From the NCBI GenBank assembly GCA_963768055.1, contig CAVYGN010000002.1, forward strand, positions 192,001 to 256,000: a stretch of DNA of 64,000 nt. The letters are read 5' to 3'. Position numbers and translations under genes: made by a program. This document shows positions 1 through 64,000 of this stretch, in pieces. This stretch comes from an uncultured Spirochaetota bacterium (GTDB lineage: Bacteria > Spirochaetota > Brevinematia > Brevinematales > JAOACQ01). The notes under the pieces are model-generated. The model ran no database searches and was not told where the DNA came from. It saw only the letters and a program-made list of their open reading frames with translations. Within the stretch, counting starts at the first letter, position 1. Each line of letters starts with the position of its first letter.

Positions 1-315
1 TATATGCGAAGCTATCATGTTGAAGCCGTTCTTAACTTCTGCCCGGCCTATAATCACAAGAAGAATATTTCGGTTTCCGTTTTTAATAATTATCCTTTCA
101 CCAGGTTCATATTTTACGGATTCCAGGCCCTTGAAACCTGTTTTTAACGCCTCGCTTTCAATAAATCTCACACACTCCCTTTCCGTTTTACATTCGCTCA
201 TGAATTTCTTGTAATCGGCCGCAAAGTCGAATATGACGTTCTTATTAGTATCGCTCGCTTTTGTCCAGACGCTTTTTCTTTCATATCCGAATGGAGATTT
301 TTTAGGCTCAGGCAT
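1..315 (-). CDS. M18 family aminopeptidase, N-terminal part (runs off the window edge)
   Basis: Manual translation from ATG at 315 after GGAGG gives MPEPKKSPFGYERKSVW...YKKFMSECKTERECV...GFNMIASHI. KTERE and ASHI(DSP) are M18 aminopeptidase motifs. Not in the ORF track. Confidence 0.8.
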   Translation of the reverse strand, partial: MPEPKKSPFGYERKSVWTKASDTNKNVIFDFAADYKKFMSECKTERECVRFIESEALKTGFKGLESVKYEPGERIIIKNGNRNILLVIIGRAEVKNGFNMIASHI

Positions 316-410
316 ATCTGTCCTCCGTTCAATGAGAAATATATTCGATTATTTTAAATCAACGGACTGCAAATTGCAAAGAAAGTCCGGAAAAATAGGA
401 AATTCCCATA

Positions 411-439
411 TTGACAATTATTTTTAAGCCCGTTAAAAT
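411..439 (+). promoter_or_regulatory. sigma70-type promoter
   Basis: TTGACA-17nt-TAAAAT upstream of the ORF at 485. Confidence 0.6.
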
Positions 440-484
440 CAATTAATATTCAAGGGCGCGACGACCGCGAAGGGGGAGTGCGAT

Positions 485-1849
485 ATGTTTTTTAAAATTT
501 TTCTCTACTCAACCCTTTTTATCTGCCTTTTTGTACCGGCTATTCATTCCCAGGAGACCGCAAAAAGGGAAAAGGTCCTGATCCTTCCTTTCAGGAACGA
601 GTCGGATACGAAGCAGTACGTCAATTCGGGTATTTTCCAGGAAATATTTTCGCGTTCGTTCTATACATTCATAAGCATCCTTCCGGTTATAGACGTTCCG
701 GATATGGGGAAAACCCGCAGCCTTTCCATATCATCATCCAATGTACAGGACTACGCCGACCTGGAAAAGGCAAGGATTATTATCTACGGCAGCTACCGCT
801 TTTACGGAGTTAAGACAAATCCTAAGATCATGGCGATGCTTACAGCTTACGACGGAGTCGGAAGGACTAACATCTTCAATAAAACTTATGAAACTACGAC
901 CGCCACGGAGGTATTCGACGATATTGACACCATGATCTCCGAGGTTATGAAAGCCGCCCTGAATATCGATGTTAAAAATATAGCCGCCATACACTTCAAG
1001 AATTTCAGAATTGCTTCGGAAACATACCTGCTTTATATCAACAACCGTCTCATAGCTACCCCTACGAATACAAACTTTTCGCTTACCCTGAAAGTCATGC
1101 CCGAAACGAACTATTCAATCGTACTCAAGCAGGAGGAAGGGGATAGGACGGTACTGGAAACGGATGTAAGGCTTCCCCTGAACGGTTCTACAAATATCAG
1201 CTACACCGGATATGGTGTCATCAGGATAGAGGAAATAGCCCGGAAAGACCGGGCAAAGTCTTACAGCCTCTCCTTTGACGGAAAGCAGATCCCGGAGAAC
1301 AGCGTTTTTTCGAATGTTCCCACGGATGTTACACACAGCGTGGTCCTTGTGGAAGACCTTACAAATACTATTTTTTCTACTAATTTCGACCTTTATGACA
1401 GCCAGTACATCGACGTCAGGCCGGAAGCCAACGGTTTCTTTCCCCTTCATGCCAAGCTGATCTCCCTGGATTACGATATAGTAACCCTGGTCGGCCAGTA
1501 TTTCCCCTTCGACCGGTACTTCTGGGTGGGCGCCGGGTGCGGGCTTTATGTTTTCGCCGATACGGTCTATCAATTATATTATGTATCCCCGCTTATTGAA
1601 ATAGGCTATTACTTTATCGGCGATATGGACCGTAATTTCCGCCTCGGAGCGGGGCTGATCGGACGGGCCAATTACGTCTTATCCCCTGAAACTATCCCCG
1701 AAGGAGTATCCCCGTCGGTATTCAATATCGGGGTTTTCATAACTTTCGACGCCTGGTTCCTGACCGTCCAGCCCGAATGCTACGTTTACTGGGACGATAG
1801 CGGCAAGATTAATGGCTCGTTTTGCATTGCAATGGGTGTTCATTTTTAA
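485..1849 (+). CDS. Exported hypothetical protein, possibly with a C-terminal outer-membrane beta-strand region
   Basis: 454 aa ORF with signal peptide, N-terminal VLILPF (CsgG/TolB-N-like) start, and a C-terminal amphipathic beta pattern ending in F. Confidence 0.75.
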   Translation: MFFKIFLYSTLFICLFVPAIHSQETAKREKVLILPFRNESDTKQYVNSGIFQEIFSRSFYTFISILPVIDVPDMGKTRSLSISSSNVQDYADLEKARIIIYGSYRFYGVKTNPKIMAMLTAYDGVGRTNIFNKTYETTTATEVFDDIDTMISEVMKAALNIDVKNIAAIHFKNFRIASETYLLYINNRLIATPTNTNFSLTLKVMPETNYSIVLKQEEGDRTVLETDVRLPLNGSTNISYTGYGVIRIEEIARKDRAKSYSLSFDGKQIPENSVFSNVPTDVTHSVVLVEDLTNTIFSTNFDLYDSQYIDVRPEANGFFPLHAKLISLDYDIVTLVGQYFPFDRYFWVGAGCGLYVFADTVYQLYYVSPLIEIGYYFIGDMDRNFRLGAGLIGRANYVLSPETIPEGVSPSVFNIGVFITFDAWFLTVQPECYVYWDDSGKINGSFCIAMGVHF

Positions 1850-1866
1850 TGAATAGGAGGGGCCAT

Positions 1867-2880
1867 ATGTTTAAAAGGGCTTTATCGCTAATCATCCGCT
1901 GTATCCTGCCGCTTTCGATATTCGCCTTGTTTTCATGCGAATGGCTCGCTCCTCCGGGGGTCTATGACAAGCTTCACAAGGGGTCGTCCTGGCACGAGGC
2001 GACGTCCAGCGCGGAGTTCTCATCAAGAGAAGCTCATACAAGCGTTGTCTTTAACAATAAAATGTGGGTCATCGGGGGGTATGGAGTAGGCGGCACCAAT
2101 AATGGATATCTCAACGACGTATGGTATTCATACGATGGGACTAACTGGTCCGAAGCTACTGCGAACGCTGGATTTTCTCCAAGAGCCGAGCATACAACCG
2201 TTGCCTTTAATAATAAAATTTGGGTGATCGGAGGTTATGCCACAACTAACCTTGATGATGTGTGGTATTCTAGCGATGGCGTAACCTGGGTACAGGAGCC
2301 GGCGAGCGGCATTGGGTTTTCAGCCAGATGTCTACATGCAAGCGTTGTCTTTAACAATAAAATGTGGGTCATCGGGGGGTACGACGGCACTAGCGACCTC
2401 AGCGACGTGTGGTATTCGACGGACGGGGCGAACTGGACGCAGGCGACGTCGAACGCAGTTTTCCCTTCAAGGGAGGGACACACCCTAGTGTCCACCAGCA
2501 GCGTAATATGGCTTGTCGGAGGATACAGCGACGCCAGCTACAACTATCTCAGCGACGTCTGGTATTCGGCCGACGGAAAAAACTGGTCGGAAGCGACGCA
2601 CAGTGCGTCGTTCGATTCGAGAACCCGCCACACAAGCGTTATCTTCAACTTTGAAAACGCCATGTGGGTCATCGGGGGATACGACATCAATGTCAACTCC
2701 GCTACCAACGACGTGTGGTATTCGCCCGACGGGACTAACTGGACGGAAGCTGCTTCGAGCGCAGGCTTCGACACGAGATACGCCCACACCAGCGTTGTCT
2801 TCAACAACGCAATGTGGGTGATAGGGGGGTACAACGACAACAATTACAGTTACTATAACGATGTATGGTATTCACAATAG
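1867..2880 (+). CDS. Kelch/beta-propeller repeat lipoprotein
   Basis: GGAGG then ATG at 1867; lipobox LFSC; six repeats of R-x-x-H-x-S-V-V-F-N-N-K-M-W-V-I-G-G-Y...DVWYS-x-DG-x-N-W. Confidence 0.85.
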   Translation: MFKRALSLIIRCILPLSIFALFSCEWLAPPGVYDKLHKGSSWHEATSSAEFSSREAHTSVVFNNKMWVIGGYGVGGTNNGYLNDVWYSYDGTNWSEATANAGFSPRAEHTTVAFNNKIWVIGGYATTNLDDVWYSSDGVTWVQEPASGIGFSARCLHASVVFNNKMWVIGGYDGTSDLSDVWYSTDGANWTQATSNAVFPSREGHTLVSTSSVIWLVGGYSDASYNYLSDVWYSADGKNWSEATHSASFDSRTRHTSVIFNFENAMWVIGGYDINVNSATNDVWYSPDGTNWTEAASSAGFDTRYAHTSVVFNNAMWVIGGYNDNNYSYYNDVWYSQ

Positions 2881-2892
2881 GAGGATATTTTT

Positions 2893-3084
2893 ATGAGTGT
2901 AGAAAGTTACAAATGCAGGACTTGCGGAAGCACGGCAGAGGGAAATGACGGCAAGGCCCCTGTCTGCTGCGGGGAGCCGATGGAACTCCTCGACGTCTGC
3001 ACCGAAGCCCCTTCTGCAGAACATGAAAGACCATGGAACGAAGATAAACCCTGCGACGACGGAAGGGCCGGCAAGAGAATTTAG
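2893..3084 (+). CDS. Small desulforedoxin-like/zinc-ribbon metal-binding protein
   Basis: GGAGG RBS; YKCxxCG...CCGEPM motif plus further Cys/His. Confidence 0.7.
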   Translation: MSVESYKCRTCGSTAEGNDGKAPVCCGEPMELLDVCTEAPSAEHERPWNEDKPCDDGRAGKRI

Positions 3085-3103
3085 GAAAGCGGGCGGTCCT
3101 TTT

Positions 3104-3622
3104 ATGAAATTTAATGAACTGATAAATATCCGTGAATCCGTCCGCTCTTATGACGAAAGCCGGACGGTATCAAGGGAAAAGCTGCTCCGGGTACTTGAAG
3201 CCGGAAGACTCGCCCCGTCTGCCGCAAATTACCAGCCCTGGAAATTCGTCCTGGTATCTTCGCCTGAAATGCTGAATAAAATCAGGCCTTGCTACAATAA
3301 ATCCTGGTTCCAAAAAGCCCCGCATATCCTTATTGTCAAGGGTAAACATTCAAAGGGATGGGTAAGGAAAATCGACGGCTATAATTTCCTGGAAACGGAC
3401 CTTGCAATCGCCATGACCCATATGATCCTGGCTGCGGCGGAAGAGGGATTGTGCACATGCTGGATAGCGAACTTCGATCCCGCAATTGTCAAAAAGGCGC
3501 TCGGCCTTGACGACGATGATATTCCCTTCTATGTCACGCCCCTGGGTTATCCCGAACCCGGTTATGTAGTAACAGGAATAAAGAACAGGAAAAAACTCGA
3601 GGAAATCGCCGTTTTTATTTGA
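3104..3622 (+). CDS. Nitroreductase family protein
   Basis: RESVRSY, APSAANYQPW and GLCTCWI motifs; start taken at ATG 3104 (MKFNEL). Confidence 0.9.
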   Translation: MKFNELINIRESVRSYDESRTVSREKLLRVLEAGRLAPSAANYQPWKFVLVSSPEMLNKIRPCYNKSWFQKAPHILIVKGKHSKGWVRKIDGYNFLETDLAIAMTHMILAAAEEGLCTCWIANFDPAIVKKALGLDDDDIPFYVTPLGYPEPGYVVTGIKNRKKLEEIAVFI

Positions 3623-3706
3623 TCCCCGGGATAAATCCATCCGCCCGCTTTACTTTTCTTAAGTTATTTCTTAAAATAATCACCCTAACAGGCTAATTTG
3701 GAGAAT

Positions 3707-3829
3707 ATGATGAATAAAGCAGAAATTAAGAGCCTTCAAAATGAAGCGAGAAAATTGCGCAGGAATATCAAACTTAGCAGCGGAGGCCGGCAAGATAATT
3801 CCAACCAGGAGCGCTTTTGGGTAAAGTAG
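3707..3829 (+). CDS. Possible 40-aa small protein (MMNKAEIKSLQNEARKLRR...)
   Basis: GGAG RBS then ATG; the ORF ends just before tsaE. No recognisable motif. Confidence 0.35.
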   Translation: MMNKAEIKSLQNEARKLRRNIKLSSGGRQDNSNQERFWVK

Positions 3830-3844
3830 AGCCCTCGGAAATAT

Positions 3845-4297
3845 ATGGAATTGAATGTTAGTTTTTTATCCCGGAATTCTGAAGAGACTTTAACGCTGGC
3901 CAGAAAACTTGCCTGCGAAAATTTGCCCCCGGGAAGCATATTCCTTCTGAAAGGGGAAGTCGGTTCCGGTAAAACGACATTTGTGAGGGGTTTCGTTTCT
4001 TCATGGGACCTGGACAGCCTTGTTACAAGCCCCACTTTCACTTTGATGAACGAATATTCGAATGATAAAATCAGGATCTGCCACTTCGACTTTTACAGGC
4101 TAAACAGCATGGAAGAGATCCTAGAGCTCGGCATTGAAGATTATCTGACAAGTTTCGATTATTCATTTATCGAATGGCCGGATATTGGAGAACCATTATT
4201 CAATTTCGATGCCATCAGGATAGATTTTAAAATGGGCGCAAATGAGAACGAGAGAATGATCCTTGTAAAATCTCAAGCAGGACTTTACAAAAGATAA
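3845..4297 (+). CDS. tsaE: tRNA threonylcarbamoyladenosine biosynthesis ATPase TsaE
   Basis: GEVGSGKTT Walker A, VTSPTFTL, HFDFYRL, IEWP. Confidence 0.95.
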   Translation: MELNVSFLSRNSEETLTLARKLACENLPPGSIFLLKGEVGSGKTTFVRGFVSSWDLDSLVTSPTFTLMNEYSNDKIRICHFDFYRLNSMEEILELGIEDYLTSFDYSFIEWPDIGEPLFNFDAIRIDFKMGANENERMILVKSQAGLYKR

Positions 4298-4327
4298 CTA
4301 ATTGAATAGTTAAAAAGGAGGCTGGTT

Positions 4328-5209
4328 ATGGAAAAGATCCGACTGGGTGTTATAGGCGGGAGCGGGGTTTACGAACTTAAAAATTTAAAAATACTTGAAG
4401 AAAAGGGTTTATCTACTCCGTTCGGAGACCCCTCCGATAAAATAACCGTCGGCAGGGTCGGCGAAAGGCTCGTAGCCTTCCTGCCCCGGCATGGCAAGGG
4501 CCACCGCATTTTACCCGGAGAAGTTCCGGTCAAAGCTAATATATACGCATTAAAATCTTTGGGCGTAGAGAAAATAATTTCTATAAGCGCGGTAGGGAGT
4601 TTGAAAGAGGAGATAAGGCCGACCGATATTGTTCTTCCCTCCCAGATCATAGATAAAACAAAGTGCCGGGAATCGTCCTTTTTCGGAGGAGGGGTAGTCG
4701 GCCATATCTCATTCGCAGACCCCTTCTGCGTCAATATGAAGTCGCAGATCAGGGACATTGCACTTAAATATTTCTCCGACAATAAGCTTTCTAAAAAACT
4801 ATTTACCGATGAAACCTATGTATGCATGGAAGGGCCGCAGTTTTCGACAAGGGCGGAAAGCAATCTTCACAGGAGCTGGGGCGCCGGCGTTATCGGAATG
4901 ACGGCGATACCTGAAGCAAAGCTGGCCCGCGAGGCTGAAATGTGTTATGTGACAATAGCCCTCGCCACCGATTACGACTGCTGGAAGGAGGGAGAAGAGG
5001 GGGTCGGCATTTCAATGGTGCTGGAATATATGAGAGAAAATAATAAGACGATAAACGAACTGCTCCCGCTGATACTTGAACAAATACCTGTCGGGGACGA
5101 GTGCTCCTGCCAATCGGCGGCCAGGTACGCAATAATTACGGCAAGGGATCTGATCCCGCCGAAAATTAAAAAAAGCCTGGCTTTGTTATACGATAAATAC
5201 TGGAAGTAG
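4328..5209 (+). CDS. mtnP: S-methyl-5'-thioadenosine phosphorylase
   Basis: GVIGGSG, FLPRHG, EGPQFSTRAES, GMT, ATDYDCW. Confidence 0.93.
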   Translation: MEKIRLGVIGGSGVYELKNLKILEEKGLSTPFGDPSDKITVGRVGERLVAFLPRHGKGHRILPGEVPVKANIYALKSLGVEKIISISAVGSLKEEIRPTDIVLPSQIIDKTKCRESSFFGGGVVGHISFADPFCVNMKSQIRDIALKYFSDNKLSKKLFTDETYVCMEGPQFSTRAESNLHRSWGAGVIGMTAIPEAKLAREAEMCYVTIALATDYDCWKEGEEGVGISMVLEYMRENNKTINELLPLILEQIPVGDECSCQSAARYAIITARDLIPPKIKKSLALLYDKYWK

Positions 5210-5220
5210 GAAAACGGATT

Positions 5221-5251
5221 GGAACCACAGATTGCACAGATGGCACAGATT
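5221..5251 (+). repeat. Left arm of an inverted tandem CACAGAT repeat
   Basis: GGAACCACAGATTGCACAGATGGCACAGATT; three units at 9-nt spacing. Confidence 0.85.
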
Positions 5252-5380
5252 AATTATTTTGGAAGTATCGGTGAAATCATATTATAATAATGAAAAACAT
5301 GTTTGCATTGGCCACAAATAAATTACTGATATAGATATAACTAAATTGTATTGTTAATCTGTATTAAGGATGTTATTATT

Positions 5381-6205
5381 ATGATGGTTTTTGAAAAAAC
5401 AGACTTATCAAACATTCTTTTAGATATGAAAGATGAAGCTTTTAATGCTTTAAACTATAAACGGGAAGAAAATGCTCATAGATTGTTTCTTTACCCCGCA
5501 ATGATGGTTCCATTAGCTCAAGAGATTATTTTAAATAAAATAAAGAACTTTATTCCTCAAAATGCAAGGGTAATTGATCCTTTTATGGGTGCTGCAACCT
5601 CTCTTGTTAGTTCAATGAAATTTGGATTTCATGTTTATGGTCAAGATATCAATCCACTTGCTATATTAATTAGTAAAGTAAAGACTGGACCATTTCTTTG
5701 TACTAAATTTAGAAATGATTTGGAGAAAATTATTGACGAAATAAAAAATGATAATAAAGAAGAAATAGAAGTTAATTTCAATAATATTGATAAATGGTTT
5801 AAAAAAGATATTCAAATTGAATTATCAAAAATAAGAAGGGCAATAAAAAAACAAAAAAATATTTTTAGTAGAAGATTTTTCTGGGTTGTTTTTGCTGAAA
5901 CAATTAGGCTAACTAGTAATGATAGGACTTCAACATATAAGTTGCATGTAAGAAGTATTGAAGATATTGAATCTCGAAAAGTCTCTCCTATTGATGAATT
6001 CATAAGAATTGGCAAAAGGAGACCAAACTATTCAGTAGATGAATTACCTAATTTGCCCCCTACTCCTTATAAAATTCTAACAAAAACTTTTAATTTTGGT
6101 ATTCAAAGGATAAAAAGATATAAATCTCCATATTCAGATGATTTATTACAAAAATTTATGCAATATTTATCAAGAAATGCTTTTGAGCATGATTTTGTAA
6201 TATAA
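5381..6205 (+). pseudogene. Truncated or chimeric amino-DNA methyltransferase (restriction-modification type), AT-rich
   Basis: H-x-L-F-x-YPAMM, SAM-binding motif DPFMG and GQDINPLA; no catalytic SPPY/DPPY/NPPY motif before the stop; markedly lower GC than flanking genes. Confidence 0.7.
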
Positions 6206-6226
6206 AATGATATACATCATTAAAAT

Positions 6227-6257
6227 ATCTGTGAAAATCTGTGAAATCTGTGGTTTC
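6227..6257 (-). repeat. Right arm of the inverted tandem CACAGAT repeat
   Basis: ATCTGTGAAAATCTGTGAAATCTGTGGTTTC; its reverse complement matches the arm at 5221-5251. Confidence 0.85.
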
Positions 6258-6288
6258 AACTTGTTTTATAGAGTAAAAAAGAGTATAA

Positions 6289-7953
<1,665 letters not shown>

Positions 7954-7959
7954 GCAGGT

Positions 7960-9408
7960 ATGAAATCCACAAAAATCGTCGCAACTATCGGCCCGAGTTC
8001 CAGTTCTCCTGAAATTATCAGGGCGCTTATGTCCGAAGGCGCCGATGTTTTCAGATTGAATTTCTCGCATGGAACTCTTGAAGACCACCTGAGAACCCTC
8101 AAGATCATAAGCGAGGCTTCAGGCGATCTCGAAAAAACGGCGGCTGTGTTTCAGGACCTGCAGGGTCCCAAGATACGCGTCGGATCCATAAACGGCGGTA
8201 CACTCCAGCTTAACGACGGCGAGACGCTTATCCTTTCCCCGGAACCGGTCGAAGGGGGCGTCTTTGAAGGAATTAAAAAAGTTTCCATCGATTATGCCGG
8301 TCTGAAGAATGAGGCCAACCCGGGAGACAGGATATTGATGGATGACGGCCTGCTGGAAATCAAGGTCGATAAAATCGATGAAGGTTCAATTTATACTACT
8401 GTGGTACATGGAGGGGTTTTGAAGCCTCACAAGGGTGTAAACCTTCCTCATGTTAAGCTTTCTATTTCAGCTCTTACAGAAAAGGATAAACGCGATCTTG
8501 ATTTCGCGTTTACCCACGATCTCGATTTTGTAGCCCTTTCTTTTGTGAGGCATTCCACAGACGTCAAAGGGCTTGCTTCATTGATGCTGAAAAAATATGG
8601 AAAAAAGATCCCTATCATTTCTAAAATAGAAAAACCCGAGGCCGTGGACGATCTCGATAATATAATCGATGCGTCGGATGCTTTAATGGTGGCAAGGGGC
8701 GACCTCGGCGTTGAAACCTCCCCGCAGGAGGTCCCAATTATCCAGAAAGAGATCATACGCAAATCGAACGCCGCAGGCAAACCTGTAATAACCGCTACGC
8801 AGATGCTCGAATCCATGGTTAATAATCCCAGCCCCACCAGAGCCGAAGCGAACGATGTTGCAAACGCCATTTTCGATGGAAGCGACGCCGTCATGCTTTC
8901 CGCTGAAACCGCATCGGGGAAATACCCGGTTGAAGCGGTCAGGATGATGAAAAGCATAGCCGGTAATGTAGAAGAAAGCTGGATTTTTAAAAACACGGTC
9001 TTTAAAAAACAGGTCAATTATAAAAATTTAAAGAAAAAAACTTTCGAGGACCCTGAAGAGGCGGTAAGCTTCGCTACCGTCGAACTTTCGGGCAGGATCG
9101 GGGCAAAGTTTATAGTTACGTTTACCCATAGCGGCAGAACCGCCAGGGATATAGCAAAATACAGGCCGATCATACCTATAGTTGCTATAAGCCCCGTTGC
9201 CTCCACTGTCAGGAGGCTCATGCTTTCCTGGGGTGTTACGCCTTTCGAACTGGGAGGCGCTGCATCCGTGGACGAAATACTTGAAGGATCCGCAGAACTC
9301 CTGAAATTTAAACAGCTTGTAAAAGAGGGAGATTTTATCGTAATAACGGCGGGGGTCCCGATCGGCGTCGAGGGAGGCACCAATATGATAAAGGTAGTCA
9401 AGATTTAA
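7960..9408 (+). CDS. pyk: Pyruvate kinase
   Basis: TKIVATIGP, RLNFSHG, MVARGDLGVE, ATQMLESM, PTRAE. Confidence 0.98.
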   Translation: MKSTKIVATIGPSSSSPEIIRALMSEGADVFRLNFSHGTLEDHLRTLKIISEASGDLEKTAAVFQDLQGPKIRVGSINGGTLQLNDGETLILSPEPVEGGVFEGIKKVSIDYAGLKNEANPGDRILMDDGLLEIKVDKIDEGSIYTTVVHGGVLKPHKGVNLPHVKLSISALTEKDKRDLDFAFTHDLDFVALSFVRHSTDVKGLASLMLKKYGKKIPIISKIEKPEAVDDLDNIIDASDALMVARGDLGVETSPQEVPIIQKEIIRKSNAAGKPVITATQMLESMVNNPSPTRAEANDVANAIFDGSDAVMLSAETASGKYPVEAVRMMKSIAGNVEESWIFKNTVFKKQVNYKNLKKKTFEDPEEAVSFATVELSGRIGAKFIVTFTHSGRTARDIAKYRPIIPIVAISPVASTVRRLMLSWGVTPFELGGAASVDEILEGSAELLKFKQLVKEGDFIVITAGVPIGVEGGTNMIKVVKI

Positions 9409-9418
9409 GAGATTAAAA

Positions 9419-9450
9419 ACAAGGGGCTGCCTTTTAGAGGCAGCCCCTTT
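9419..9450. terminator. Bidirectional intrinsic terminator
   Basis: AAGGGGCTGCCT-TTTAG-AGGCAGCCCCTT hairpin between convergent genes. Confidence 0.8.
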
Positions 9451-9481
9451 CTGGATGGGAGGTTTTCGTATCGTAAGGAGT

Positions 9482-9790
9482 TTATTTCTTTTTAGTATCT
9501 TCGATCTTCAAAGCGATATTTTTACCGTCTTCAACCTTATAGGTAATCTTCACAGTGTCCCCTACTTTTACGGCTGAAATATCCTTAACCCCTTTGAACT
9601 TTGTGTCGGCGCTAACATTAAATACCGTGTCTGTTTTCTTTACAGAAATATTCAAAGTATTCGCAGAAGCGTCAACAGCAGTTACCTTGCCCCCAGCCTT
9701 TAAATCGGCTTTCTTAGTGTCACCGAACCCGATACCGGCTATGGCAGTTACTAAGAGCAAAGCCATAACCATTGTGAGAGTTTTGTTCAT
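9482..9790 (-). CDS. Small secreted OB-fold-like (DUF5666-like) protein
   Basis: Signal peptide; GKVTAVD...VKVGDTVKITY pattern; GGAGG RBS. Confidence 0.7.
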   Translation of the reverse strand: MNKTLTMVMALLLVTAIAGIGFGDTKKADLKAGGKVTAVDASANTLNISVKKTDTVFNVSADTKFKGVKDISAVKVGDTVKITYKVEDGKNIALKIEDTKKK

Positions 9791-9811
9791 TATATATCCT
9801 CCAAAATTTAT

Positions 9812-10240
9812 TTAATTATTATTAATGACATCTTCCTCTGAAAATTGCTCAACGACAAACTGATAGTCCTTAAGATCATTCTGCGCGGCCCTGACAGTCG
9901 CCTTCCAGTAACCGCTGTTTTTATCAAGCACCAGCGGGATCTTCTTCTTTTCTTTATTTATTGTACCGACAAGGTTTACAGATTTCTCCGATCCGGAATT
10001 GCGGTATACGAAAACTACTTTTGAAGGCTTAAATTGATAAGAAATGAACAAAACAACCATTCCTGCTATAATACAAAGGGAAGACAAACTTACAAGTTTA
10101 AATAATCGAAGGAACACAAAACTTTTCTGGATCTTCCTTTCAATATATGCAAAAACTTTATCGCGTAAATTCTCGGGTATTTCCGCAGAGAACCATTCCC
10201 TTTCTTTTTCAATCAGATTGATGATATTATCCCTTTTCAT
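9812..10240 (-). CDS. Putative anti-sigma factor: one TM helix and a C-terminal CBM48/glycogen-binding-like domain
   Basis: Overlaps the ECF sigma stop; TM segment; VVFVY...SVNLVG...W...YQFVV pattern. Confidence 0.6.
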   Translation of the reverse strand: MKRDNIINLIEKEREWFSAEIPENLRDKVFAYIERKIQKSFVFLRLFKLVSLSSLCIIAGMVVLFISYQFKPSKVVFVYRNSGSEKSVNLVGTINKEKKKIPLVLDKNSGYWKATVRAAQNDLKDYQFVVEQFSEEDVINNN

Positions 10241-10773
10241 AACATGGTCTCCTTACCAAGGATTTGGTATAACTTTCCTTTCGTCCTGAAAAGCTTCACC
10301 TTGACATTATCTTCACTTAAATTAACAGATTCGGCTATTTCCTTGATACTGCAATCCTCATTATATTTCATATAAATGAGCGACTTTTCAAGGCTGGAAA
10401 GTTTGTCGATAGCCTCGAACAGTATGATCTTGTCCTCAAGGCTCAAATGGTCTTTTTCGTCGAATACGATATTCTCCAGGAAATCCTCATCAACATCAGC
10501 TTTTTTATGCTTTATCCTCTTTTTTAAAAAGGTTGCGAGAATATTCATTTCAATAGCGTAAAGCCAGCTGAAAAATTTCCTCTTTTCATCGAATTTGTTT
10601 ATATAGGAAAAAACCCTCCAGAATACTTCCTGTGTGATATCCTCGGCGTCAGCCCTGTTTTTAACATGGTAGTACGCGAAAGAGAAAACCAGCTTCTTAT
10701 AGGAATCTATAAGTTTCCCGAAGGCTTCGCTATTACCTCTTTTTGCCTGTTTTATGATCTCGCTTTCATCCAT
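10237..10773 (-). CDS. ECF-type RNA polymerase sigma factor
   Basis: DAEDITQEVF, FFSWLYAI and SIKEIAESVNLSEDNVKVKLFR (regions 2 and 4). Confidence 0.92.
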   Translation of the reverse strand: MDESEIIKQAKRGNSEAFGKLIDSYKKLVFSFAYYHVKNRADAEDITQEVFWRVFSYINKFDEKRKFFSWLYAIEMNILATFLKKRIKHKKADVDEDFLENIVFDEKDHLSLEDKIILFEAIDKLSSLEKSLIYMKYNEDCSIKEIAESVNLSEDNVKVKLFRTKGKLYQILGKETML

Positions 10774-10886
10774 AAACCTTCCTTTAAACAATTTAACGCT
10801 AGAAGTACGCTTGCCAGTAATAATATATTGATTATTATAATATACTATTTAATTTTTAGTAAGGTTACAGCAGGAAAGGAATTATT

Positions 10887-11154
10887 ATTAAAGATAATAT
10901 GCAACCCAATTTATGAAGTAAATTTTTTTACGCGCTGTATTCACAAGCTTGAACTGCAACGCTTTAAAACTGTCGCAAGCGCTGATTGAATTCTTTTTTT
11001 AATAAAGAAATTTTTTTTATAAATATGGGATTATTAAAATATAACGAGCAGCCTCAGTTAAGCGCTTGCTCCAGTTTTTCAGCGGCAGTTCTTACACTTG
11101 CTCATAACGCGCGTAAAAAAATTAACTTCAAATAACCTACATATTGTCTTTAAT
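10887..11154 (+). repeat. Long imperfect palindrome, A-type copy 1
   Basis: TGAAGTAAATTTTTTTACGCGC...GCGCGTAAAAAAATTAACTTCA stem with further nested stems; homologous to the copies at 13620 and 33176. Confidence 0.85.
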
Positions 11155-11206
11155 TCGGAAGGGATGGGATTGAGACTTTCTGGATGCTGATTTTCGATGG
11201 CAGTAA

Positions 11207-11316
11207 TGTCATTTGGAGGAGCGAAGCTCCGAGAAATCTTGCGATGGGAAAGATTTCTCCCCGCCCTGATGGGGCGAGATAAACCCTTACAGGATAAACA
11301 CTGCATTCGAAATGAC
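11207..11316. repeat. REP-like palindrome (GTCATT...GAGAAATCT / AGATTTCTC...AATGAC type)
   Basis: TGTCATTTGGAGGAGCGAAGCTCCGAGAAATCT...AGATTTCTC...TTCGAAATGAC; a partial second copy starts at 13939. Confidence 0.7.
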
Positions 11317-11359
11317 GAAATTAACAAGACTGCAAAATGGCAAGTTATTGCTTTTTCCA

Positions 11360-11613
11360 GCCGATTCAAATACTATATTTTTTTGAAACAATTTTTTTGC
11401 GAGCTCTTACGAAGAATGCATAAGAGCTGCCGACGAAAAACGGCAGAGCCCCGCCTTCATTAATATTATTTTTTTAATTTTTTACTAAAATTAAAAAAAT
11501 TAAAATAAAGAGGGCGGGACAGTCGTTTTGTGTCGATGCAGCTCAAGCATTCGAGTTAAGCTCGCTAAAAAAATTGTTTCATTAATAAGCCCGTATGTTG
11601 TTTGAACGGCCCC
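11360..11613 (-). repeat. Long imperfect palindrome, B-type copy 1 (inverted relative to A)
   Basis: TGAAACAATTTTTTTGCGAGC...GCTCGCTAAAAAAATTGTTTCA; homologous to 33451-33733; the reverse complement aligns to A-type arms. Confidence 0.85.
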
Positions 11614-11686
11614 TTTTGACGAACAATTTTATTTTGATTATTTTAAATTAGAATAAATAAGCGATCCGCATTGATGGAGGTATAAG

Positions 11687-12775
11687 ATGAATAATCTGAA
11701 AAAGATTTCCGTTTATATCGCATTACTTCCCCTTTTCTTTGGATGCGGTATGACAATTGTAAAAAACGACGATCTGGCAAAACTTCAAACGAACAACAGC
11801 AATTTGATAACCGAAAATCAGGGTTTAAAGGACGACCTTCAGTCTCAGAAAGACCAGGTAGCCTCCCTGACAGCGGAAAACGACAGTTTCAAGCACCTGA
11901 TCGATTCGACAAAGGACAATCTCGGAAAACAGATCGATGAACAGAAATCGGCTAACAGCAATCTTACACTAGAAAATAAAGATTTACAAAAAGAAATTGA
12001 CGCCCAGAAAAGCCAGATATCTTCTCTGCAGGACGCCAGGGATACCCTTCAGAAGCAGCTGGACTCCCTTTCCATGGAAATCACGAACCTGAGCAATATG
12101 GTTGATTCGACAAAGGGGAATTTAGGGGCGCAGATAGATAGTATGAAGGCCGATATTAAAACAAGAGACCAGACAATCGACTCACTTACCGGGGAGATCA
12201 GCAATAAGAATGCAGATATTGCCTCATTGAGGCAAAATATCAAAGATATTTCAGCTGAAAAGGACAAGCTTTTAACCCAAAAAGATATCGAGATGTCAAA
12301 CCTGGCAATGACTTCCACAAACCTCATAAAACAGATGCAGGATGTTATCAATTCCGGCGATTTGAAGATCCGGCAATTAGGAAATGAGCTTAATATTGAT
12401 TTCAAGGATAAGATATTTTTCGACCTTGGAAGCGCGGATATCAGGAATAACGGCAAGAAGGTTTTGAACGAACTGGTCAATGTCCTTAAAACCGTCAAGG
12501 ACAGGCAGATAAGGGTCGAAGGCTATACCGATAATGTACCTATATCAGACCAGTATAAATGGAAATTCCCCTCCAACTGGGAACTTTCAACTTTAAGGGC
12601 GACGACTATCGTTCGGTATCTTCAGTCAAGAGGGGTCGATCCCTCTTTGATGAAAGCGACAGGTTACGGCGAGTTTAATCCCATAGCGCCGAATGACACT
12701 GAGGCTAACCGCGCTCAGAACAGAAGGATAGTCATTCTTCTCGTACCGCTGGACGAAAGAGCGCGATTTAAATGA
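11687..12775 (+). CDS. OmpA/MotB-family peptidoglycan-binding lipoprotein with a long coiled coil
   Basis: Lipobox FFGC; heptad region; FDLGSA, VEGYTDN, NWELSTLRA, NRRI. Confidence 0.9.
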   Translation: MNNLKKISVYIALLPLFFGCGMTIVKNDDLAKLQTNNSNLITENQGLKDDLQSQKDQVASLTAENDSFKHLIDSTKDNLGKQIDEQKSANSNLTLENKDLQKEIDAQKSQISSLQDARDTLQKQLDSLSMEITNLSNMVDSTKGNLGAQIDSMKADIKTRDQTIDSLTGEISNKNADIASLRQNIKDISAEKDKLLTQKDIEMSNLAMTSTNLIKQMQDVINSGDLKIRQLGNELNIDFKDKIFFDLGSADIRNNGKKVLNELVNVLKTVKDRQIRVEGYTDNVPISDQYKWKFPSNWELSTLRATTIVRYLQSRGVDPSLMKATGYGEFNPIAPNDTEANRAQNRRIVILLVPLDERARFK

Positions 12776-12782
12776 GGCTGTT

Positions 12783-13619
12783 ATGAAAGTAGGCTTGATA
12801 TTGATGATAGCGTTTATATTTTCAACCTGCTTTCTGTTTTCACAGGATGTCAATGTTATACTTACCAACGGCACTATAATAAAGGGAAACATGATAGGAA
12901 AAACCGCCGATTCAATAGTGATAGAGGGAAAAGACAATAAGGCTCAAGCTATAAATATAACAGAGATACAGGCTGTTTTTGACGCCGCAAACGGTAATCA
13001 GATCGATCTGTCGCCCGCACCGGTCATACAGGAAAGGTCTGCCGTTTACCGCCCCAGAGAACCCCTGCTGAACGGCCCTAAGAATGCTTTTGCTTTAGAT
13101 CTTATCGATCTTGCTTTAGGGTCTGTAAGAGTTTCATATGAACATTCTTTATCGGACTGGTTTTCATTGAAAGCAGAAGGGGCGTACAGCCCTAACTATT
13201 TCTGGTACAACGGGATCAGTTTCTGGTCTGCGGCTTTATTCGGCAGGTTTTATTTCGGATACAGTTCATGGTATAGAAACCGGACAGGCGGTTTGACCGG
13301 GCCGTTCATCGAAGTGGGGGCAGGCGCCGAGGCCGCAACTATAAATTATTCATATTCGGATCCGTACGGATCTTACCAGATAAACGGGAATTTCCCTATA
13401 GCTCCCATGATCAGGTTCGGTTTCGGCAATAAGATCGTATTCGGAAACGGGAGCGGCATCTTTATAGAACCTCATTTCGGCTACGAGATATCACTAGGCT
13501 ATTGGAATTACAATTATACCGGTACCGGAATATATTCGGATTATTCATACGACTTCCCCTATTTTCAGGGTTTCGGAGAATCGTTCTACTATGGGCTGGA
13601 TTTCGGGTATGCGTTCTGA
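12783..13619 (+). CDS. Putative outer-membrane beta-barrel protein
   Basis: Signal peptide; alternating aromatic/Gly strands; C-terminal FGYAF. Confidence 0.7.
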   Translation: MKVGLILMIAFIFSTCFLFSQDVNVILTNGTIIKGNMIGKTADSIVIEGKDNKAQAINITEIQAVFDAANGNQIDLSPAPVIQERSAVYRPREPLLNGPKNAFALDLIDLALGSVRVSYEHSLSDWFSLKAEGAYSPNYFWYNGISFWSAALFGRFYFGYSSWYRNRTGGLTGPFIEVGAGAEAATINYSYSDPYGSYQINGNFPIAPMIRFGFGNKIVFGNGSGIFIEPHFGYEISLGYWNYNYTGTGIYSDYSYDFPYFQGFGESFYYGLDFGYAF

Positions 13620-13897
13620 GGGCCGACCAGATTAATATGCGAACATCTCTATGAAGTAAATTTTTTTCCGCGCAGTATTCGACAGCTTGAGCCGCTAAGA
13701 CTCAAAACAGCAGCAACCGTTGATAGAATTCTTTTTTTAATAAAGAAATTTTTTATTCTCTATAAGAATGAATTAATTATAATGAGTATCTCGGATAAAC
13801 GTTTGCTATGCTGTTTTTCGCCTTGCGTCTCTACACTGTCTAATAAGGCGCGAAAAAAATTTACTTCAAATAGTGTCGTATATTGTCTTTAATTCGG
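13620..13897 (+). repeat. Long imperfect palindrome, A-type copy 2
   Basis: ATGAAGTAAATTTTTTTCCGCGC...GCGCGAAAAAAATTTACTTCA; begins immediately after the upstream stop codon. Confidence 0.85.
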
Positions 13898-13938
13898 TGG
13901 AATAAAAAGGAAAGCAATACAACATTATTCGCTGGCTA

Positions 13939-13988
13939 TGTCATTTTGAGGAGCGAAGCGTTTATCCCCGTAGGGGGACGAGAAACCT
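13939..13988 (+). repeat. Partial REP-like element
   Basis: TGTCATTTTGAGGAGCGAAGCG...GACGAGAAACCT, similar to the left arm at 11207. Confidence 0.55.
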
Positions 13989-14039
13989 GGCTTCGGCGAG
14001 GACACAAACACCCTTCGGGCATAAACACTTTCTCATATT

Positions 14040-14240
14040 GTTCGATAAAAATTTATTTTCGAATAGTGGTTTTTACTACCGGTACCAGATGTACTGGCAA
14101 TCCGGAAGGATTCCAATATTTTTACAATATTATTATTTTACGTATTTGGATCATGCTCCTTCACCGAGTGCTTTTCCTGCCCCTTCTCCAACGTCCTGGC
14201 CAGCTCCGGGACTTATTTTCCGGCAGTGGCAATCTTAATT
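14040..14240 (-). ncRNA. Candidate structured non-coding RNA (unassigned)
   Basis: Directly downstream of a sigma70-type promoter; long-range pairing of 14220-14227 with 14075-14082 and inner stems; no credible ORF on this strand. Confidence 0.4.
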
Positions 14241-14246
14241 TTTAAC

Positions 14247-14275
14247 AGTATATTTTATGGTCAAAGAAAATTCAA
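14247..14275 (-). promoter_or_regulatory. sigma70-type promoter facing away from dus
   Basis: TTGAAT-17nt-TATACT on the minus strand. Confidence 0.6.
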
Positions 14276-14481
14276 GTCTTTTTTTGCAATTTATTTGCAA
14301 TTTGACCAAAATACTTATTTGCCAAAGTAAGCGGATACCTGCTTTTAAAATCAAATATATTGATATTATAAAAAGGATAGCATTTTAAAAATATCTCCAC
14401 GCCTCTGTGTCTCTGTATAAATCTCCCCGTATCCCCGGTGTCCATTGCCACTTTGCAGTAAAAATGCTATAATTACCCCCT

Positions 14482-15474
14482 ATGACAAACAAGGAACGGC
14501 AATACATCCACCCTGTCAGGGTTGGAAATATCGAGATACAGAATAACATCTGGCTCGCGCCCCTGGCGGGATATTCGAATAAGGCCCTGCGGCTCTTCTC
14601 TTATAAATTCGGGGCGGGATACGCTGAAACGGAGATGGTAAGCCTGGAAGGCCTGCACAGGGATAACAAACGGACCTGGAATTACCTTGACCTGGAAGGC
14701 GAATATCAAACTACCGTTCAGCTTTTCGGGAAAAATGAGCCGAAAAAATTTTATGAAGTATCGAGGATGATGCAGAAAAGGCTCCCGGTTAAAATTATCG
14801 ATATAAATTTCGGCTGCCCCGTCCGAAAGGTGATCAGGACCGGCGCCGGATCGTTTCTTTTGAATTATCCTCATATTATGGGCGATATAGTAAAAGCCCT
14901 TAAGGACAGCGGCGTAATAGTATCGGCCAAAATACGTTCCGGTTACGACAGTGAAAATCTTGAAGAAACGGTCCCTGTTCTCGATAAATCCGGGGCTGAT
15001 ATTATCATTGTTCACCCCCGCCTCGCCGTGCAGTTTTACAATGGAAAAGCCGACTGGAATAAAATATTGAAAGCCCGGCAAATGACAGGAAAACTTTTAA
15101 TAGCGAGCGGAGATATCGTGACGCCTGAAGACGCCCGGAAGGTACTCGAAACGACGGGGGCCGACGCTATTATGATCGGCCGCCGGGCTGTAGGATCGCC
15201 TTATATTTTCAAACAAATAACCGATTATCTTAAGAATGGGGTCTATTCTTCCTACACTCTTGACGATATCAAGGAAATTATGCGGCAATTCGCCGCGCTG
15301 TATACCGGCTTAATTAAAAATGACAGCATTATCCCTATAAGGTCCACTCTGATACAATACGTCAGAAATTATAAGAACTCAAAAGATGTCCGGCATAAAC
15401 TTTCTGCTATAAAAAACAGCTATGAACTTGAAAGCGTCCTCGATACATGGCAATACGATCCTGAGGATAAGTAA
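14482..15474 (+). CDS. dusB: tRNA-dihydrouridine synthase (DusB-like)
   Basis: LAPLAG, QLFG, DINFGCP, KIRSG, IMIGR. Confidence 0.9.
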   Translation: MTNKERQYIHPVRVGNIEIQNNIWLAPLAGYSNKALRLFSYKFGAGYAETEMVSLEGLHRDNKRTWNYLDLEGEYQTTVQLFGKNEPKKFYEVSRMMQKRLPVKIIDINFGCPVRKVIRTGAGSFLLNYPHIMGDIVKALKDSGVIVSAKIRSGYDSENLEETVPVLDKSGADIIIVHPRLAVQFYNGKADWNKILKARQMTGKLLIASGDIVTPEDARKVLETTGADAIMIGRRAVGSPYIFKQITDYLKNGVYSSYTLDDIKEIMRQFAALYTGLIKNDSIIPIRSTLIQYVRNYKNSKDVRHKLSAIKNSYELESVLDTWQYDPEDK

Positions 15475-15559
15475 TCCCATAGACTTGTCCTGCGGATATT
15501 TGATTAATTCTCAAAAGTATTATATATTTATCGCTATTATTCATACCCGGAGGAATGTT

Positions 15560-17137
15560 ATGAGAAAAATAAATACAATCAATTTAATAGCCATGGGGAC
15601 GGTTCTGACTGCTTTTATAATATCTGTGTCCGGCTGTTCAAAAGACGCCAGCACTATAGCGGTTTACGGCAGCGGGCAGAATGCCCGGAACCTCACAGTC
15701 GGGGAAGTAAAATCAACTATGGAGAGATACGCGTTAAGATTCGGCAATGATTTCATTACCAACCGGGATTGGCAGAAAGATATAATTTTCAGGGCTTTCA
15801 TCGCTCCGGAAATCGCTGTCAAAGACAAAATTGAAAAAGGATACACTAACTCCCCTGAATTCAAGGAATCTTTTGAAAAAGAATATAAAAGGAACGAATT
15901 GGGCCTTACAGCAAAGAAAGGTTATGATTTTTTTACAAACCAGGCTAAAAACGATCAGAAAGAGACCTATGAAGTAGCTCATCCCGTCCATATATTGTTT
16001 ACTTACAGCCGCATCACAAATATCGATTCCATCCGGGTAACAACCATTGTCACGAACGGCGTCAAACAGCCTGTGACAAATCATATCACTATCCAGACCA
16101 ACCTGTCGGATAAGGAATATAGCGATATGGTAAAGGAGAAGTTATCTTCAGCGATGGATATTATCAAAAAGCTGAAGTCCTCCGGAGATCAGCAGAAAGA
16201 GTTCGAAAGCCTGGCCTCGAATGTTTCGGAAGAAGATAACGGCTTGATCCCGCGGGGTTCCAAGCCCAAGGAATATGAAGACGCGGTTTTTTCGGCTAAA
16301 AAACAAGGCGTCCTGGATAAACCCGTCTCTACCGATGAAGGCTGTTATGTAATATTTATTAAGGCCCCGGCCGCCCAATTGACCATGTCAAAGATCGAGC
16401 AGGAGGACGGCAAGGAAAATTTCCGGCGGCTTGAACAGACCCTTGATGAACAATATTATGAAAAATCGAAGAACAATAATATAAAAGAATTTTATTCATT
16501 GGACTATAATAAAAAAACAGCGACCATTAACGGGAAAGAATATAAAATCTCCGAAATACCTGAAAATGAAGTTGTAATTGAAATTTTCGGCAAGCAAATA
16601 ACATGGAAGGATTGTATCGATAATTTTCTTATATTCGATCCTTCTTTTGATAAAAAAATTACAATCGACAGTTTTATGAATATTACAAATCTAATTAAAA
16701 AATTACTGTTCTTTACCGAGTTCGCCGGTAAACAAGGAATCGGAAAAGATCCGAAATTCCTGGAGGAATTGACAAAACAGAAACAGGAAATTTCTAAAAA
16801 GCTTGTTTTAGAAAGTTATAAAATGGAACTGGTCTCCAATGTGAATTCCAAAGTCGAATCGGCGATAACCCCGAAAGCTGTCATGGAATATTATGAAAAA
16901 AACAAACAGGATTTTACTAAACCCCTTAACGGTAAAAACGTGCAACTGAGCTTTGCAGAGGCTAAACCTGCCGTTACAGAAGCTTTGAAAAGAAAGTGTT
17001 TAATGGAAGCCAGCAAGCAATGGAAAGAGGATTTGATAAAGAAAACTATGGTCACTTATAAAGACAGCGGCCTCAATGACCTTAAAGAGCTCGAACTGGA
17101 CCAGATTAAAAACATGAAAGATTTCAAGCAAAAATAA
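15560..17137 (+). CDS. PpiC/PrsA-like foldase lipoprotein
   Basis: GGAGG then ATG at 15560; lipobox VSGC; HILF, FESLA...SE and KPVSTDEG parvulin-like remnants. Confidence 0.65.
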   Translation: MRKINTINLIAMGTVLTAFIISVSGCSKDASTIAVYGSGQNARNLTVGEVKSTMERYALRFGNDFITNRDWQKDIIFRAFIAPEIAVKDKIEKGYTNSPEFKESFEKEYKRNELGLTAKKGYDFFTNQAKNDQKETYEVAHPVHILFTYSRITNIDSIRVTTIVTNGVKQPVTNHITIQTNLSDKEYSDMVKEKLSSAMDIIKKLKSSGDQQKEFESLASNVSEEDNGLIPRGSKPKEYEDAVFSAKKQGVLDKPVSTDEGCYVIFIKAPAAQLTMSKIEQEDGKENFRRLEQTLDEQYYEKSKNNNIKEFYSLDYNKKTATINGKEYKISEIPENEVVIEIFGKQITWKDCIDNFLIFDPSFDKKITIDSFMNITNLIKKLLFFTEFAGKQGIGKDPKFLEELTKQKQEISKKLVLESYKMELVSNVNSKVESAITPKAVMEYYEKNKQDFTKPLNGKNVQLSFAEAKPAVTEALKRKCLMEASKQWKEDLIKKTMVTYKDSGLNDLKELELDQIKNMKDFKQK

Positions 17138-17143
17138 AGGCTG

Positions 17144-18727
17144 TTATTTCACGCGCTTTTTTAATAATTCTTCATAATTGATTATGTTGGTATCGGAAGG
17201 AAAGAGTTCAAGGCCCTTTTCAGCTATTTCCAGAGCTTTATTATAGTTCCTGTACCTCATTTCTCTATAAATGTTCTGATAATAAAAGTATTGAAAGTTC
17301 GAAATAGTGGATTCATTAGAAGGGTCGGTTTGCATGCTTATCTGGGCGTAATCGTTTCCTTTTTCAAAATTACCCTTTCTAAAAAAATAAATCGCGGTTA
17401 GTTCCGCTATGCCGGCCATGTCGCTTATTAGAACTTTTGATTGGGGAAATATGGCAAGGCCGTTGGATATAATTTCCATTCCCCTGTCCGGATTACCGTA
17501 ATAGTTAAATTTCATCCCTGTCTGGCTGTAATAATTTTCAAGAATAGTATCAAAATAATCGTTTTTCATCAATCGATACCATTTCAGCATAAGCTCTTCG
17601 CCTTCAGGATATTTTCTCCAATCATCAATAAGTTTCCTGCTTAGAAGGTTATATCCATTTATCATCAGGACCCTGATATTATCATACCTGGATTTTTCAG
17701 CAAGCGCCTTTTTACCGATCTCATAAGCTTTCAGGAAATCATTGTCATGATTTATCACTTTTGTAAATATCTTAGTATAAATATCCATTTCATACTCGTC
17801 ATTTCTCCCGGCAAGGAGAATGTATTTGTCCATTTCAGCTACAGCCCTTTCACAAAAGCCCGATTCGATAAGGACATTGAGATATTTATTGAGTATATAG
17901 AAATAATTGGTTAAATACAGATTTTTAAGCGGAAGATGGAGTACGGCCTCTTCGAGAACTGAAAGGGCCTCTGAATATTCCTTCTTTGTATCCGAAAGAT
18001 AAAGAGAGTATCCGGTTATCGCTTTCGCCAGATTCGTATGCATATTCTTTAAATCGGGATCGATGGCAATAGAACGCAGCGCGTATTGATACGAATATTC
18101 ATATTGTTTAGATAAGTTTGCCCGCTCTGAAAGATCTTCATATATATAGGCCAAAAGACTTTTTTTAGCAGCATATTCAGTGAGGCCCGGGCCTCGGTCA
18201 ATTCCGCTCGAGTCTATGTCAAATCCCGCCGGATCAAAGGCGTTGACAAGGATATCAACCTTTTCAATGGAAAGGATCGAATAAACATTGGTCCCGTCTA
18301 AAATGCACTTGCACGAAAATCCCTGATCCTCCATGAGGCTGTTAAAAAGGATCGCGGCTGAAAGAGGATTATAAAGGCCCTTTTTTAATAATAATTCAAA
18401 TGTAGAATCCTGATCTGCGGCTTTTACCATTAACCGGGTGTGCATAAGGTTAAAAATGAGTTTTGAAACCTCGATGGGATTTTCAGGCAAACTCCCGGCG
18501 GAAGAGAATCCCGCCTCGAAATTAGATATACGGTCAAGGCTGTTCTGTAAAAGACTGCCTTTCATTCCGGAGGCTAAAAGAGCCCCTTCTTTAAGACTAA
18601 AAGAATCGGGATTAATAATAAGCAGGTATTCCTTTGAATTCGTTTCAAGGGATAGAAATTTCGAGATAAAGGAATAGACCTCCGTTTGCAGTAAAATAAA
18701 GAAAATTACCAGAGACAAGATTTTCAA
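17144..18727 (-). CDS. Exported TPR protein with a degenerate transglutaminase-like domain (paralog of the next gene)
   Basis: Colinear similarity to 18741-20363 (FISKFLSLETNSKEY vs FTSKFLAIDTNSLEY; AYEIGKKALAEK identical). Confidence 0.75.
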   Translation of the reverse strand: MKILSLVIFFILLQTEVYSFISKFLSLETNSKEYLLIINPDSFSLKEGALLASGMKGSLLQNSLDRISNFEAGFSSAGSLPENPIEVSKLIFNLMHTRLMVKAADQDSTFELLLKKGLYNPLSAAILFNSLMEDQGFSCKCILDGTNVYSILSIEKVDILVNAFDPAGFDIDSSGIDRGPGLTEYAAKKSLLAYIYEDLSERANLSKQYEYSYQYALRSIAIDPDLKNMHTNLAKAITGYSLYLSDTKKEYSEALSVLEEAVLHLPLKNLYLTNYFYILNKYLNVLIESGFCERAVAEMDKYILLAGRNDEYEMDIYTKIFTKVINHDNDFLKAYEIGKKALAEKSRYDNIRVLMINGYNLLSRKLIDDWRKYPEGEELMLKWYRLMKNDYFDTILENYYSQTGMKFNYYGNPDRGMEIISNGLAIFPQSKVLISDMAGIAELTAIYFFRKGNFEKGNDYAQISMQTDPSNESTISNFQYFYYQNIYREMRYRNYNKALEIAEKGLELFPSDTNIINYEELLKKRVK

Positions 18728-18740
18728 GCCAAGCCCTCCG

Positions 18741-20363
18741 CTATTTTATCTTTTTGCGTAAATAATCCCTATAATACGTTAGTTTAGGGTCATTAGGAAA
18801 AAAAGAAAGTCCTTCTTCCGCAATAGAGAGAGCCTTCGAATAATCTTTATTTTCAATCTCTTTTGAATCGTAAGTCCTGTATGTAATAATCAGGTTGGAT
18901 TTCAAAGCCTGGCTATCCGGATTTGCCTCGAGTCCGATTTTCAGGAATTTAATGGAGTTGTCATAATCTTCCCTGCCGAAATATACATTTGCGGTATTGC
19001 CGGTTATATAAGCTATATTGTTTTTAATAAGCCGGGATTTCGGGAAAAAAGCCAGTCCTTTTTTCATGATATCGATTGCCTTAAGAGGATCGCCGTAATC
19101 GTAGAATTTCAAACCCACCTGGTTATAATAGTTTTCGAGGATGGAATCAAAGTATGTGTTTTTGCCAAGTTCATGCCATTTCAGAATAAAATCTTCACCT
19201 TTCGGGTAATCCTGCCAGCTCTTCTCAAGATTCAGGCTTAGAAGATTCATACCGCTTATCATAAGACTAACGTAATTATCGTCATTCGGTTTTTCGGCGA
19301 GAGCTTTTTTACCAATTTCATAAGCCTTTTCATAATCTCCATCATGATTTATCAGCCTGTAAAGGATCCTGGAATAAAGGTTTTCCGTTATATTGTTGTT
19401 CGTACCTGCAAAAGCCTCCGAACTGTCCAGTTCGACAAACGCCTTATCATACCGGGAAGAATCGATAAGGCTGTTAAGATACTTGTCCAGTACATAAAAA
19501 TAATTTGTAAAGAAAAAGTCCTTTTGCGGTATATTTTCTATGGCCTCCCTAAGTATTGAAAGGGAGAGCGTGTAATCGCTTTTTGTGTCTGCCAGGTAAA
19601 CACTGTAAGTTGTATATGCGGCTGAAACATTGGAATAAATAAACTTTCCATCAGGAAAAATTGCCCAGGATTTCAAAGCGTCCTGAAACGATTCGTATAT
19701 CCGTCCGGATTTGAAATTAAAATATGACATATTCGCATAAGTATAAGCCAGGAGGCCTTTCTTGCCGACGATTTCCATAATGGATGGATCGTGCGAATAA
19801 GAAAATCCTGTTAATTTTTTAAACGTTTCCTGGGCTTCCCTGTTCGTACCTATATCATAACCGTACGGACTGGTGTTTTCAACATCGATTTCCCTTCCTT
19901 CTTCATTCAGGAGGGTATAGGCATGTGAAGGCAGGATAACCGCTTTGGATTCCACTCCGAAATCCTCGAGAATACTGTTGTAAAGAAGTGTAGAAGAAAG
20001 ACAGTTGAAACGGCCGGTATTAATAATCGAATCGAGAGTCGTCTGGGATTCTTCATATTCTTTTAAAAACTTTTTATGTATTTGAAGGAATAAAAACTTT
20101 GTGAGTTCCTCCGCATTTCCCCGGGTATTTTTTTCATTCGATATCCCGGCCTCAATATTTGAAATCCTGTCAATGTATAATCCCAGAGAATCTTCATTAA
20201 TTCCCGATATAATAAGCGCGCTTTTTTCCAGGGGAAATGCTTCCGGATTCTCTATTACCTGATATTCAAGCGAATTAGTGTCGATCGCTAAAAACTTCGA
20301 TGTAAACGGATACATGCCTGCATAAAAACAAATCAGGATAAAAATCAGGAATGATTTTTTCAT
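18741..20363 (-). CDS. Exported TPR protein with a transglutaminase-like domain
   Basis: Signal peptide; FNCLSSTLLY...LPSHAY...IDVENT Cys-His-acid motif; TPR-like helices. Confidence 0.75.
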   Translation of the reverse strand: MKKSFLIFILICFYAGMYPFTSKFLAIDTNSLEYQVIENPEAFPLEKSALIISGINEDSLGLYIDRISNIEAGISNEKNTRGNAEELTKFLFLQIHKKFLKEYEESQTTLDSIINTGRFNCLSSTLLYNSILEDFGVESKAVILPSHAYTLLNEEGREIDVENTSPYGYDIGTNREAQETFKKLTGFSYSHDPSIMEIVGKKGLLAYTYANMSYFNFKSGRIYESFQDALKSWAIFPDGKFIYSNVSAAYTTYSVYLADTKSDYTLSLSILREAIENIPQKDFFFTNYFYVLDKYLNSLIDSSRYDKAFVELDSSEAFAGTNNNITENLYSRILYRLINHDGDYEKAYEIGKKALAEKPNDDNYVSLMISGMNLLSLNLEKSWQDYPKGEDFILKWHELGKNTYFDSILENYYNQVGLKFYDYGDPLKAIDIMKKGLAFFPKSRLIKNNIAYITGNTANVYFGREDYDNSIKFLKIGLEANPDSQALKSNLIITYRTYDSKEIENKDYSKALSIAEEGLSFFPNDPKLTYYRDYLRKKIK

Positions 20364-20385
20364 TGCAGCCGCCCAAAATAAAACT

Positions 20386-21720
20386 TTATTGCTTAATATT
20401 TTTAAAGAAGGTAAGGATAAACTGTTCACCGCTTATTTCCTGCACCTGTTTATAAAATCCATAGTCCTTGCATTCAGGGGCCGTCCCGAAAAGAGTATAT
20501 AGTAAGCATGTCATATTGCCCGAGTATTCACGGTTCAGCGCCTCTTCAGCCCTTTTTAGATCGGAAACGTTCATCGCGTAAGGGACCTTGAAAAAGATAT
20601 GACACCGCGAATTACCTTCCTTGAATATTTTAAAGTTCTTTTCTGAACTTATTATCTGGGATGAATGGAGCTTCAGATAATTATAAACAAAATCATTAAA
20701 ATGAGATTCGTCTTTTGAATAAAAATCTTCAAGAAGGGGATAATCGATCAGGACCTTATACTTTGCCATCAAATCCTTGAGGTCTGCGTAATCCGGATTG
20801 ATCCGGTAGGCTCTAACCCAGGCGTCGATCGCCCTGAGATAATCTTCCTGATCGAAATACGCTCTCCCCTGCATGTAAAGAGCCTGGTCTTTGTATTTAT
20901 TAGGAAGCCTGTCGGAATAAGCAGACGATATTCTAATGGCCTCTTTCATCTGGTTGTCCAGGATCAGGTTTTTCAGGATCTTTATAAGAGATTCTTCAAA
21001 ATAATCAGTATCGTTAAGAAGGGGTTTTAAAACATTGATAGACTCTTTGTAATTTTTCAAATTTGTGTATACATCCGCCAATTGGAAATAAAGATTGTTC
21101 TTTTCACGGTTATCATTTATCGGCAGCCTCAAGGCGCTCTCAAAAGCATATACTGCCTTGCGGTAATTGCCTATTTTAGTGTACGCCTTACCCAGCAGGC
21201 CGAAGCCTTGCCAAAAATCAGACTTGATCATCACCGTTTTTTCAAGGTTTGAGATGACCTTCTGATAATTTTTCGATTTATAATAAATATCCGAAAGCTT
21301 GTACAAAGCCCTTATATCCAGCGAATTTTCCTGAAGGGCCAGCATGTAATTCCCAGAAGCCTTTACATAGTCATTCTTTTGATTGTACAGGTCCCCGATC
21401 CTGATCAGTACATCGATCTTCAAACTTTTTCTGACTTCTATAGAAAAATAGGTGATCGAATCTTCGTAAAATTTGATCGCCTTGGGATAGTCTTTCAAAC
21501 CCTCATAGGCTCTTGCCGAGTAATAATATGCCAGGAACGAACGCTTTTCCTTGAGATACTCCGTGGCCAGGTCGAGGGCCTCTTTATACCTGCCCGAATT
21601 AATGGCATCCTCTAAATAGTTAAGCTTCTTACTTGATAGATATAGCCTGTATATCAGAACAATGCCGATGATAACCAGGAATAATCCGATAGAAACAAGA
21701 AACAACAAAAAAATATTCAT
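20386..21720 (-). CDS. Membrane-anchored TPR protein
   Basis: N-terminal TM helix (MNIFLLFL...) followed by multiple TPR repeats. Confidence 0.8.
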   Translation of the reverse strand: MNIFLLFLVSIGLFLVIIGIVLIYRLYLSSKKLNYLEDAINSGRYKEALDLATEYLKEKRSFLAYYYSARAYEGLKDYPKAIKFYEDSITYFSIEVRKSLKIDVLIRIGDLYNQKNDYVKASGNYMLALQENSLDIRALYKLSDIYYKSKNYQKVISNLEKTVMIKSDFWQGFGLLGKAYTKIGNYRKAVYAFESALRLPINDNREKNNLYFQLADVYTNLKNYKESINVLKPLLNDTDYFEESLIKILKNLILDNQMKEAIRISSAYSDRLPNKYKDQALYMQGRAYFDQEDYLRAIDAWVRAYRINPDYADLKDLMAKYKVLIDYPLLEDFYSKDESHFNDFVYNYLKLHSSQIISSEKNFKIFKEGNSRCHIFFKVPYAMNVSDLKRAEEALNREYSGNMTCLLYTLFGTAPECKDYGFYKQVQEISGEQFILTFFKNIKQ

Positions 21721-21756
21721 CGGCCCCTCTGCCCGCTGTAAATGTTTACTATTGAC

Positions 21757-21972
21757 GGGCGCTTCTAAAAACCTTCGGATAGGAAGCGCCCATAGGGCAT
21801 GCATAATAGAGTTAATCAGAAACATGTTATAATAAATGGTAATATTCTTGAGATATTAGAACTGCCCTAACAATTATAACATAAAAATGATTTTTGGAGC
21901 ATTTTAGCAATACTTTTTTTTTATGGGCAATTCATTCAACAATCGACAGCCGACTGATTATTAGAACTGCTG
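21757..21972. repeat. Cluster of short MITE-like inverted-repeat remnants (GGGCRCTTCTAA/TTAGAACTGCCC)
   Basis: GGGCGCTTCTAAAAAC...GGAAGCGCCC, then TTAGAACTGCCCT and TTAGAACTGCTG. Confidence 0.55.
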
Positions 21973-22081
21973 TTGAGTCCGTTTTGGCCGAAAATTATAC
22001 TTTTTTTAAAAAAAATCTTATGCTATAATTAACGCTTTGCAAGTAATTATTTCCGGTTAAATAAAATCATGGTGTTTGATA

Positions 22082-23926
22082 ATGAAAAGACTTGTTTTGA
22101 TCGTAATGCTCGAAGGTTTTTTTTTCTTAGGGATTTCATACCCGATTAACGAACTTCGCACGCTTGATTTTTTACCAAGATATTCGGTAATAAACTCTTC
22201 ATGTTTCGGGGGCGACAGCGGATCTTTACTGGTGAATCCGGCCGGATTGTCTTATGTGGACAGGATGACGGCAGAGCTCTCCACCACAAATTTCCAGAAT
22301 ATAAATTTATTGGGTATATCCGCCCTGCTTCCCGGAAATGCCGGTGTTCTCGGATTGGACATATATAATACCGCTTCTGACAGCAATACTATAAAAAAAG
22401 GTTTCGCATTCGGATGGGCCAAAGAGTTTTTTGGGTGCTTTTCACTGGGCGCCGGTCTAAAAACCGTATCTGATTATATGTTCGACATTAACGATGGAGT
22501 TCTATTTGACGCAGGCCTTATATTTACGCCAAACGATTCCCTGAATATCGATTTCTTAAGAAACAGCTATATCAACAATAAAATATTTTTAAGTTTTGTG
22601 GTCCAGGACCTGGTTATAAAAGAACCGGCAACCGCATCCCCGGAACAGATGAATTTAAGGTTAGGGATCGGTTACAACCTTGACTCCATATGGACAAAGT
22701 TTTTCCTTGAAAAAATGCTGCTAAGCACAAACGAACCTCTTATTTTCGGCGCTGAAATCAATCCCTCCACTGATATTTTAAAATTCTTATTCCTGAGGGC
22801 TTCTTTCGAAGTCGATACCATGGACACTAAACTGGGGATCGGCATTCATGGTGAAGACGCAATGATAGATTTTTCTTATTCGATTAAAAGTAACGATTTT
22901 TTTCTTTCCTTTAACGTTTATTTTGAGAAAAGCCCGCAGGAAATGTCGGCCGAGAGCTACAACGAGAGTTTGATCCTTTATAACGAGGCTGTGGACGATG
23001 AAAAAGCGGGCGGCGATGCGCTGGATAAATATCTATCCGTTTTCGATAAGCTAACCTCTGCAGTTACGCTGGACAGGAACAATAGAAAGGCCCTGGTCCT
23101 GAAAACCCGGGTCGACATTAAATTAAACGATTACAGGTCACAGGATTTAACCAATGCCCAAACAGCCGATGCAAAAAAAGATCCGGTTACAGCGCTGATT
23201 TACTATAACAAGGCTGCGAAAATCGAACCGAACCCTGAGCTTAATATCAAAATAAAAACGCTGATGACTAACCAGACTGTCATTGCTTATGTCATTAGCA
23301 GCAAAACCGATATAAAAAATGCGATAGCCGCCAGGAAATTCCTGACCGCGAAAAGAGTAATTGTAAAACTCCTGCAGGTTATGCCCAGGGATTCCGATGC
23401 ACAAACGACAATGATAAGCGTTAATACCGAATTGAAAAAATACGCAGAGGTATACTATCAGAAAGCACAGTCTCTTTACGACAGGGAACTGTACGAAGAC
23501 AGCATAAAAGAGGCCAGGACCTCACTAATCTATGATCCGGACCTTGAAAAAGCGCAGGATCTATTAAGCCTGGGTTTAACAGATCTGTCTGAAAAACAAT
23601 CAAGCCGGAAGGCAAACGAATTGTTCGGGAATAAAAATTATATCGGGGCCCTTAAAATGGCAAATTATATTTTAACAAGGGATCCTGAAAACCGGGATGC
23701 CGCCGCATTAAAGGACAGGGTTGTGAGAATCTTCAGGGACAATATAAAGAGTTATCTTGATGATGGAATCTCTTTTTATAACAGCGGCGATTTTGACAAA
23801 GCGATAGAGAATTTCGATATTGTCCTGCTGGTCGATCCCGGTAATAATACGGCCTCAGACTATAAAACCAGGGCCGAATCGAAACAGAAGGAGCTTGAGA
23901 AATCAGGAGAAATTCAGGAGCAGTAA
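22082..23926 (+). CDS. Outer-membrane PorV/FadL-like N-terminal domain plus C-terminal TPR repeats
   Basis: NPAGLS motif, beta-rich N-half, TPR C-half. Confidence 0.65.
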   Translation: MKRLVLIVMLEGFFFLGISYPINELRTLDFLPRYSVINSSCFGGDSGSLLVNPAGLSYVDRMTAELSTTNFQNINLLGISALLPGNAGVLGLDIYNTASDSNTIKKGFAFGWAKEFFGCFSLGAGLKTVSDYMFDINDGVLFDAGLIFTPNDSLNIDFLRNSYINNKIFLSFVVQDLVIKEPATASPEQMNLRLGIGYNLDSIWTKFFLEKMLLSTNEPLIFGAEINPSTDILKFLFLRASFEVDTMDTKLGIGIHGEDAMIDFSYSIKSNDFFLSFNVYFEKSPQEMSAESYNESLILYNEAVDDEKAGGDALDKYLSVFDKLTSAVTLDRNNRKALVLKTRVDIKLNDYRSQDLTNAQTADAKKDPVTALIYYNKAAKIEPNPELNIKIKTLMTNQTVIAYVISSKTDIKNAIAARKFLTAKRVIVKLLQVMPRDSDAQTTMISVNTELKKYAEVYYQKAQSLYDRELYEDSIKEARTSLIYDPDLEKAQDLLSLGLTDLSEKQSSRKANELFGNKNYIGALKMANYILTRDPENRDAAALKDRVVRIFRDNIKSYLDDGISFYNSGDFDKAIENFDIVLLVDPGNNTASDYKTRAESKQKELEKSGEIQEQ

Positions 23927-23929
23927 ATA

Positions 23930-24700
23930 ATGATAAAAAAACTAGGACTCAATATCGATCATATTGCCACACTTCGGGAGGCAAGGCATGCCGAGTATCC
24001 CGATCCGGTAGCCGCTGCCGTTATTGCCGAACTTTCAGGTGTCGACGGTATAACGGTGCATCTCCGGGAAGACCGGAGGCATATCCAGGACAGGGATGTC
24101 AGACTGTTAAGGGAAATCGTAAAAGTCCGGCTCAATCTGGAGATGGCGCTGCATCCGGATATAATCGAAACAGCCCTGAAAATAATTCCCGATGATGTTT
24201 GCATAGTTCCTGAAAAGAGAGAGGAAATAACGACCGAGGGAGGACTGGATGTTATAAATAATAAAGACAGTCTGAAGCTTGTTATCCCTTCGCTGCATGA
24301 AAAAGGCATTAAGGTAAGCCTTTTTATAGACCCGGATAAGGCTCAAATAGAATCAGCCAGGGAAACCGGCGCCGATTATATTGAACTCCACACCGGAAGA
24401 TACTCGTCAAACATTAACCCGGAGGCTAAAAATATAGAACTGAGCTCTCTTATCGAATGCGCCGGCTATGCAAGTGTTCTTGGTCTTGGGGTAAACGCCG
24501 GCCATGGCTTGAATTATAGCAATGTGTACCCGGTCGCTATGATAGAGGAAATTGAAACGCTTAATATCGGACATTCGATAATATCAAGGGCTGTCCTGTC
24601 AGGCCTCGGCGAGGCCATTACCGTTATGATATCTATCCTTGAGAGGGCGAGGGCAGATTCTCTTCACAGGGGATTTCCTTACGATCCATCCCCTGCCTGA
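23930..24700 (+). CDS. pdxJ: Pyridoxine 5'-phosphate synthase
   Basis: LGLNIDHIATLR, HLREDRRHI, TTEGG, ELHTG, NAGHGL, NIGHSI. Confidence 0.96.
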   Translation: MIKKLGLNIDHIATLREARHAEYPDPVAAAVIAELSGVDGITVHLREDRRHIQDRDVRLLREIVKVRLNLEMALHPDIIETALKIIPDDVCIVPEKREEITTEGGLDVINNKDSLKLVIPSLHEKGIKVSLFIDPDKAQIESARETGADYIELHTGRYSSNINPEAKNIELSSLIECAGYASVLGLGVNAGHGLNYSNVYPVAMIEEIETLNIGHSIISRAVLSGLGEAITVMISILERARADSLHRGFPYDPSPA

Positions 24701-25613
24701 TGCAGTTAAGGGCCATCAGATTTTCCAGAATGGCGGTGTTTTTATGTTTCTCAAGGGTCCATAATGGAGCTACAAGCTTTTCTTCCGGGCATTCTCCAAA
24801 AAGTCTGTGAATAACGGTGTCAGCGGGAATTTTCGGCAGTAATTTCAGCAGGAGGCCGATGTATTGGTCCCTCTCCAGCAGTTTAAGCCTTTTATTATTA
24901 TAATATTTCTCGAGGACCGTATCCTTTTCAACATATAAATGATGAAACTTAAAACCATCAACACCCAGATCCGTTAAAACGGCCGCGCTGTGAAGCATAT
25001 CTTCTTCAGTCTCGCCGGGCAGTCCGAAGATAAGGTGGGCTGCAACATGTATCCGTCCGCTCATTCCTGTCAAACTTATAGCTCTGGCCGTGTCCTGGGC
25101 AGTATGACAGCGGTTGATCTTCTTAAGAGTATTATTTTTCATACTCTGAGCCCCGTATTCGACTATAAGAAAAGTTTCTTCGGACAGGCGGTTAAACATA
25201 TCAATTTTTGCCTGATCGACACAATCAGGCCTGGTTCCTATCGCTATTCCGCAAATTCCAGGCGCCCTGAGCGCGCTTTTATAGAGGCTGTATAATTCTT
25301 CAACCCCGGAGTATGAATTGGAATAAGCCTGAAAATATGCAATGAACTTTTTAACCCCGTATTTTTTCCCGATGATTTTACTGCCTGAATCTATCTGATC
25401 AGCTATTGAAAGCGATGGGATTACATACCCGGCCTTAGCCCCGGATTCACCGCAGTAAATGCACCCTCCGACGCCCTTTGTACCATCCCTGTTAGGACAG
25501 GTAAATCCCGCATCAATCGATATCCTGTAAACTTTTTCACCGAATTTTTTTTTAAGAAAAGAATTGAAACTGTAATAATTAAGGCCCGCAGTCATGGTAA
25601 TGGCGGCAGTCAT
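24633..25613 (-). CDS. Radical SAM protein of the YhcC/YtqA type
   Basis: GFTCPNRDG...GGCIYC, YFQAYSN, GTRPDC. Confidence 0.9.
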   Translation of the reverse strand: MTAAITMTAGLNYYSFNSFLKKKFGEKVYRISIDAGFTCPNRDGTKGVGGCIYCGESGAKAGYVIPSLSIADQIDSGSKIIGKKYGVKKFIAYFQAYSNSYSGVEELYSLYKSALRAPGICGIAIGTRPDCVDQAKIDMFNRLSEETFLIVEYGAQSMKNNTLKKINRCHTAQDTARAISLTGMSGRIHVAAHLIFGLPGETEEDMLHSAAVLTDLGVDGFKFHHLYVEKDTVLEKYYNNKRLKLLERDQYIGLLLKLLPKIPADTVIHRLFGECPEEKLVAPLWTLEKHKNTAILENLMALNCIRQGMDRKEIPCEENLPSPSQG

Positions 25614-26728
25614 GCGGCTTTCACGAGCGCCAGTATTAATTTTACCGTGTTTTCAAGGTCATCGATCTCGACATATTCCTCAGTTGAATGGACATTCATC
25701 ATGCCTACAGCCAGATTGACAGAGGTCAATTTGTTCTGATTGTAAAGATTCGTGTTGCTTCCCCCCCCTGTTCTTTCAAAACGCGGGACCAGGCCGATCG
25801 ATTCAATAGCCGACTTCGCGAATTTAATTATTTCATCATGTTTTGAAAAATTGAATCCCTTGTACAACTCTTTAAATTCAAGAACTATATCGAGGGCATC
25901 CTTCCTGTTTTCCTCAACCGCAGCAGATATCTCGTTTTTCAAGCGTGTAATCTCATAAATGTTATGAGACCTGAATTCGCCCTTTATAGTGCAATCCTCG
26001 GGAATGATATTAATAGCCTGCCCTCCATCGATCACCCCAACATTTGCGACGGTATCCTTGTTTAATTTTCCCTGAGGCAATTCTTTTATAATTTCAGCGG
26101 CTATCTTGATCGCGTTTATGCCATGTTCCGGCGCTATTCCGGCATGACTTGCCTTTCCCTTGACCCTTACATCATAACCGAAATGATGCGGGGCGGCCAC
26201 AACTACGCCTCCGACTTTACCATGAGAATCAAGAATAAAACCGAAGTCCGTTTTAATCTTTGAAAAATCGAGGTAATGAACGCCGGTAAGCCCTATTTCT
26301 TCCGCAGATGTAAATAAAAAATAAACGTCTCCATGACCGGCTTTCGATGATATTATTTCTTCAAGGGCTATGATCATAGCCGCCACTCCGGCTTTATCGT
26401 CACCGCCGAGAATCGTGCTTCCATCGCTTTTAACCCTGTCATCCGTTACAACGGGTTTTATACCGATCCCGGGTTCAACTGTATCAACATGCGAATCAAA
26501 AAAAATGCTTTTCCTATTTTTTTCATTCGAACATAATTTGACTACCAGATTGCCCGAATTCTCGCCGATTTCATCTATACTATAGGGAATGTATTCTATT
26601 TCAACAGGTAAATCCGACAACCTGTCTTTTAAATAACAAAACATCTTTTCTTCCTTTAACGAGAGGCTGTCTATTTTTACTATTTTTACAAACTCTTCGA
26701 CCACCCTATTTCTGATAGTTATTTCCAT
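25610..26728 (-). CDS. M20 family peptidase (peptidase T-like)
   Basis: SHVDTV, GGDDKAG, EEIG, HAG, HSTEE. Confidence 0.9.
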   Translation of the reverse strand: MEITIRNRVVEEFVKIVKIDSLSLKEEKMFCYLKDRLSDLPVEIEYIPYSIDEIGENSGNLVVKLCSNEKNRKSIFFDSHVDTVEPGIGIKPVVTDDRVKSDGSTILGGDDKAGVAAMIIALEEIISSKAGHGDVYFLFTSAEEIGLTGVHYLDFSKIKTDFGFILDSHGKVGGVVVAAPHHFGYDVRVKGKASHAGIAPEHGINAIKIAAEIIKELPQGKLNKDTVANVGVIDGGQAINIIPEDCTIKGEFRSHNIYEITRLKNEISAAVEENRKDALDIVLEFKELYKGFNFSKHDEIIKFAKSAIESIGLVPRFERTGGGSNTNLYNQNKLTSVNLAVGMMNVHSTEEYVEIDDLENTVKLILALVKAA

Positions 26729-27398
26729 TGATACCCCTTAAATACTCTTCGGCCATAATAAGATCGAAAGGCGTTGTGATTTTTATATTATGCTCTTCTC
26801 CGTCAATAATATCGGCTGCCATACCCTGCATCTCAAACAAGCGGGAATCGTCTGTAAAACATGTCAAACCCCTGTCTCCGGCCAACATATGAGCCTTATA
26901 TATAAGGTCGAATTTAAAGACCTGCGGAGTTTGAAGTTCGTAAGCCTTGTTCCTGTCAATATAACCTGAAATCGTTTCAGCATCATCCGATAGGACAAGC
27001 GTGCCGCGAACTTTGACTGCAGGAACAGCGGAACCTTTATCGGCAGCATGGCGAATGCATTTTTTGAGTAATGATAATGAAAAGAGCGGCCTGACGCCGT
27101 CATGAATGACAACAATGTCGATATTTTTTCCCGATAAACGATTGAGCCCGCTTAACACAGAGAGCTGCCTTGAAAGCCCTCCTTCCGCCACTTCTATCGA
27201 ACTTCCGGCAATCAGTTTTCGGGTTTCATCCATCCAGTCCCTGTTCGCCACTAGAACCATATAATCCACGGCATCCTTAAATTTGCCAATACTGTATTCA
27301 AGGATGCCTTTGCCTTGAAGTTTTAAAAATTGTTTGGGGATCGCGGAACCAAACCTTGCCCCGGTTCCGCCGGCCAGAATAATGCCGCCGACTTTCAT
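26706..27398 (-). CDS. ispD: 2-C-methyl-D-erythritol 4-phosphate cytidylyltransferase
   Basis: LAGGTGARFG...PKQF, IHDGVRP, QTPQ, NIKITTPFD. Confidence 0.9.
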   Translation of the reverse strand: MKVGGIILAGGTGARFGSAIPKQFLKLQGKGILEYSIGKFKDAVDYMVLVANRDWMDETRKLIAGSSIEVAEGGLSRQLSVLSGLNRLSGKNIDIVVIHDGVRPLFSLSLLKKCIRHAADKGSAVPAVKVRGTLVLSDDAETISGYIDRNKAYELQTPQVFKFDLIYKAHMLAGDRGLTCFTDDSRLFEMQGMAADIIDGEEHNIKITTPFDLIMAEEYLRGINGNNYQK

Positions 27399-27402
27399 AT
27401 GC

Positions 27403-27762
27403 TTATTTGTTTGAACCGGGCCCCATATTTGACAGGATATTAAGTACGTTATTCGTAGAAGCGTTTGTATTCACCGTTATCCCAGGCTGCTGTGTCCCGG
27501 TTTCCTGAGTCTGGCGTGAACGGGTGTAATTATTATATTCCTTGATTTTAATATAACTCATCAAAAAGGCGGTTACAAAAAATATACCTACCAGCCACTT
27601 CGTGAAATTCACCAGCACTTCGCTGGTTTTCGCCCCGAATGCTCCAAGGGTGAGATCGCTGCCGAATACTCCGGATTGGGCCCCGCTGCCTGATTGGAGT
27701 AGAATGACCGGAACCATCAATACTATATCTAAAATAAAGATTACCATTAAAAATGAGAACAT
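27403..27762 (-). CDS. secG: Preprotein translocase subunit SecG
   Basis: Two TM helices; ILLQ...G...FG; location next to apt. Confidence 0.8.
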   Translation of the reverse strand: MFSFLMVIFILDIVLMVPVILLQSGSGAQSGVFGSDLTLGAFGAKTSEVLVNFTKWLVGIFFVTAFLMSYIKIKEYNNYTRSRQTQETGTQQPGITVNTNASTNNVLNILSNMGPGSNK

Positions 27763-27801
27763 AAATCCTCCCTATTAGACCGCAAAAAAATTTTCAGCTT
27801 T

Positions 27802-28311
27802 TCAACTTTTCAACAATGAAAATACGGGGTATTTGATATTTTCCCTGCCGTTCAAGCCCTCAAGTTCAATCAGAAAAACGCATTCAACGATCTTTCCGCC
27901 CAGGCGTTCCACGAGTTTAATCATCGCCCCGGTTGTGCCTCCTGTGGCAAGAAGATCGTCAATTATAAGAACATTATCGCCGGCTGAAATCGAGTCCTTA
28001 TGGACTTCAATCGCCGCTTCGCCATACTCAAGAGCGTATTTCTGAGAGACGGTCTCAGCCGGAAGCTTCGACGGTTTTCGCGCTGGAACGAATCCCGCAC
28101 CAAGCAGATAAGCCAGAGGAGCCCCCACAATAAAACCCCTGGATTCAGGTCCCACGACTTTATTGATATTTTTACCCCTGCAATGCGAGTACAGGTCGTC
28201 TATACTGCTTTTAAAGGCCGAATGGTCTTTCCATAACGTCGTTAAATCTTTAAACAATATCCCGGCCTTGGGAAAATCAGGCACTTCCCGGATATATGAG
28301 TTATAATCCAT
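27802..28311 (-). CDS. apt: Adenine phosphoribosyltransferase
   Basis: PDFPKAGILFKD, ESRGF, LEYG, IDDLLATGGT. Confidence 0.97.
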   Translation of the reverse strand: MDYNSYIREVPDFPKAGILFKDLTTLWKDHSAFKSSIDDLYSHCRGKNINKVVGPESRGFIVGAPLAYLLGAGFVPARKPSKLPAETVSQKYALEYGEAAIEVHKDSISAGDNVLIIDDLLATGGTTGAMIKLVERLGGKIVECVFLIELEGLNGRENIKYPVFSLLKS

Positions 28312-28458
28312 GGCTTCCCCCTGATAAAAATCTCACCGTTTATTTTACAATATTTATTAAATTCTGTAAATTAATGGTTCAACTATCTTTACACTGATGT
28401 AATTTGAAATATTTGGAGAAGTGATAAGAAAATCTTCAGACGAAATCAGGGGAAGTAT

Positions 28459-29184
28459 TTATCCAAGTTCAAAATAGATATTGCTCAGGGCGGATAACGC
28501 CGCCGTATCTGTTTTAAGAATCATGCCCCCCAGGCTCGCGCTGTGAAAGCCGGCGGTTATTAATCTGTCGGCCTCACCGCAGGAAATTCCTCCTTCAGGG
28601 CCTATTAACAGTTCTATCTTTTTGGCTTTGCTGCCCGATAGAATCTTTTTAAGAGTTTTTTCTTCCTCCAGCTCCCATAAAAGGATTTTCATCGAATCTT
28701 TTAAAAGCATGCCGCCGATATTCTCGATTGAGACGGTATAATGTATAGACATCTGACTGCTTCGCCCGATCTGTTTCATTGTTTCAAGAGCAATCCTTTC
28801 CCATCTTGCGATCTTTTTAAGCCCTCTCTCCTGGGAGAGTTTGGAAATCGTCCTTTCTGTTACGACCGGGACTAACTCATTGACCCCCATCTCGCATGAC
28901 TTTTCCACGATCCAGTCAAATTTTCCTCCCCTGGGAAGGGCCTGGTAAAGGCGTACAAATGTCAACCTTCCCGCCGAAGGGTGTATTTCCAATATTTCCA
29001 GATTAACAATATCCTGCCTTATATCTTTTATCCTGACTTTAAGATTGTTTCCCCTTCCATCAGTCGCCGGTATTATATCACCCAGGTTCTTCCTTAAAAC
29101 ATGAGTTAAATGGTGAACATCGCTTCCGGCGATAAAAGCCGTTATACCATCGATATTTTCATCCGGAATAAAAAATTTTCTCAC
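28459..29184 (-). CDS. rsmE: 16S rRNA (uracil-N3)-methyltransferase RsmE
   Basis: HHLTHVLR, EKSCEMGV, IGPEGG, LKTDTA; GTG start inferred. Confidence 0.9.
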   Translation of the reverse strand: MRKFFIPDENIDGITAFIAGSDVHHLTHVLRKNLGDIIPATDGRGNNLKVRIKDIRQDIVNLEILEIHPSAGRLTFVRLYQALPRGGKFDWIVEKSCEMGVNELVPVVTERTISKLSQERGLKKIARWERIALETMKQIGRSSQMSIHYTVSIENIGGMLLKDSMKILLWELEEEKTLKKILSGSKAKKIELLIGPEGGISCGEADRLITAGFHSASLGGMILKTDTAALSALSNIYFELG

Positions 29185-29200
29185 AATAAATATCTCAATA

Positions 29201-29791
29201 TCAATAATTATATGATAAAAGCTCAAAATACGCCCTGGGATGCTCGCAAACCGGGCATTTTACCGGCGCCTCGGCCGATTCTAATATATACCCGCAGTTC
29301 CTGCATTTCCACAGGACCTTTTTATTCTTTTTGAATACTTCCCCGCTTTTGAGGTTTTGAGCCAGTTTTCTATAACGCTCCTCATGACTTTTCTCAATTT
29401 TAGCTATGCCGCTAAAAGTCCTTGCTGCGTCCATAAAACCTTCCTGCTCGGCTGCTCCTGCAAATTCAGGGTAGAGTTTTGTCCATTCCTCATGCTCTCC
29501 GTCCGCCGCGCTTTCCAGGTTTTTTATTGTATCGTCAGAAAAAGCGATCGGAAAAGCCGCTATGATGTCCTGCATGCAGTCGGTATTTACGTTAGTACAT
29601 AGCTGTTTATAAAAAAGCTTTGCATGTTCTTTTTCATTTTCTGCTGTTTCCATAAAAATCCCTGCGATCTGCTGAAGACCTTCCTTACCGGCGCAGGAAG
29701 AATAAAATGCGTACCTGTTCCTCGCCTGTGATTCTCCGGCAAAGGCCTTCATAAGATTTCCGGCTGTTTTTGAATCCTTGAACTGTTTCAT
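29201..29791 (-). CDS. rbr: Rubrerythrin
   Basis: [33 protein letters not shown]...CPVC. Confidence 0.95.
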
Positions 29792-29808
29792 CTCTTCCCC
29801 CTTCTTTA

Positions 29809-30999
29809 CTATATAATCGAAAGCCCTTTATGCTTATGCTCGATCGCACCGGCGAGCTCGTCCAGGGCCCTGAATTCCTTTTCCCCGGGATATCCCTTCG
29901 CGATGACGGGCGTTAAAACTTCGGCTTTTACATTGTAAAGCATCGCCTGGATCTGTTCCAGGGCTTTTCCTCCCCATCCGTAGGAACCGATTACGGATAC
30001 AAATTTCGTCTTCGGCCTGAGCAGGTTATAAAGATAAACTGCGTATGCTACGGAAGGATGCATGCCGCCCAGGACAGTTGGAGCGCCGACAATAACTGTA
30101 GCGGCGTCTGTCACTGCCATAGCGAGTTTGCCCACGTCAGTGACGGTAAGGTCGAAGGGTTTAACATTGATCCGTTTTTCTATAAGCGCGTCTGTCAGAT
30201 AATCGACCATGACCCTGGTACTTCCATGCATCGATATAAATGGAATGATTACGCTATTAGCGACCCTATCGGAAATCCAATCTTTATAACAGTTAATTAT
30301 GTATTCCGGGTTTTTATAAACTGCGCCATGACTGGGCGCTATGATATTAATGTCCAGCGAAAGGATCTTATCAAAATTTCCGGAGATATTCGACCTGAAG
30401 GGATACATTATCTCCGAGAAATATCTGAAAGCCGGCTCCCTTACCTCCTCCTCCTTTCCCTTTTCAATGAACAGGCGGCTGTCCGCTATATGGGAACCGA
30501 ATAAATCGCAGCTGAAGAGAATTTTGTCCTCTTTATTGTAAGTTAACATAGTTTCAGGCCAATGCACCCAGGGAAATATTATGAACTCAAGGGTTTTATC
30601 ACCCAGGGAAAGAGTTTCACGATCCTCTATAACTATAAATTTATCCTCGCTGACCTGAAGAAGGTCCATAAGGAACGCTTTACATTTAGCATTAGTAACC
30701 ACCTTTGCTCCGGGAAACATGCCCAGAAGACCGGGTATGCACCCGGAATGGTCCTGTTCGGCATGATTTGCAATGATATAGTCAATGTTTTTAATTTTAA
30801 GCTTTTTCAGGTTGGCGTAAATTTGATCGGCCGTTCCAGGATCGACGGTGTCTATAAGCGCTGTTTTATCAGTCCCCTTAATAATATAAGAATTATAACT
30901 GGTCCCGTCCGGAAGAGGGATAAGTTCGTCAAATAATCTTCTTCCCCAATCTTTGCCGCCGATCTCAAATATACCTTCTGTTAATTTTCTCGCCACCAT
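29809..30999 (-). CDS. fprA: Flavodiiron protein (FprA, A-type flavoprotein)
   Basis: [24 protein letters not shown], flavodoxin C-terminus GSYGW. Confidence 0.93.
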
Positions 31000-31003
31000 A
31001 TTT

Positions 31004-31702
31004 TTATTCCTTCTTAAACTCGTCTTTAGGGGCGCCGCATACCGGGCATAGCCAGTTTTCCGGTAAATCCTGGAAGCTGGTGCCGGGTTTTATCCCAGCA
31101 TCGGGATCGCCGGCGGCGGGGTCGTAAACATAACCGCAAACTTCACAAACATATTTTTCCATCCTGATATCCTCCTTTATAATTTTTTTATCATGAATAT
31201 TGACATAGGTCGGTGCAAATTTAGACGTTTTCCCCTTTTTAACGTCCCTGTAATAAGCATAAGTCAGAGGCTGGTCTTCCGTCAGGACCGCCGATTCCAA
31301 AAGATTGCCGATGAATATTGAATGGCTGCCCAGATCGACGCTCTTAAAAACTTCGCATACATAATAAGCGATCGAATAATCAAGGATTACTGGAACGCCC
31401 TTTTCCGCTATCTTAAAATTGACGCTTTCAAATTTATTGATTTCCCTCCCCGACCTGAACCCGAATTTCCCGAAAAATTCGAATGGAGCATCCTGTGAAA
31501 GGGCTGAGACTCCGTATAAACCTGAAGTCTCAACCATATTGTGTGTATAGGATTCCTTGTTTATTATAATCTGAAACGTCGGAGGTTCCGAATTTACCTG
31601 GCAGAAAGTATTTCCTAATAAACCGTTATACTTATTGCCCTCGAACGAGGTAAAAAGGTAAAGCCCGTATGTAACTTTAAATAAAGCTTCAATATCAACC
31701 AT
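31004..31702 (-). CDS. Flavin reductase-rubredoxin fusion (high-molecular-weight rubredoxin type)
   Basis: YGLY and GSHSIFIG flavin-reductase domain plus C-terminal [10 protein letters not shown]...WLCPVCG. Confidence 0.9.
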
Positions 31703-31761
31703 GTTATGAAAACCCTCCGAATTGATATTTTGATACGCAGAGTGAAATAAGTCAAGATTAA

Positions 31762-33039
31762 TTACGCCCTGGTTAGCATATTGAAAAATCTTTTTTTACT
31801 GTCTTCAAGAATGTTCATCATGTTTTTAAATATTTCTCCTTTGGATACAATTATGCGGGCGGTTCCTTCTTTAACCGCCTGCATCCCGACAGCCTCCGCA
31901 ACATGGGCAAAGGCTTCCAGGTCATAAACCGAAGGTATGATCCTTTCAGCAGATAATTCGGTTTCGCTTAAAAATCCGGACAAAGCCAGAGCCGCAGCCA
32001 GTTTCATCCCTTCTGTAACACTCCTGGCCCTGACGTCCAGGAGACCCCTGAAAATAGCCGGGAAACCCAGGCAATTGTTGACCTGATTGGGAAAATCACT
32101 TCTTCCGGTAGCTACTATGAACGCTCCGGCGGCATGAGCTTCATCAGGAAGGATTTCAGGGTCGGGGTTGGCCATTGCAAATATGACAGGTTTCAAGGCC
32201 ATACTTTTTATCATATCGAACGTGAGAGCCCCTTTCGCAGAAACTCCTATAAAAACATCGGCTTTATTGACTGCATCTGCAAGTTTCCCTCTTTCACCCC
32301 CGGGATTGGTCATTTTCGCGATATCTTCTTTCGAATGGTTCATATGCGATGACCTGCCCGAATATAAGACGCCTTCACGGTCGCACATAATTATATTCCG
32401 GGCTCCGTAAAAGATCAGAAGCTTTGCTATGGCGACTCCCGCAGCGCCGCTTCCATTTATTACTATTTTAACATCGCCGATGTTTTTCCCTGCAAGTTTA
32501 AGTGAATTTATTAGCCCGGCTAGAGTAACAATAGCCGTACCATGCTGGTCGTCATGAAAAACGGGAATGTCGAGTTCTTCAGAAAGCACTTTTTCAATCT
32601 CGAAGCAGCGTGGCGCGGATATATCCTCTAAATTTATTCCTCCCGCCCCGGAAGAGATCATTTTAACCGTATGAATTATCTCACCGGTATCCTGTGAGGA
32701 AATTATTATCGGATAGGCGTCAATTCCGCCGAAGATCCTGAATAACAGGGCCTTACCCTCCATAACCGGCAGGGAGGCCTTTCCGCCTATATTGCCGAGT
32801 CCCAGAACGGCGCTTCCATCGCTGACCACAAAAACCGTATTACCCTTTACTGTATATTCATAGACTTTTTCTTCATCCCCGCTGATCTCCATGCAGGGAA
32901 CAGCCACCCCTGGAGTATAGGCAAGAGACAATTCCCGCCTTGTTTCCACGGAAACTTTCGGGATTATTTCAATTTTTCCGTTTCCTATCCCGTTTTTCCT
33001 GTGATATTCAAGCGCCGCTGTTTCAAGATCGCTCATCAT
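31762..33039 (-). CDS. NAD(P)-dependent malic enzyme
   Basis: [44 protein letters not shown]. Confidence 0.95.
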
Positions 33040-33113
33040 AAAATAGCATTCTCCTAAAAAGTATAATAGAAACGCCCATAAGTTTAATTTGCAAGGGGGC
33101 TTTTGGCAAAAAA

Positions 33114-33172
33114 AGGACCGCTCAAACAATACCAGCTTTTATGGAGTCAATTTTTATCTTGCTGGGATTCGA
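33114..33172 (+). repeat. Truncated stub of the long-palindrome family
   Basis: GGACCGCTCAAACAATACC...ATGGAGTCAATTTTT...TTCGA resembles the first ~60 nt of the reverse-complemented B copies. Confidence 0.5.
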
Positions 33173-33175
33173 GAA

Positions 33176-33431
33176 GGGTCGAATCGATTAATATGCTAAT
33201 CTCTTTATGAAGTAAATTTTTTCCGCACTGTGTTCGATAGCTTGAGCCGCTAAGTCTCAAAACAGCAGTCCCGCCCTCTATTTTGATTTTTTTAATTTTA
33301 GTAAAAATTAAAAAAATAATATAAATGAAGGCGGGGCTTTCACTGTTTTTCACCTTGCGGCTCTACGCTATCTGCATAATGCGCGTAAAAAATTTACTTC
33401 TAACAGCTTTGCTTATTATCTTTAATTCGAC
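33176..33431 (+). repeat. Long imperfect palindrome, A-type copy 3
   Basis: ATGAAGTAAATTTTTTCCGCAC...GCGCGTAAAAAATTTACTTC; carries the CCCGCCC...GGCGGG central module. Confidence 0.85.
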
Positions 33432-33450
33432 AGAAGAGGAACTATACTTT

Positions 33451-33733
33451 CCCGTAGATTTAAATAATATACTTTTTTTGAAACAATTTTTTTAGCGAGT
33501 TCATTACGAAGAATGCGTAAGAGCTGCCGAGGAAAAACGGCAGGGCAAGCGCTTTAGCCGGGATCGTTCAGTAACCAATTGTAATTTATTAATGATATCA
33601 AGATAAGGTTCTTTATTAAAAGCATTCCATCAGCACTTGCAGCCGTTTTGAGTCGATGCAGCTCCAGTATTCGAGTAATGCTCGATAAAAAAATTGTTTC
33701 ATTAAGAAGATTGTATATTGTTTGAACGGCCCC
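33451..33733 (-). repeat. Long imperfect palindrome, B-type copy 2
   Basis: TGAAACAATTTTTTTAGCGAG...CTCGATAAAAAAATTGTTTCA...TTTGAACGGCCCC. Confidence 0.85.
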
Positions 33734-33800
33734 CTCCCAATGCCTTGATTATTTATCGCTTCTGCAATAGAATATACAGAGTTAATAATAGGAGAAGCCT

Positions 33801-34295
33801 TTGCTTACCCCTTCGGAACTATTCATAATTTACCTGTTCATAGGCTTGTTTATATTCCTTGGAATCGTTTTCCTCTTCTCGTTCAGTTTCATATTAAAAA
33901 AAAGAGAAATCGAGGATAATAATTTACCCAGATATAGTCAAAAAACAGTAAAGAACAGGCGGAAAGTTCAGGCCGGGAGCAAGGCAAGCAATATAGGCGG
34001 CGATTTCAGGGAAAAGCTGGGGGAGAAAATTGTAAGATATATGATCGATATCTCAAAGTCAGGTGAAAAAAAACAAGTAACCGACCGTATCCAGAAAATC
34101 ATACAGGAATGCAATAATTTGAATTCTCTGAAATTGCCGGCAGAGAATAAAAGGATAATTTCCACGGTTCTTCTCTGGGCTAAGGGGTTCGAAACCGACA
34201 GGCACATATCCGAGATTAAGATCTTCCAGCGCTCGTCTCAAATAAGCTACGATCCGAAAAAAAGAGATTTTCAGTTAAGGCTCTTCGGCAAATAA
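33801..34295 (+). CDS. Hypothetical protein with an N-terminal TM helix
   Basis: GGAG RBS, TTG start, 164 aa. Confidence 0.65.
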   Translation: MLTPSELFIIYLFIGLFIFLGIVFLFSFSFILKKREIEDNNLPRYSQKTVKNRRKVQAGSKASNIGGDFREKLGEKIVRYMIDISKSGEKKQVTDRIQKIIQECNNLNSLKLPAENKRIISTVLLWAKGFETDRHISEIKIFQRSSQISYDPKKRDFQLRLFGK

Positions 34296-34364
34296 CGCGA
34301 TGGAAAATTGATAAATTGGGAAGAAAAAGCCTATAATTTATGGTAACATACAGGAGGCTCTACA

Positions 34365-35708
34365 GTGAACAGTGAATCATTCCGGGATTTGACAAGTTCC
34401 GATCTTTCTATCAAAAGGCTGGGAACATGTAATTATGAATCCGATTTTACCTATTCAAACGATCCTGTCGAAGCGGCCTCCAGCTTCACGCCTGAAGATG
34501 AAAGGGTACTCGCTATTACGGATAATTCCGCTGCAATTTATTTTCTTAAAAACAATATTCCTATGCCTTCGTTTGAAAAAGCCGGGGCCCGTAAAAAACT
34601 TTTCTTCGAGCCGGGTAAGACGATCTCGGCGATCGTAACCTGCGGCGGCCTTTGCCCCGGCCTGAATTCAGTTATCCGGGGGATAGTTATGATGAATTAC
34701 TATCGATACAGCAATCAAATAACATACGGAATTAAATACGGATACGCGGGCTTTATCAAGGAAAACGATTTTGAAATTCCCCTTCTAACCCCCGAACATG
34801 TAGAGGGAATTCATACTCAGGGCGGAACGATTCTCGGTACCTCAAGGGGTCCTCAGAAAGCGGAAAGGATCGTAGACCGGCTGATAGAGTTGAACGTAAA
34901 AATACTCTATACTATCGGAGGCGACGGCACTTTAAAGGGCGCGATAGATATAGTGAAGGAGATTGGGAAGAGATCATTGAAAATTTCAGTGATCGGAATT
35001 CCAAAAACCATTGACAACGATATTGATTTCATCGACAGGTCCTTCGGGATGGAAACCGCTTATTCTGAAGCATGCAATTCGATTTATTCAGCTCACACGG
35101 AATCGCAAGCAGCAATAAACGGGATAGGGATCGTAAAGGTAATGGGAAGGGAATCTGGTTTTATTGCCGCGCACGCAACCCTTGCCACGAATGACGTTAA
35201 TTTCTGCCTGGTTCCTGAGCTCAGCTTCAATATGGATGGAGAAAAGGGTTTTCTTGCCATGCTTGAGAAAAGGCTTCTTAGAAGACACCATGCCGTAATC
35301 GTAGTAGCCGAGGGAGCCGGCCAGAATTACGTAACAGACCTGGAAAACAAGCGATACGACCCCTCCGGAAACATAAAGCTTGGGGATATTGGAATATTTC
35401 TAAAAGACAAAATAAAAGATTATCTCGGCAGTAAAAATATACCTACATCCATTAAATACCTCGACCCGAGCTACAGCATTCGCAGCCGCGCTCCGACGCC
35501 AAACGACTCCATTTTCTGTTCCCAGTTGGCACAGATGGCCGTTCATGCCGGTATGACAGGGAGAACCGGCCTTGTCACAGGTTATTCAAACGGTCAATTC
35601 ATACACCTGCCTATGGAGCTTGCCGTTCTCAAAAGAAAAAAGATCGATCTTCATTCCCAGCTCTGGTATTCGGTCATTGAAGAGACCGGCCAGCCAGTTT
35701 CTTTTTGA
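34365..35708 (+). CDS. pfkA: 6-phosphofructokinase (GGDG / PKTIDND, clade-X-like, probably ATP-dependent)
   Basis: TCGGLCPG, GGTILGTSRG, GGDG, PKTIDND, MGRESG. Confidence 0.92.
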   Translation: MNSESFRDLTSSDLSIKRLGTCNYESDFTYSNDPVEAASSFTPEDERVLAITDNSAAIYFLKNNIPMPSFEKAGARKKLFFEPGKTISAIVTCGGLCPGLNSVIRGIVMMNYYRYSNQITYGIKYGYAGFIKENDFEIPLLTPEHVEGIHTQGGTILGTSRGPQKAERIVDRLIELNVKILYTIGGDGTLKGAIDIVKEIGKRSLKISVIGIPKTIDNDIDFIDRSFGMETAYSEACNSIYSAHTESQAAINGIGIVKVMGRESGFIAAHATLATNDVNFCLVPELSFNMDGEKGFLAMLEKRLLRRHHAVIVVAEGAGQNYVTDLENKRYDPSGNIKLGDIGIFLKDKIKDYLGSKNIPTSIKYLDPSYSIRSRAPTPNDSIFCSQLAQMAVHAGMTGRTGLVTGYSNGQFIHLPMELAVLKRKKIDLHSQLWYSVIEETGQPVSF

Positions 35709-35720
35709 CGGGGATTAACC

Positions 35721-38594
35721 ATGAAAAAGGCCATTAACTTATTTATACTGATTTTCCTCGCTTCATACGCCTTCACAGTTAATTCAGATTCCGACAGGTA
35801 TTTCAATTCCGGTAAAGCGTCCTTCAACGACGGATCATATTCTATGGCAATAACTTTTTTTCAGAAATCAATCCTCCTGGACCCTGACAGTCCGCATGAC
35901 GATGAAGCCTCCTTCTATATCGGGCTATGCTATTACCAGGAAGGGGATTACGATAAGGCTATCCAGGCATTCGTGAAATTTTCCAATGATTACCCTGATT
36001 CTATTTTCAAGGAAAGATCGATTTTTATAATCGGGGACTCGAATTTTAAAATAAAAAACTATGAAAAGGCCATCCAGAGATTAAGGCTATTTATAAAATC
36101 ATACCCTCAAAGTAAATTAAACCCTAATGCCCATTACATCGTAGGCAACTCTCTTCTCCTTTCAGGTAAATACGATGAGGCTGCCGACGAATACGATTAT
36201 GTCCTGACAAATTATCCCTCAAGCGAATATACCGAGGAAAGCTCGCTCCGCCTAGGCGAGGCGTATTTTTTCGATAAAGACTTAAAAAAGGCTGAAGAAA
36301 CATTGAAGGGTTTCCTTAATAAATATACTTCAACATCACGAGGGGAAGAAGCGGACTTTTTCCTTGCCAGGTGTTATTACGAGAACAGCGATCTTGACGG
36401 CGCTCTAAAAACCTTCACCCGCCTTGCAGCGGTTACGAATTTCAGCTATTGGCAGGACGCCCTTTATTATTCTTCTATGATCTTTATAAAAAAGAGCAAT
36501 TTCGACGAATCAGTCAAATATCTTTCGGTTTTATCTCAGATCACAAAGAGCGATTATCATGACGAGGCCCTTTATAAACTGGGGTTGTTATATAAATTAA
36601 AGGGAGATATACCGCCTGCAGTTAAATATTTTACAACACTTATTTCAGCAGAAAAAGGGGAATATACCGGTAAGGCCTATCTTGAACTCGCTTCCTGCTA
36701 TATAATACTTGGCGATAATGAAAACGCCGTTAAAACTTATGAAAAGCTTGCCGCCCTCGGAGGAGAAAATTCAGCGCTCGCAGTTTCAAAAATCGCGGAG
36801 CTTAAATTCCTTAACAAGGACTATAAAAGCGCCCTTGATAATTTTTCAAAGATAATGAAGGATTATCCCGATACTGAATACGGTAAAAACGCTCTTTACT
36901 GGATAGGAAGGTGCTATCTTGAGCAGGGCGATTATAAAGACGCAGTATCCTCATTTGAGGATTATATCAAAATGGAGCCTCTATCCGACAAAACTGAAGA
37001 GATAAACCTGTTTATTGGAAACGCATACGCCGGGATGGAGGACTACGATACAGCCCTGATATCTTATGAAAAAATCCTGAAAAAAAGCGGTTCGCCGCAT
37101 TCGGATGAGGCGTTGAACGCCGAAGCTTTGATCTATGTGAAAAAGAACGAGTACGAAAGGGCAATCTCTTTATACAGGAAGATAATCGATAATTATCCCA
37201 AAAGCCCGCTTATTCCCCTTTCATATTACAGTATTGGCATAATCCAGTATAATCTAAAAAATTACAGTGACGCACTTCAAACCTTTAAGCAAGTTTCTTC
37301 GAACTTTCAGGAGTCTCCCTATGCCGCTGACGCGTCGCTGAAAATCGGATGGATTTATTACAAGCAGGAAAATTTTGACGCCCTTGCAAAGTATCTCGGA
37401 GGAATAGATAAAACTTATTTTACTGCGGAACAAAAATCTGAAAGCTACAACCTTTCAGGCTGGGCCGAGTACCGCCTTAAATCATATCCGGAGGCTATCG
37501 AGAATTTTAAAAGATCGATGGAATTGACCTTAGATACTGCAAAGATCCTTGAAGACATGCTTTATATAGCGAAATCTTATTACAACCTTGAGAATTATAC
37601 GGAATCCATAGAAAGCTACCGTAAATATATTGAAAAGGCAGATTTATCCGGAGCCACCGAAGATATCCCGGCCGCTCTTTCCGATATGGCATGGTGCTAT
37701 ATTAAGACCGGAGACGACCAGAAAGCCGCGTATATCTTTCAGGACCTTGTTAAAAAATTCCCTCAAAGCCCTTACACTGCAGAAGCCCTCTTCAAACTGG
37801 CTGAAAATTATTATAATAATTCGGATTATCGAAATGCCATCCTAAATTATGAAAAGATCATTCAAATTTCAGGAGAGGGGGAATTTTCTTCCGCTTCCGT
37901 CTACTGGATGGCTTGGTCCTACTATAATTTGAAAGATGAAATAAATGCCCTTAAGTTTTTCGTTGAATACGAAAACAAATATCCGAAGGGGGATTACTCT
38001 ATCGATTCCCTCCTGCGTGCCGCCAATATCTATTACGATCTTAATAATTACGAAAAGGCCGGGACATATTATAAAGAGCTTATACTTCTGCATCCCGAAT
38101 CTCCCGAAGCTGAAATGGCCAAGGTCCGGAACGCCGAGATAGAGCTTAAGATTCAAAGCGGCGGGGACGAGGAAAAACTTTATAAAATCCTTATCGATAA
38201 AAGCAATACTCCCGAGGGAAAGGCCGAAGCCATGTACAAACTGGCTATGGTTTATAAAAGAAAGGGAAAAACAGCCGATGCCGATAATTTGTTCAATCAA
38301 ATCATAAAAATTACCACCGGCGAAAACGCCGCTCTCTCAACTTACGAGCTCGCGGAGGAAAGCCTGGATAAAGCCGCATATGACGATGCGATAAAGTTAT
38401 TCGGAAGTATTTTTTATGTTTATAAATACACTGAAATTTACCCTCAAAGCCTTTATGGAATATCGATGTGTTATTATAAGAATGGGGATATCAATACGGC
38501 GAAACAATATCTCCTGAAACTTATAGATAAATACCCTTCGACCGCCTGGGCCGATCAGGCCCGGGCGCTGATTAAAGAGATCTATATGCACTAA
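35721..38594 (+). CDS. Large exported TPR-repeat protein (YbgF/BamD-like repeats)
   Basis: Signal peptide; numerous A...Y...YP.S repeats over 957 aa. Confidence 0.85.
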   Translation: MKKAINLFILIFLASYAFTVNSDSDRYFNSGKASFNDGSYSMAITFFQKSILLDPDSPHDDEASFYIGLCYYQEGDYDKAIQAFVKFSNDYPDSIFKERSIFIIGDSNFKIKNYEKAIQRLRLFIKSYPQSKLNPNAHYIVGNSLLLSGKYDEAADEYDYVLTNYPSSEYTEESSLRLGEAYFFDKDLKKAEETLKGFLNKYTSTSRGEEADFFLARCYYENSDLDGALKTFTRLAAVTNFSYWQDALYYSSMIFIKKSNFDESVKYLSVLSQITKSDYHDEALYKLGLLYKLKGDIPPAVKYFTTLISAEKGEYTGKAYLELASCYIILGDNENAVKTYEKLAALGGENSALAVSKIAELKFLNKDYKSALDNFSKIMKDYPDTEYGKNALYWIGRCYLEQGDYKDAVSSFEDYIKMEPLSDKTEEINLFIGNAYAGMEDYDTALISYEKILKKSGSPHSDEALNAEALIYVKKNEYERAISLYRKIIDNYPKSPLIPLSYYSIGIIQYNLKNYSDALQTFKQVSSNFQESPYAADASLKIGWIYYKQENFDALAKYLGGIDKTYFTAEQKSESYNLSGWAEYRLKSYPEAIENFKRSMELTLDTAKILEDMLYIAKSYYNLENYTESIESYRKYIEKADLSGATEDIPAALSDMAWCYIKTGDDQKAAYIFQDLVKKFPQSPYTAEALFKLAENYYNNSDYRNAILNYEKIIQISGEGEFSSASVYWMAWSYYNLKDEINALKFFVEYENKYPKGDYSIDSLLRAANIYYDLNNYEKAGTYYKELILLHPESPEAEMAKVRNAEIELKIQSGGDEEKLYKILIDKSNTPEGKAEAMYKLAMVYKRKGKTADADNLFNQIIKITTGENAALSTYELAEESLDKAAYDDAIKLFGSIFYVYKYTEIYPQSLYGISMCYYKNGDINTAKQYLLKLIDKYPSTAWADQARALIKEIYMH

Positions 38595-38662
38595 ATTATA
38601 ACAATTTTCCTAATTATTGATAAAATTTACACTTTGATTTATTATTAATTTATATTAGGGTT

Positions 38663-38901
38663 AGGGCGCTTCCAAAAAGTAACCTTGTAATCGATAAATG
38701 ATGTTCTAACAGTAATAAAACCCCACCCTACGGGCATAAACCCTATGGGCCCTGGCGCCTGGCCTGGTGCCAGTCCCCAGGACAGGTGCATTTATACTTG
38801 CGTATAAACGCAAGCACTACCTTGCCGCCCTTGTGCCGGCTTGCTCGGCGTGAAAAGGCGCTTGTCCTGAACCGTAGGTTCAGGGGTTTTTAGAAGTGCC
38901 C
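38663..38901. mobile_element. MITE-like element with 15-bp imperfect terminal inverted repeats and a GC-rich structured interior
   Basis: GGGCGCTTCCAAAAA ... TTTTTAGAAGTGCCC; the same end motif occurs at 21757 and 49788. Confidence 0.6.
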
Positions 38902-38928
38902 GTTAGTAATCGATATCAGGAGACGCAT

Positions 38929-40401
38929 ATGGGTAAACTTTTCGACGCTCTTCCGGAAAGCTTTATGAAGAAGGTTTTAAAGGATGAAAACGGGGAAATC
39001 GTTGAAAATCTTCTCGCTATAAAGGAACAATTCGAAAAAGAGCAGGACAAGGATACAAAAGTTGTCTTCAAAGAACGCCTTACTTCGGCTTTCTGGAACC
39101 TCTATACGGCAATAGGCCAGAAGCTCACGGACAATAGCCCGAAAGAAAAGAGATTGTTTTTAAGATTCGGAATTCTGGACATGAAATATCTGGCACAGGA
39201 TGAACAAAAGCTGATCCTTTCACAGCCTTTCGAAGAAAAGGACGCGGAAGATACTGTTTTCTATATGGATGAATGGCTCATCGGGATATTGAAGGGGCAG
39301 CTAAAACCAAGCATAGTCGACGAAGCATCCAATAAGAGATCCTCAAAGTCGATGGATGATGTCCAGCAGACGAAATATGAGAGAACTTCAGGCCTGCTCG
39401 AAGCCAATAAAAAAAATTATTTTAATACCCTTGAAAAAAGAAAGATACAGGAAGAAGCCCTGCTTTCACTTTCGAACATGATCTGCTCGCACCCTACAGA
39501 CCCGCTTTTCAACACAGCGGATGTTTATAACGACGACCAGCTTAAAAAAATGGATGATATATCCGAAATATCCAGGGAACTTAAAAGAATAGACAAGGAA
39601 TTAAATTTAACAAAAAAATCATATTATGAAAATTACGAAGAGATGAAGGAACTGGAATCCTCTATTATGGAGTCCAAGGGCCAGCAGGAGCAGGTCGGGG
39701 GATATACAGTCGATTCCCATACGGCAGAATCGGAGATCGGTGCCCTCCGCCAGATGGTTAAAATGTGCGTGGGCAGGCAGGGGAACCATTTTCCCATACT
39801 CTTAAGTTCCTTTATCCCGAAAGAGTCAAGGGATTATAACTTTAAAAGGCCTGCCTATCAGAAACTGAAGGAACTCGAAGGAATGGATTATACTATTTTT
39901 GAAAGGACTTTCAGGCAGCAGACTCACAGGATACCTCCCTATATAATATTAACCCCGGGTTACGGCAATTACGGCATCTGCTGGGAACCCTACGATAAAT
40001 ACAATAAGGCTACAAGTAAAGGTAGGATCGCAATACCCATATTTTCACGCAATCCCAAGATTTCACTTGTAATCGCTCTGGGAGATTTCAGGTGGCAGGT
40101 CGCCAAGGAAATGGCCGGCTATCACTGGATGGACGAAGGCCTGACCGCAAGATACTACACTTACCTTGATACAAACAAGATAAAAGGGGATATAAAAACC
40201 CATTTCATAAACGATTACATGCTGTGGATGATGAAGGAATCGGAAGGCATTCAGAAGCTCGATAACCAGGATGTCCGCTATATTTTCTGGCGTTTCATAC
40301 CCTTCCCCGATAAGATCAAGGAAGAACTTTCAAGCCATGGGTTTTACTATAACGACCTCTATAAAAAGGAACTTAGCTTCAGAATGTCCAAAGAGCATTA
40401 A
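38929..40401 (+). CDS. Conserved-looking hypothetical cytoplasmic protein with a central coiled coil
   Basis: GGAG RBS then ATG at 38929; stop overlaps the recG start (TAATG). Confidence 0.8.
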   Translation: MGKLFDALPESFMKKVLKDENGEIVENLLAIKEQFEKEQDKDTKVVFKERLTSAFWNLYTAIGQKLTDNSPKEKRLFLRFGILDMKYLAQDEQKLILSQPFEEKDAEDTVFYMDEWLIGILKGQLKPSIVDEASNKRSSKSMDDVQQTKYERTSGLLEANKKNYFNTLEKRKIQEEALLSLSNMICSHPTDPLFNTADVYNDDQLKKMDDISEISRELKRIDKELNLTKKSYYENYEEMKELESSIMESKGQQEQVGGYTVDSHTAESEIGALRQMVKMCVGRQGNHFPILLSSFIPKESRDYNFKRPAYQKLKELEGMDYTIFERTFRQQTHRIPPYIILTPGYGNYGICWEPYDKYNKATSKGRIAIPIFSRNPKISLVIALGDFRWQVAKEMAGYHWMDEGLTARYYTYLDTNKIKGDIKTHFINDYMLWMMKESEGIQKLDNQDVRYIFWRFIPFPDKIKEELSSHGFYYNDLYKKELSFRMSKEH

Positions 40402-42470
40402 TGTATATCAATGAGTTGAAAAACAATCCGATAGATAATCTGGATTTTTTGACAAAAAGGCAGATTTCACTGTTAAAAAAGATGGATATCAATACCGCTT
40501 TTGATATCGTCAGCAATTTCCCATTCAGGTATGACGACAGGTCTTCTATTGAAACGATCCAGGCAAGCCTTTTAAAAGGAGTTCCATCCGCCATTCTGGC
40601 CACCGTAGTCGGGCATGAGTACATCTTTTTCAACAGGAGAAGGCATCCGAAGATTATAATCCAGGATCAGACAATGCGTGCAAGCCTTGTAGGCTTCAAC
40701 CGGGATTATCTGAAACAATCCATGAAAATCGGCGAAAAATACTGGATAAACGCTCAATTCACATATAAATACAATGAGGTTCAAAGCTCAACCTTCGACT
40801 TCGAAGTTTACAGGGAAAACACCCCGCCGAAAAATTTCGGTTTTATCCTGCCTGTTTATAATTTAACGGAGGACCTTTACCTCAAGGAACTCCGTTCCAT
40901 AGTAAAAAAAACATTATTAAAATATCTAGATTCTCTCACTGATGAAATCCCCGATTACATATTGAAGGCGCATAACCTTTCGGTGAAGAAAGACTCGCTC
41001 CTGAACATACATTTTCCTTCTAACGCTAAGGAACTTAAAAAGGCTAAACTGCGGCTTGCATACGAGGAATTTTTATCCATAGAACTCGCTGTAATAATGA
41101 AAAGAAAAAACATCGTGAGCGTCTCAAAACCCTATTCTTATTCAAAAAAGTCGAAAATCGGCCTGTTTTTAAAAAAACTGCCTTATAAGCTTACAAATTC
41201 CCAGGATAAAGCCTTGAGGGAGATTATAAAAGATATGGACAATCCGGCTCCGATGCACAGGCTTCTCCAGGGTGACGTCGGCTGCGGCAAGACCACTATC
41301 GCTATTGCAGGGTTGATCTATGCCGCTGAAAACGGAATGCAGGGAGCGCTGATGGTCCCAACTGAAGTGCTTGCGATTCAACATTACAATACAATAAAAC
41401 CCTATCTTGACGGGCTCGGCATTAAAACAGTCCTCCTGACAGGCAGTATTGAGGGTGAGGATAAAAGGTCAATTTACGCCGGTATAAATAACGGAAGCGC
41501 ATCCGTAGTAATCGGGACACAGGCATTAATACAGGACGGTCTGGAATTCAAAAACCTTTCCATGATCGTATTCGATGAACAGCACAGGTTCGGCGTTTTA
41601 CAAAGGATCAGCCTGTCAAAAAAGGGAAATAAACCCGATATCCTTGTAATGACGGCTACCCCGATCCCAAGGACTCTTACTTTGACATTATACGGCGACC
41701 TTGATCTCACTATTATCGATGAGATGCCGGCCGGCCGGATAAGGGTAAAAACAAGATGGATCACAAAAAAAGATTATCCTGAATTGCTGAATCTTGTCGA
41801 GAATGAACTCGTCAAGGGCCGCCAGGCATATTTCATCTACCCCCTGATCGAAGAATCGATAAAAATCGATACTGAAAACGCACAGAAGATGCATAGGGTT
41901 TTATCCAGGCATTTTTCGGATTACTCGGTAGGGCTCCTCCATGGCCGAATGGGAGCTATGGAAAAATACGAGGTAATGGAAAATTTCAGGGCGGGCAGGC
42001 TTCAGATACTTGTGTCGACGACAGTAATTGAAGTCGGGATCGATGTTAAAAACGCCACGGTAATGGCTATAGAAGGCCCTGAAAGATTCGGGCTTTCACA
42101 GCTTCATCAGTTAAGAGGCCGGGTAGGCAGGGATAAGTACGAGTCATACTGCGTGCTTGTCACTTCCGGCAGCGAATCGGAGGACACGAAAGCGAGGATG
42201 AACGCAATGGTGAACCATTCCGACGGTTTCAGGATTGCCGAGGAGGATTTGAAGTTAAGGGGGCCTGGTGAAATTTTAGGCGTCCGCCAATCCGGCATAC
42301 CTGAATTAAGAATAGCCGATTATATAAGAAACGAGAAGCTCCTTGTAGTCGCCAGGGAGGACGCCCTGAATATATTGAAATCCGACCCTAATCTAAGCTC
42401 CGAAGCCAACCGCCAGCTAAGGGAGGGGATAATAAACTTCCTGCCCTCGGACTATCTTTATTCGGGGTGA
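40401..42470 (+). CDS. recG: ATP-dependent DNA helicase RecG
   Basis: RLLQGDVGCGKT, DEQHRFGV, MTATPIPRTL, LHQLRGRVGR. Confidence 0.97.
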   Translation: MYINELKNNPIDNLDFLTKRQISLLKKMDINTAFDIVSNFPFRYDDRSSIETIQASLLKGVPSAILATVVGHEYIFFNRRRHPKIIIQDQTMRASLVGFNRDYLKQSMKIGEKYWINAQFTYKYNEVQSSTFDFEVYRENTPPKNFGFILPVYNLTEDLYLKELRSIVKKTLLKYLDSLTDEIPDYILKAHNLSVKKDSLLNIHFPSNAKELKKAKLRLAYEEFLSIELAVIMKRKNIVSVSKPYSYSKKSKIGLFLKKLPYKLTNSQDKALREIIKDMDNPAPMHRLLQGDVGCGKTTIAIAGLIYAAENGMQGALMVPTEVLAIQHYNTIKPYLDGLGIKTVLLTGSIEGEDKRSIYAGINNGSASVVIGTQALIQDGLEFKNLSMIVFDEQHRFGVLQRISLSKKGNKPDILVMTATPIPRTLTLTLYGDLDLTIIDEMPAGRIRVKTRWITKKDYPELLNLVENELVKGRQAYFIYPLIEESIKIDTENAQKMHRVLSRHFSDYSVGLLHGRMGAMEKYEVMENFRAGRLQILVSTTVIEVGIDVKNATVMAIEGPERFGLSQLHQLRGRVGRDKYESYCVLVTSGSESEDTKARMNAMVNHSDGFRIAEEDLKLRGPGEILGVRQSGIPELRIADYIRNEKLLVVAREDALNILKSDPNLSSEANRQLREGIINFLPSDYLYSG

Positions 42471-42520
42471 AGCCGTTCCCCACAATTTCCGTTTGAAAAA
42501 AATAAATAAATATATTTCCA

Positions 42521-42548
42521 TAAAGTTTAATCCGGAGGCCGCCGATAC
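42521..42548 (+). promoter_or_regulatory. sigma28 (FliA) promoter
   Basis: TAAA-N16-GCCGATAC upstream of a flagellin gene. Confidence 0.85.
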
Positions 42549-42700
42549 ATTCATAAGAGAGATTCTCATTTTAAAAGGGAGGTCATTTTCGAATATCAGG
42601 CCTAATAGGATTATCGGAATATAAGGAATAGCCTTTAGGCTTTTTTAAGGAAAATATTCCCGCAAGGACGCGGGGATAAAATATATCAAGGAGGATACCT

Positions 42701-43561
42701 ATGATCATTAATCACAACATCAGTTCGATCTTCGCTAATCGACAGTTGTGGATTAACAGCCGTGAATCTGACAAGAACATCGAAAAGCTCTCGTCAGGTT
42801 TAAGGATCAACAGGGCGGGTGATGACGCTTCCGGTCTCGCGGTTTCCGAAAAAATGCGGTCGCAAATACAGGGTTTGCGCAGAGCCGAGAGAAACGCAGA
42901 AGATGCCACATCGTTCATCCAGACCACCGAGGGTTACCTCGAAGAAACCCACACAATTCTGCAGAGGATCAGGGAACTTGCCGTCCAGGCGGCCAATGGA
43001 ATCTATTCCACGGAAGACAGGATGCAGATTCAGGTTGAAGTCTCGCAGTTAGTTTCAGAAGTGGACAGAATAGCTTCGCATGCCCAGTACAACGGCCTCA
43101 ATATGCTCACAGGAAGATTCGCTTATAATTCCGGCGGAAACAACCCTACCGCGAGCATATGGTTTCATATCGGACCCAATATGGACCAGAGGATAAGAAG
43201 CTATATCAACACAATGACAGCAACAGCTCTTGGATTAAAAGAACCGACATCCCAGGAAAATATCAGCATCAGCACGCCTGAAAAATCCAATATGGCTATC
43301 GGTGCGATCGATAACGCGCTGGAAAAAGTTTCCAAGCAGAGGGCGGATCTTGGCGCTTATCAGAACAGGCTTGAAAAATTATCCTCAGGACTCATGGTGG
43401 GTTACGAGAACCTTCAGTCCGCAGAATCCAGGATCAGGGACACCGATATGGCGGAACAGATGAGCGAATTCGTAAAGACCCAGATCCTGACACAGGCTGC
43501 CACTGCAATGGTAGCCCAGGCTAACCAAAAACCCCAACTAATGCTGACTCTTTTGAGGTAG
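42701..43561 (+). CDS. flaB: Flagellin, spirochaete FlaB type
   Basis: [47 protein letters not shown]. Confidence 0.96.
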
Positions 43562-43607
43562 GACTGTGAAGGCGCGAAAAGTTGGGATAGGCAGCTGAAA
43601 AATAATA

Positions 43608-43643
43608 GATTATCCCGGCCGATGCCGGGATAATCCTTTTTTT
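43608..43643 (+). terminator. Intrinsic terminator between the flagellin genes
   Basis: GATTATCCCGGC-CGAT-GCCGGGATAATC followed by a T tract. Confidence 0.8.
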
Positions 43644-43771
43644 ATTCATTCGGTTATAGGCATTGGTGGTAATTACTTCATACCCTCCTAGCGCTGCGCT
43701 GCGGCTTCGCGGTGCAGACAGCAGGGACCCCTCAGTCACAAGGATGTTTAAGAAACTCAAGGAGGGATAAT

Positions 43772-44650
43772 ATGATAGTAAACCACAATATAAGCTCAAT
43801 TTTTGCCAACAGGCTTCTGGTGCTCAATGATGCAAACCTGAACAATAATATCGAGAAACTCTCGTCAGGCCTCAGGATAAACAAAGCGGGAGACGATGCT
43901 TCCGGACTGGCCGTATCCGAAAAGATGAGAAGCCAGATTTCGGGCCTCCATCAGGCGATGAGGAACACCGAGGATGCCACTTCATTCCTGCAGACAACGG
44001 AAGGATATCTCGATGAAACTACGACAATTCTTCAGAGAATGAGAGAACTAGCGGTACAGGCTGGAAACGGCATTTACAGCGATCTGGACAGGTCCCTCAT
44101 CAATGTGGAAATGTCCCAGCTGATCAGCGAAGTCGATAGAATAGCTCATCATGCACAGTATAACGGCATGAATATTCTGACCGGCAGATTCGAGGAACCA
44201 ACCGGAACAACGACCGGTTCAGCCGGCAACAACCAGACGGCAGGCCTTTGGTTCCATATCGGACCTGACATGGATCAGAGAGTGCAGGTGTTTGTCGGCA
44301 ATATGGGCGCTCAGACATTAGGCTTAATTGCAGCTGACGGAACTAAGGTCGTCAGCGCGAGCAACATGGATACGGCGAACCGTTCGATCGGAGTCGTAGA
44401 TAAGGCCCTCGAGCTTGTACTCAAACAAAGGGCCGACCTCGGTTCTTATGAGAACAGGTTCGAAAAACTTTATAAAGGACTTTATGTAGCATTCGAGAAT
44501 ACCAATGCTTCAGAGTCCAGAATAAGGGATACGGATATGGCTCAGGAAATGAGCGATTTCGTTAAGAACCAGATACTTACACAGGCTAACGTTTCCATGC
44601 TGTCCCAGGCAAATTTAAAGCCTCAGCTAGTGCTGAGGCTTCTTGGTTAG
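43772..44650 (+). CDS. flaB: Flagellin, spirochaete FlaB type (second paralog)
   Basis: GGAGG then ATG at 43772 (MIVNHNIS); same conserved termini. Confidence 0.96.
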
Positions 44651-44781
44651 GGATAGGCAAATATCCTCTAACTATTAGCATAAACAAAAAGTAAAAAGAC
44701 TGTTCGGGGTCCCTGCTAAATTTAAAAACTCTATCACAATTAATATCGGTTCAGATAAAATTATGTTTAGTAAAAATTTAA

Positions 44782-46035
44782 TTATTTTTTATCATAATAA
44801 GCCGTCAATTCGTTAAGTCTCTCCAGGAGCGGGGGATGGGAATAATAAAAGAACACGTATAAGGGATGCGGATACAGGTTCGATAAATTGTCCCTTGACA
44901 ATTTGACAAGAGAATCCTGGAGGTGTGAAGACCCCCCTGTTATATCTACGGAGAACCGGTCGGCTTCCATTTCCCTCCTTCTTGAAATATAAGAGACTAT
45001 CGGTGAGAGAAAAAACGCCAGAATAGAACCTATAAAACCCGCAAGTATCGTCTTTACAAAAAACCCGCCGGCTGTTATATGAAAAAGGGCGGGCAAAATT
45101 TCCGTCCGGAAAAGCAAAAAACAGCCGAAAAAAAGAACCAATGAAACGGCTTCATAAAGCGCTATGGATTTTAAAATATGCTTCTTTTTCCAGTGGCCGG
45201 CTTCGTGCGCAAGTACGGCAAGTATTTCATCATCCGATAGCCTGGAGAGGAGCGTATCGAATATGACGATCCGCTTGACCTTTCCTATCCCTGTAAAATA
45301 AGCGTTGGAATGCGTACTTCTTTTAGACGCATCGATCTTCGTCACCTGGGAGGCTTCAATCCCGACTTTAGCAAAAAGGGCCCTGATCTTTTCTACAAGC
45401 TCAAGGTTATCAAGCGGCGTAAATTTATTAAAAAGAGGTTCGATTATAAAAGGGGATATATACATCAGCATTATGCTTAAAGTAAAGAAAAACAGCCACA
45501 TTATTCCCCACCAGAACATAGGGCTTATCTGAACGACCCAGAGCAGCGCGATGATCGCGCCGCAAAGAAGCAGGGCGTCAATTATAAATGATTTTACATA
45601 ATCGGCCGCCCAGAGCCTTAAATTCATCCTGTTGAACCCGTATTTGTTCTCAATAAAAAAAGTCTCATAAAGCGAGAAGGGTATATCAAGAAATTGAGAA
45701 ACTACCGATAAGGCCATAAAATAAATAAGGCCTTTTAATATGAAATTAATATTCAGGCTTATAAGGGCCGAATTGTATATGTTTAATAATGGAGTAAAGA
45801 TGAATATAAAGACAAGGATATCGGAAAATAGACTTCTGAATATGCCGAAACGGGACTTTAAAACCAGGTAAGACAGGCTTTTTTCCGCCGTCGATCTGTC
45901 TATTAAACCTGATAACTGAGCCGGCACCGAAGAGCCCATTTTTCTCAGGTATGACACATTGATAAGTTCAAGAAAGATGCTGAAGGCCCTTTTTATAATG
46001 AATAAAATAATAATTCCGGCGGTGAAAAAATCCAT
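44782..46035 (-). CDS. M48 family (Ste24-like) membrane zinc metalloprotease
   Basis: Multiple TM helices; NAYFTG, HEAGH, EMEAD, YSHPPL. Confidence 0.93.
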   Translation of the reverse strand: MDFFTAGIIILFIIKRAFSIFLELINVSYLRKMGSSVPAQLSGLIDRSTAEKSLSYLVLKSRFGIFRSLFSDILVFIFIFTPLLNIYNSALISLNINFILKGLIYFMALSVVSQFLDIPFSLYETFFIENKYGFNRMNLRLWAADYVKSFIIDALLLCGAIIALLWVVQISPMFWWGIMWLFFFTLSIMLMYISPFIIEPLFNKFTPLDNLELVEKIRALFAKVGIEASQVTKIDASKRSTHSNAYFTGIGKVKRIVIFDTLLSRLSDDEILAVLAHEAGHWKKKHILKSIALYEAVSLVLFFGCFLLFRTEILPALFHITAGGFFVKTILAGFIGSILAFFLSPIVSYISRRREMEADRFSVDITGGSSHLQDSLVKLSRDNLSNLYPHPLYVFFYYSHPPLLERLNELTAYYDKK

Positions 46036-46067
46036 TGAACGGCTCCTTTCCTAATATAGCAGGCCTA

Positions 46068-46096
46068 TTGACATACGGTCTCGGTTATTATATATT
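46068..46096 (+). promoter_or_regulatory. sigma70-type promoter for phoH
   Basis: TTGACA-17nt-TATATT. Confidence 0.55.
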
Positions 46097-46152
46097 ATTA
46101 TATAATATTATATATTTAAAGAGAGGTTATTTTAACTTTTGGTTACAAAAAA

Positions 46153-47124
46153 ATGAAAATAAAGCTTCATATCCCTTCAAGCATCGATCCTGTCCTGGCT
46201 TTCGGAGTCCACGATTCAAACCTGAGGCTGCTTGAAAGGGTCATGGATGTAAAGATCATCCCTCTCGAGGAAGAAATCTCCATTGAAGGGGATGAGGATA
46301 AGGCCACGAAAACTTCGAATGTATTAAATAATATATTCGTCTTAGCGAGGGGAGCCATCCCTATTTCACATAACGATATCAAGCTGATGATCGAGGATGG
46401 GGTAAAAAGCGATAACTACGGAGTTGAAAAATTCTCCGACGGCCTGACCGTATCAAAAAAGGGAATAAGAATAAAGCCCAGAACGCGCCACCAAAAGGAA
46501 TACATGCGAAATATCCTTGACAATGATCTTACTTTTGCAATAGGCCCGGCAGGTACAGGTAAAACTTATCTTGCAGTTGGTATGGCCCTTCATCTTCTGC
46601 ATATCGGAAGGGTTAAGAAGATCATCCTCACACGCCCCGTCGTTGAAGCGGGTGAAAACCTCGGATTTCTGCCCGGGACAATCGAAGAAAAGATAGATCC
46701 TTATTTAAGGCCGCTTTTTGACGCCCTTAAAGACATGCTTGGTCCCGATGAATTAAAATATTTGATGGAAAACCAGGTGATAGAGCTTGCGCCCCTTGCT
46801 TATATGCGCGGCCGGACGCTTTCAAACTCTTTTATAATCCTTGACGAAGCTCAGAACACCACGACTATGCAGATGAAGATGTGCCTTACAAGGCTGGGTG
46901 AAAATTCCAAAATGGCTGTGACAGGCGACGTCACTCAAATCGACCTTCCGTACGGCAGGGAATCCGGGCTGAAACAGACCCAGGAATTGTTTCAAAACCT
47001 CGATGGGATCAAGTTCATTTATTTCAACCAAACGGATGTATTAAGGCATGGCCTGGTCAAAAAGATACTCGAAATATACGAAAAGAGAGAAAATGAATCA
47101 TGGAAAGAACTGTCGGTCAGGTGA
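46153..47124 (+). CDS. phoH: PhoH-family ATPase
   Basis: GPAGTGKT, RPVVEAGENLGFLPG, YMRGRT, LDEAQN. Confidence 0.95.
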   Translation: MKIKLHIPSSIDPVLAFGVHDSNLRLLERVMDVKIIPLEEEISIEGDEDKATKTSNVLNNIFVLARGAIPISHNDIKLMIEDGVKSDNYGVEKFSDGLTVSKKGIRIKPRTRHQKEYMRNILDNDLTFAIGPAGTGKTYLAVGMALHLLHIGRVKKIILTRPVVEAGENLGFLPGTIEEKIDPYLRPLFDALKDMLGPDELKYLMENQVIELAPLAYMRGRTLSNSFIILDEAQNTTTMQMKMCLTRLGENSKMAVTGDVTQIDLPYGRESGLKQTQELFQNLDGIKFIYFNQTDVLRHGLVKKILEIYEKRENESWKELSVR

Positions 47125-49265
47125 TGTTCAAAAAATTTTTAAAAATAATCGCAAATAACTACAAAACGGTCTTATTGTTCGCGGGTGTTTACCTTTTGAA
47201 CTCGGTTTTTATTTTTTTATCGCATATCGCTCCCGATAGTTCCCTTTACAGCGTCGGACAAAGTTCTAAAGAAACTCTCCGTTCGGAATATACCTTTGTT
47301 TATGATGATAAATTTGAATCGGAGAACATGGAAAAGACTATTGAATCGAACCAGCCCTTGTATTACTCTTTCCTGGAAAATCATAAGGTTTCATTCAATT
47401 CCAAACTTTCCGAGTTTATTCTTGTCATGAACAAGAGCGCGGATAAAGATTTTACCAAATACATCAAATCCGGCAGGTACAATTTCTCGGCCCAGTCCCT
47501 CGGCTGGCTTGCTTCAAACCGGGGCCTTTTAAGCCTCTATACGAACAGGCTGATTTATATCTATGAGGCCCTGACCACTAAATATTACCTTGTCAATAAA
47601 AACGAGGGAGAAGGATCGACAGCCGGCATAGAGTTGATCACAAAACTTGGCAATAAAAAGATCCCCTATGATAAACTCCTTCTTTGCCCCATTGAAAAAG
47701 ATTTTCTTACGGGTTTCATTGGGGGAATCTATACCGGAATGAGTATGGATTTCAAATCCATTATGGCTGAAATCCTTATTAACCTCGTCGAACCGAACTC
47801 TCTTTTAAACCCAGAAGCCAGGGAACAGGTTATTAAAAAGGAACTATTCACAGCAAGGAAACAGAAGATCATAAATAAGGGTGATTTTCTTATCAAAAAG
47901 GGCGATATCATCACTCAGGATCAATTAGCCAGGATTATAGCCTACTCGGATTATAAAAAGAACGATCTTAATATGAAATTTTGGGCGCATAATTTAATTT
48001 ACTTTCTTCTTATAACCTTCCTTTCTTACAGGCTGATAAGGTATGAAAAGGAAACCTATAAAAAGAAATACAACATTTATATCACCCTGATCGGTTTTAT
48101 GGCGGTAAATTTTATTTATTATTCGGCTTATTTATACACCGATATACCCGATGTTCCAAATTTTCTGCTGATGCCTTTCGCAATAATATCCATATCTCTC
48201 CCTCTCCTGCTCAGGAACGACCGGGTTGCTATCATTCTTTTAATCTCTTATTCTTTGTTCTTATTCTTTTACCCTGTATTCGATATTATTACATTTTTCA
48301 ACCTTATTATCATTTCCCTGTCGACAATCTATACTTCTCAACTGTTAAAGAACAGGAACGATTTCTTTATAGCCGGTATTTTCATAGGACTTATTGAGCT
48401 CTTGTTTTCTTATATTTATACCCTTTATTACAGGAATTTTACAGACCTCCGGGAATGGGGGATGATCGTACTCTTCTCTTTCGGGAACGGGTTCGTATCA
48501 TCGATCCTCTCCCTGGGCTTGATGCCCCTGCTTGAAAACATTTTCAATATCCCTACCCGTTTCAGGCTCCTTGAGCTTACAAATCCAACTCTTTCTCCTC
48601 TTCTCAACAAGTTGAGGACTGAAGCCCCCGGGACTTACAACCATTCCCTGCTTTTAGGGGATATGTGCGAGGGCGCTGCCGAAAAGATCAATATAGACTC
48701 GCTCCTGGCAAAAGGCTGCGCTTATTACCATGATATCGGGAAAGCCGAGATTTCCGAGTATTTTATCGAGAACCAGGACGGTAAAAACAAGCATGATGAG
48801 TTAAAGACCAGTATTTCAGTATCAGTGATAAAATCCCATACAAAACTCGGCGTGGAACTCGCCCGCAAGTACCGCCTCCCCGAAGAGATCATCAGCGGCA
48901 TCAGGGAGCACCATGGCACTACGGCGATTTCCTATTTTTATCACCAGGCCCTCGGCCTTTTGGGCGACGAGAACGTGAATATCAGCGATTATGAATATCC
49001 GGGTCCCAAGCCTCAATCAAAAGAAACGGCTATACTTATGCTGGCGGACGGAATTGAAACGACGGTCAGGGCTTACGCTCAGAATAACGAGCATTTCACG
49101 ACAAAGATCATCGAAGATATTATTGAAGACGTAATACAAAAAAGAGTAGCCCAGGGGCAGCTGGATGAATGCAGCATAACCCTTCGCGAATTAAAAATCG
49201 TGGCTAATGAATTCTTCAGGCTCCTCGCCGGATACCATCATAAAAGAATTGAATACAAGAAGTGA
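47124..49265 (+). CDS. 7TM-HD phosphohydrolase (PgpH-like, probable cyclic-di-AMP phosphodiesterase)
   Basis: Extracellular domain plus TM bundle plus EAPGTYNHS, YYHDIGK, HHGT, LMLAD; translationally coupled to phoH. Confidence 0.88.
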   Translation: MFKKFLKIIANNYKTVLLFAGVYLLNSVFIFLSHIAPDSSLYSVGQSSKETLRSEYTFVYDDKFESENMEKTIESNQPLYYSFLENHKVSFNSKLSEFILVMNKSADKDFTKYIKSGRYNFSAQSLGWLASNRGLLSLYTNRLIYIYEALTTKYYLVNKNEGEGSTAGIELITKLGNKKIPYDKLLLCPIEKDFLTGFIGGIYTGMSMDFKSIMAEILINLVEPNSLLNPEAREQVIKKELFTARKQKIINKGDFLIKKGDIITQDQLARIIAYSDYKKNDLNMKFWAHNLIYFLLITFLSYRLIRYEKETYKKKYNIYITLIGFMAVNFIYYSAYLYTDIPDVPNFLLMPFAIISISLPLLLRNDRVAIILLISYSLFLFFYPVFDIITFFNLIIISLSTIYTSQLLKNRNDFFIAGIFIGLIELLFSYIYTLYYRNFTDLREWGMIVLFSFGNGFVSSILSLGLMPLLENIFNIPTRFRLLELTNPTLSPLLNKLRTEAPGTYNHSLLLGDMCEGAAEKINIDSLLAKGCAYYHDIGKAEISEYFIENQDGKNKHDELKTSISVSVIKSHTKLGVELARKYRLPEEIISGIREHHGTTAISYFYHQALGLLGDENVNISDYEYPGPKPQSKETAILMLADGIETTVRAYAQNNEHFTTKIIEDIIEDVIQKRVAQGQLDECSITLRELKIVANEFFRLLAGYHHKRIEYKK

Positions 49266-49281
49266 TCTATCTACAAACCAT

Positions 49282-49323
49282 AAAAAAACGGTCCCGTTCC
49301 TCATAGGAACGGGACCGCGTTTA
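49282..49323. terminator. Bidirectional intrinsic terminator
   Basis: A-tract followed by CGGTCCCGTTCCT-CAT-AGGAACGGGACCG between convergent genes. Confidence 0.8.
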
Positions 49324-49336
49324 GTTCGATGCTGTG

Positions 49337-49618
49337 CTATTTTTTTGCGCTATAGCAAGCCCAACAATAAACAGGCCTTTCACCGCTCGGCTTAAAAGGA
49401 ACCTGTGTGGGCTCCCCGCAAGATGAACAAGTGGTCTCGTACATCTGACGGTCTCTCCGACCGGATGCTCTGATGGCCTCTTTCTTCGCTTTTCTGCAGT
49501 CCGGGCATCTGGCAGGCTCGTTCTTGAAGCCTTTCTGTGCGTAAAAATCCTGCTCCGCTGCGGAGAAAGTGAAAGAATTGCCGCAATCGCGGCACGTTAG
49601 GGTTTTGTCCTGAAACAT
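49337..49618 (-). CDS. Zinc-ribbon / CxxC-x17-CxxC protein
   Basis: DKTLTCRDCG..F.FSAAEQDFY...PARCPDCR and CSSCG...VPFKP...PVYCWAC. Confidence 0.9.
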   Translation of the reverse strand: MFQDKTLTCRDCGNSFTFSAAEQDFYAQKGFKNEPARCPDCRKAKKEAIRASGRRDRQMYETTCSSCGEPTQVPFKPSGERPVYCWACYSAKK

Positions 49619-49765
49619 GAGGTTAACCTCCCTCTGAATTTGCCCATAGCAGGGACTGCCTTACTCCGTTCTAAGTCCATTGGCAAATCAAAGGGTTGAA
49701 TCGGGTAGACTTTCCTTTAGATATGGGTCTCAATATACTATACGGCATATTTTGAAAAAAGTCAA
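49619..49765 (-). promoter_or_regulatory. Promoter plus ~110-nt structured 5' UTR of the zinc-ribbon gene
   Basis: TTGACT-17nt-TATAGT; a UTR hairpin pairs into the SD region. Confidence 0.6.
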
Positions 49766-49815
49766 ATGTTTCTTGAAATATTTTAATGGCACTTCTAATA
49801 ACCGCCCTTAATACA

Positions 49816-50172
49816 TTATTCTTCCTGCATGAAGTTTTCAAGCTTCAGGAGGATCGAATTCAGTATATCGTCTTTTATATACCTGCATGTTTCCTCATAA
49901 TATTCTTCCTTGCGCATGGACTTTTCAATGATATTTATAGTATTCAGTTCTATTTCGCTGAACTTCAAGCCCAGTTCCTCCATTCCTGCGGCTACTTTAT
50001 CTTGTAGCTGTTTTCCCTTTTTCAGAAGATAAATGTCCCTGAGGAGCTGGATTACGTTCTCACAGACAAAATCCGGCTTTTCCTTTTTCAGTAACATTCG
50101 GGTAAAGTCAATCGTATAATTGATTGAATGTAAAAGGCTTTTAGCGGCGCTTTCAGGTATTTTTCCTTTCAT
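49816..50172 (-). CDS. Hypothetical protein
   Basis: 118 aa ORF overlapping the murE stop (ATGA). Confidence 0.65.
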   Translation of the reverse strand: MKGKIPESAAKSLLHSINYTIDFTRMLLKKEKPDFVCENVIQLLRDIYLLKKGKQLQDKVAAGMEELGLKFSEIELNTINIIEKSMRKEEYYEETCRYIKDDILNSILLKLENFMQEE

Positions 50173-51677
50173 GACACATCCCCGCTTCGATTTAAAAGAT
50201 ACTTCTCGACTTCTTCCCTGTCGCTGAAATGGCTTTTTGTCTTTCCGATGATCTGGTAATCTTCATGCCCCTTGCCGGCGATGACGACAATGTCACCCTT
50301 TCTTGCCCTGGCCATGGCAAGTTTAATGGCATTAGCCCTGTCCGCTTCCACGGTATAACTTCCGTTCCCGGACTCTTTCAAGCCTGTTTCGATTTCGCTT
50401 ATAATAGCCATGGGATCTTCAGTCCTCGGATTATCGGAAGTGACAAAATTAATATCTGAAAGTTTCCCGGCTATATTTCCCATCATCGGCCTCTTAGTTT
50501 TATCCCTGTCCCCCCCTGCCCCGAAAACCGTTATAATCCTTCCGCCGGATCCTAATGTCTGCCTGAGCGCGGTTAATATCTTTTCCAGCGCGTCAGGTTT
50601 ATGGGCATAATCGATAACAACCGAAAAGCCTTCCGGAGAAGGAAGGCATTCCATCCTCCCTTTTACTTTTATATTATAGATCAGTTCAGAAAATTTTGCC
50701 AGGGGAAAACCAAGTACGATTAAAATAATACTCGCCATGGTGAAATTATAAAGGTTTGGCATCCCGATCATCGATATACTGACCGGGATGCCATCGATCT
50801 CGAACCTGGAACCTGAGGGCGTCATTTTATCGATTCTGATCCGGTAATCGCTTTCTTTTCCTGAAAGCGAAAATTTTTTCACGATAATATTACCGAAACT
50901 GCCGAGATAAGCGGTAATTCTGTCGTATACGTTTATATCAGAATTTATTACCGCCGTAAGTTTCTCTTTCTTCGACCTGCCGAGCAGGTCGAAAATCTTC
51001 AGCTTTGCTTCCAGATAATTCTCCATTGTTCCATGAAAATCCAGGTGGTCCTGGGAAAGATTTGTGAAAGCGACGACATCGAAGTTTAATCCGGCCGCCC
51101 GCCCGAGAGAAAGGGCATGGCTGGAAACCTCCATCACACAGTAACGGAGCCCCTCATCCACCATTTTCGAAAACAAAAAATTTAAAAAAAGCACATCCGG
51201 CGTCGTGTTCTGTGCCGGGATTATTTCGCCGCCTACATGATATTCTATGGTTCCTATAAGACCGCATTTATACCCGAGGCCCTGGATTATGGATTTTACC
51301 GCAAAAGCGGTAGTTGTTTTCCCGCTGGTGCCTGTAATACCGATCAGGCAAAGCTTTGAGGTCGGATCGCCGTAAAAATTCGACGCCGAAATGGAGAGGG
51401 CTTCCGGTAAAACTCGCGCACCCATAAAATAAGCTTCCGGATATTTTAAAGTCAATTCGTTCAATTTGCCTTCCGAAACGATAAAGTGCCTGCAGCCGTT
51501 CCTGTAAGCGGAATCTATAAACGTATGAGCATCCTCGATATAGCCGGACGCGGCTATGAAAAGCGAAGAGGCGCCGGTCTTTCTCGAATCGTTTTCCAGG
51601 TTTTCAGCTTGAAAATCCGGATCATGACCCCGGGGTAAAACGAGGTCAATACCCCTGATTATATCTTTTAAAAGCAT
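50169..51677 (-). CDS. murE: UDP-N-acetylmuramoyl-L-alanyl-D-glutamate:diamino-acid ligase
   Basis: GITGTSGKTT, MEVSSH, FTNLSQDHLDFH, DYAH, DNPR, AGKGHE. Confidence 0.96.
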   Translation of the reverse strand: MLLKDIIRGIDLVLPRGHDPDFQAENLENDSRKTGASSLFIAASGYIEDAHTFIDSAYRNGCRHFIVSEGKLNELTLKYPEAYFMGARVLPEALSISASNFYGDPTSKLCLIGITGTSGKTTTAFAVKSIIQGLGYKCGLIGTIEYHVGGEIIPAQNTTPDVLFLNFLFSKMVDEGLRYCVMEVSSHALSLGRAAGLNFDVVAFTNLSQDHLDFHGTMENYLEAKLKIFDLLGRSKKEKLTAVINSDINVYDRITAYLGSFGNIIVKKFSLSGKESDYRIRIDKMTPSGSRFEIDGIPVSISMIGMPNLYNFTMASIILIVLGFPLAKFSELIYNIKVKGRMECLPSPEGFSVVIDYAHKPDALEKILTALRQTLGSGGRIITVFGAGGDRDKTKRPMMGNIAGKLSDINFVTSDNPRTEDPMAIISEIETGLKESGNGSYTVEADRANAIKLAMARARKGDIVVIAGKGHEDYQIIGKTKSHFSDREEVEKYLLNRSGDVS

Positions 51678-51699
51678 TTTGAACCTTCAGGAATAAAGA

Positions 51700-52023
51700 T
51701 CATGCTTCCTCAAAACTGCAGTGAAGGGGGAATTCTTTGGCCTTTGCCATGGTATGAACCTGAGCTATCTTAGTCAGCGCTATATCGTAAGTATAAATCC
51801 CGGCAACACCGAACCCTTCATTATGCACCTGGAGCATTATCCTCGTCGCTTCGGCGGCCGCCTTGTGAAAAACAGCAATTATAACCGAAACTACGAAATC
51901 CATCGTAGTATAATTGTCATTATGAATTATTACCTTATACAGTTTCGGTTCGATTATTCCCGGCCTGGGACGGAGCTGTAGTTCACCCCTTTCAAATGTT
52001 TTTATCTGCATGTCCTGAGACAT
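51700..52023 (-). CDS. clpS: ATP-dependent Clp protease adaptor ClpS
   Basis: YKVIIHNDNYTTMDFVV, MLQVH, FPL. Confidence 0.93.
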   Translation of the reverse strand: MSQDMQIKTFERGELQLRPRPGIIEPKLYKVIIHNDNYTTMDFVVSVIIAVFHKAAAEATRIMLQVHNEGFGVAGIYTYDIALTKIAQVHTMAKAKEFPLHCSFEEA

Positions 52024-52139
52024 CGGCTAACGCCCTCTATCAAATATTATATATAATATTATAATATAAAATTATATTAAAATGAAGAACATTACTCCCT
52101 TGTTTTAGTTATAATAAATTTTAAAATAATCGTCAATGG

Positions 52140-52583
52140 TCAGCCGTCTATAAAAACCGATTTTTTTATGGAACTCCCCAATATATAAACATCGGGGGTA
52201 TCCAGTTCCCGGGCCTTAAATTTTTTCATCAGGTCCAATTCCATCTTCGAAATATCGCGCCTGTACTTGAGGATCGCCAGGTAATCTTTTTTGAAATCAT
52301 CGGGGAGCCTTCGTATATCAACCCTGAAATTCTTCAGGGCCTTGCTTTTTTGCCCCATGCCCTCCCTCGACCTTACTAATTCAAGTACATCGGCCCGCGA
52401 CCGTTTGAACAGGGCGGCAAACTCTTTTCTATTTTTAACGGAACCCAGTTCCAAGAGGTAGGCTTCCTCAAAATCCCGCACCCGGGACAACTGTACCCTT
52501 AGCAGGGTCTTATCCTCCTCGTTAAGCCTGGAGCAGGAAACTAAAAATACAGTCATGAACAGTAAAATTATCAAACGTCCCAA
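52140..52583 (-). CDS. Hypothetical lipoprotein
   Basis: Lipobox LVSC; starts immediately after trpC. Confidence 0.65.
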   Translation of the reverse strand: MGRLIILLFMTVFLVSCSRLNEEDKTLLRVQLSRVRDFEEAYLLELGSVKNRKEFAALFKRSRADVLELVRSREGMGQKSKALKNFRVDIRRLPDDFKKDYLAILKYRRDISKMELDLMKKFKARELDTPDVYILGSSIKKSVFIDG

Positions 52584-52584
52584 A

Positions 52585-53385
52585 TCAAACCCTCCTTTCT
52601 TGTATTTTCCTCTTTGGAATATTTAGAAACTGCGATATGGCGGCTTTCCGGTCCCCCGCTTTCATAACGGCCCCTCCTACAAGCACTCCGTCCAATCCGG
52701 CTTCAGCAAGATTTACAGCGTCCGTACGGTTTTTGCAGCTTGATAATGAGAGCCTGACGGTCCCGGCCGGGATAAGACGGGATAAAATGACGGCATTCAG
52801 GGGATTTTCTTCAAGCGTATCCAGATTTCTATTGTTGATGCCTATGATCCCGGCTTTTAAATCGAGAGCCCTCCTTACGTTCTCCTGAAAGTGGGCTTCG
52901 ACAAGAGCGTCGAGGCCCTTAGAGAGTGCGTATCCGTAAAGATCGGCCAGCTTATCATCATCCAGGATTTCCGTTATCAGGAGAACAGCCGACGCTCCGT
53001 TTAATAGGGCCATATCGATCTGGACCCTGTCAACGATGAAATCTTTACAGAGAAGAGGCGATTTTACAGATCCGGAAATTTTTTTCAGGATATCGAAATT
53101 TCCATCGAAAAATTTTCTATCGGTCAGTACTGATATTGCGTTTACGCCGGCTTCATCGAAAATACCTGCGATTTCCACGGGGTCCTCCCCGCCCGCCGCC
53201 AAGGCCCCCTGCGAAGGGGACTTCATCTTTACCTCCGCGATGACCGCCAGGTTTGAAGAATTTTTAAGAGAATCGAGAAAAGAGGGCCCTTTATATTTCC
53301 CGCCATCCTTACTTCCCCTGAATGACGCTTTCAGATCTTCGATTTCATTCATTTTATTGCTTAGAATCTCCTCCAGTTTAGACAT
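52585..53385 (-). CDS. trpC: Indole-3-glycerol-phosphate synthase
   Basis: IAEVK..SPS.G, ISVLTD, LCKDFI, GINNRNL. Confidence 0.93.
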   Translation of the reverse strand: MSKLEEILSNKMNEIEDLKASFRGSKDGGKYKGPSFLDSLKNSSNLAVIAEVKMKSPSQGALAAGGEDPVEIAGIFDEAGVNAISVLTDRKFFDGNFDILKKISGSVKSPLLCKDFIVDRVQIDMALLNGASAVLLITEILDDDKLADLYGYALSKGLDALVEAHFQENVRRALDLKAGIIGINNRNLDTLEENPLNAVILSRLIPAGTVRLSLSSCKNRTDAVNLAEAGLDGVLVGGAVMKAGDRKAAISQFLNIPKRKIQERRV

Positions 53386-55009
53386 TCGAATTCCCCTGCC
53401 TGTCGTTCGAATAATAGATCAGGTCCTGCAAGGCTTTATACCCTTTTCCGCTGTCGATTGACTCTTCCGCCAGCCTGAAAGACTTCTCAAGCGACTCCCC
53501 CCTTGTAATATAGATAGCAAGGCCGGCGTTAAGAATAACGGCTTTCCTCGGGTCGCCCTTTTCATCGCCCCTGAGCACGTTAAGGATGATCTCCGCGCTT
53601 TTCTCAGGGCTGTCGACTTTAATGTTGTGCAATTTCCCGCCGAGGTTATAATCATGCGCCTCAAGGACGCTCTCACTGATCTTTCCATCTTTTATCTCCC
53701 TGATAAAAGTCCTGCCTTCTATACTGGCTTCGTCGATGCCGTTTTCTCCATGAAGGACTATGGAATGTTTATGTCCCATGCCGGCAAAAACAGGGGGTAT
53801 AAGTTCTAGCAGCTGCTTTGAATATACGCCCATTACATGATGCTTCACCCCGGCGGGATTTACGATCGGGCCAAGTATATTGAACAGAGTCCTGACCCCG
53901 ATCTCCCTCCTCACGGGTATGACGTATTTCATGGCAGGATGGTAGAGCGGCGCAAAGAGGAACGCTATCCCCGCATTTTCCAGGCACTTCTTAGCCTCGA
54001 GACTTGAAAGCTGGATATTCACTCCAAGCTTTTCCAGGACATCCGCGGCGCCGCTTTTGCTGGTGACCGAGCGGTTGCCATGCTTTGCGACATAAACCCC
54101 GGCTCCGGCGACTACAAAGGAACTGGCGGTGGAAATATTAAATGTCCCGGACTGGTCGCCCCCGCTCCCGCAGGTATCGACTACAGGCGTTTTATCCGTA
54201 TCGACCTTTACGCAAACCCCGAACATCGACTCGGCGCTCCCCGAGATCTCCTCGGAAGTCTCGCCTTTCATCATCAGCCCCATCAGGTAAGCCCCGACCT
54301 GAGAGTGAGTTGCATGCCCTTTCATTATATAATCCATCATCTCTTTAGCCTCTTCCCTGGAGAGGCCCTCCCGCTCCCCGGCTTTTCTTATCATTGACTT
54401 TACGCGGGAGGTTATCCTGTCGCTTTGCCTGATTTCAGTTTTTTTAGAAACCAGGTTCACAAAATTTTTGATAATAATCTTTCCTTCTTCCGTAAGAATG
54501 GATTCGGGATGAAACTGGATGCCGTATATGTCTTTTCCCTTTACTTTTATGCCCATTATCTCGCCGTCATCGCTCTCGGCCGTAACTTCAAGCTGTGCGG
54601 GAAGATTTTCCTTTTTCGCCACAAGAGAATGGTAGCGGATCCCGGAAATCGGCACGCTGACTCCCTCGAAGATGTCCTTGCCGTTGTGATGGATCAGGGA
54701 CGGCTTTCCATGAAGAATATTCTTCGCCCCTACGACTTCGCCTCCGTAGGCATAGGCTATCCCCTGGTGGCCGAGACAGACACCCAGGAGCGGAATATCG
54801 TTCGCGTTTTTAATAAGTTCCATCGAAACGCGGGAATCCTCAGGCCTTCCCGGGCCGGGCGATATGATGATCCCGTCCGGACCGAGAGCGAGCGCTTCGT
54901 CGAGGGTGATCTTGTCATTCCTGAAGACCCTGATATCGCTGTAATATTCGCCTACATACTGCACTATGTTGTAGATAAAAGAATCGTAATTGTCGATTAC
55001 AAGTATCAT
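53378..55009 (-). CDS. trpD: Bifunctional anthranilate synthase component II / anthranilate phosphoribosyltransferase (TrpG-TrpD fusion)
   Basis: IDNYDSF, SPGPG, GVCLGHQ, QFHPES followed by DTCGSGGD, NIST, KHGNR. Confidence 0.94.
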   Translation of the reverse strand: MILVIDNYDSFIYNIVQYVGEYYSDIRVFRNDKITLDEALALGPDGIIISPGPGRPEDSRVSMELIKNANDIPLLGVCLGHQGIAYAYGGEVVGAKNILHGKPSLIHHNGKDIFEGVSVPISGIRYHSLVAKKENLPAQLEVTAESDDGEIMGIKVKGKDIYGIQFHPESILTEEGKIIIKNFVNLVSKKTEIRQSDRITSRVKSMIRKAGEREGLSREEAKEMMDYIMKGHATHSQVGAYLMGLMMKGETSEEISGSAESMFGVCVKVDTDKTPVVDTCGSGGDQSGTFNISTASSFVVAGAGVYVAKHGNRSVTSKSGAADVLEKLGVNIQLSSLEAKKCLENAGIAFLFAPLYHPAMKYVIPVRREIGVRTLFNILGPIVNPAGVKHHVMGVYSKQLLELIPPVFAGMGHKHSIVLHGENGIDEASIEGRTFIREIKDGKISESVLEAHDYNLGGKLHNIKVDSPEKSAEIILNVLRGDEKGDPRKAVILNAGLAIYITRGESLEKSFRLAEESIDSGKGYKALQDLIYYSNDRQGNSNV

Positions 55010-55695
55010 ATTTTCCTCCTCTTTATAACAAGCATCCGGTTCCCATGTTTCTGGAATTCGTAGTTGACAGGCTCTATGGACACGATTTTACCTTCGCTTC
55101 TGCAAATATCGATGACCCCGTCAAGGTAGGGCGATTTCATGCCGCTATAGTCCAGAAGCGGGAATATGCGGATCTCGTCGGCCACCCTGCACATCTCGCG
55201 GACCGCGGCAATATGAAAATCCAGTGTAAGATTATAAGTATACAGGAATAATAAATGGGAACAAAGGGCAAGGTCGAATTCCTGTTCTGAAAAAGGAAGT
55301 TCGGGCAGTTCCGCTTCAACGTATCTTCGTTCGCTTTTACCCTTTTCATAATCCTCAAGGAAAGCTCTCATTGCCTTCATCCTCAATTCTCCGAGTTCCC
55401 TGATAGAGGGTATATCCCTCCAGATGAATCTTCCCCTGTTCCTGTATGTCTGGGATATTACATCCTCGAATGTTTCGGCTATCCGGGCTTCGATCTCCAC
55501 CGACGAAAACCCGTAAAGAGGGTCCGCCGAGATAATCTTCAAACCGTTCCGCGCCATTACGGAATTGAAGCTCGCCGGCCCGTCTCCGCACCCCAGGATC
55601 CTGCCGCGAAGTTCGTTTTCGGTAAGCCTGAACATCCGCACATATTCCTCGTACGACCTTCCCCATGGAACAACATTCTTATAATGTATCGCCAT
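55006..55695 (-). CDS. Class I SAM-dependent methyltransferase-like protein
   Basis: ILGCGDGPASF, LPF...FDLALCSH.LFLY. Confidence 0.75.
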   Translation of the reverse strand: MAIHYKNVVPWGRSYEEYVRMFRLTENELRGRILGCGDGPASFNSVMARNGLKIISADPLYGFSSVEIEARIAETFEDVISQTYRNRGRFIWRDIPSIRELGELRMKAMRAFLEDYEKGKSERRYVEAELPELPFSEQEFDLALCSHLLFLYTYNLTLDFHIAAVREMCRVADEIRIFPLLDYSGMKSPYLDGVIDICRSEGKIVSIEPVNYEFQKHGNRMLVIKRRKI

Positions 55696-55716
55696 TGCCG
55701 CCTCCGGAAATTTTAA

Positions 55717-57138
55717 TTACAAGAGCGCCTTCATGAGCGCCCTGGCTTTATTTATCGTTTCCTCGTATTCCTTTTCCGGCACTGAATCGTATACAATGCC
55801 GGCTCCCGCCTGGAGATAGACCGTTTTATCCTTGCAGATCATTGTCCTTATCGCTATACAGGTGTCAAGGTTTCCCCTGAAATCGATATAACCGATGGCC
55901 CCTGCATAAACTCCCCTTCTCTCGGGTTCGAGTTCCTCTATGATCTCCATCGCCCTCACCTTGGGCGCACCCGAAACCGTTCCGGCAGGAAACGTCGCCG
56001 AGACGATATCAAGGACATGAGTATTATCCGAAGGTTTCCCCGTAACGTCGGAAACTATATGCATCACATGGGAATACCTCTCGATGTGAAACATATTGGA
56101 TACTTTGACGGAGCCGTATTCGGAGATCCTTCCTACATCGTTACGGGCAAGGTCGAGAAGCATCGTATGCTCGGCAAGTTCCTTTTTATCCGCCAAAAGC
56201 TCCTTTTCTATCTCGTTGTCCTCCATTATATCCTTTCCCCTGGGCCTTGTCCCCGCGATAGGCCGCTCCAGGACCTCGTCCTTTTCTTTTGTCTTTACCC
56301 TCTTGACCATCACTTCAGGCGAGGAGCCTACGATCTGGAAATCATCAAGGTCGATATAAAACATGTAGGGAGAGGGATTGATCATCCTGAGTTTTCTATA
56401 AATATCGAACGGGGGGGCCTCGGTTTTCATACTGAGTCTCTGTGAAAGCACCACCTGGAAAATATCGCCCGCAACTATATATTCCTTGGCCTTTTCCACC
56501 GCTTTTAAGAAATTCTCTTTTTTAAAATTGCTCGAAAGGTTTATCCTTCCCGACCCTGAGAGCGCGATACGCTCCGGGGGTTTTGCATTATTCAGCAGGT
56601 CTTCATACTCGGCAATAATTTGCAAAGCATTCTCAGTACCCTCGTCGGAAAAGACCGGCGCCATCAGCACCATTTTCTGATTGATATGGTCGAAGGCGAT
56701 AAGGATCTTCGGGAAGAACATGCAGATATCCGGAAGATCGAGCCTGTCCGGGTTAGTATCGGGTATCTTTTCATAATACCTTATAGAATCATATCCGAAA
56801 TAACCTACAAGGCCGGTGTTAAACGGCGGCAGGTCTTCATGACTGTCCGCCTCGAAACTGTCGATGATATTTTTCAGTTCAAGGGCAGGGTTTTCGCTTT
56901 CGAACTCTTCTACATTTCCGCGATTGACAATTTTAACCCTGTTTTTTTTCGCGGTAAACTCGAGTTCGGGCTCGAACCCGATAAAAGAATAGCGGCCTAT
57001 CTTTTCACCCATTTCGACGCTCTCGAAAAGAAAACCCTTCGTTCCCGGCTTCTTCAGCGCCAGAAAGGCTGAAACAGGTGTCTCGATATCAGCCGATATC
57101 TCCTTGTAAACCGGATGAATTTTAAACTTATCAGGCAT
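55717..57138 (-). CDS. trpE: Anthranilate synthase component I
   Basis: FLFES, GRYS, FQVVLSQR, NPSPYM, EHTMLLDLARND, FPAGTVSGAPK. Confidence 0.95.
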   Translation of the reverse strand: MPDKFKIHPVYKEISADIETPVSAFLALKKPGTKGFLFESVEMGEKIGRYSFIGFEPELEFTAKKNRVKIVNRGNVEEFESENPALELKNIIDSFEADSHEDLPPFNTGLVGYFGYDSIRYYEKIPDTNPDRLDLPDICMFFPKILIAFDHINQKMVLMAPVFSDEGTENALQIIAEYEDLLNNAKPPERIALSGSGRINLSSNFKKENFLKAVEKAKEYIVAGDIFQVVLSQRLSMKTEAPPFDIYRKLRMINPSPYMFYIDLDDFQIVGSSPEVMVKRVKTKEKDEVLERPIAGTRPRGKDIMEDNEIEKELLADKKELAEHTMLLDLARNDVGRISEYGSVKVSNMFHIERYSHVMHIVSDVTGKPSDNTHVLDIVSATFPAGTVSGAPKVRAMEIIEELEPERRGVYAGAIGYIDFRGNLDTCIAIRTMICKDKTVYLQAGAGIVYDSVPEKEYEETINKARALMKALL

Positions 57139-57210
57139 TCGATCCTCCTATAATAATAAATGAGCCCATAAGGGCCAAAAGAGCGCCTAAGGGCCCTGCC
57201 GGGCACGCAT

Positions 57211-57245
57211 AAAAAAACCCGCAGGTGTCATACCTGCGGGTTTTT
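57211..57245 (-). terminator. Attenuator terminator of the trp leader
   Basis: CCCGCAGGT-N5-ACCTGCGGG plus U7 on the minus strand, between the leader ORF and trpE. Confidence 0.85.
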
Positions 57246-57288
57246 ATTATAATTTTATAATGCGGCCATTACGCCGCTAAACGCCCCG

Positions 57289-57363
57289 TCAATACTTATC
57301 ACCTGAAAATGACAATTTAACGCGCCACCACCAGTTATTCGCAAAAAAGAAGGGGAGTTTCAT
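57289..57363 (-). CDS. trpL: trp operon leader peptide MKLPFFFANNWWWRVKLSFSGDKY
   Basis: GGAG RBS, three tandem TGG codons, located upstream of the terminator and trpE. Confidence 0.85.
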   Translation of the reverse strand: MKLPFFFANNWWWRVKLSFSGDKY

Positions 57364-57391
57364 GGGTGAATCTCCAAAATTATTTCGCATA

Positions 57392-57420
57392 AGGTTAACT
57401 TGAATATTTTTTTTTGTCAA
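57392..57420 (-). promoter_or_regulatory. trp promoter (sigma70-type)
   Basis: TTGACA-17nt-TAACCT. Confidence 0.65.
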
Positions 57421-57550
57421 ATGAAAAGGAAATATTTTTGGAAATAAAACCGAGTCTGACCGAGGCCGCAAAAATGGTCAGTGAAATTTTGATAAATCTA
57501 TCGGATCGGATTAGAATAATTGCAAAATCGATATCTATGGGGGAAAAACA

Positions 57551-58084
57551 TTGAAAAAAGCTGTTATCTGCAAATCGACATCCGGTTTTACAAGAAAATA
57601 TGCGGAATGGATCGCTGAAGAATTAAAAGCCGATCTATTTGAAAGTAATAGAATTAAAATAGGGCGTTTATCCGCATATGATTTTATCATTTTCGGCGGC
57701 AGCCTGCATGCCGCAGGAATAAGCGGCGTAAAACTGATTAAAAATAATATAAATAAATTGGCGGGAAAAAACATTATCGTTTTTGCAACGGGAGCTTCCC
57801 CGGTAAAAGAAGGTTTGGAAAGCGAGATCATAAACAATAATTTTACAGTTGACATGCAAAAGAAATTACGTTTTTTTTACTTCAGGGGAGGATTTGATTT
57901 TAAAAGACTGGATTTCTTTAACAAGGTCCTTATGACCCTTTTTAAATGGAAGCTTTTAATAAAAAAAAGCCCGACACAGGATGAAAAAGGGATGCTGGCC
58001 GCTTATTCAAAACCGATGGACTTTACGAAGAAAGAGCATATATATAGGCTGATCGAATACATAAATTCTTTATCAAATCCATAA
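57551..58084 (+). CDS. Flavodoxin-domain protein
   Basis: KSTSGFTRKYAEWI, IFGGSLHA, FYFRGG. Confidence 0.85.
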   Translation: MKKAVICKSTSGFTRKYAEWIAEELKADLFESNRIKIGRLSAYDFIIFGGSLHAAGISGVKLIKNNINKLAGKNIIVFATGASPVKEGLESEIINNNFTVDMQKKLRFFYFRGGFDFKRLDFFNKVLMTLFKWKLLIKKSPTQDEKGMLAAYSKPMDFTKKEHIYRLIEYINSLSNP

Positions 58085-58150
58085 ATTTGAATTTACTTTT
58101 GCAGAAGCTATTTGCAGTTTATCGGCAGGCTTTTCATTCAATGGCGGCGG

Positions 58151-58891
58151 TCAGCTTTTGTCCTCTTCCATCGAGCTTGAAATTTTTTTAAAAATATACT
58201 GGGAGATCGTTTCCCTTATTTCTTTTGTCATGCCCTCGAACAGGAACGCGCAGAATTTTTTCTGGTAAGCGACCACTATCCCGTCTATAAATACGTCCTT
58301 GCCTTCCAGGATGAACTGCATATTTTTTATCTCGGAGCCGATGGCAATAGAATCGGGAGGAAACGTCCCGGCCAATTCGACCGCGATGCCCCCGAAGCTG
58401 ATATCTTTAATCTGCCCGATAATGAGCTGCGAATTCACGGGAGACCTGAATTTAATGCCGATCCTGTCGTTGGGGTCGATCTTGATCCTTACATGCTTGC
58501 GTTCCGGGGGAACTCCGCGGACCTTTTGATAAACATCCATGATATATTTGTAGATGGTATTTTCCTCGGCATTGCTTTTGATAAACCCTATTACCCCGCA
58601 CTGGATCGCGTTTGCAATTTCCTGCTTATCAATAGCGCCTATGAGAAGAATTACGGCAGTATTCTTAACATTTTCGGAGGTATGATTTTTTATCTGTTTT
58701 ACAAGTTCGAAAACACCCTCAAAATCCTCCTGGATAGCGTCCAAAACCAAAATTTCAGGCTGAAGCTGTTGAATTTTATTGATAACATTATCGGAATGCT
58801 CTGTGTGAAAAAGGGTTATTCCCGCAGGGATCAGAGAATTGACAAATATATTCCTTGCATAATTGGATTGAGTACAAATTAAAACATACAT
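58151..58891 (-). CDS. Receiver-like domain plus PilZ domain protein
   Basis: REC-like beta/alpha N-half; RKHVR (RxxxR) and DISFGG (DxSxxG) c-di-GMP motifs. Confidence 0.8.
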   Translation of the reverse strand: MYVLICTQSNYARNIFVNSLIPAGITLFHTEHSDNVINKIQQLQPEILVLDAIQEDFEGVFELVKQIKNHTSENVKNTAVILLIGAIDKQEIANAIQCGVIGFIKSNAEENTIYKYIMDVYQKVRGVPPERKHVRIKIDPNDRIGIKFRSPVNSQLIIGQIKDISFGGIAVELAGTFPPDSIAIGSEIKNMQFILEGKDVFIDGIVVAYQKKFCAFLFEGMTKEIRETISQYIFKKISSSMEEDKS

Positions 58892-59196
58892 TGCGTTTCT
58901 CCAACAATATCTTACAATCAATCGAGGATTTTAGTCAATATAAAACCTGCTATGCGAGTCAATTTTGAGATCGACCCAGCCTGGGCAGATATTAAAGCGG
59001 AAATACTATTCCAGAATGAGAGACTGCTCCGGACATTAACAAAACTGGAAAAAGCCGGCAGCATAGATATGGAAAGGATATTCATATTGACCCTTTTATG
59101 ATTTCTCTCTAGAATCAAGAATAGATTTTTCAGTCTTTTGTGTAACTACCCAATTGATCTACTTTTTTCTCAAATAATAAAACAGGAGACTATAAA

Positions 59197-60000
59197 ATGC
59201 GAATTCTGATCGCCATTTTATTCGCCCTGTCGTTCGCTTCCTGCAGCGATAAGGAAATTGTGAACATGTTCTCTTTTATACCGGATAAAAACATACCCAT
59301 AGCGGAAAAGGACCTGCCGGGATATATCCATCTCGTAAAATTCAAAACAATCGATGATCTCATGATCCAGGGACTGTATTATTTGCATGATAAAGCCGGT
59401 TTCCGTCCGAAATTGATCATTTATTTCCATGGCAATTCTGAAAATATGTATCATAAAATTAAGGAAGGGGACCGTTTATTTCAAATGGGATACGACGTTC
59501 TTATAGTAAGTTACAGGGGCTATGCCGGAAGCCGGGGAACACCCTCGGAAAAAGGCATATACACCGATGGAAAATCGGCATTGCAGTACGCGGAAATGAC
59601 ATTGAAGTACAGGATCGATAATATCGTTATTTTCGGCTTTTCGATAGGCACGACAGTGGCCGTGGATGTTTCTCAGGGTCAGAATATATCGAAATTGATC
59701 CTGGTGGCTCCGTTATCCACGGGGATCGAATTCGCCAGGGCAAGGGGCCTGGGCCTTTTTGTCCCCCTGATGGGCTCGCCATACGAGTCCCTCGATAAAA
59801 TCGACAATGTTAAATGCCCGCTTTTAATAATACATGGCACTAAAGACGATGTGATACCTTATAATCTGGGTAAGAGGCTCTATGAAAAATTCAACGGTAA
59901 AAAAACGATGGTGGCTATTACTAACGGGAGGCATGACAACCTGGCGATTAATTACCCTGATATTTACTGGCCCTCGATAAAGAGGTTCCTGACGGAATAA
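59197..60000 (+). CDS. Alpha/beta hydrolase lipoprotein
   Basis: Lipobox FASC; YFHGN, YRGY, GFSIG nucleophile, IHGTKD, H. Confidence 0.9.
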   Translation: MRILIAILFALSFASCSDKEIVNMFSFIPDKNIPIAEKDLPGYIHLVKFKTIDDLMIQGLYYLHDKAGFRPKLIIYFHGNSENMYHKIKEGDRLFQMGYDVLIVSYRGYAGSRGTPSEKGIYTDGKSALQYAEMTLKYRIDNIVIFGFSIGTTVAVDVSQGQNISKLILVAPLSTGIEFARARGLGLFVPLMGSPYESLDKIDNVKCPLLIIHGTKDDVIPYNLGKRLYEKFNGKKTMVAITNGRHDNLAINYPDIYWPSIKRFLTE

Positions 60001-60041
60001 GTGCTTGATCCATCAGATCCGGTTGTAAAAAAAGGAACCTA

Positions 60042-60085
60042 TTGACAAATACCTGATTATATATTATACTACTGAACATTCAGTA
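60042..60085 (+). promoter_or_regulatory. Promoter with a palindromic operator, probably for the TetR regulator
   Basis: TTGACA-17nt-TATACT immediately followed by TACTGAA-CA-TTCAGTA. Confidence 0.75.
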
Positions 60086-60101
60086 CTAATATGGATAACA
60101 A

Positions 60102-60728
60102 ATGGAAAAAAACCACAATGTCCCTGATGCCAAAAACAGGATACTTCAAGCCGCGTTAAAAATATTTGCGGAAAAAAGCTTCGACGGCGCCAGGATTGAC
60201 GAAATTTCGGAGGAAGCGGGAGTCCCGAAATCTCTTATTTATTATCACTTTAAACATAAAGAAGACATACTGGATACCCTTCTTAAAAATTTTATAGACG
60301 ATTCCAGGGAATTTATAAAAAACGCCGAGCAGGGAACTAAAGATTCCATCGGCAGGGAAATAATGCGGCATCCGGACATTTATAAAAATTTTGTAATAAA
60401 AAACATCGATTTAATACGCATCATCCTTCTGGATTCGCTGAAAAAAAATTCAACGAAACCATTTATCTTTCAATTTGTTGAAATGATGATCAATGCAGAA
60501 GAAGAATTTATCAATTCCCGGAATCCCTCTCAAAAAGGAGAATATAATAAAGATGAAAGGCTTATAGCCGAATTTTTTACCGATATCATCCCCATTTTCA
60601 CATTCCTGTGCTTTTATGATTCCTGGTCAAGTTACTTTAAAATTAATGGGGAAGATCTTGAAAAACTTTTTGCCGGCGTTATTGATGAAACCCATGGCTC
60701 TTACCATAAAAGTCATAATGGAATTTAA
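60102..60728 (+). CDS. TetR/AcrR family regulator
   Basis: ILQAALKIFAEKSF...IDEISEEAGVPKSLIYYHFKHKEDI. Confidence 0.93.
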   Translation: MEKNHNVPDAKNRILQAALKIFAEKSFDGARIDEISEEAGVPKSLIYYHFKHKEDILDTLLKNFIDDSREFIKNAEQGTKDSIGREIMRHPDIYKNFVIKNIDLIRIILLDSLKKNSTKPFIFQFVEMMINAEEEFINSRNPSQKGEYNKDERLIAEFFTDIIPIFTFLCFYDSWSSYFKINGEDLEKLFAGVIDETHGSYHKSHNGI

Positions 60729-60771
60729 CAATAATAAATAATTTTTCAAAAATTAGATAAGGAGCTTTATA

Positions 60772-61395
60772 ATGAAGATCCTGGCGGTTGTAGCAAGCGG
60801 AAGAAAAGGAGGGACTGTCGACAGCATATGCGACAGCATAATTAAAGGTGCTTCGGACTCAAAACATGAAGTAAAAAAAATAAATCTATTCGATTATGAA
60901 ATAAACCCCTGCACGGGCTGCTGCTCCTGCACAAAAACACGTAAATGCGTAATTGACGATGATTTCGGGGAATTATTCGAAATGGAGAAAGACTCCGATT
61001 GCCTGATCTACGGCTTTCCGATCTATTGGCACAGCATACCCGGAATCCTGAAAATTTTTATTGAAAGGCATATGCTTGCAAAGATGCCATTTTATGACAA
61101 CAAGCTGAAAAGGACATTCCGGCAAAAAGCCGTTTCCGCCATGGAATGGTTTAATCAGTTTAAAGAAATCCACCCTTTTGTCAATAAGGGGTTTATTACG
61201 GTATTAGCCTGCAACGATCCTTTCGGAGGTAAGGATGTAACAGGAGTTAAATATATTTTAAAAAACTTTTTTAAGGATATGGGGCTTATGGATTTTAAAA
61301 CGGTCCTGTGTACCGATAATTTATTCAAATTCAGGGAAAATCATTTTGATAAAATCATCTCCAAAAGTTATAATATCGGTAGAAATATCAAATAA
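60772..61395 (+). CDS. Iron-sulfur flavoprotein / flavodoxin-family protein
   Basis: SGRKGGT, CTGCCSC-x5-C, PIYW. Confidence 0.85.
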   Translation: MKILAVVASGRKGGTVDSICDSIIKGASDSKHEVKKINLFDYEINPCTGCCSCTKTRKCVIDDDFGELFEMEKDSDCLIYGFPIYWHSIPGILKIFIERHMLAKMPFYDNKLKRTFRQKAVSAMEWFNQFKEIHPFVNKGFITVLACNDPFGGKDVTGVKYILKNFFKDMGLMDFKTVLCTDNLFKFRENHFDKIISKSYNIGRNIK

Positions 61396-61490
61396 TACGC
61401 TTACCCATTTATTACAAGCCTTTGGAAGTATCTTTGATATCATCTTATAATTATGAACCGTAAAGTAAACCCAGAGAAGGCGAACGAAAA

Positions 61491-62072
61491 ATGAAGAAAG
61501 TCTTATTACTCTTAGCCAAAGGCTTTGAAATTTACGAAGCAAGCGTTTTTATCGATGTTATAGGCTGGAATTTAATCGATGGAGACGGCAGTACTGAATT
61601 ATTCACCTGCGGAATAAATAAGGAATTGAAAAGCGCCATGAACTTCCTGGTTAAAACGGATTATTCAATCGATGAAATTAATGCCGATGACTTCGATGCG
61701 TTGGCCATCCCCGGCGGGTTCGAAGTATCCGGCTTTTACGAAGACGCTTATAATGAACAGTTTTTAAATGTAATCCGCCGATTCGATAAATCCGATAAGA
61801 AAATAGCGTCTGTTTGCACGGGAGCTTTGCCGGTCGGGAAAAGCGGCGTGCTGCGAGGCAGAAATGCAACCACCTACAATTTCAAGAATGGAATAAGGCG
61901 GAAAGAATTGGCATCTTACGGCGCCAATATAATAGATCAGCCAATTGTGATCGACAAAAATATCATTACGTCCTGGAACCCGTCGACTGCGATGGGAGTC
62001 GCTTTTAAATTACTCGAGTTATTGACATCAGCGGAACAATGTAATTATATTAAAAAAATAATGGGGTTTTAA
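61491..62072 (+). CDS. DJ-1/PfpI family protein
   Basis: GFEIYEA, IPGG, SVCTG, ITSWNP. Confidence 0.9.
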   Translation: MKKVLLLLAKGFEIYEASVFIDVIGWNLIDGDGSTELFTCGINKELKSAMNFLVKTDYSIDEINADDFDALAIPGGFEVSGFYEDAYNEQFLNVIRRFDKSDKKIASVCTGALPVGKSGVLRGRNATTYNFKNGIRRKELASYGANIIDQPIVIDKNIITSWNPSTAMGVAFKLLELLTSAEQCNYIKKIMGF

Positions 62073-62074
62073 AT

Positions 62075-62179
62075 ATGGAAAATAAAGTGATCCTGGTAGC
62101 AGGCTGTTCATCCTGCATCGGTATGGATATCGCCGATCGTATATTACGCCATGTTTACAAAATAAAATTTGAAGGGTAA
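62075..62179 (+). pseudogene. Remnant of a short-chain dehydrogenase N-terminus
   Basis: MENKVILVAGCSSCIGMDIA resembles KVILITGxSSGIG; stops after 34 aa. Confidence 0.5.
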
Positions 62180-62180
62180 G

Positions 62181-63002
62181 TCAAATGGCCGCCCAGGAAA
62201 CTATATAAATAAGATCATCCGCCTTGGTCCCGGGCCGTTCAATCACCCACTTTCCTTTTAAATCCAATTCCCTCGATACAAATTCAAAATGGCACATTGC
62301 TATACCGATATCGATATTTTGAAGTTTTATATCTTTAAACCTGTTATTGTAATTATAGTCTTCGTCAAGATAAAAATGGAATGATTTCCCCCCGTTTTCT
62401 TTTATCACCCTCCATGGCTGCTTGTTGGAGGCAGATGGAGCAAGCCTGACTGCCTCAAAAGAAGCCTCGTAAGGGTTACCTTTAATATCCATGAAGAATA
62501 ACTTATTAAAGTCTTTGCGGTTGTCGGCGCCGACCCTCTTACGTACATATTCATCTTCCCGCGACCTTTTTTCCGCGGCATAACCCAGGGGGGTAACAGC
62601 CGGGATAACTTCGCCCTTTTTAATGCCGATCTTTTGGCCGAAAACGCTTCTATCAAGAGATCCTCCGAGCCAGCAGGTTCCGATGCCCATTTCTGCCGCT
62701 TTCAATATCGCGGCTTCCATGCAATATCCGAAATCCTCCATCGCTTTTTCACTCAAAAATACGGCACCTGCAAGGTAAAGTTTGGCGCCTTTTATCATCC
62801 CGTAAGTGCCCAGTCTTTTTATTTCCTCCAGGTCGTAATCCGAAGCTTCAACCAGCTGGAAACGAACATTATTCCCGAAAGGGCCCGTATGGTGTTTTTC
62901 AAGATAGTCCATAAGCTCTTTTTTCTTGATTTCTTCAAGATTTTTGCCGGAATATGACCTGACGGATATTCTCTTTTTAATGATATCGATCATCGATTCC
63001 AT
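62181..63002 (-). CDS. Nitroreductase family protein (two-domain)
   Basis: GGAGG then ATG at 63002; RISVRSY, GIGTCWLGG, LAPSASNKQPW. Confidence 0.88.
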   Translation of the reverse strand: MESMIDIIKKRISVRSYSGKNLEEIKKKELMDYLEKHHTGPFGNNVRFQLVEASDYDLEEIKRLGTYGMIKGAKLYLAGAVFLSEKAMEDFGYCMEAAILKAAEMGIGTCWLGGSLDRSVFGQKIGIKKGEVIPAVTPLGYAAEKRSREDEYVRKRVGADNRKDFNKLFFMDIKGNPYEASFEAVRLAPSASNKQPWRVIKENGGKSFHFYLDEDYNYNNRFKDIKLQNIDIGIAMCHFEFVSRELDLKGKWVIERPGTKADDLIYIVSWAAI

Positions 63003-63076
63003 AAATCCTCCTATTTTAATTGTAGCATATACGTTTGTTTTTTTCACAAATATTGTTTATGATATTAATCAGGGGC

Positions 63077-63937
63077 ATGAATATAAACAATCGTAATTTT
63101 AATACAATCAGTCCATCGGCTAAATCGCTGCTATTGATGAAAGGGTATACGAATATTCCTTTTGCCAGACAGGCTGCGGAATTGATGCATCCCGGAAAGT
63201 TCAATCCGGATTTTAGCGGCAAGGATATAAACTTCTGGGCAAGGGTAGTGCATTTTGAAAAAAGGTACTGGAGTATCGACCAATTATTGTCGGATTTGCC
63301 GGTAAAAAATATCCTGGAATTATCTTCGGGATTCTCCTTTCGCGGCCTGGAAATTGCAAAAGAGGAAGGATTTTATTACATAGATACCGATCTGCCGGAT
63401 GTGATCGCGGCAAAAAAAGATTTTATAGAAGCTTTGAAAATTGACGGCTTTAAAATGAAAGGGATACTGGAATTGCTGCCGCTGAACGCCCTGGACGATA
63501 AACAATTTCATAGAGTAGCAGGCCGTTTTCCGGATGGGAAAATTGTAATTGTGAACGAAGGATTGTTGATGTATTTTGATAAAAATGAGAAAGAAAAACT
63601 TTGCGGCATTATTTATAATTTATTAAAGGAGAGGGGCGGTTATTGGATAACGTCGGATATATATATCAAGAATAAACAGGAGAAGTCCGGCCTTAAAATC
63701 GAGGATAAAACCAGGGAGTTTTACGAACAGCATAATATTGAAGAAAAAAAATTTGAAAGCTTCGAAGAGGCTCGAGCGTTTTTTAACATGATGGGCTTTA
63801 AAATCGATAAAGAAGCGAATGTCAGGCGAACAAAATTGAGTTCGATGAAACATTTCCTGAATAACGCATCGGCAGAGCAGTTACTTAAGATACGCAGTTC
63901 AGTGAAAATACAGGCAACCTGGCGTTTGCGGATTTAA
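63077..63937 (+). CDS. SAM-dependent methyltransferase-like protein (leucine-carboxyl-methyltransferase-like)
   Basis: ILELSSGFS, DTDLPDV, NEGLLMY. Confidence 0.7.
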   Translation: MNINNRNFNTISPSAKSLLLMKGYTNIPFARQAAELMHPGKFNPDFSGKDINFWARVVHFEKRYWSIDQLLSDLPVKNILELSSGFSFRGLEIAKEEGFYYIDTDLPDVIAAKKDFIEALKIDGFKMKGILELLPLNALDDKQFHRVAGRFPDGKIVIVNEGLLMYFDKNEKEKLCGIIYNLLKERGGYWITSDIYIKNKQEKSGLKIEDKTREFYEQHNIEEKKFESFEEARAFFNMMGFKIDKEANVRRTKLSSMKHFLNNASAEQLLKIRSSVKIQATWRLRI

Positions 63938-64000
63938 TCAGAACCCGGGGCCGTTCTTCTTTTCCATTTTATTTTTATATAATTCTCCATCGGCGAGGGT

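Follow-up and report, generated by a model that had tools for sequence, protein, structure and literature searches.

Tip Y of a dispersed hairpin repeat occupies three different subtypes of non-sister arms, and the tips of this family have moved between arm types. The two paired loci in the window, the 64,000-nucleotide stretch analysed here, had been described in the initial annotation as two palindromes, A and B, with reciprocally swapped central modules. A and B are not two element types: they constitute a single non-coding hairpin repeat family of ~275 bases, in opposite orientations. As B is the reverse complement of A's family, tip X (in A1 and B2) and tip Y (in B1 and A2) share one orientation relative to the arms. 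One-way tip replacement on a folded single strand, likely by template switching, has about an even chance of being the process that placed Y in three arm subtypes.

A dispersed hairpin family in two orientations

Copy A1 (10892..11159, + strand; nhmmer match to model positions 11-280) is some 10 bases shorter than usual at its left end and holds, between its left and right arms, the standard tip X (10976..11068, +), whose closest counterpart is the X of C2:601253 (89%). The locus 1 spacer (11160..11360), made up of a purine-rich tail, a right-arm-like fragment and a REP-like hairpin of a third family (GTCATTTCGA), has 46 BLAST matches across the genome. Beyond it lies the reversed copy B1 (11361..11613, − strand; model 1-278), with tip Y at 11449..11519 (−) showing 93% identity to the Y of A2. 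Both copies fold far beyond chance, with z-scores of −9.4 for A1 and −11.5 for B1 (0/200 shuffles each). Copy A3 (13620..13900, +), with tip X, begins at the stop codon of the ORF 12783-13619 and its arms are the nearest to those of A2 within the genome. At locus 2 a partial left arm of a third subtype (33115..33173, +; model 2-63) immediately precedes A2, through a junction that occurs once in the window. A2 (33176..33431, +) displays arms of the A3 subtype, not of the A1 subtype, and carries Y at 33269..33336 (+), joined on the left past the G at 33268 and on the right between G33336 and C33337. The neighbouring B2 (33463..33733, −) has arms sister to those of B1 and a diverged X (33546..33639, −) whose best genome relative is only 70% identical. 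The four modules originally proposed, X in A1, Y in B1, Y in A2 and X in B2, are all confirmed, as is the near-exact reverse complementarity of the two Y tips, 33268-33338 matching the reverse complement of 11447-11520 at 69 of 74 columns. The two loci are not duplicates of one another: A1 and A2 differ in arm subtype, B1 is sister to B2, and the spacers are of unequal length (202 bases at locus 1, 32 bases at locus 2). Long ORFs flank the window copies, placing them in intergenic positions.

Across the genome 74 non-overlapping family matches were found in 60 clusters; 37 matches are near-full, and the loci are dispersed in both orientations. None of the 54 loci holds a gene inside the hairpin centre, and the cargo or autonomous form envisaged earlier did not emerge; the one apparent case, at C1:472002-473626, where arms seemed to enclose two ORFs, consists of a left half fused with the third repeat family and of a separate short copy. 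The arms form inverted repeats of 51 consensus arm pairs with imperfect termini, 83% paired within a copy, and a copy's arms pair better with each other (0.83) than with foreign ones (0.69). Remnants of 45-50 bases retain just the two element ends. Left ends come after TAA, TAG, TGA or other sequence, 20 of 51 lying within 5 bases of a stop codon, while the right end passes into a variable tail. A search for target-site duplications found no empty site, the orthologous sites of relatives being occupied by other copies. The right-to-left strand gives the better fold in 24/34 copies and in 10/11 copies of relatives, and no strand bias is visible by G-U pairing (G-T 74 vs A-C 72). Unpaired left arms number 24 and unpaired right arms 5, counts in which a few rows are misassigned; as many left halves are fused to the third repeat family, this excess was not counted in favour of 5'-truncated retro-copies. 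Other candidates were set aside: a hammerhead-like core in X was rejected by eye because its bases covary as a stem, X lies in arm orientation in all full copies, which dismisses tip inversion, and a partial match to the X model at C1:831318 was interpreted as an artefact of the palindrome. Rfam gave no match at the gathering threshold in the window and none at E 0.05 in 7 loci, the hairpin matches all being sub-threshold (Flavo-1, 21 bits vs 42 required). Neither this hairpin family nor tip exchange was found reported in the literature covered, which consisted of main texts and mostly of papers outside subscription.

Tips, arms and the position of the joins

Among the 34 full copies of the genome, on which the tip and arm statistics are based, 31 carry X and three carry Y, the third Y copy lying on the genome's other contig. 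The Y centres share identities of 0.93, 0.84 and 0.84 on arms that are 0.56-0.67 identical, while the nearest arms of each Y copy carry X (identity 0.84, 0.82 and 0.90). In the arm tree B1 and B2 are sisters (UFBoot 99) and A1 and A2 fall in different subtypes; a single Y clade is rejected (AU p 2.7e-10) and so is a B1 plus A2 grouping (AU p 1.8e-17), both p values coming from 5000 replicates and carrying a program warning. With only three Y copies this amounts to at least two tip events in this genome. The true donor arms of Y are not among the arms seen. The earlier argument that a single inversion is insufficient stands, as Y tips sit on non-sister arms with sharp joins on both sides. Free assortment of arms and tips, also anticipated, is not supported, given the residual correlation between arms and X centres (Mantel r 0.25, p 0.0015).

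Both Y joins lie opposite one another at the base of the inner helix, since the G before the tip and the C after it are a consensus pair. In the 20-25 columns beside each join the Y copies agree with X copies of the same subtype at 0.88-1.0 and with one another at 0.48-0.80. In all three of them an unpaired base that lies two positions ahead of the left join is that of the nearest arm relative. The occurrence of the joins at the same hairpin rung in unrelated arms indicates that tips were likely replaced on the folded strand. In such a reaction the single strand of a hairpin would fold, the copying enzyme would probably switch template to another copy at the inner helix and would return at the paired position, leaving a foreign tip on the original arms. 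The fold, not sequence homology, would set the joins, and the reaction would be copy-choice as opposed to cut-and-rejoin. Y folds into a hairpin of its own, with GC-rich ends, and in genome G003 (L064) the third helix of full-length tips is similar to the GC stem of Y; Y may have arisen from a longer ancestral tip, both arms of which lost one helix and loop.

Whole nested copies and other hairpin repeats also occur in the tip slot, as does a mini-hairpin, and the slot can be empty. The joins of nested copies are displaced 4-8 bases from the Y joins, an offset more in keeping with an imprecise process guided by the fold than with a site-specific enzyme. A related reading, which we consider unlikely, extends this to a structured single-strand mobile element with helices as its modules. 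An enzyme of the host or of the element would cut straight across the fold at the inner helix base and join foreign tips there without sequence homology; tips, whole copies and other hairpins would circulate through a single slot, and the placing of new copies at stop codons would be due to this machinery as well. That Y is instead an independent 70-base mini-transposon that targets the hairpin and displaces X is very improbable: its hairpin form with GC-rich ends and the use of the same slot by other small hairpin repeats would suit such an element, but BLAST finds full-length Y only inside arms (3/3 matches), its GC stem has the counterpart in G003 tips and insertion alone does not explain the exact removal of X.

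Apparent switch points among X copies are scattered, 4.2 falling within 5 columns of module borders against 4.2 expected (no null model), so that a breakpoint fixed throughout the family, as first proposed, is not supported. Such scatter is that of ordinary mosaicism and agrees with homeologous gene conversion. In that case another copy would serve to repair a break at the tip, and tracts would only look sharp, since heteroduplex between diverged arms is rejected and any copy whose arms do not pair is either lost or re-homogenised. The partial co-inheritance of arms and centres, the difference of whole arms between strains at one site, and the better pairing of own arms with G-T equal to A-C, expected from DNA arm-to-arm copying, point the same way. 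Next to the left join, a conserved AAAAC-GC-G patch, ~8/10 alike between subtypes, could prime homeologous repair. Gene conversion is nevertheless unlikely: the arms are only 56-67% alike in a genome with MutS, which suppresses recombination between sequences as diverged as these, donor markers were co-transferred in 0/3 arm backgrounds, including the unpaired base that pairing would not restore, and the known hairpin cutter SbcD_C has no match (genome 94.75% complete).

Related genomes and the search for an enzyme

The metagenome evidence consists of short contigs of close relatives, which do not span either locus and show no more than 30 loose letters. Real matches in the collection scans numbered 3/9 for genome contigs (L024-L026), 0/3 for viral sequences and 3/11 for metagenomes; a Y-junction pattern in relatives was discarded, its 3/3 matches being chance. 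In one relative's contig X runs up to 33336 and is followed by the right arm of A2. Relatives' contigs also show Y ahead of a different right arm, Y at the B2 site, an A2-type arm with X at the A1 site and, apparently, a nested copy at the A2 site. In run X1 the Y piece at the B2 site breaks at the place of two bases that the Y of B1 has in addition, and no Y follows the left-arm junction of A2. These contigs suggest that the B2 site held Y and the A2 site did not. Behind homologous small genes the same junction is occupied in G000 by a tip resembling Y and in G003 by a long tip resembling X. As the same sites differ in content among close relatives, the process is recent.

Repeat mis-assembly, for which it may be said that no contig spans a locus and that the pattern is read from the assembly and not from its own raw reads, is very improbable. 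The copies are too diverged for collapse, the two window Y tips differing at 5/74 columns, the third Y copy sits on a separate contig and an independent contig (run X2, record 8) joins an A2-type left arm to Y (33239-33336).

The X1 contigs would also suit a dedicated site-specific recombinase that cuts across two folded hairpins and swaps their tips reciprocally, with an A2/B2 exchange at locus 2. The joins lie opposite across one base pair. For the X of B2, a place among its own arm relatives is rejected marginally (AU p 0.037, without significance by KH and SH) and a place in A-type clades is not (AU p 0.34-0.39), which leans towards exchange into B2 too, against a strictly one-way process. 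Tree tests assign no donor to this X, which has no close genome relative. The genome contains 14 tyrosine-recombinase matches, but the nearest is about 15-16 kb from any family copy. With 64% identity (rank 435 of 465 X pairs) the X tips of A1 and B2 form one of the least similar pairs, no displaced X matches a donor, nested copies are joined at other bases and the 34 full copies hold just two tip types and no cargo, making such a recombinase quite unlikely. The view of tips as exchangeable cassettes is supported in part, for the transfer of Y into different arms at a fixed slot.

No enzyme found in the genome accounts for tip replacement. In G000 (94.75% complete) neither RAYT (Y1_Tnp) nor reverse transcriptase (RVT_1) has a match, and IS110 (Transposase_20) and IS630 (DDE_3) have none in the genome. 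Y1_Tnp occurs in 5/12 family genomes and is absent from G000, G003, G009, G001 and G002, the first three being the genomes richest in the hairpin family. G002 also counts among the element-rich genomes, and G005, G006, G008, G010 and G011 are free of the element. The ends of the three multi-copy DDE_Tnp_1 elements, which made up the comparison for a cognate IS, are unlike the hairpin ends; DDE_Tnp_1 has three further, single matches. No repeats flank a short GIY-YIG gene in the 1.1 kb inspected by eye.

How ERIC-like palindromic repeats move and change without a known transposase is an open question. The non-homologous tip on ~60%-alike arms is a natural marker from which exchange points can be read to a precision of a few bases, and in the fold these points face each other. 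If ordinary conversion is responsible, this is a well-marked case of repeat mosaicism of modest interest; if fold-addressed cutting is true, it would be homology-free recombination in bacterial repeats.

Comparison with known repeat systems

Neisserial intergenic mosaic elements (dRS3/RS), in the part of the source considered, similarly combine inverted conserved flanks with swappable inner modules; their syntenic sites vary between strains and a specific recombinase has been proposed (PMC1797815). In contrast, dRS3 flanks are near-identical repeats of 20 bases with >100 RS families in arrays (PMC1797815), while the present arms are diverged, 90 bases long and enclose few tip types. The 34 full copies, with two tip types, show neither 20-base dRS3 repeats nor arrays of many RS families. 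REP/REPIN-RAYT systems and CGTC-tagged REPs, as partly described in PMC3733652, also comprise hairpin repeats in composite clusters, CGTC repeats being present in spirochaetes without a dedicated transposase, and the third family in the locus 1 spacer resembles them. REP units are, however, far shorter (PMC3733652) than the present arms, and Y1_Tnp is absent from G000, G003 and G009. No Y1_Tnp gene flanked by the repeat was found in G000.

At integron attC sites recombination occurs on a folded single strand and structure fixes the position. The present family differs in having no cassette array, adjacent integrase or cargo and in the rejoining of both fold strands; its 54 loci are dispersed in both orientations. 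ERICs are said to carry internal insertions at fixed sites, as De Gregorio reportedly described in 2005. The family agrees with MITEs in being short, non-coding, multi-copy and intergenic with terminal inverted repeats, and appears to be a non-autonomous mobile repeat, MITE/ERIC-like; no cognate IS with matching ends was found among those compared, and a length of ~127 bases with TA termini, as in ERIC/IRU, was not observed. In the portions of the literature drawn upon, ERIC/IRU, YPAL and related bacterial MITEs are likewise non-coding, multi-copy, intergenic elements near genes that form one long stem-loop and whose transposase is unproven, and Correia elements display size variants through internal loss of a 50-bp segment (PMC2229807, PMC10969869, PMC2267715). 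ERIC-type repeats measure 127-168 bases, vs ~275 here, and have on both sides a TA end that the present family does not. In contrast to ERIC and YPAL as these sources in part present them, the family described here displays tiered helices, loops conserved across genera and a non-homologous tip that has moved between arm subtypes.

One hairpin family and its central tips

The paired hairpins lie at locus 1 (A1, 10892..11159 +; B1, 11361..11613 -) and locus 2 (A2, 33176..33431 +; B2, 33463..33733 -), and their tip modules were confirmed where the initial annotation had placed them, X in A1 (10976-11068) and B2 (33546-33639) and Y in B1 (11449-11519) and A2 (33269-33336). The Y of A2 matches the reverse complement of that of B1 in 69 of 74 alignment columns, and the hairpins of A1 and B1 are far more stable than those of shuffled sequence (z -9.4 and -11.5). 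The division into two palindrome types, A and B, was not upheld by BLAST and alignment, which reveal B to be the family of A reverse-complemented. The window spans C2:192001-256000 of the source genome (G000). A profile search of G000 for this non-coding element of ~275 bases returned 74 non-overlapping matches in 60 clusters; 37 were near-full and, three with a truncated right arm being left out, 34 copies were analysed. X, the standard tip in element orientation, is carried by 31 of the 34 and runs in the identical direction in every full copy. Y occupies the other three (B1, A2 and C1:924615) and was seen solely within arms in the search of G000. Since A1 and A2 differ in subtype on the arm tree, B1 and B2 are sisters and the spacers are unlike, loci 1 and 2 are not duplicates.

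The covariance model of the element displays two-sided change in 30 of 45 pairs and matches seven of the 12 genomes of the taxonomic family and, with 18 candidates scored per genome, two of 121 genomes in a phylum sample, both from the same family. The relatives' hairpin is tiered, a variable outer part being followed by a conserved core stem, a loop, a closing stem, a conserved loop, a variable third stem and an AT-rich tip, with centres of ~110 bases. X is a shortened form. The GC stem of Y resembles the third stem of one copy in the related genome G003 (L064), thus Y likely arose by loss of one helix and one loop from both arms. A diverged Y-like tip lies behind a small gene at C2:1719354 and C2:1724026, and in G003 a long X-like tip occupies the same junction behind the homologous small gene. 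On the right-to-left strand, the one with the better fold in 24 of 34 copies, the loops look by eye like tandem G-A, yet G-T and A-C pairs are equally frequent (74 vs 72), which favours neither RNA nor DNA.

By our own count a stop codon on the same strand lies at most 5 bases from the left end in 20 of 51 cases (e.g. window position 13620), against ~4% by chance, and 20 of 51 left ends face a gene start. The placement at stop codons looks like targeting. Optional mini-hairpins of 15-17 bases occupy mirror positions of the left or right arm (C1:146150, C2:182060, C2:1282307 and C2:873514 in G000), and remnants of 45-50 bases retain just the element's two ends (C1:241967, C2:541349, C2:1092778 and C2:1400528). 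Cassette arrays follow giant genes at C2:1714000-1725000 in G000 and at G003:C3:584000-602571 (L080), in which every unit closes with a small conserved gene and a hairpin-family copy behind it; the G003 array appears by eye to be broken up by several transposase-like ORFs.

Distribution of tip Y and its joins to the arms

Identities among the three Y tips are 0.93, 0.84 and 0.84, whereas the arms of the same copies are 0.56-0.67 identical, and the nearest arms of every Y copy carry X (B1-B2, 0.84; A2 and A3, the copy at 13620..13900 +, 0.82; third copy, 0.90). On a tree built on 183 arm columns, a single group of Y copies is penalised by 161 log units (AU p 2.7e-10), a group of B1 and A2 alone by 79 (p 1.8e-17), each with 5000 replicates, a number the program flagged as few. 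Thus, Y was transferred at least twice. The Y joins, the boundaries between arm and tip, are sharp and lie opposite each other in the fold. Over the 20-25 columns flanking each join, identities are 0.88-1.0 between a Y copy and the X copies of its subtype and 0.48-0.80 between Y copies. Two positions ahead of the left join, an unpaired base differs among the three Y copies (T, A and G), in each case agreeing with the nearest arm relative. The left-join sequence common to all three is one G, which pairs in the consensus fold with the C directly behind the tip, which puts the exchange point above an asymmetric loop, one pair inside the inner helix. Homeologous conversion could carry a tip between such copies, yet arms just 60% alike and the lack of a co-transferred marker count against RecA conversion, and this reading, ranked second, is considered unlikely.

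The general system of exchangeable cassettes proposed by the initial annotation is not borne out. A correlation between arms and X centres persists (Mantel r 0.25, p 0.0015), weaker (-0.02 to 0.32) than that of arm segments among themselves (0.26-0.57); applied without a null to the 31 X copies, a copying model gave 35-103 apparent switches, many of which may be noise, with no excess at module borders (4.2 observed, 4.2 expected); and the gene-bearing centre envisaged as an autonomous or cargo form was found in none of the G000 copies. The X tips of A1 and B2 are 0.637 identical, ranking 435 of 465 X pairs, and in a tree of 32 X copies that of B2 sits on a long branch, its placement in its own arm clade being marginally rejected (AU 0.037; KH and SH not significant) and its placement in A-type clades not rejected. 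Reciprocal site-specific exchange, ranked third, seems less probable still, as the joins are slightly variable for a precise recombinase and the reciprocal product is absent.

Because the evidence counts against both RecA conversion and a precise recombinase, we favour one-way template switching at the inner-helix base, which would replace the tip, and give this reading about an even chance of being right. RAYT, reverse transcriptase, IS110, IS630 and SbcD_C gave no match in G000 (94.75% complete), and MutS is present. Three multi-copy IS elements in G000 have ends unlike those of the main element, and Y1_Tnp is absent from the element-rich genomes of the family.

The tip as a slot, in G000 and in relatives

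The tip of the main element is a slot for varied contents. At C2:181950-182560 a left arm and a partial right arm complementary to it enclose an entire second copy and its tail, the block folding as a single nested hairpin. By eye, the left arm stops 6-10 bases into X at five loci and gives way to a new left end, in the same orientation at four and running into a short copy at one, and single loci in G000 display a mini-hairpin tip, loss of X and the third repeat family in the tip. In two copies of the related genome G009 (L014, L075) another hairpin repeat directly follows the tip's first bases. The joins of inserted contents lie a few bases away from the Y joins.

Part of locus 2 is present in five metagenome runs, and contigs of close relatives from four, then from three in a second comparison, were examined, none of them reaching across a locus and no more than 30 loose letters being readable. 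In run X2 (record 7) the A1 flank (30/30 letters, unique in G000) is followed by a left arm 96% like that of A2 and then by X. In record 2 of run X1, the unique flank at 33742 continues into 124 letters ending in Y, the match breaking where the Y of B1 carries two extra bases and the arm being <92% identical to A2 and B2. Record 5 of the same run has X up to 33336, then the right arm of A2 with 5 differences in 94, and another 3' flank. A different right arm lies behind Y in X1 and X3, and in X1 the junction of a partial arm with A2 ends at 33267 without Y. A contig of run X4 over the A2 right arm, spacer and B2 end, its record matched by length, has an element tail ahead of it, which suggests a nested copy inside the A2 tip. 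Thus, sites persist and contents turn over. A tip exchange between A2 and B2 would be compatible with these contigs.

Outside the window, G000 also contains ~40 copies (49 rows, some being reverse duplicates or chance) of a second MITE-like family ~140-160 bases long (e.g. C1:1599514, C2:1806051). Its short termini, AGGGC...GCCCT, often have TA next to them, and mini-hairpins are an optional addition at one fixed site within it. The third, REP-like GTCATTTCGA hairpin family occupies 11200-11335 in the window and many other G000 sites and, by eye, lies within ~70 bases past the main element's right end in 15 of 38 tails and may thus belong with it to a longer, composite mobile unit. Inspection by eye also revealed an ORF with about seven diverged, kelch-like repeats of 140-156 bases (1822-2880) and two tandem related, flagellin-like ORFs (42701-44650; families D10 and D12). 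The ORF at 5351-6205, between 31-base inverted repeats (5211-5241 and 6237-6267; I10), is possibly a small mobile unit.

Comparison with known systems

The main element differs from ERIC in size and ends and falls outside integron arrays and Rfam, as well as outside REPIN/RAYT (PMC3733652) and NIMEs (PMC1797815). Among the titles and abstract openings surveyed, none concerns tip exchange or this hairpin family; a precedent may exist in the original ERIC description or in supplements. The element resembles ERIC/YPAL-type MITEs (PMC2229807, PMC10969869, PMC2267715) in its working, and neisserial NIMEs (PMC1797815) likewise have inner modules that can be exchanged at persistent sites.

What the first reader, a model, noticed from the sequence alone, without database searches (positions are those of the whole stretch)
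10887..33733. Family of ~255-280 bp intergenic palindromes with co-varying stems and conserved bulges
Seen: five full copies (A-type at 10887-11154, 13620-13897 and 33176-33431; B-type at 11360-11613 and 33451-33733) and a stub at 33114. Each folds into one long interrupted hairpin. B is a diverged family member in reverse orientation: rc(B) ATGAAACAATTTTTTTAGC...GCTTGAGCTGCATCGACACAAAACGAC aligns with A ATGAAGTAAATTTTTTCCGC...GCTTGAGCCGCTAAGTCTCAAAACAGC. Sequence differs, but pairing is kept by compensatory changes: GAAGTAA/TTACTTC vs GAAACAA/TTGTTTC; CGCT/AGCG vs CGAC/GTCG; GAACTGC/GCAGTTC vs GAGCTGC/GCAGCTC. The 2-nt loops and bulges stay at equivalent positions. Established: structure-over-sequence conservation with extrahelical bases is how integron attC sites and HUH/RAYT-recognised REP hairpins behave. 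Inference: this is a folded ssDNA or RNA element recognised by an enzyme encoded elsewhere. I cannot match it to a named family.
Basis: partly seen in the sequence, partly recalled or inferred. Interest (0 to 1): 0.85.

Follow-up and report, generated by a model that had tools for sequence, protein, structure and literature searches.

The report
Cross-phylum folded DNA repeat family
The palindromes are real: they are a derived form of a folded non-coding repeat whose relatives, with the same two-hairpin layout, also occur in unrelated bacteria and phages; it lands right after stop codons and at the start of toxin-like gene modules, but the enzyme that moves it was not found.

Summary
Confirmed. 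The genome holds 72 copies (35 full, about 275 bp, median 61% identical). Stems covary far above controls. There is no Rfam match, no target-site duplication and no Y1/RAYT gene. The element is polar: 22 of 58 intact 5' ends lie within 5 nt of a same-strand stop codon (chance 0.7%), and all 6 inverted doublets point their 5' ends outward. Two sites tested are empty in sister genomes; a third is filled in three species in three forms. The scan noted this family before in another window of this genome (e1-7735004). New here: the window copies derive from an ancestral two-module element, a T/A-rich terminal hairpin about 70 nt before an AACTC...CTCARACA loop. A model built only from spirochaete copies finds it in Ralstonia (E 1e-8). 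The same spacing holds in 14 of 22 viral-contig loci. Ancestral copies abut orphan polymorphic-toxin-like modules in two genomes. Best reading: a REPIN-like, non-autonomous single-stranded-DNA element moved in trans by an unidentified nicking enzyme (0.55). It may also act as a cassette-joining site (0.2). Part of the covariation may be arm-to-arm copying rather than selection.

The parts
10882..11158 (+). Full copy A1 (derived A subtype; 5' start overwritten by the complement of the 3' arm); left member of an inverted doublet, 90 nt from the start of a divergent ECF sigma gene
11207..11317 (.). REP-like GTCATT...AATGAC palindrome of another family between A1 and B1 (89 motif hits genome-wide, 20 within 300 nt of an element)
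11360..11613 (-). Full copy B1 (derived B subtype); right member of the doublet, 73 nt from a divergent OmpA-family gene
11450..11518 (.). Alternative centre CCCGCC...GGCGGG (AT-rich hairpin) shared by B1, A3 and two copies elsewhere
13620..13897 (+). Full copy A2, starting at the first base after the TGA of ORF 12783-13619
13939..14030 (.). REP-like GTCATT-type sequence behind A2
   Evidence: read from the sequence
33114..33175 (+). 5' stub of a B-type copy (profile positions 2-62), directly followed by A3
33176..33431 (+). Full copy A3 with the alternative centre (33270-33335); left member of a second inverted doublet
33451..33733 (-). Full copy B2; right member of the doublet, 67 nt from a divergent ORF at 33801

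Best explanation
A non-autonomous, REPIN-like structured DNA repeat. SHOWN: it is multi-copy, polar and lineage-variable in position, and it derives from an ancestral form made of a T/A-rich terminal hairpin, an AAAGAAA linker and a long interrupted hairpin with fixed loops (TC/TC 2x2, TT/TAC, TTAC bulge, AACTC...CTCARACA apex). The same layout occurs in Ralstonia and in viral contigs. In this genome most copies have lost the terminal hairpin, gained ~45 bp of outer stem and eroded the apex. INFERRED: the element folds on single-stranded DNA. An enzyme encoded elsewhere (most likely a HUH-type nicking transesterase, as for REPINs) recognises the fixed loops and makes a precise joint at the 5' (terminal-hairpin) end and a ragged one at the 3' end, with no target duplication. 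Copies survive where that joint meets a stop codon or the edge of a promoter, or where it cuts into dispensable toxin-like genes. Once in place, copies persist for a long time and are rewritten by arm-to-arm and copy-to-copy conversion.
For: 72 hits, 35 full, median identity 61%. 92.3% of cells paired versus 39-51% when slid; 20 of 36 pairs with double changes; 0 of 500 shuffles. Between nearest neighbours: 30 double changes versus 7.3 expected. 22 of 58 5' ends within 5 nt of a sense stop (null 0.7%); 0 of 43 3' ends at a convergent stop. 16 of 58 lie within 130 nt of a divergent start. 6 of 6 inverted doublets face 5' ends outward. No TSD excess: 4.57 versus 4.66. The dnaN site is empty in G001, G002, G003 and G006, and the flgG-dinB site in G001-G003, with the same downstream gene. 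The acyltransferase site is filled in G000, G001 and G003 with derived, intermediate and ancestral forms. All 14 R1 hits in G003 carry the terminal hairpin. R2, built from spirochaete copies only, hits all 5 window copies, 11 of 12 genomes of the family, Ralstonia L077 at 45.6 bits across both modules and 11 of 12 further Ralstonia loci chosen by the apex motif (10 with the two-module match, one with a short weak match). The apex motif alone picks 22 viral loci; 14 have the terminal hairpin 58-72 nt upstream, versus 0 of 22 downstream and 5 of 220 random windows; the spacing is 68-72 nt in 10 of 12 measured ancestral spirochaete copies. Two Ralstonia strains lack a doublet and keep only the left or the right outer palindrome, like the REPIN excision products in PMC3337134 (passages).
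Against: No mobilising enzyme was found: Y1_Tnp 0 of 1 in G000 and 0 in G001, G002, G003, G009. The only RAYT-like gene is in G004, which has few copies. Y2_Tnp gave 0 of 5, but its control was silent too. No neighbour family recurs among 71+37+13 scanned G000 and relative proteins or 28 viral neighbours, apart from DUF3467 in the toxin-like arrays. Dispersed copies in G000 are old (closest pair 88% identical), so present mobility is not shown. The Ralstonia empty alleles look like deletions, not pre-insertion sites. Strand tests disagree: GT 107 versus AC 131 from arm alignment; GT 30 versus AC 14 on RNAalifold pairs, which lean to the + strand. R2 found only 3 of the 22 viral loci at E<0.001 and 0 of 41 other spirochaete genomes. 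Cross-phylum homology therefore rests on motif geometry and moderate CM scores.
Confidence: 0.55

Rival explanations
1. A host-used cassette-joining site (attC analogue without an integron integrase). The terminal-hairpin end marks where orphan toxin-immunity modules and other accessory genes are cut and joined.
For: G000 C2:1710027-1722053: a 2595-aa protein, a following gene, DUF3467, then an ancestral-form element whose terminal hairpin lies about 20 nt from a 267-bp, 97% copy of the interior of the big gene. G003 has 4 units [DUF3467 stop | element | orphan module] and 3 units where the hairpin abuts an Rhs-core-like fragment ('Rhs' is my recalled motif reading, and Pfam gave no hit). 6 of 10 array-type DUF3467 genes are followed directly by a model-supported element, versus 0 of 11 core DUF3467 genes. 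Inverted pairs in G009 bracket IS or defence-like cargo. A related-strain contig runs from the A1 flank into an A2-like copy.
Against: Array units in G003 share ~1 kb blocks at 94-99.7% identity, so one insertion followed by ordinary homologous duplication could explain the repetition; the arrays represent few independent events. Most of the 72 G000 copies sit between ordinary genes. No tyrosine recombinase lies within 46 kb of a profile hit. The contig ends inside the repeat, so deletion and allele replacement cannot be told apart. The DUF3467 fold matches are all Z<5.
Confidence: 0.2
2. An RNA-level element: copies are kept at gene 3' ends because the co-transcribed hairpin stabilises mRNA, is processed by RNase III/E, or stalls terminating ribosomes.
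For: Strict sense orientation at stop codons. REPs within 15 nt of a stop can stall ribosomes (PMC12306157, passages). ERIC and YPAL are co-transcribed and affect mRNA stability (PMC2229807, passages).
Against: It does not explain the 16 copies back-to-back with divergent starts, the doublets, the nested copies or the toxin junctions. There is no consistent G-U excess. The relatives' apex reads GCGNAGC on one strand, a mini-hairpin I recall as stable in DNA only (recalled, not tested). Orthologous housekeeping loci work without it.
Confidence: 0.15
3. An old classical MITE (DDE-transposase-mobilised, ERIC/YPAL-like) whose TSDs and TIRs have decayed; the compensation is purely template-switch repair of a long palindrome.
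For: Locus-specific perfect outer arms (L165, L178) show arm copying. An rve transposase lies 3' of two G003 copies, and a remnant of its end lies 5' of one G000 copy.
Against: No TSD signal and no TA ends. The ends are asymmetric, and the ancestral form has a one-sided terminal hairpin. Mismatched loops persist across phyla although arm copying should erase them. A third copy of that transposase has no element. No blastn match to E. coli genomes.
Confidence: 0.1

Closest known systems
REP/REPIN elements with RAYT (Y1 HUH) transposases (PMC3116915, PMC3337134, PMC3733652; passages read)
   Same: Extragenic, non-coding, hairpin-forming; inverted doublets; no TSD; excision leaving an outer palindrome (Ralstonia relative); long vertical persistence; placement next to stop codons.
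   Different: The unit is a 250-290 nt two-module structure, not a 20-40 nt REP. No GTAG/CGTC tag at the window copies' ends (read). No RAYT in 5 of 6 genomes tested, and copies in G000 are only ~61% identical.
ERIC/IRU (RU-1) and YPAL (RU-2) MITEs (PMC2229807; passages read)
   Same: Long interrupted hairpin, intergenic, oriented near gene ends, filled and empty sites between relatives.
   Different: Those make TSDs (TA, or 3-26 bp); none was detected here. About twice as long, asymmetric ends, and no sequence match to E. coli genomes.
Integron attC sites (from my own knowledge)
   Same: Structure over sequence, fixed unpaired bases, stop codons at one end, cassette-like arrays in the toxin-like loci.
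   Different: Far longer; dispersed rather than arrayed behind an integrase; no recombinase within 46 kb of a profile hit; no RYYYAAC/GTTRRRY core pair seen in the consensus.
Rfam RF02421 Bp1_684 (Burkholderia sRNA candidate)
   Same: Overlaps the small outer palindrome and the first ~10 nt of the terminal hairpin of a Burkholderia relative (L074).
   Different: It covers the flank, not the long hairpin; no hit in the window or in the spirochaete ancestral copies.

Membership tests
REP/REPIN-RAYT | Cognate RAYT (Y1_Tnp) gene flanked by the repeat | tested here: not met
   0 matches in G000 (94.75% complete; control rang in 6 of 14), G001, G002, G003, G009; one RAYT-like ORF in G004, flanks not shown to carry the element
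REP/REPIN-RAYT | Inverted doublets forming hairpins | tested here: met
   6 of 21 adjacent pairs are inverted, all with 5' ends outward; Ralstonia doublets
REP/REPIN-RAYT | 20-40 nt palindrome with a GTAG or CGTC tag | tested here: not met
   Unit ~275 nt starting RGGSC; a GTAG next to the outer palindrome is seen only at one end of the Ralstonia doublet
REP/REPIN-RAYT | Cleavage of the folded single strand by the transposase | not testable with these tools
   needs biochemistry
Classical MITE (ERIC, YPAL, RUP, Correia) | Target-site duplication or TA termini | tested here: not met
   Longest flank repeat 4.57 versus 4.66 in shuffled pairs, 30 copies; no TA consensus in 49 5' flanks. Old copies may have lost the signal.
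Classical MITE (ERIC, YPAL, RUP, Correia) | Terminal inverted repeats matching an IS | tested here: inconclusive
   The ends of the main 1.6-kb IS differ; other IS families and ISfinder were not searched
Classical MITE (ERIC, YPAL, RUP, Correia) | Filled and empty orthologous sites | tested here: met
   dnaN and flgG sites
Integron attC | Linked integron integrase and direct-repeat array | tested here: not met
   14 PF00589 matches, nearest 46,977 nt from a profile hit; copies are dispersed in both orientations
IS91/ISCR rolling-circle ends | Y2 transposase | tested here: inconclusive
   0 of 5 genomes, control also silent
Known structured RNA (Rfam 15) | Match at the gathering score | tested here: not met

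The most novel reading that the evidence does not exclude
These are members of an undescribed, cross-phylum class of structured single-stranded-DNA sites with a fixed two-module geometry. An unidentified enzyme reads them and makes precise joints at the terminal-hairpin end, and hosts use this to build and reshuffle arrays of orphan polymorphic-toxin/immunity modules and other accessory cassettes: an integron-like system with a new site and a new enzyme, possibly helped by the small DUF3467 protein (weak PC4/Pur-like fold lead).
Probability: 0.2. Interest if true: 0.87.

Novelty: new variant of a known kind. Interest (0 to 1): 0.58.

Why it matters
A non-coding repeat whose loop geometry is kept from spirochaetes to betaproteobacteria and prophages, without RAYT or TSD, points to an unrecognised DNA-processing activity. 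How orphan toxin modules arise, and why some repeats sit exactly at stop codons, are open questions. This family offers a defined substrate, a three-stage series at one orthologous site, and a motif pair (terminal hairpin plus apex, 58-72 nt apart) that makes a genome-wide hunt for the partner gene feasible. If no partner exists, it is one more REPIN/MITE-like family of modest interest.

Tried and rejected
Rfam: no gathering hit; only miRNA-type chance hits. A candidate autonomous copy at C1:472002-473625 holds two unrelated membrane-protein genes and no transposase. The small GIY-YIG gene had no profile hit nearby. Nitrospira, Acidobacteria and Collinsella pattern hits (8 of 12 were not further used as members except the spirochaete ones; 6 lie in coding sequence) are chance. 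The metagenome pattern gave 70 loci, of which only 3 are clear members and 1 marginal. A strict terminal-hairpin pattern: 0 viral loci, 4 of 301 spirochaete genomes, all in the host family. R1: 0 of 49 genomes outside the family; R2: 0 of 41. The rve transposase beside two G003 copies was rejected as partner: a third copy lacks the element, and G000 has only 23% identical relatives, at least 3.5 kb from any profile hit. Phage collection and E. coli genomes: no match. DUF3467 model: pLDDT 63, best Z 4.8 COMM domain, 4.0 Pur-alpha, 3.4-3.5 PC4/Sub1, so inconclusive. No RNA holder listed among sequencing runs, which says nothing about expression. Other joints have sides under 60 nt and probably come from paralogous copies. 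Literature: searches found no description of this class; motif searches gave 0 papers, or unrelated primer matches. Supplements of PMC3733652, PMC2718517 (R26/R200 consensus sequences) and PMC2267715 were not opened and could list proteobacterial members. Subscription papers, ISfinder and AntiFam were not searchable. My recollection linking R200 to this family was not supported by the passages read.
Full report
OBSERVATION. The window is C2:192001-256000 of a 3.69-Mb, two-contig, 41% GC genome. Record titles and protein names of relatives place it among Brevinematales spirochaetes. Iterated nhmmer gives 72 non-overlapping hits, 35 of them full length, with median pairwise identity 61% and maximum 88%. 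Two end types exist: 13 AA, 15 BB, 2 mixed and 5 unclear of 35. Rfam has no match.

STRUCTURE. On 19 copies (14 from this genome, 5 from relatives), a 36-pair structure that I drew from these sequences is 92.3% paired, versus 39-51% when slid. 20 pairs show double changes, and 0 of 500 shuffles reach this (the tool warns that relatedness and the origin of the structure inflate such figures). Among 25 nearest-neighbour pairs of 34 genome copies there are 30 double changes (19 Watson-Crick to Watson-Crick) versus 7.3 expected, and 77 single changes. The AT-rich centre has no consensus fold. Some compensation is probably mechanical. A1 and C2:1060351 have their 5' start replaced by the complement of the 3' arm, and two copies in G002 have locus-specific perfect outer arms. 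What argues for selection is that the unpaired loops persist anyway. The working strand is unresolved: the minus strand folds better in 26 of 35 copies, and arm alignment gives GT 107 versus AC 131, but RNAalifold-derived pairs give 30 versus 14.

POLARITY AND SITES. Of 58 copies with an intact 5' end, 22 start within 5 nt and 28 within 20 nt of a same-strand stop (0.7% of random intergenic positions are within 5 nt); 0 of 43 3' ends meet a convergent stop. Of the other 30, 16 lie within 130 nt of a divergent start, 5 directly follow another copy and 9 are neither (ORFs are mechanical calls of at least 120 aa). All 6 inverted doublets have their 5' ends outward, two of them in the window. Conservation starts abruptly at RGGSC, and there is no TSD excess. 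Neighbours are mostly ordinary genes. After dnaN the spacer is short in G001, G002, G003 and G006, with the same next gene (G004 is rearranged); between flgG and dinB it is short in G001-G003; G000 has the element at both. In contrast, a lipid A acyltransferase gene (65-74% identical proteins) is followed by the element in G003, G001 and G000, in ancestral, intermediate and derived form. A contig of a related strain joins the A1 flank (4 differences in 344 nt) to an A2-like sequence but ends inside the repeat, so it shows either allele replacement or loss of the segment between.

ANCESTRAL FORM AND REACH. Model R1 hits 5 of 61 genomes, all in the host family (G000 37, G001 5, G002 10, G003 14, G009 7; training copies match by construction). 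All 14 G003 copies, the G009 and G007 copies examined and two G000 copies (C2:1719355, 1724025) begin with a T/A-rich terminal hairpin and an AAAGAAA linker, and most keep an AACTC...CTCRRACA inner loop. In 13 such copies, 26 of 35 pairs covary. Model R2, built from these, hits all five window copies at 50-73 bits and 11 of 12 genomes of the family, but 0 of 41 other spirochaetes. The terminal hairpin matches multi-copy repeats on Paraburkholderia, Burkholderia, Caballeronia and Ralstonia replicons. R2 aligns a Ralstonia copy over both modules with the same loops (45.6 bits, E 1.2e-8) and scores 11 of 12 further Ralstonia loci selected by the apex motif. In Ralstonia the element forms ~540-bp inverted doublets. 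At glgX-glgB, the doublet is present in R. wenshanensis and missing in two strains that keep only the left or the right outer palindrome, as in REPIN excision (PMC3337134, passages). The 20-nt apex motif alone selects 22 viral-contig loci. 19 have a closing stem of at least 5 bp, and 14 have the terminal hairpin 58-72 nt upstream (0 of 22 downstream; 5 of 220 random windows); the spacing in spirochaete ancestral copies is 68-72 nt in 10 of 12 measured. R2 itself scores only 3 of these 22 at E<0.001, so the link is one of architecture and motif, not overall sequence.

TOXIN-LIKE ARRAYS. In G000 a 2595-aa gene is followed by a second gene, DUF3467, an ancestral element and an orphan module that starts about 20 nt from the terminal hairpin with a 267-bp, 97% copy of the big gene's interior. 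G003 has four units of the same plan and three units in which the hairpin abuts an Rhs-core-like fragment. In G009 the hairpin end follows an RHS-repeat-like fragment, and inverted pairs bracket IS or defence-like genes. The labels toxin, immunity and Rhs are inferred from architecture and recalled motifs, not from database hits. Six of 10 array-type DUF3467 genes are followed directly by a model-supported element, one by a remnant and one after an intervening gene; none of 11 core DUF3467 genes has one nearby. Array units share near-identical blocks, so these are few independent events.

ENZYME. None was found. Y1 is absent from G000, G001-G003 and G009 and present in G004; the Y2 search was uninformative; tyrosine recombinases and the main IS are far from profile hits; 28 viral neighbours share no mobile-element family. 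The DUF3467 fold is an inconclusive lead.

VERDICT. It works like a REPIN or other non-autonomous folded-DNA repeat, but it fails the membership tests for REPIN-RAYT, classical MITEs and attC. Nine paper searches and passages of seven papers gave no description of the two-module class; supplements and subscription journals were not seen. An earlier scan note (e1-7735004) described the same family in this genome as a polar element landing after stop codons. My tests agree, and add the ancestral form, the cross-phylum reach and the toxin-array junctions. New variant of a known kind; interest 0.58, with a 0.2 chance of a new cassette-joining system.

Noticed in passing
G000:C2:1710027-1724963 (L080): Polymorphic-toxin-like locus: 2595-aa gene, following gene with an F5/8-type Pfam hit, DUF3467 paralogues, an orphan module; an ATG beside the element opens a 601-codon frame that reads through the element into the orphan module.
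   Followed up: partly
L338, L340, L353, L355 (viral contigs): In 4 of 22 viral loci the two-module element lies next to the P2-type head-completion (GPL) gene (Pfam hits for L338, L340, L355; L353 mirrors L338), in L338 between it and the small terminase gene.
   Followed up: no
window 11207-11317 and 13939-14030: A second, REP-like GTCATT...AATGAC family (89 motif hits) clusters with the element (20 of 72 copies have one within 300 nt), giving BIME-like mosaics; 8 of 43 3' tails carry GAC-heptamer repeats.
   Followed up: partly
G000:C1:876666-877042, C2:181963-182347, C2:601150-601527: A full copy starts exactly where another copy breaks off at about position 101-105 (the apex), suggesting the apex is a joining hotspot.
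   Followed up: partly
G000:C2:1724262-1724284: Near-identical remnant of the end of the G003 rve-type IS, 15 nt from the terminal hairpin of an ancestral copy.
   Followed up: partly
window 5211-5241 and 6237-6267: 31-nt inverted repeat (84%) flanking ORF 5351-6205, with CCACAGATT-type units.
   Followed up: no
window 1956-2874: ~150-nt coding repeats in ORF 1822-2880, probably a beta-propeller (my inference).
   Followed up: no
window 42701-44650: Two tandem paralogous genes (73-79% DNA repeats) that look like flagellins (recalled label).
   Followed up: no
G000 genome, e.g. C1:182776-184371: A 1596-bp IS with about 14 identical copies plus diverged ones, so it is recently active; unrelated to the element.
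   Followed up: partly
L074:2899-3010: Rfam Bp1_684, listed as an sRNA, overlaps the outer palindrome of a Burkholderia member and may be part of this repeat rather than a stand-alone sRNA.
   Followed up: no
L016 (G000:C1:403097-403957): The gene convergent with dnaN hits Pfam Anti-Pycsar Apyc1 and is syntenic in four relatives.
   Followed up: no
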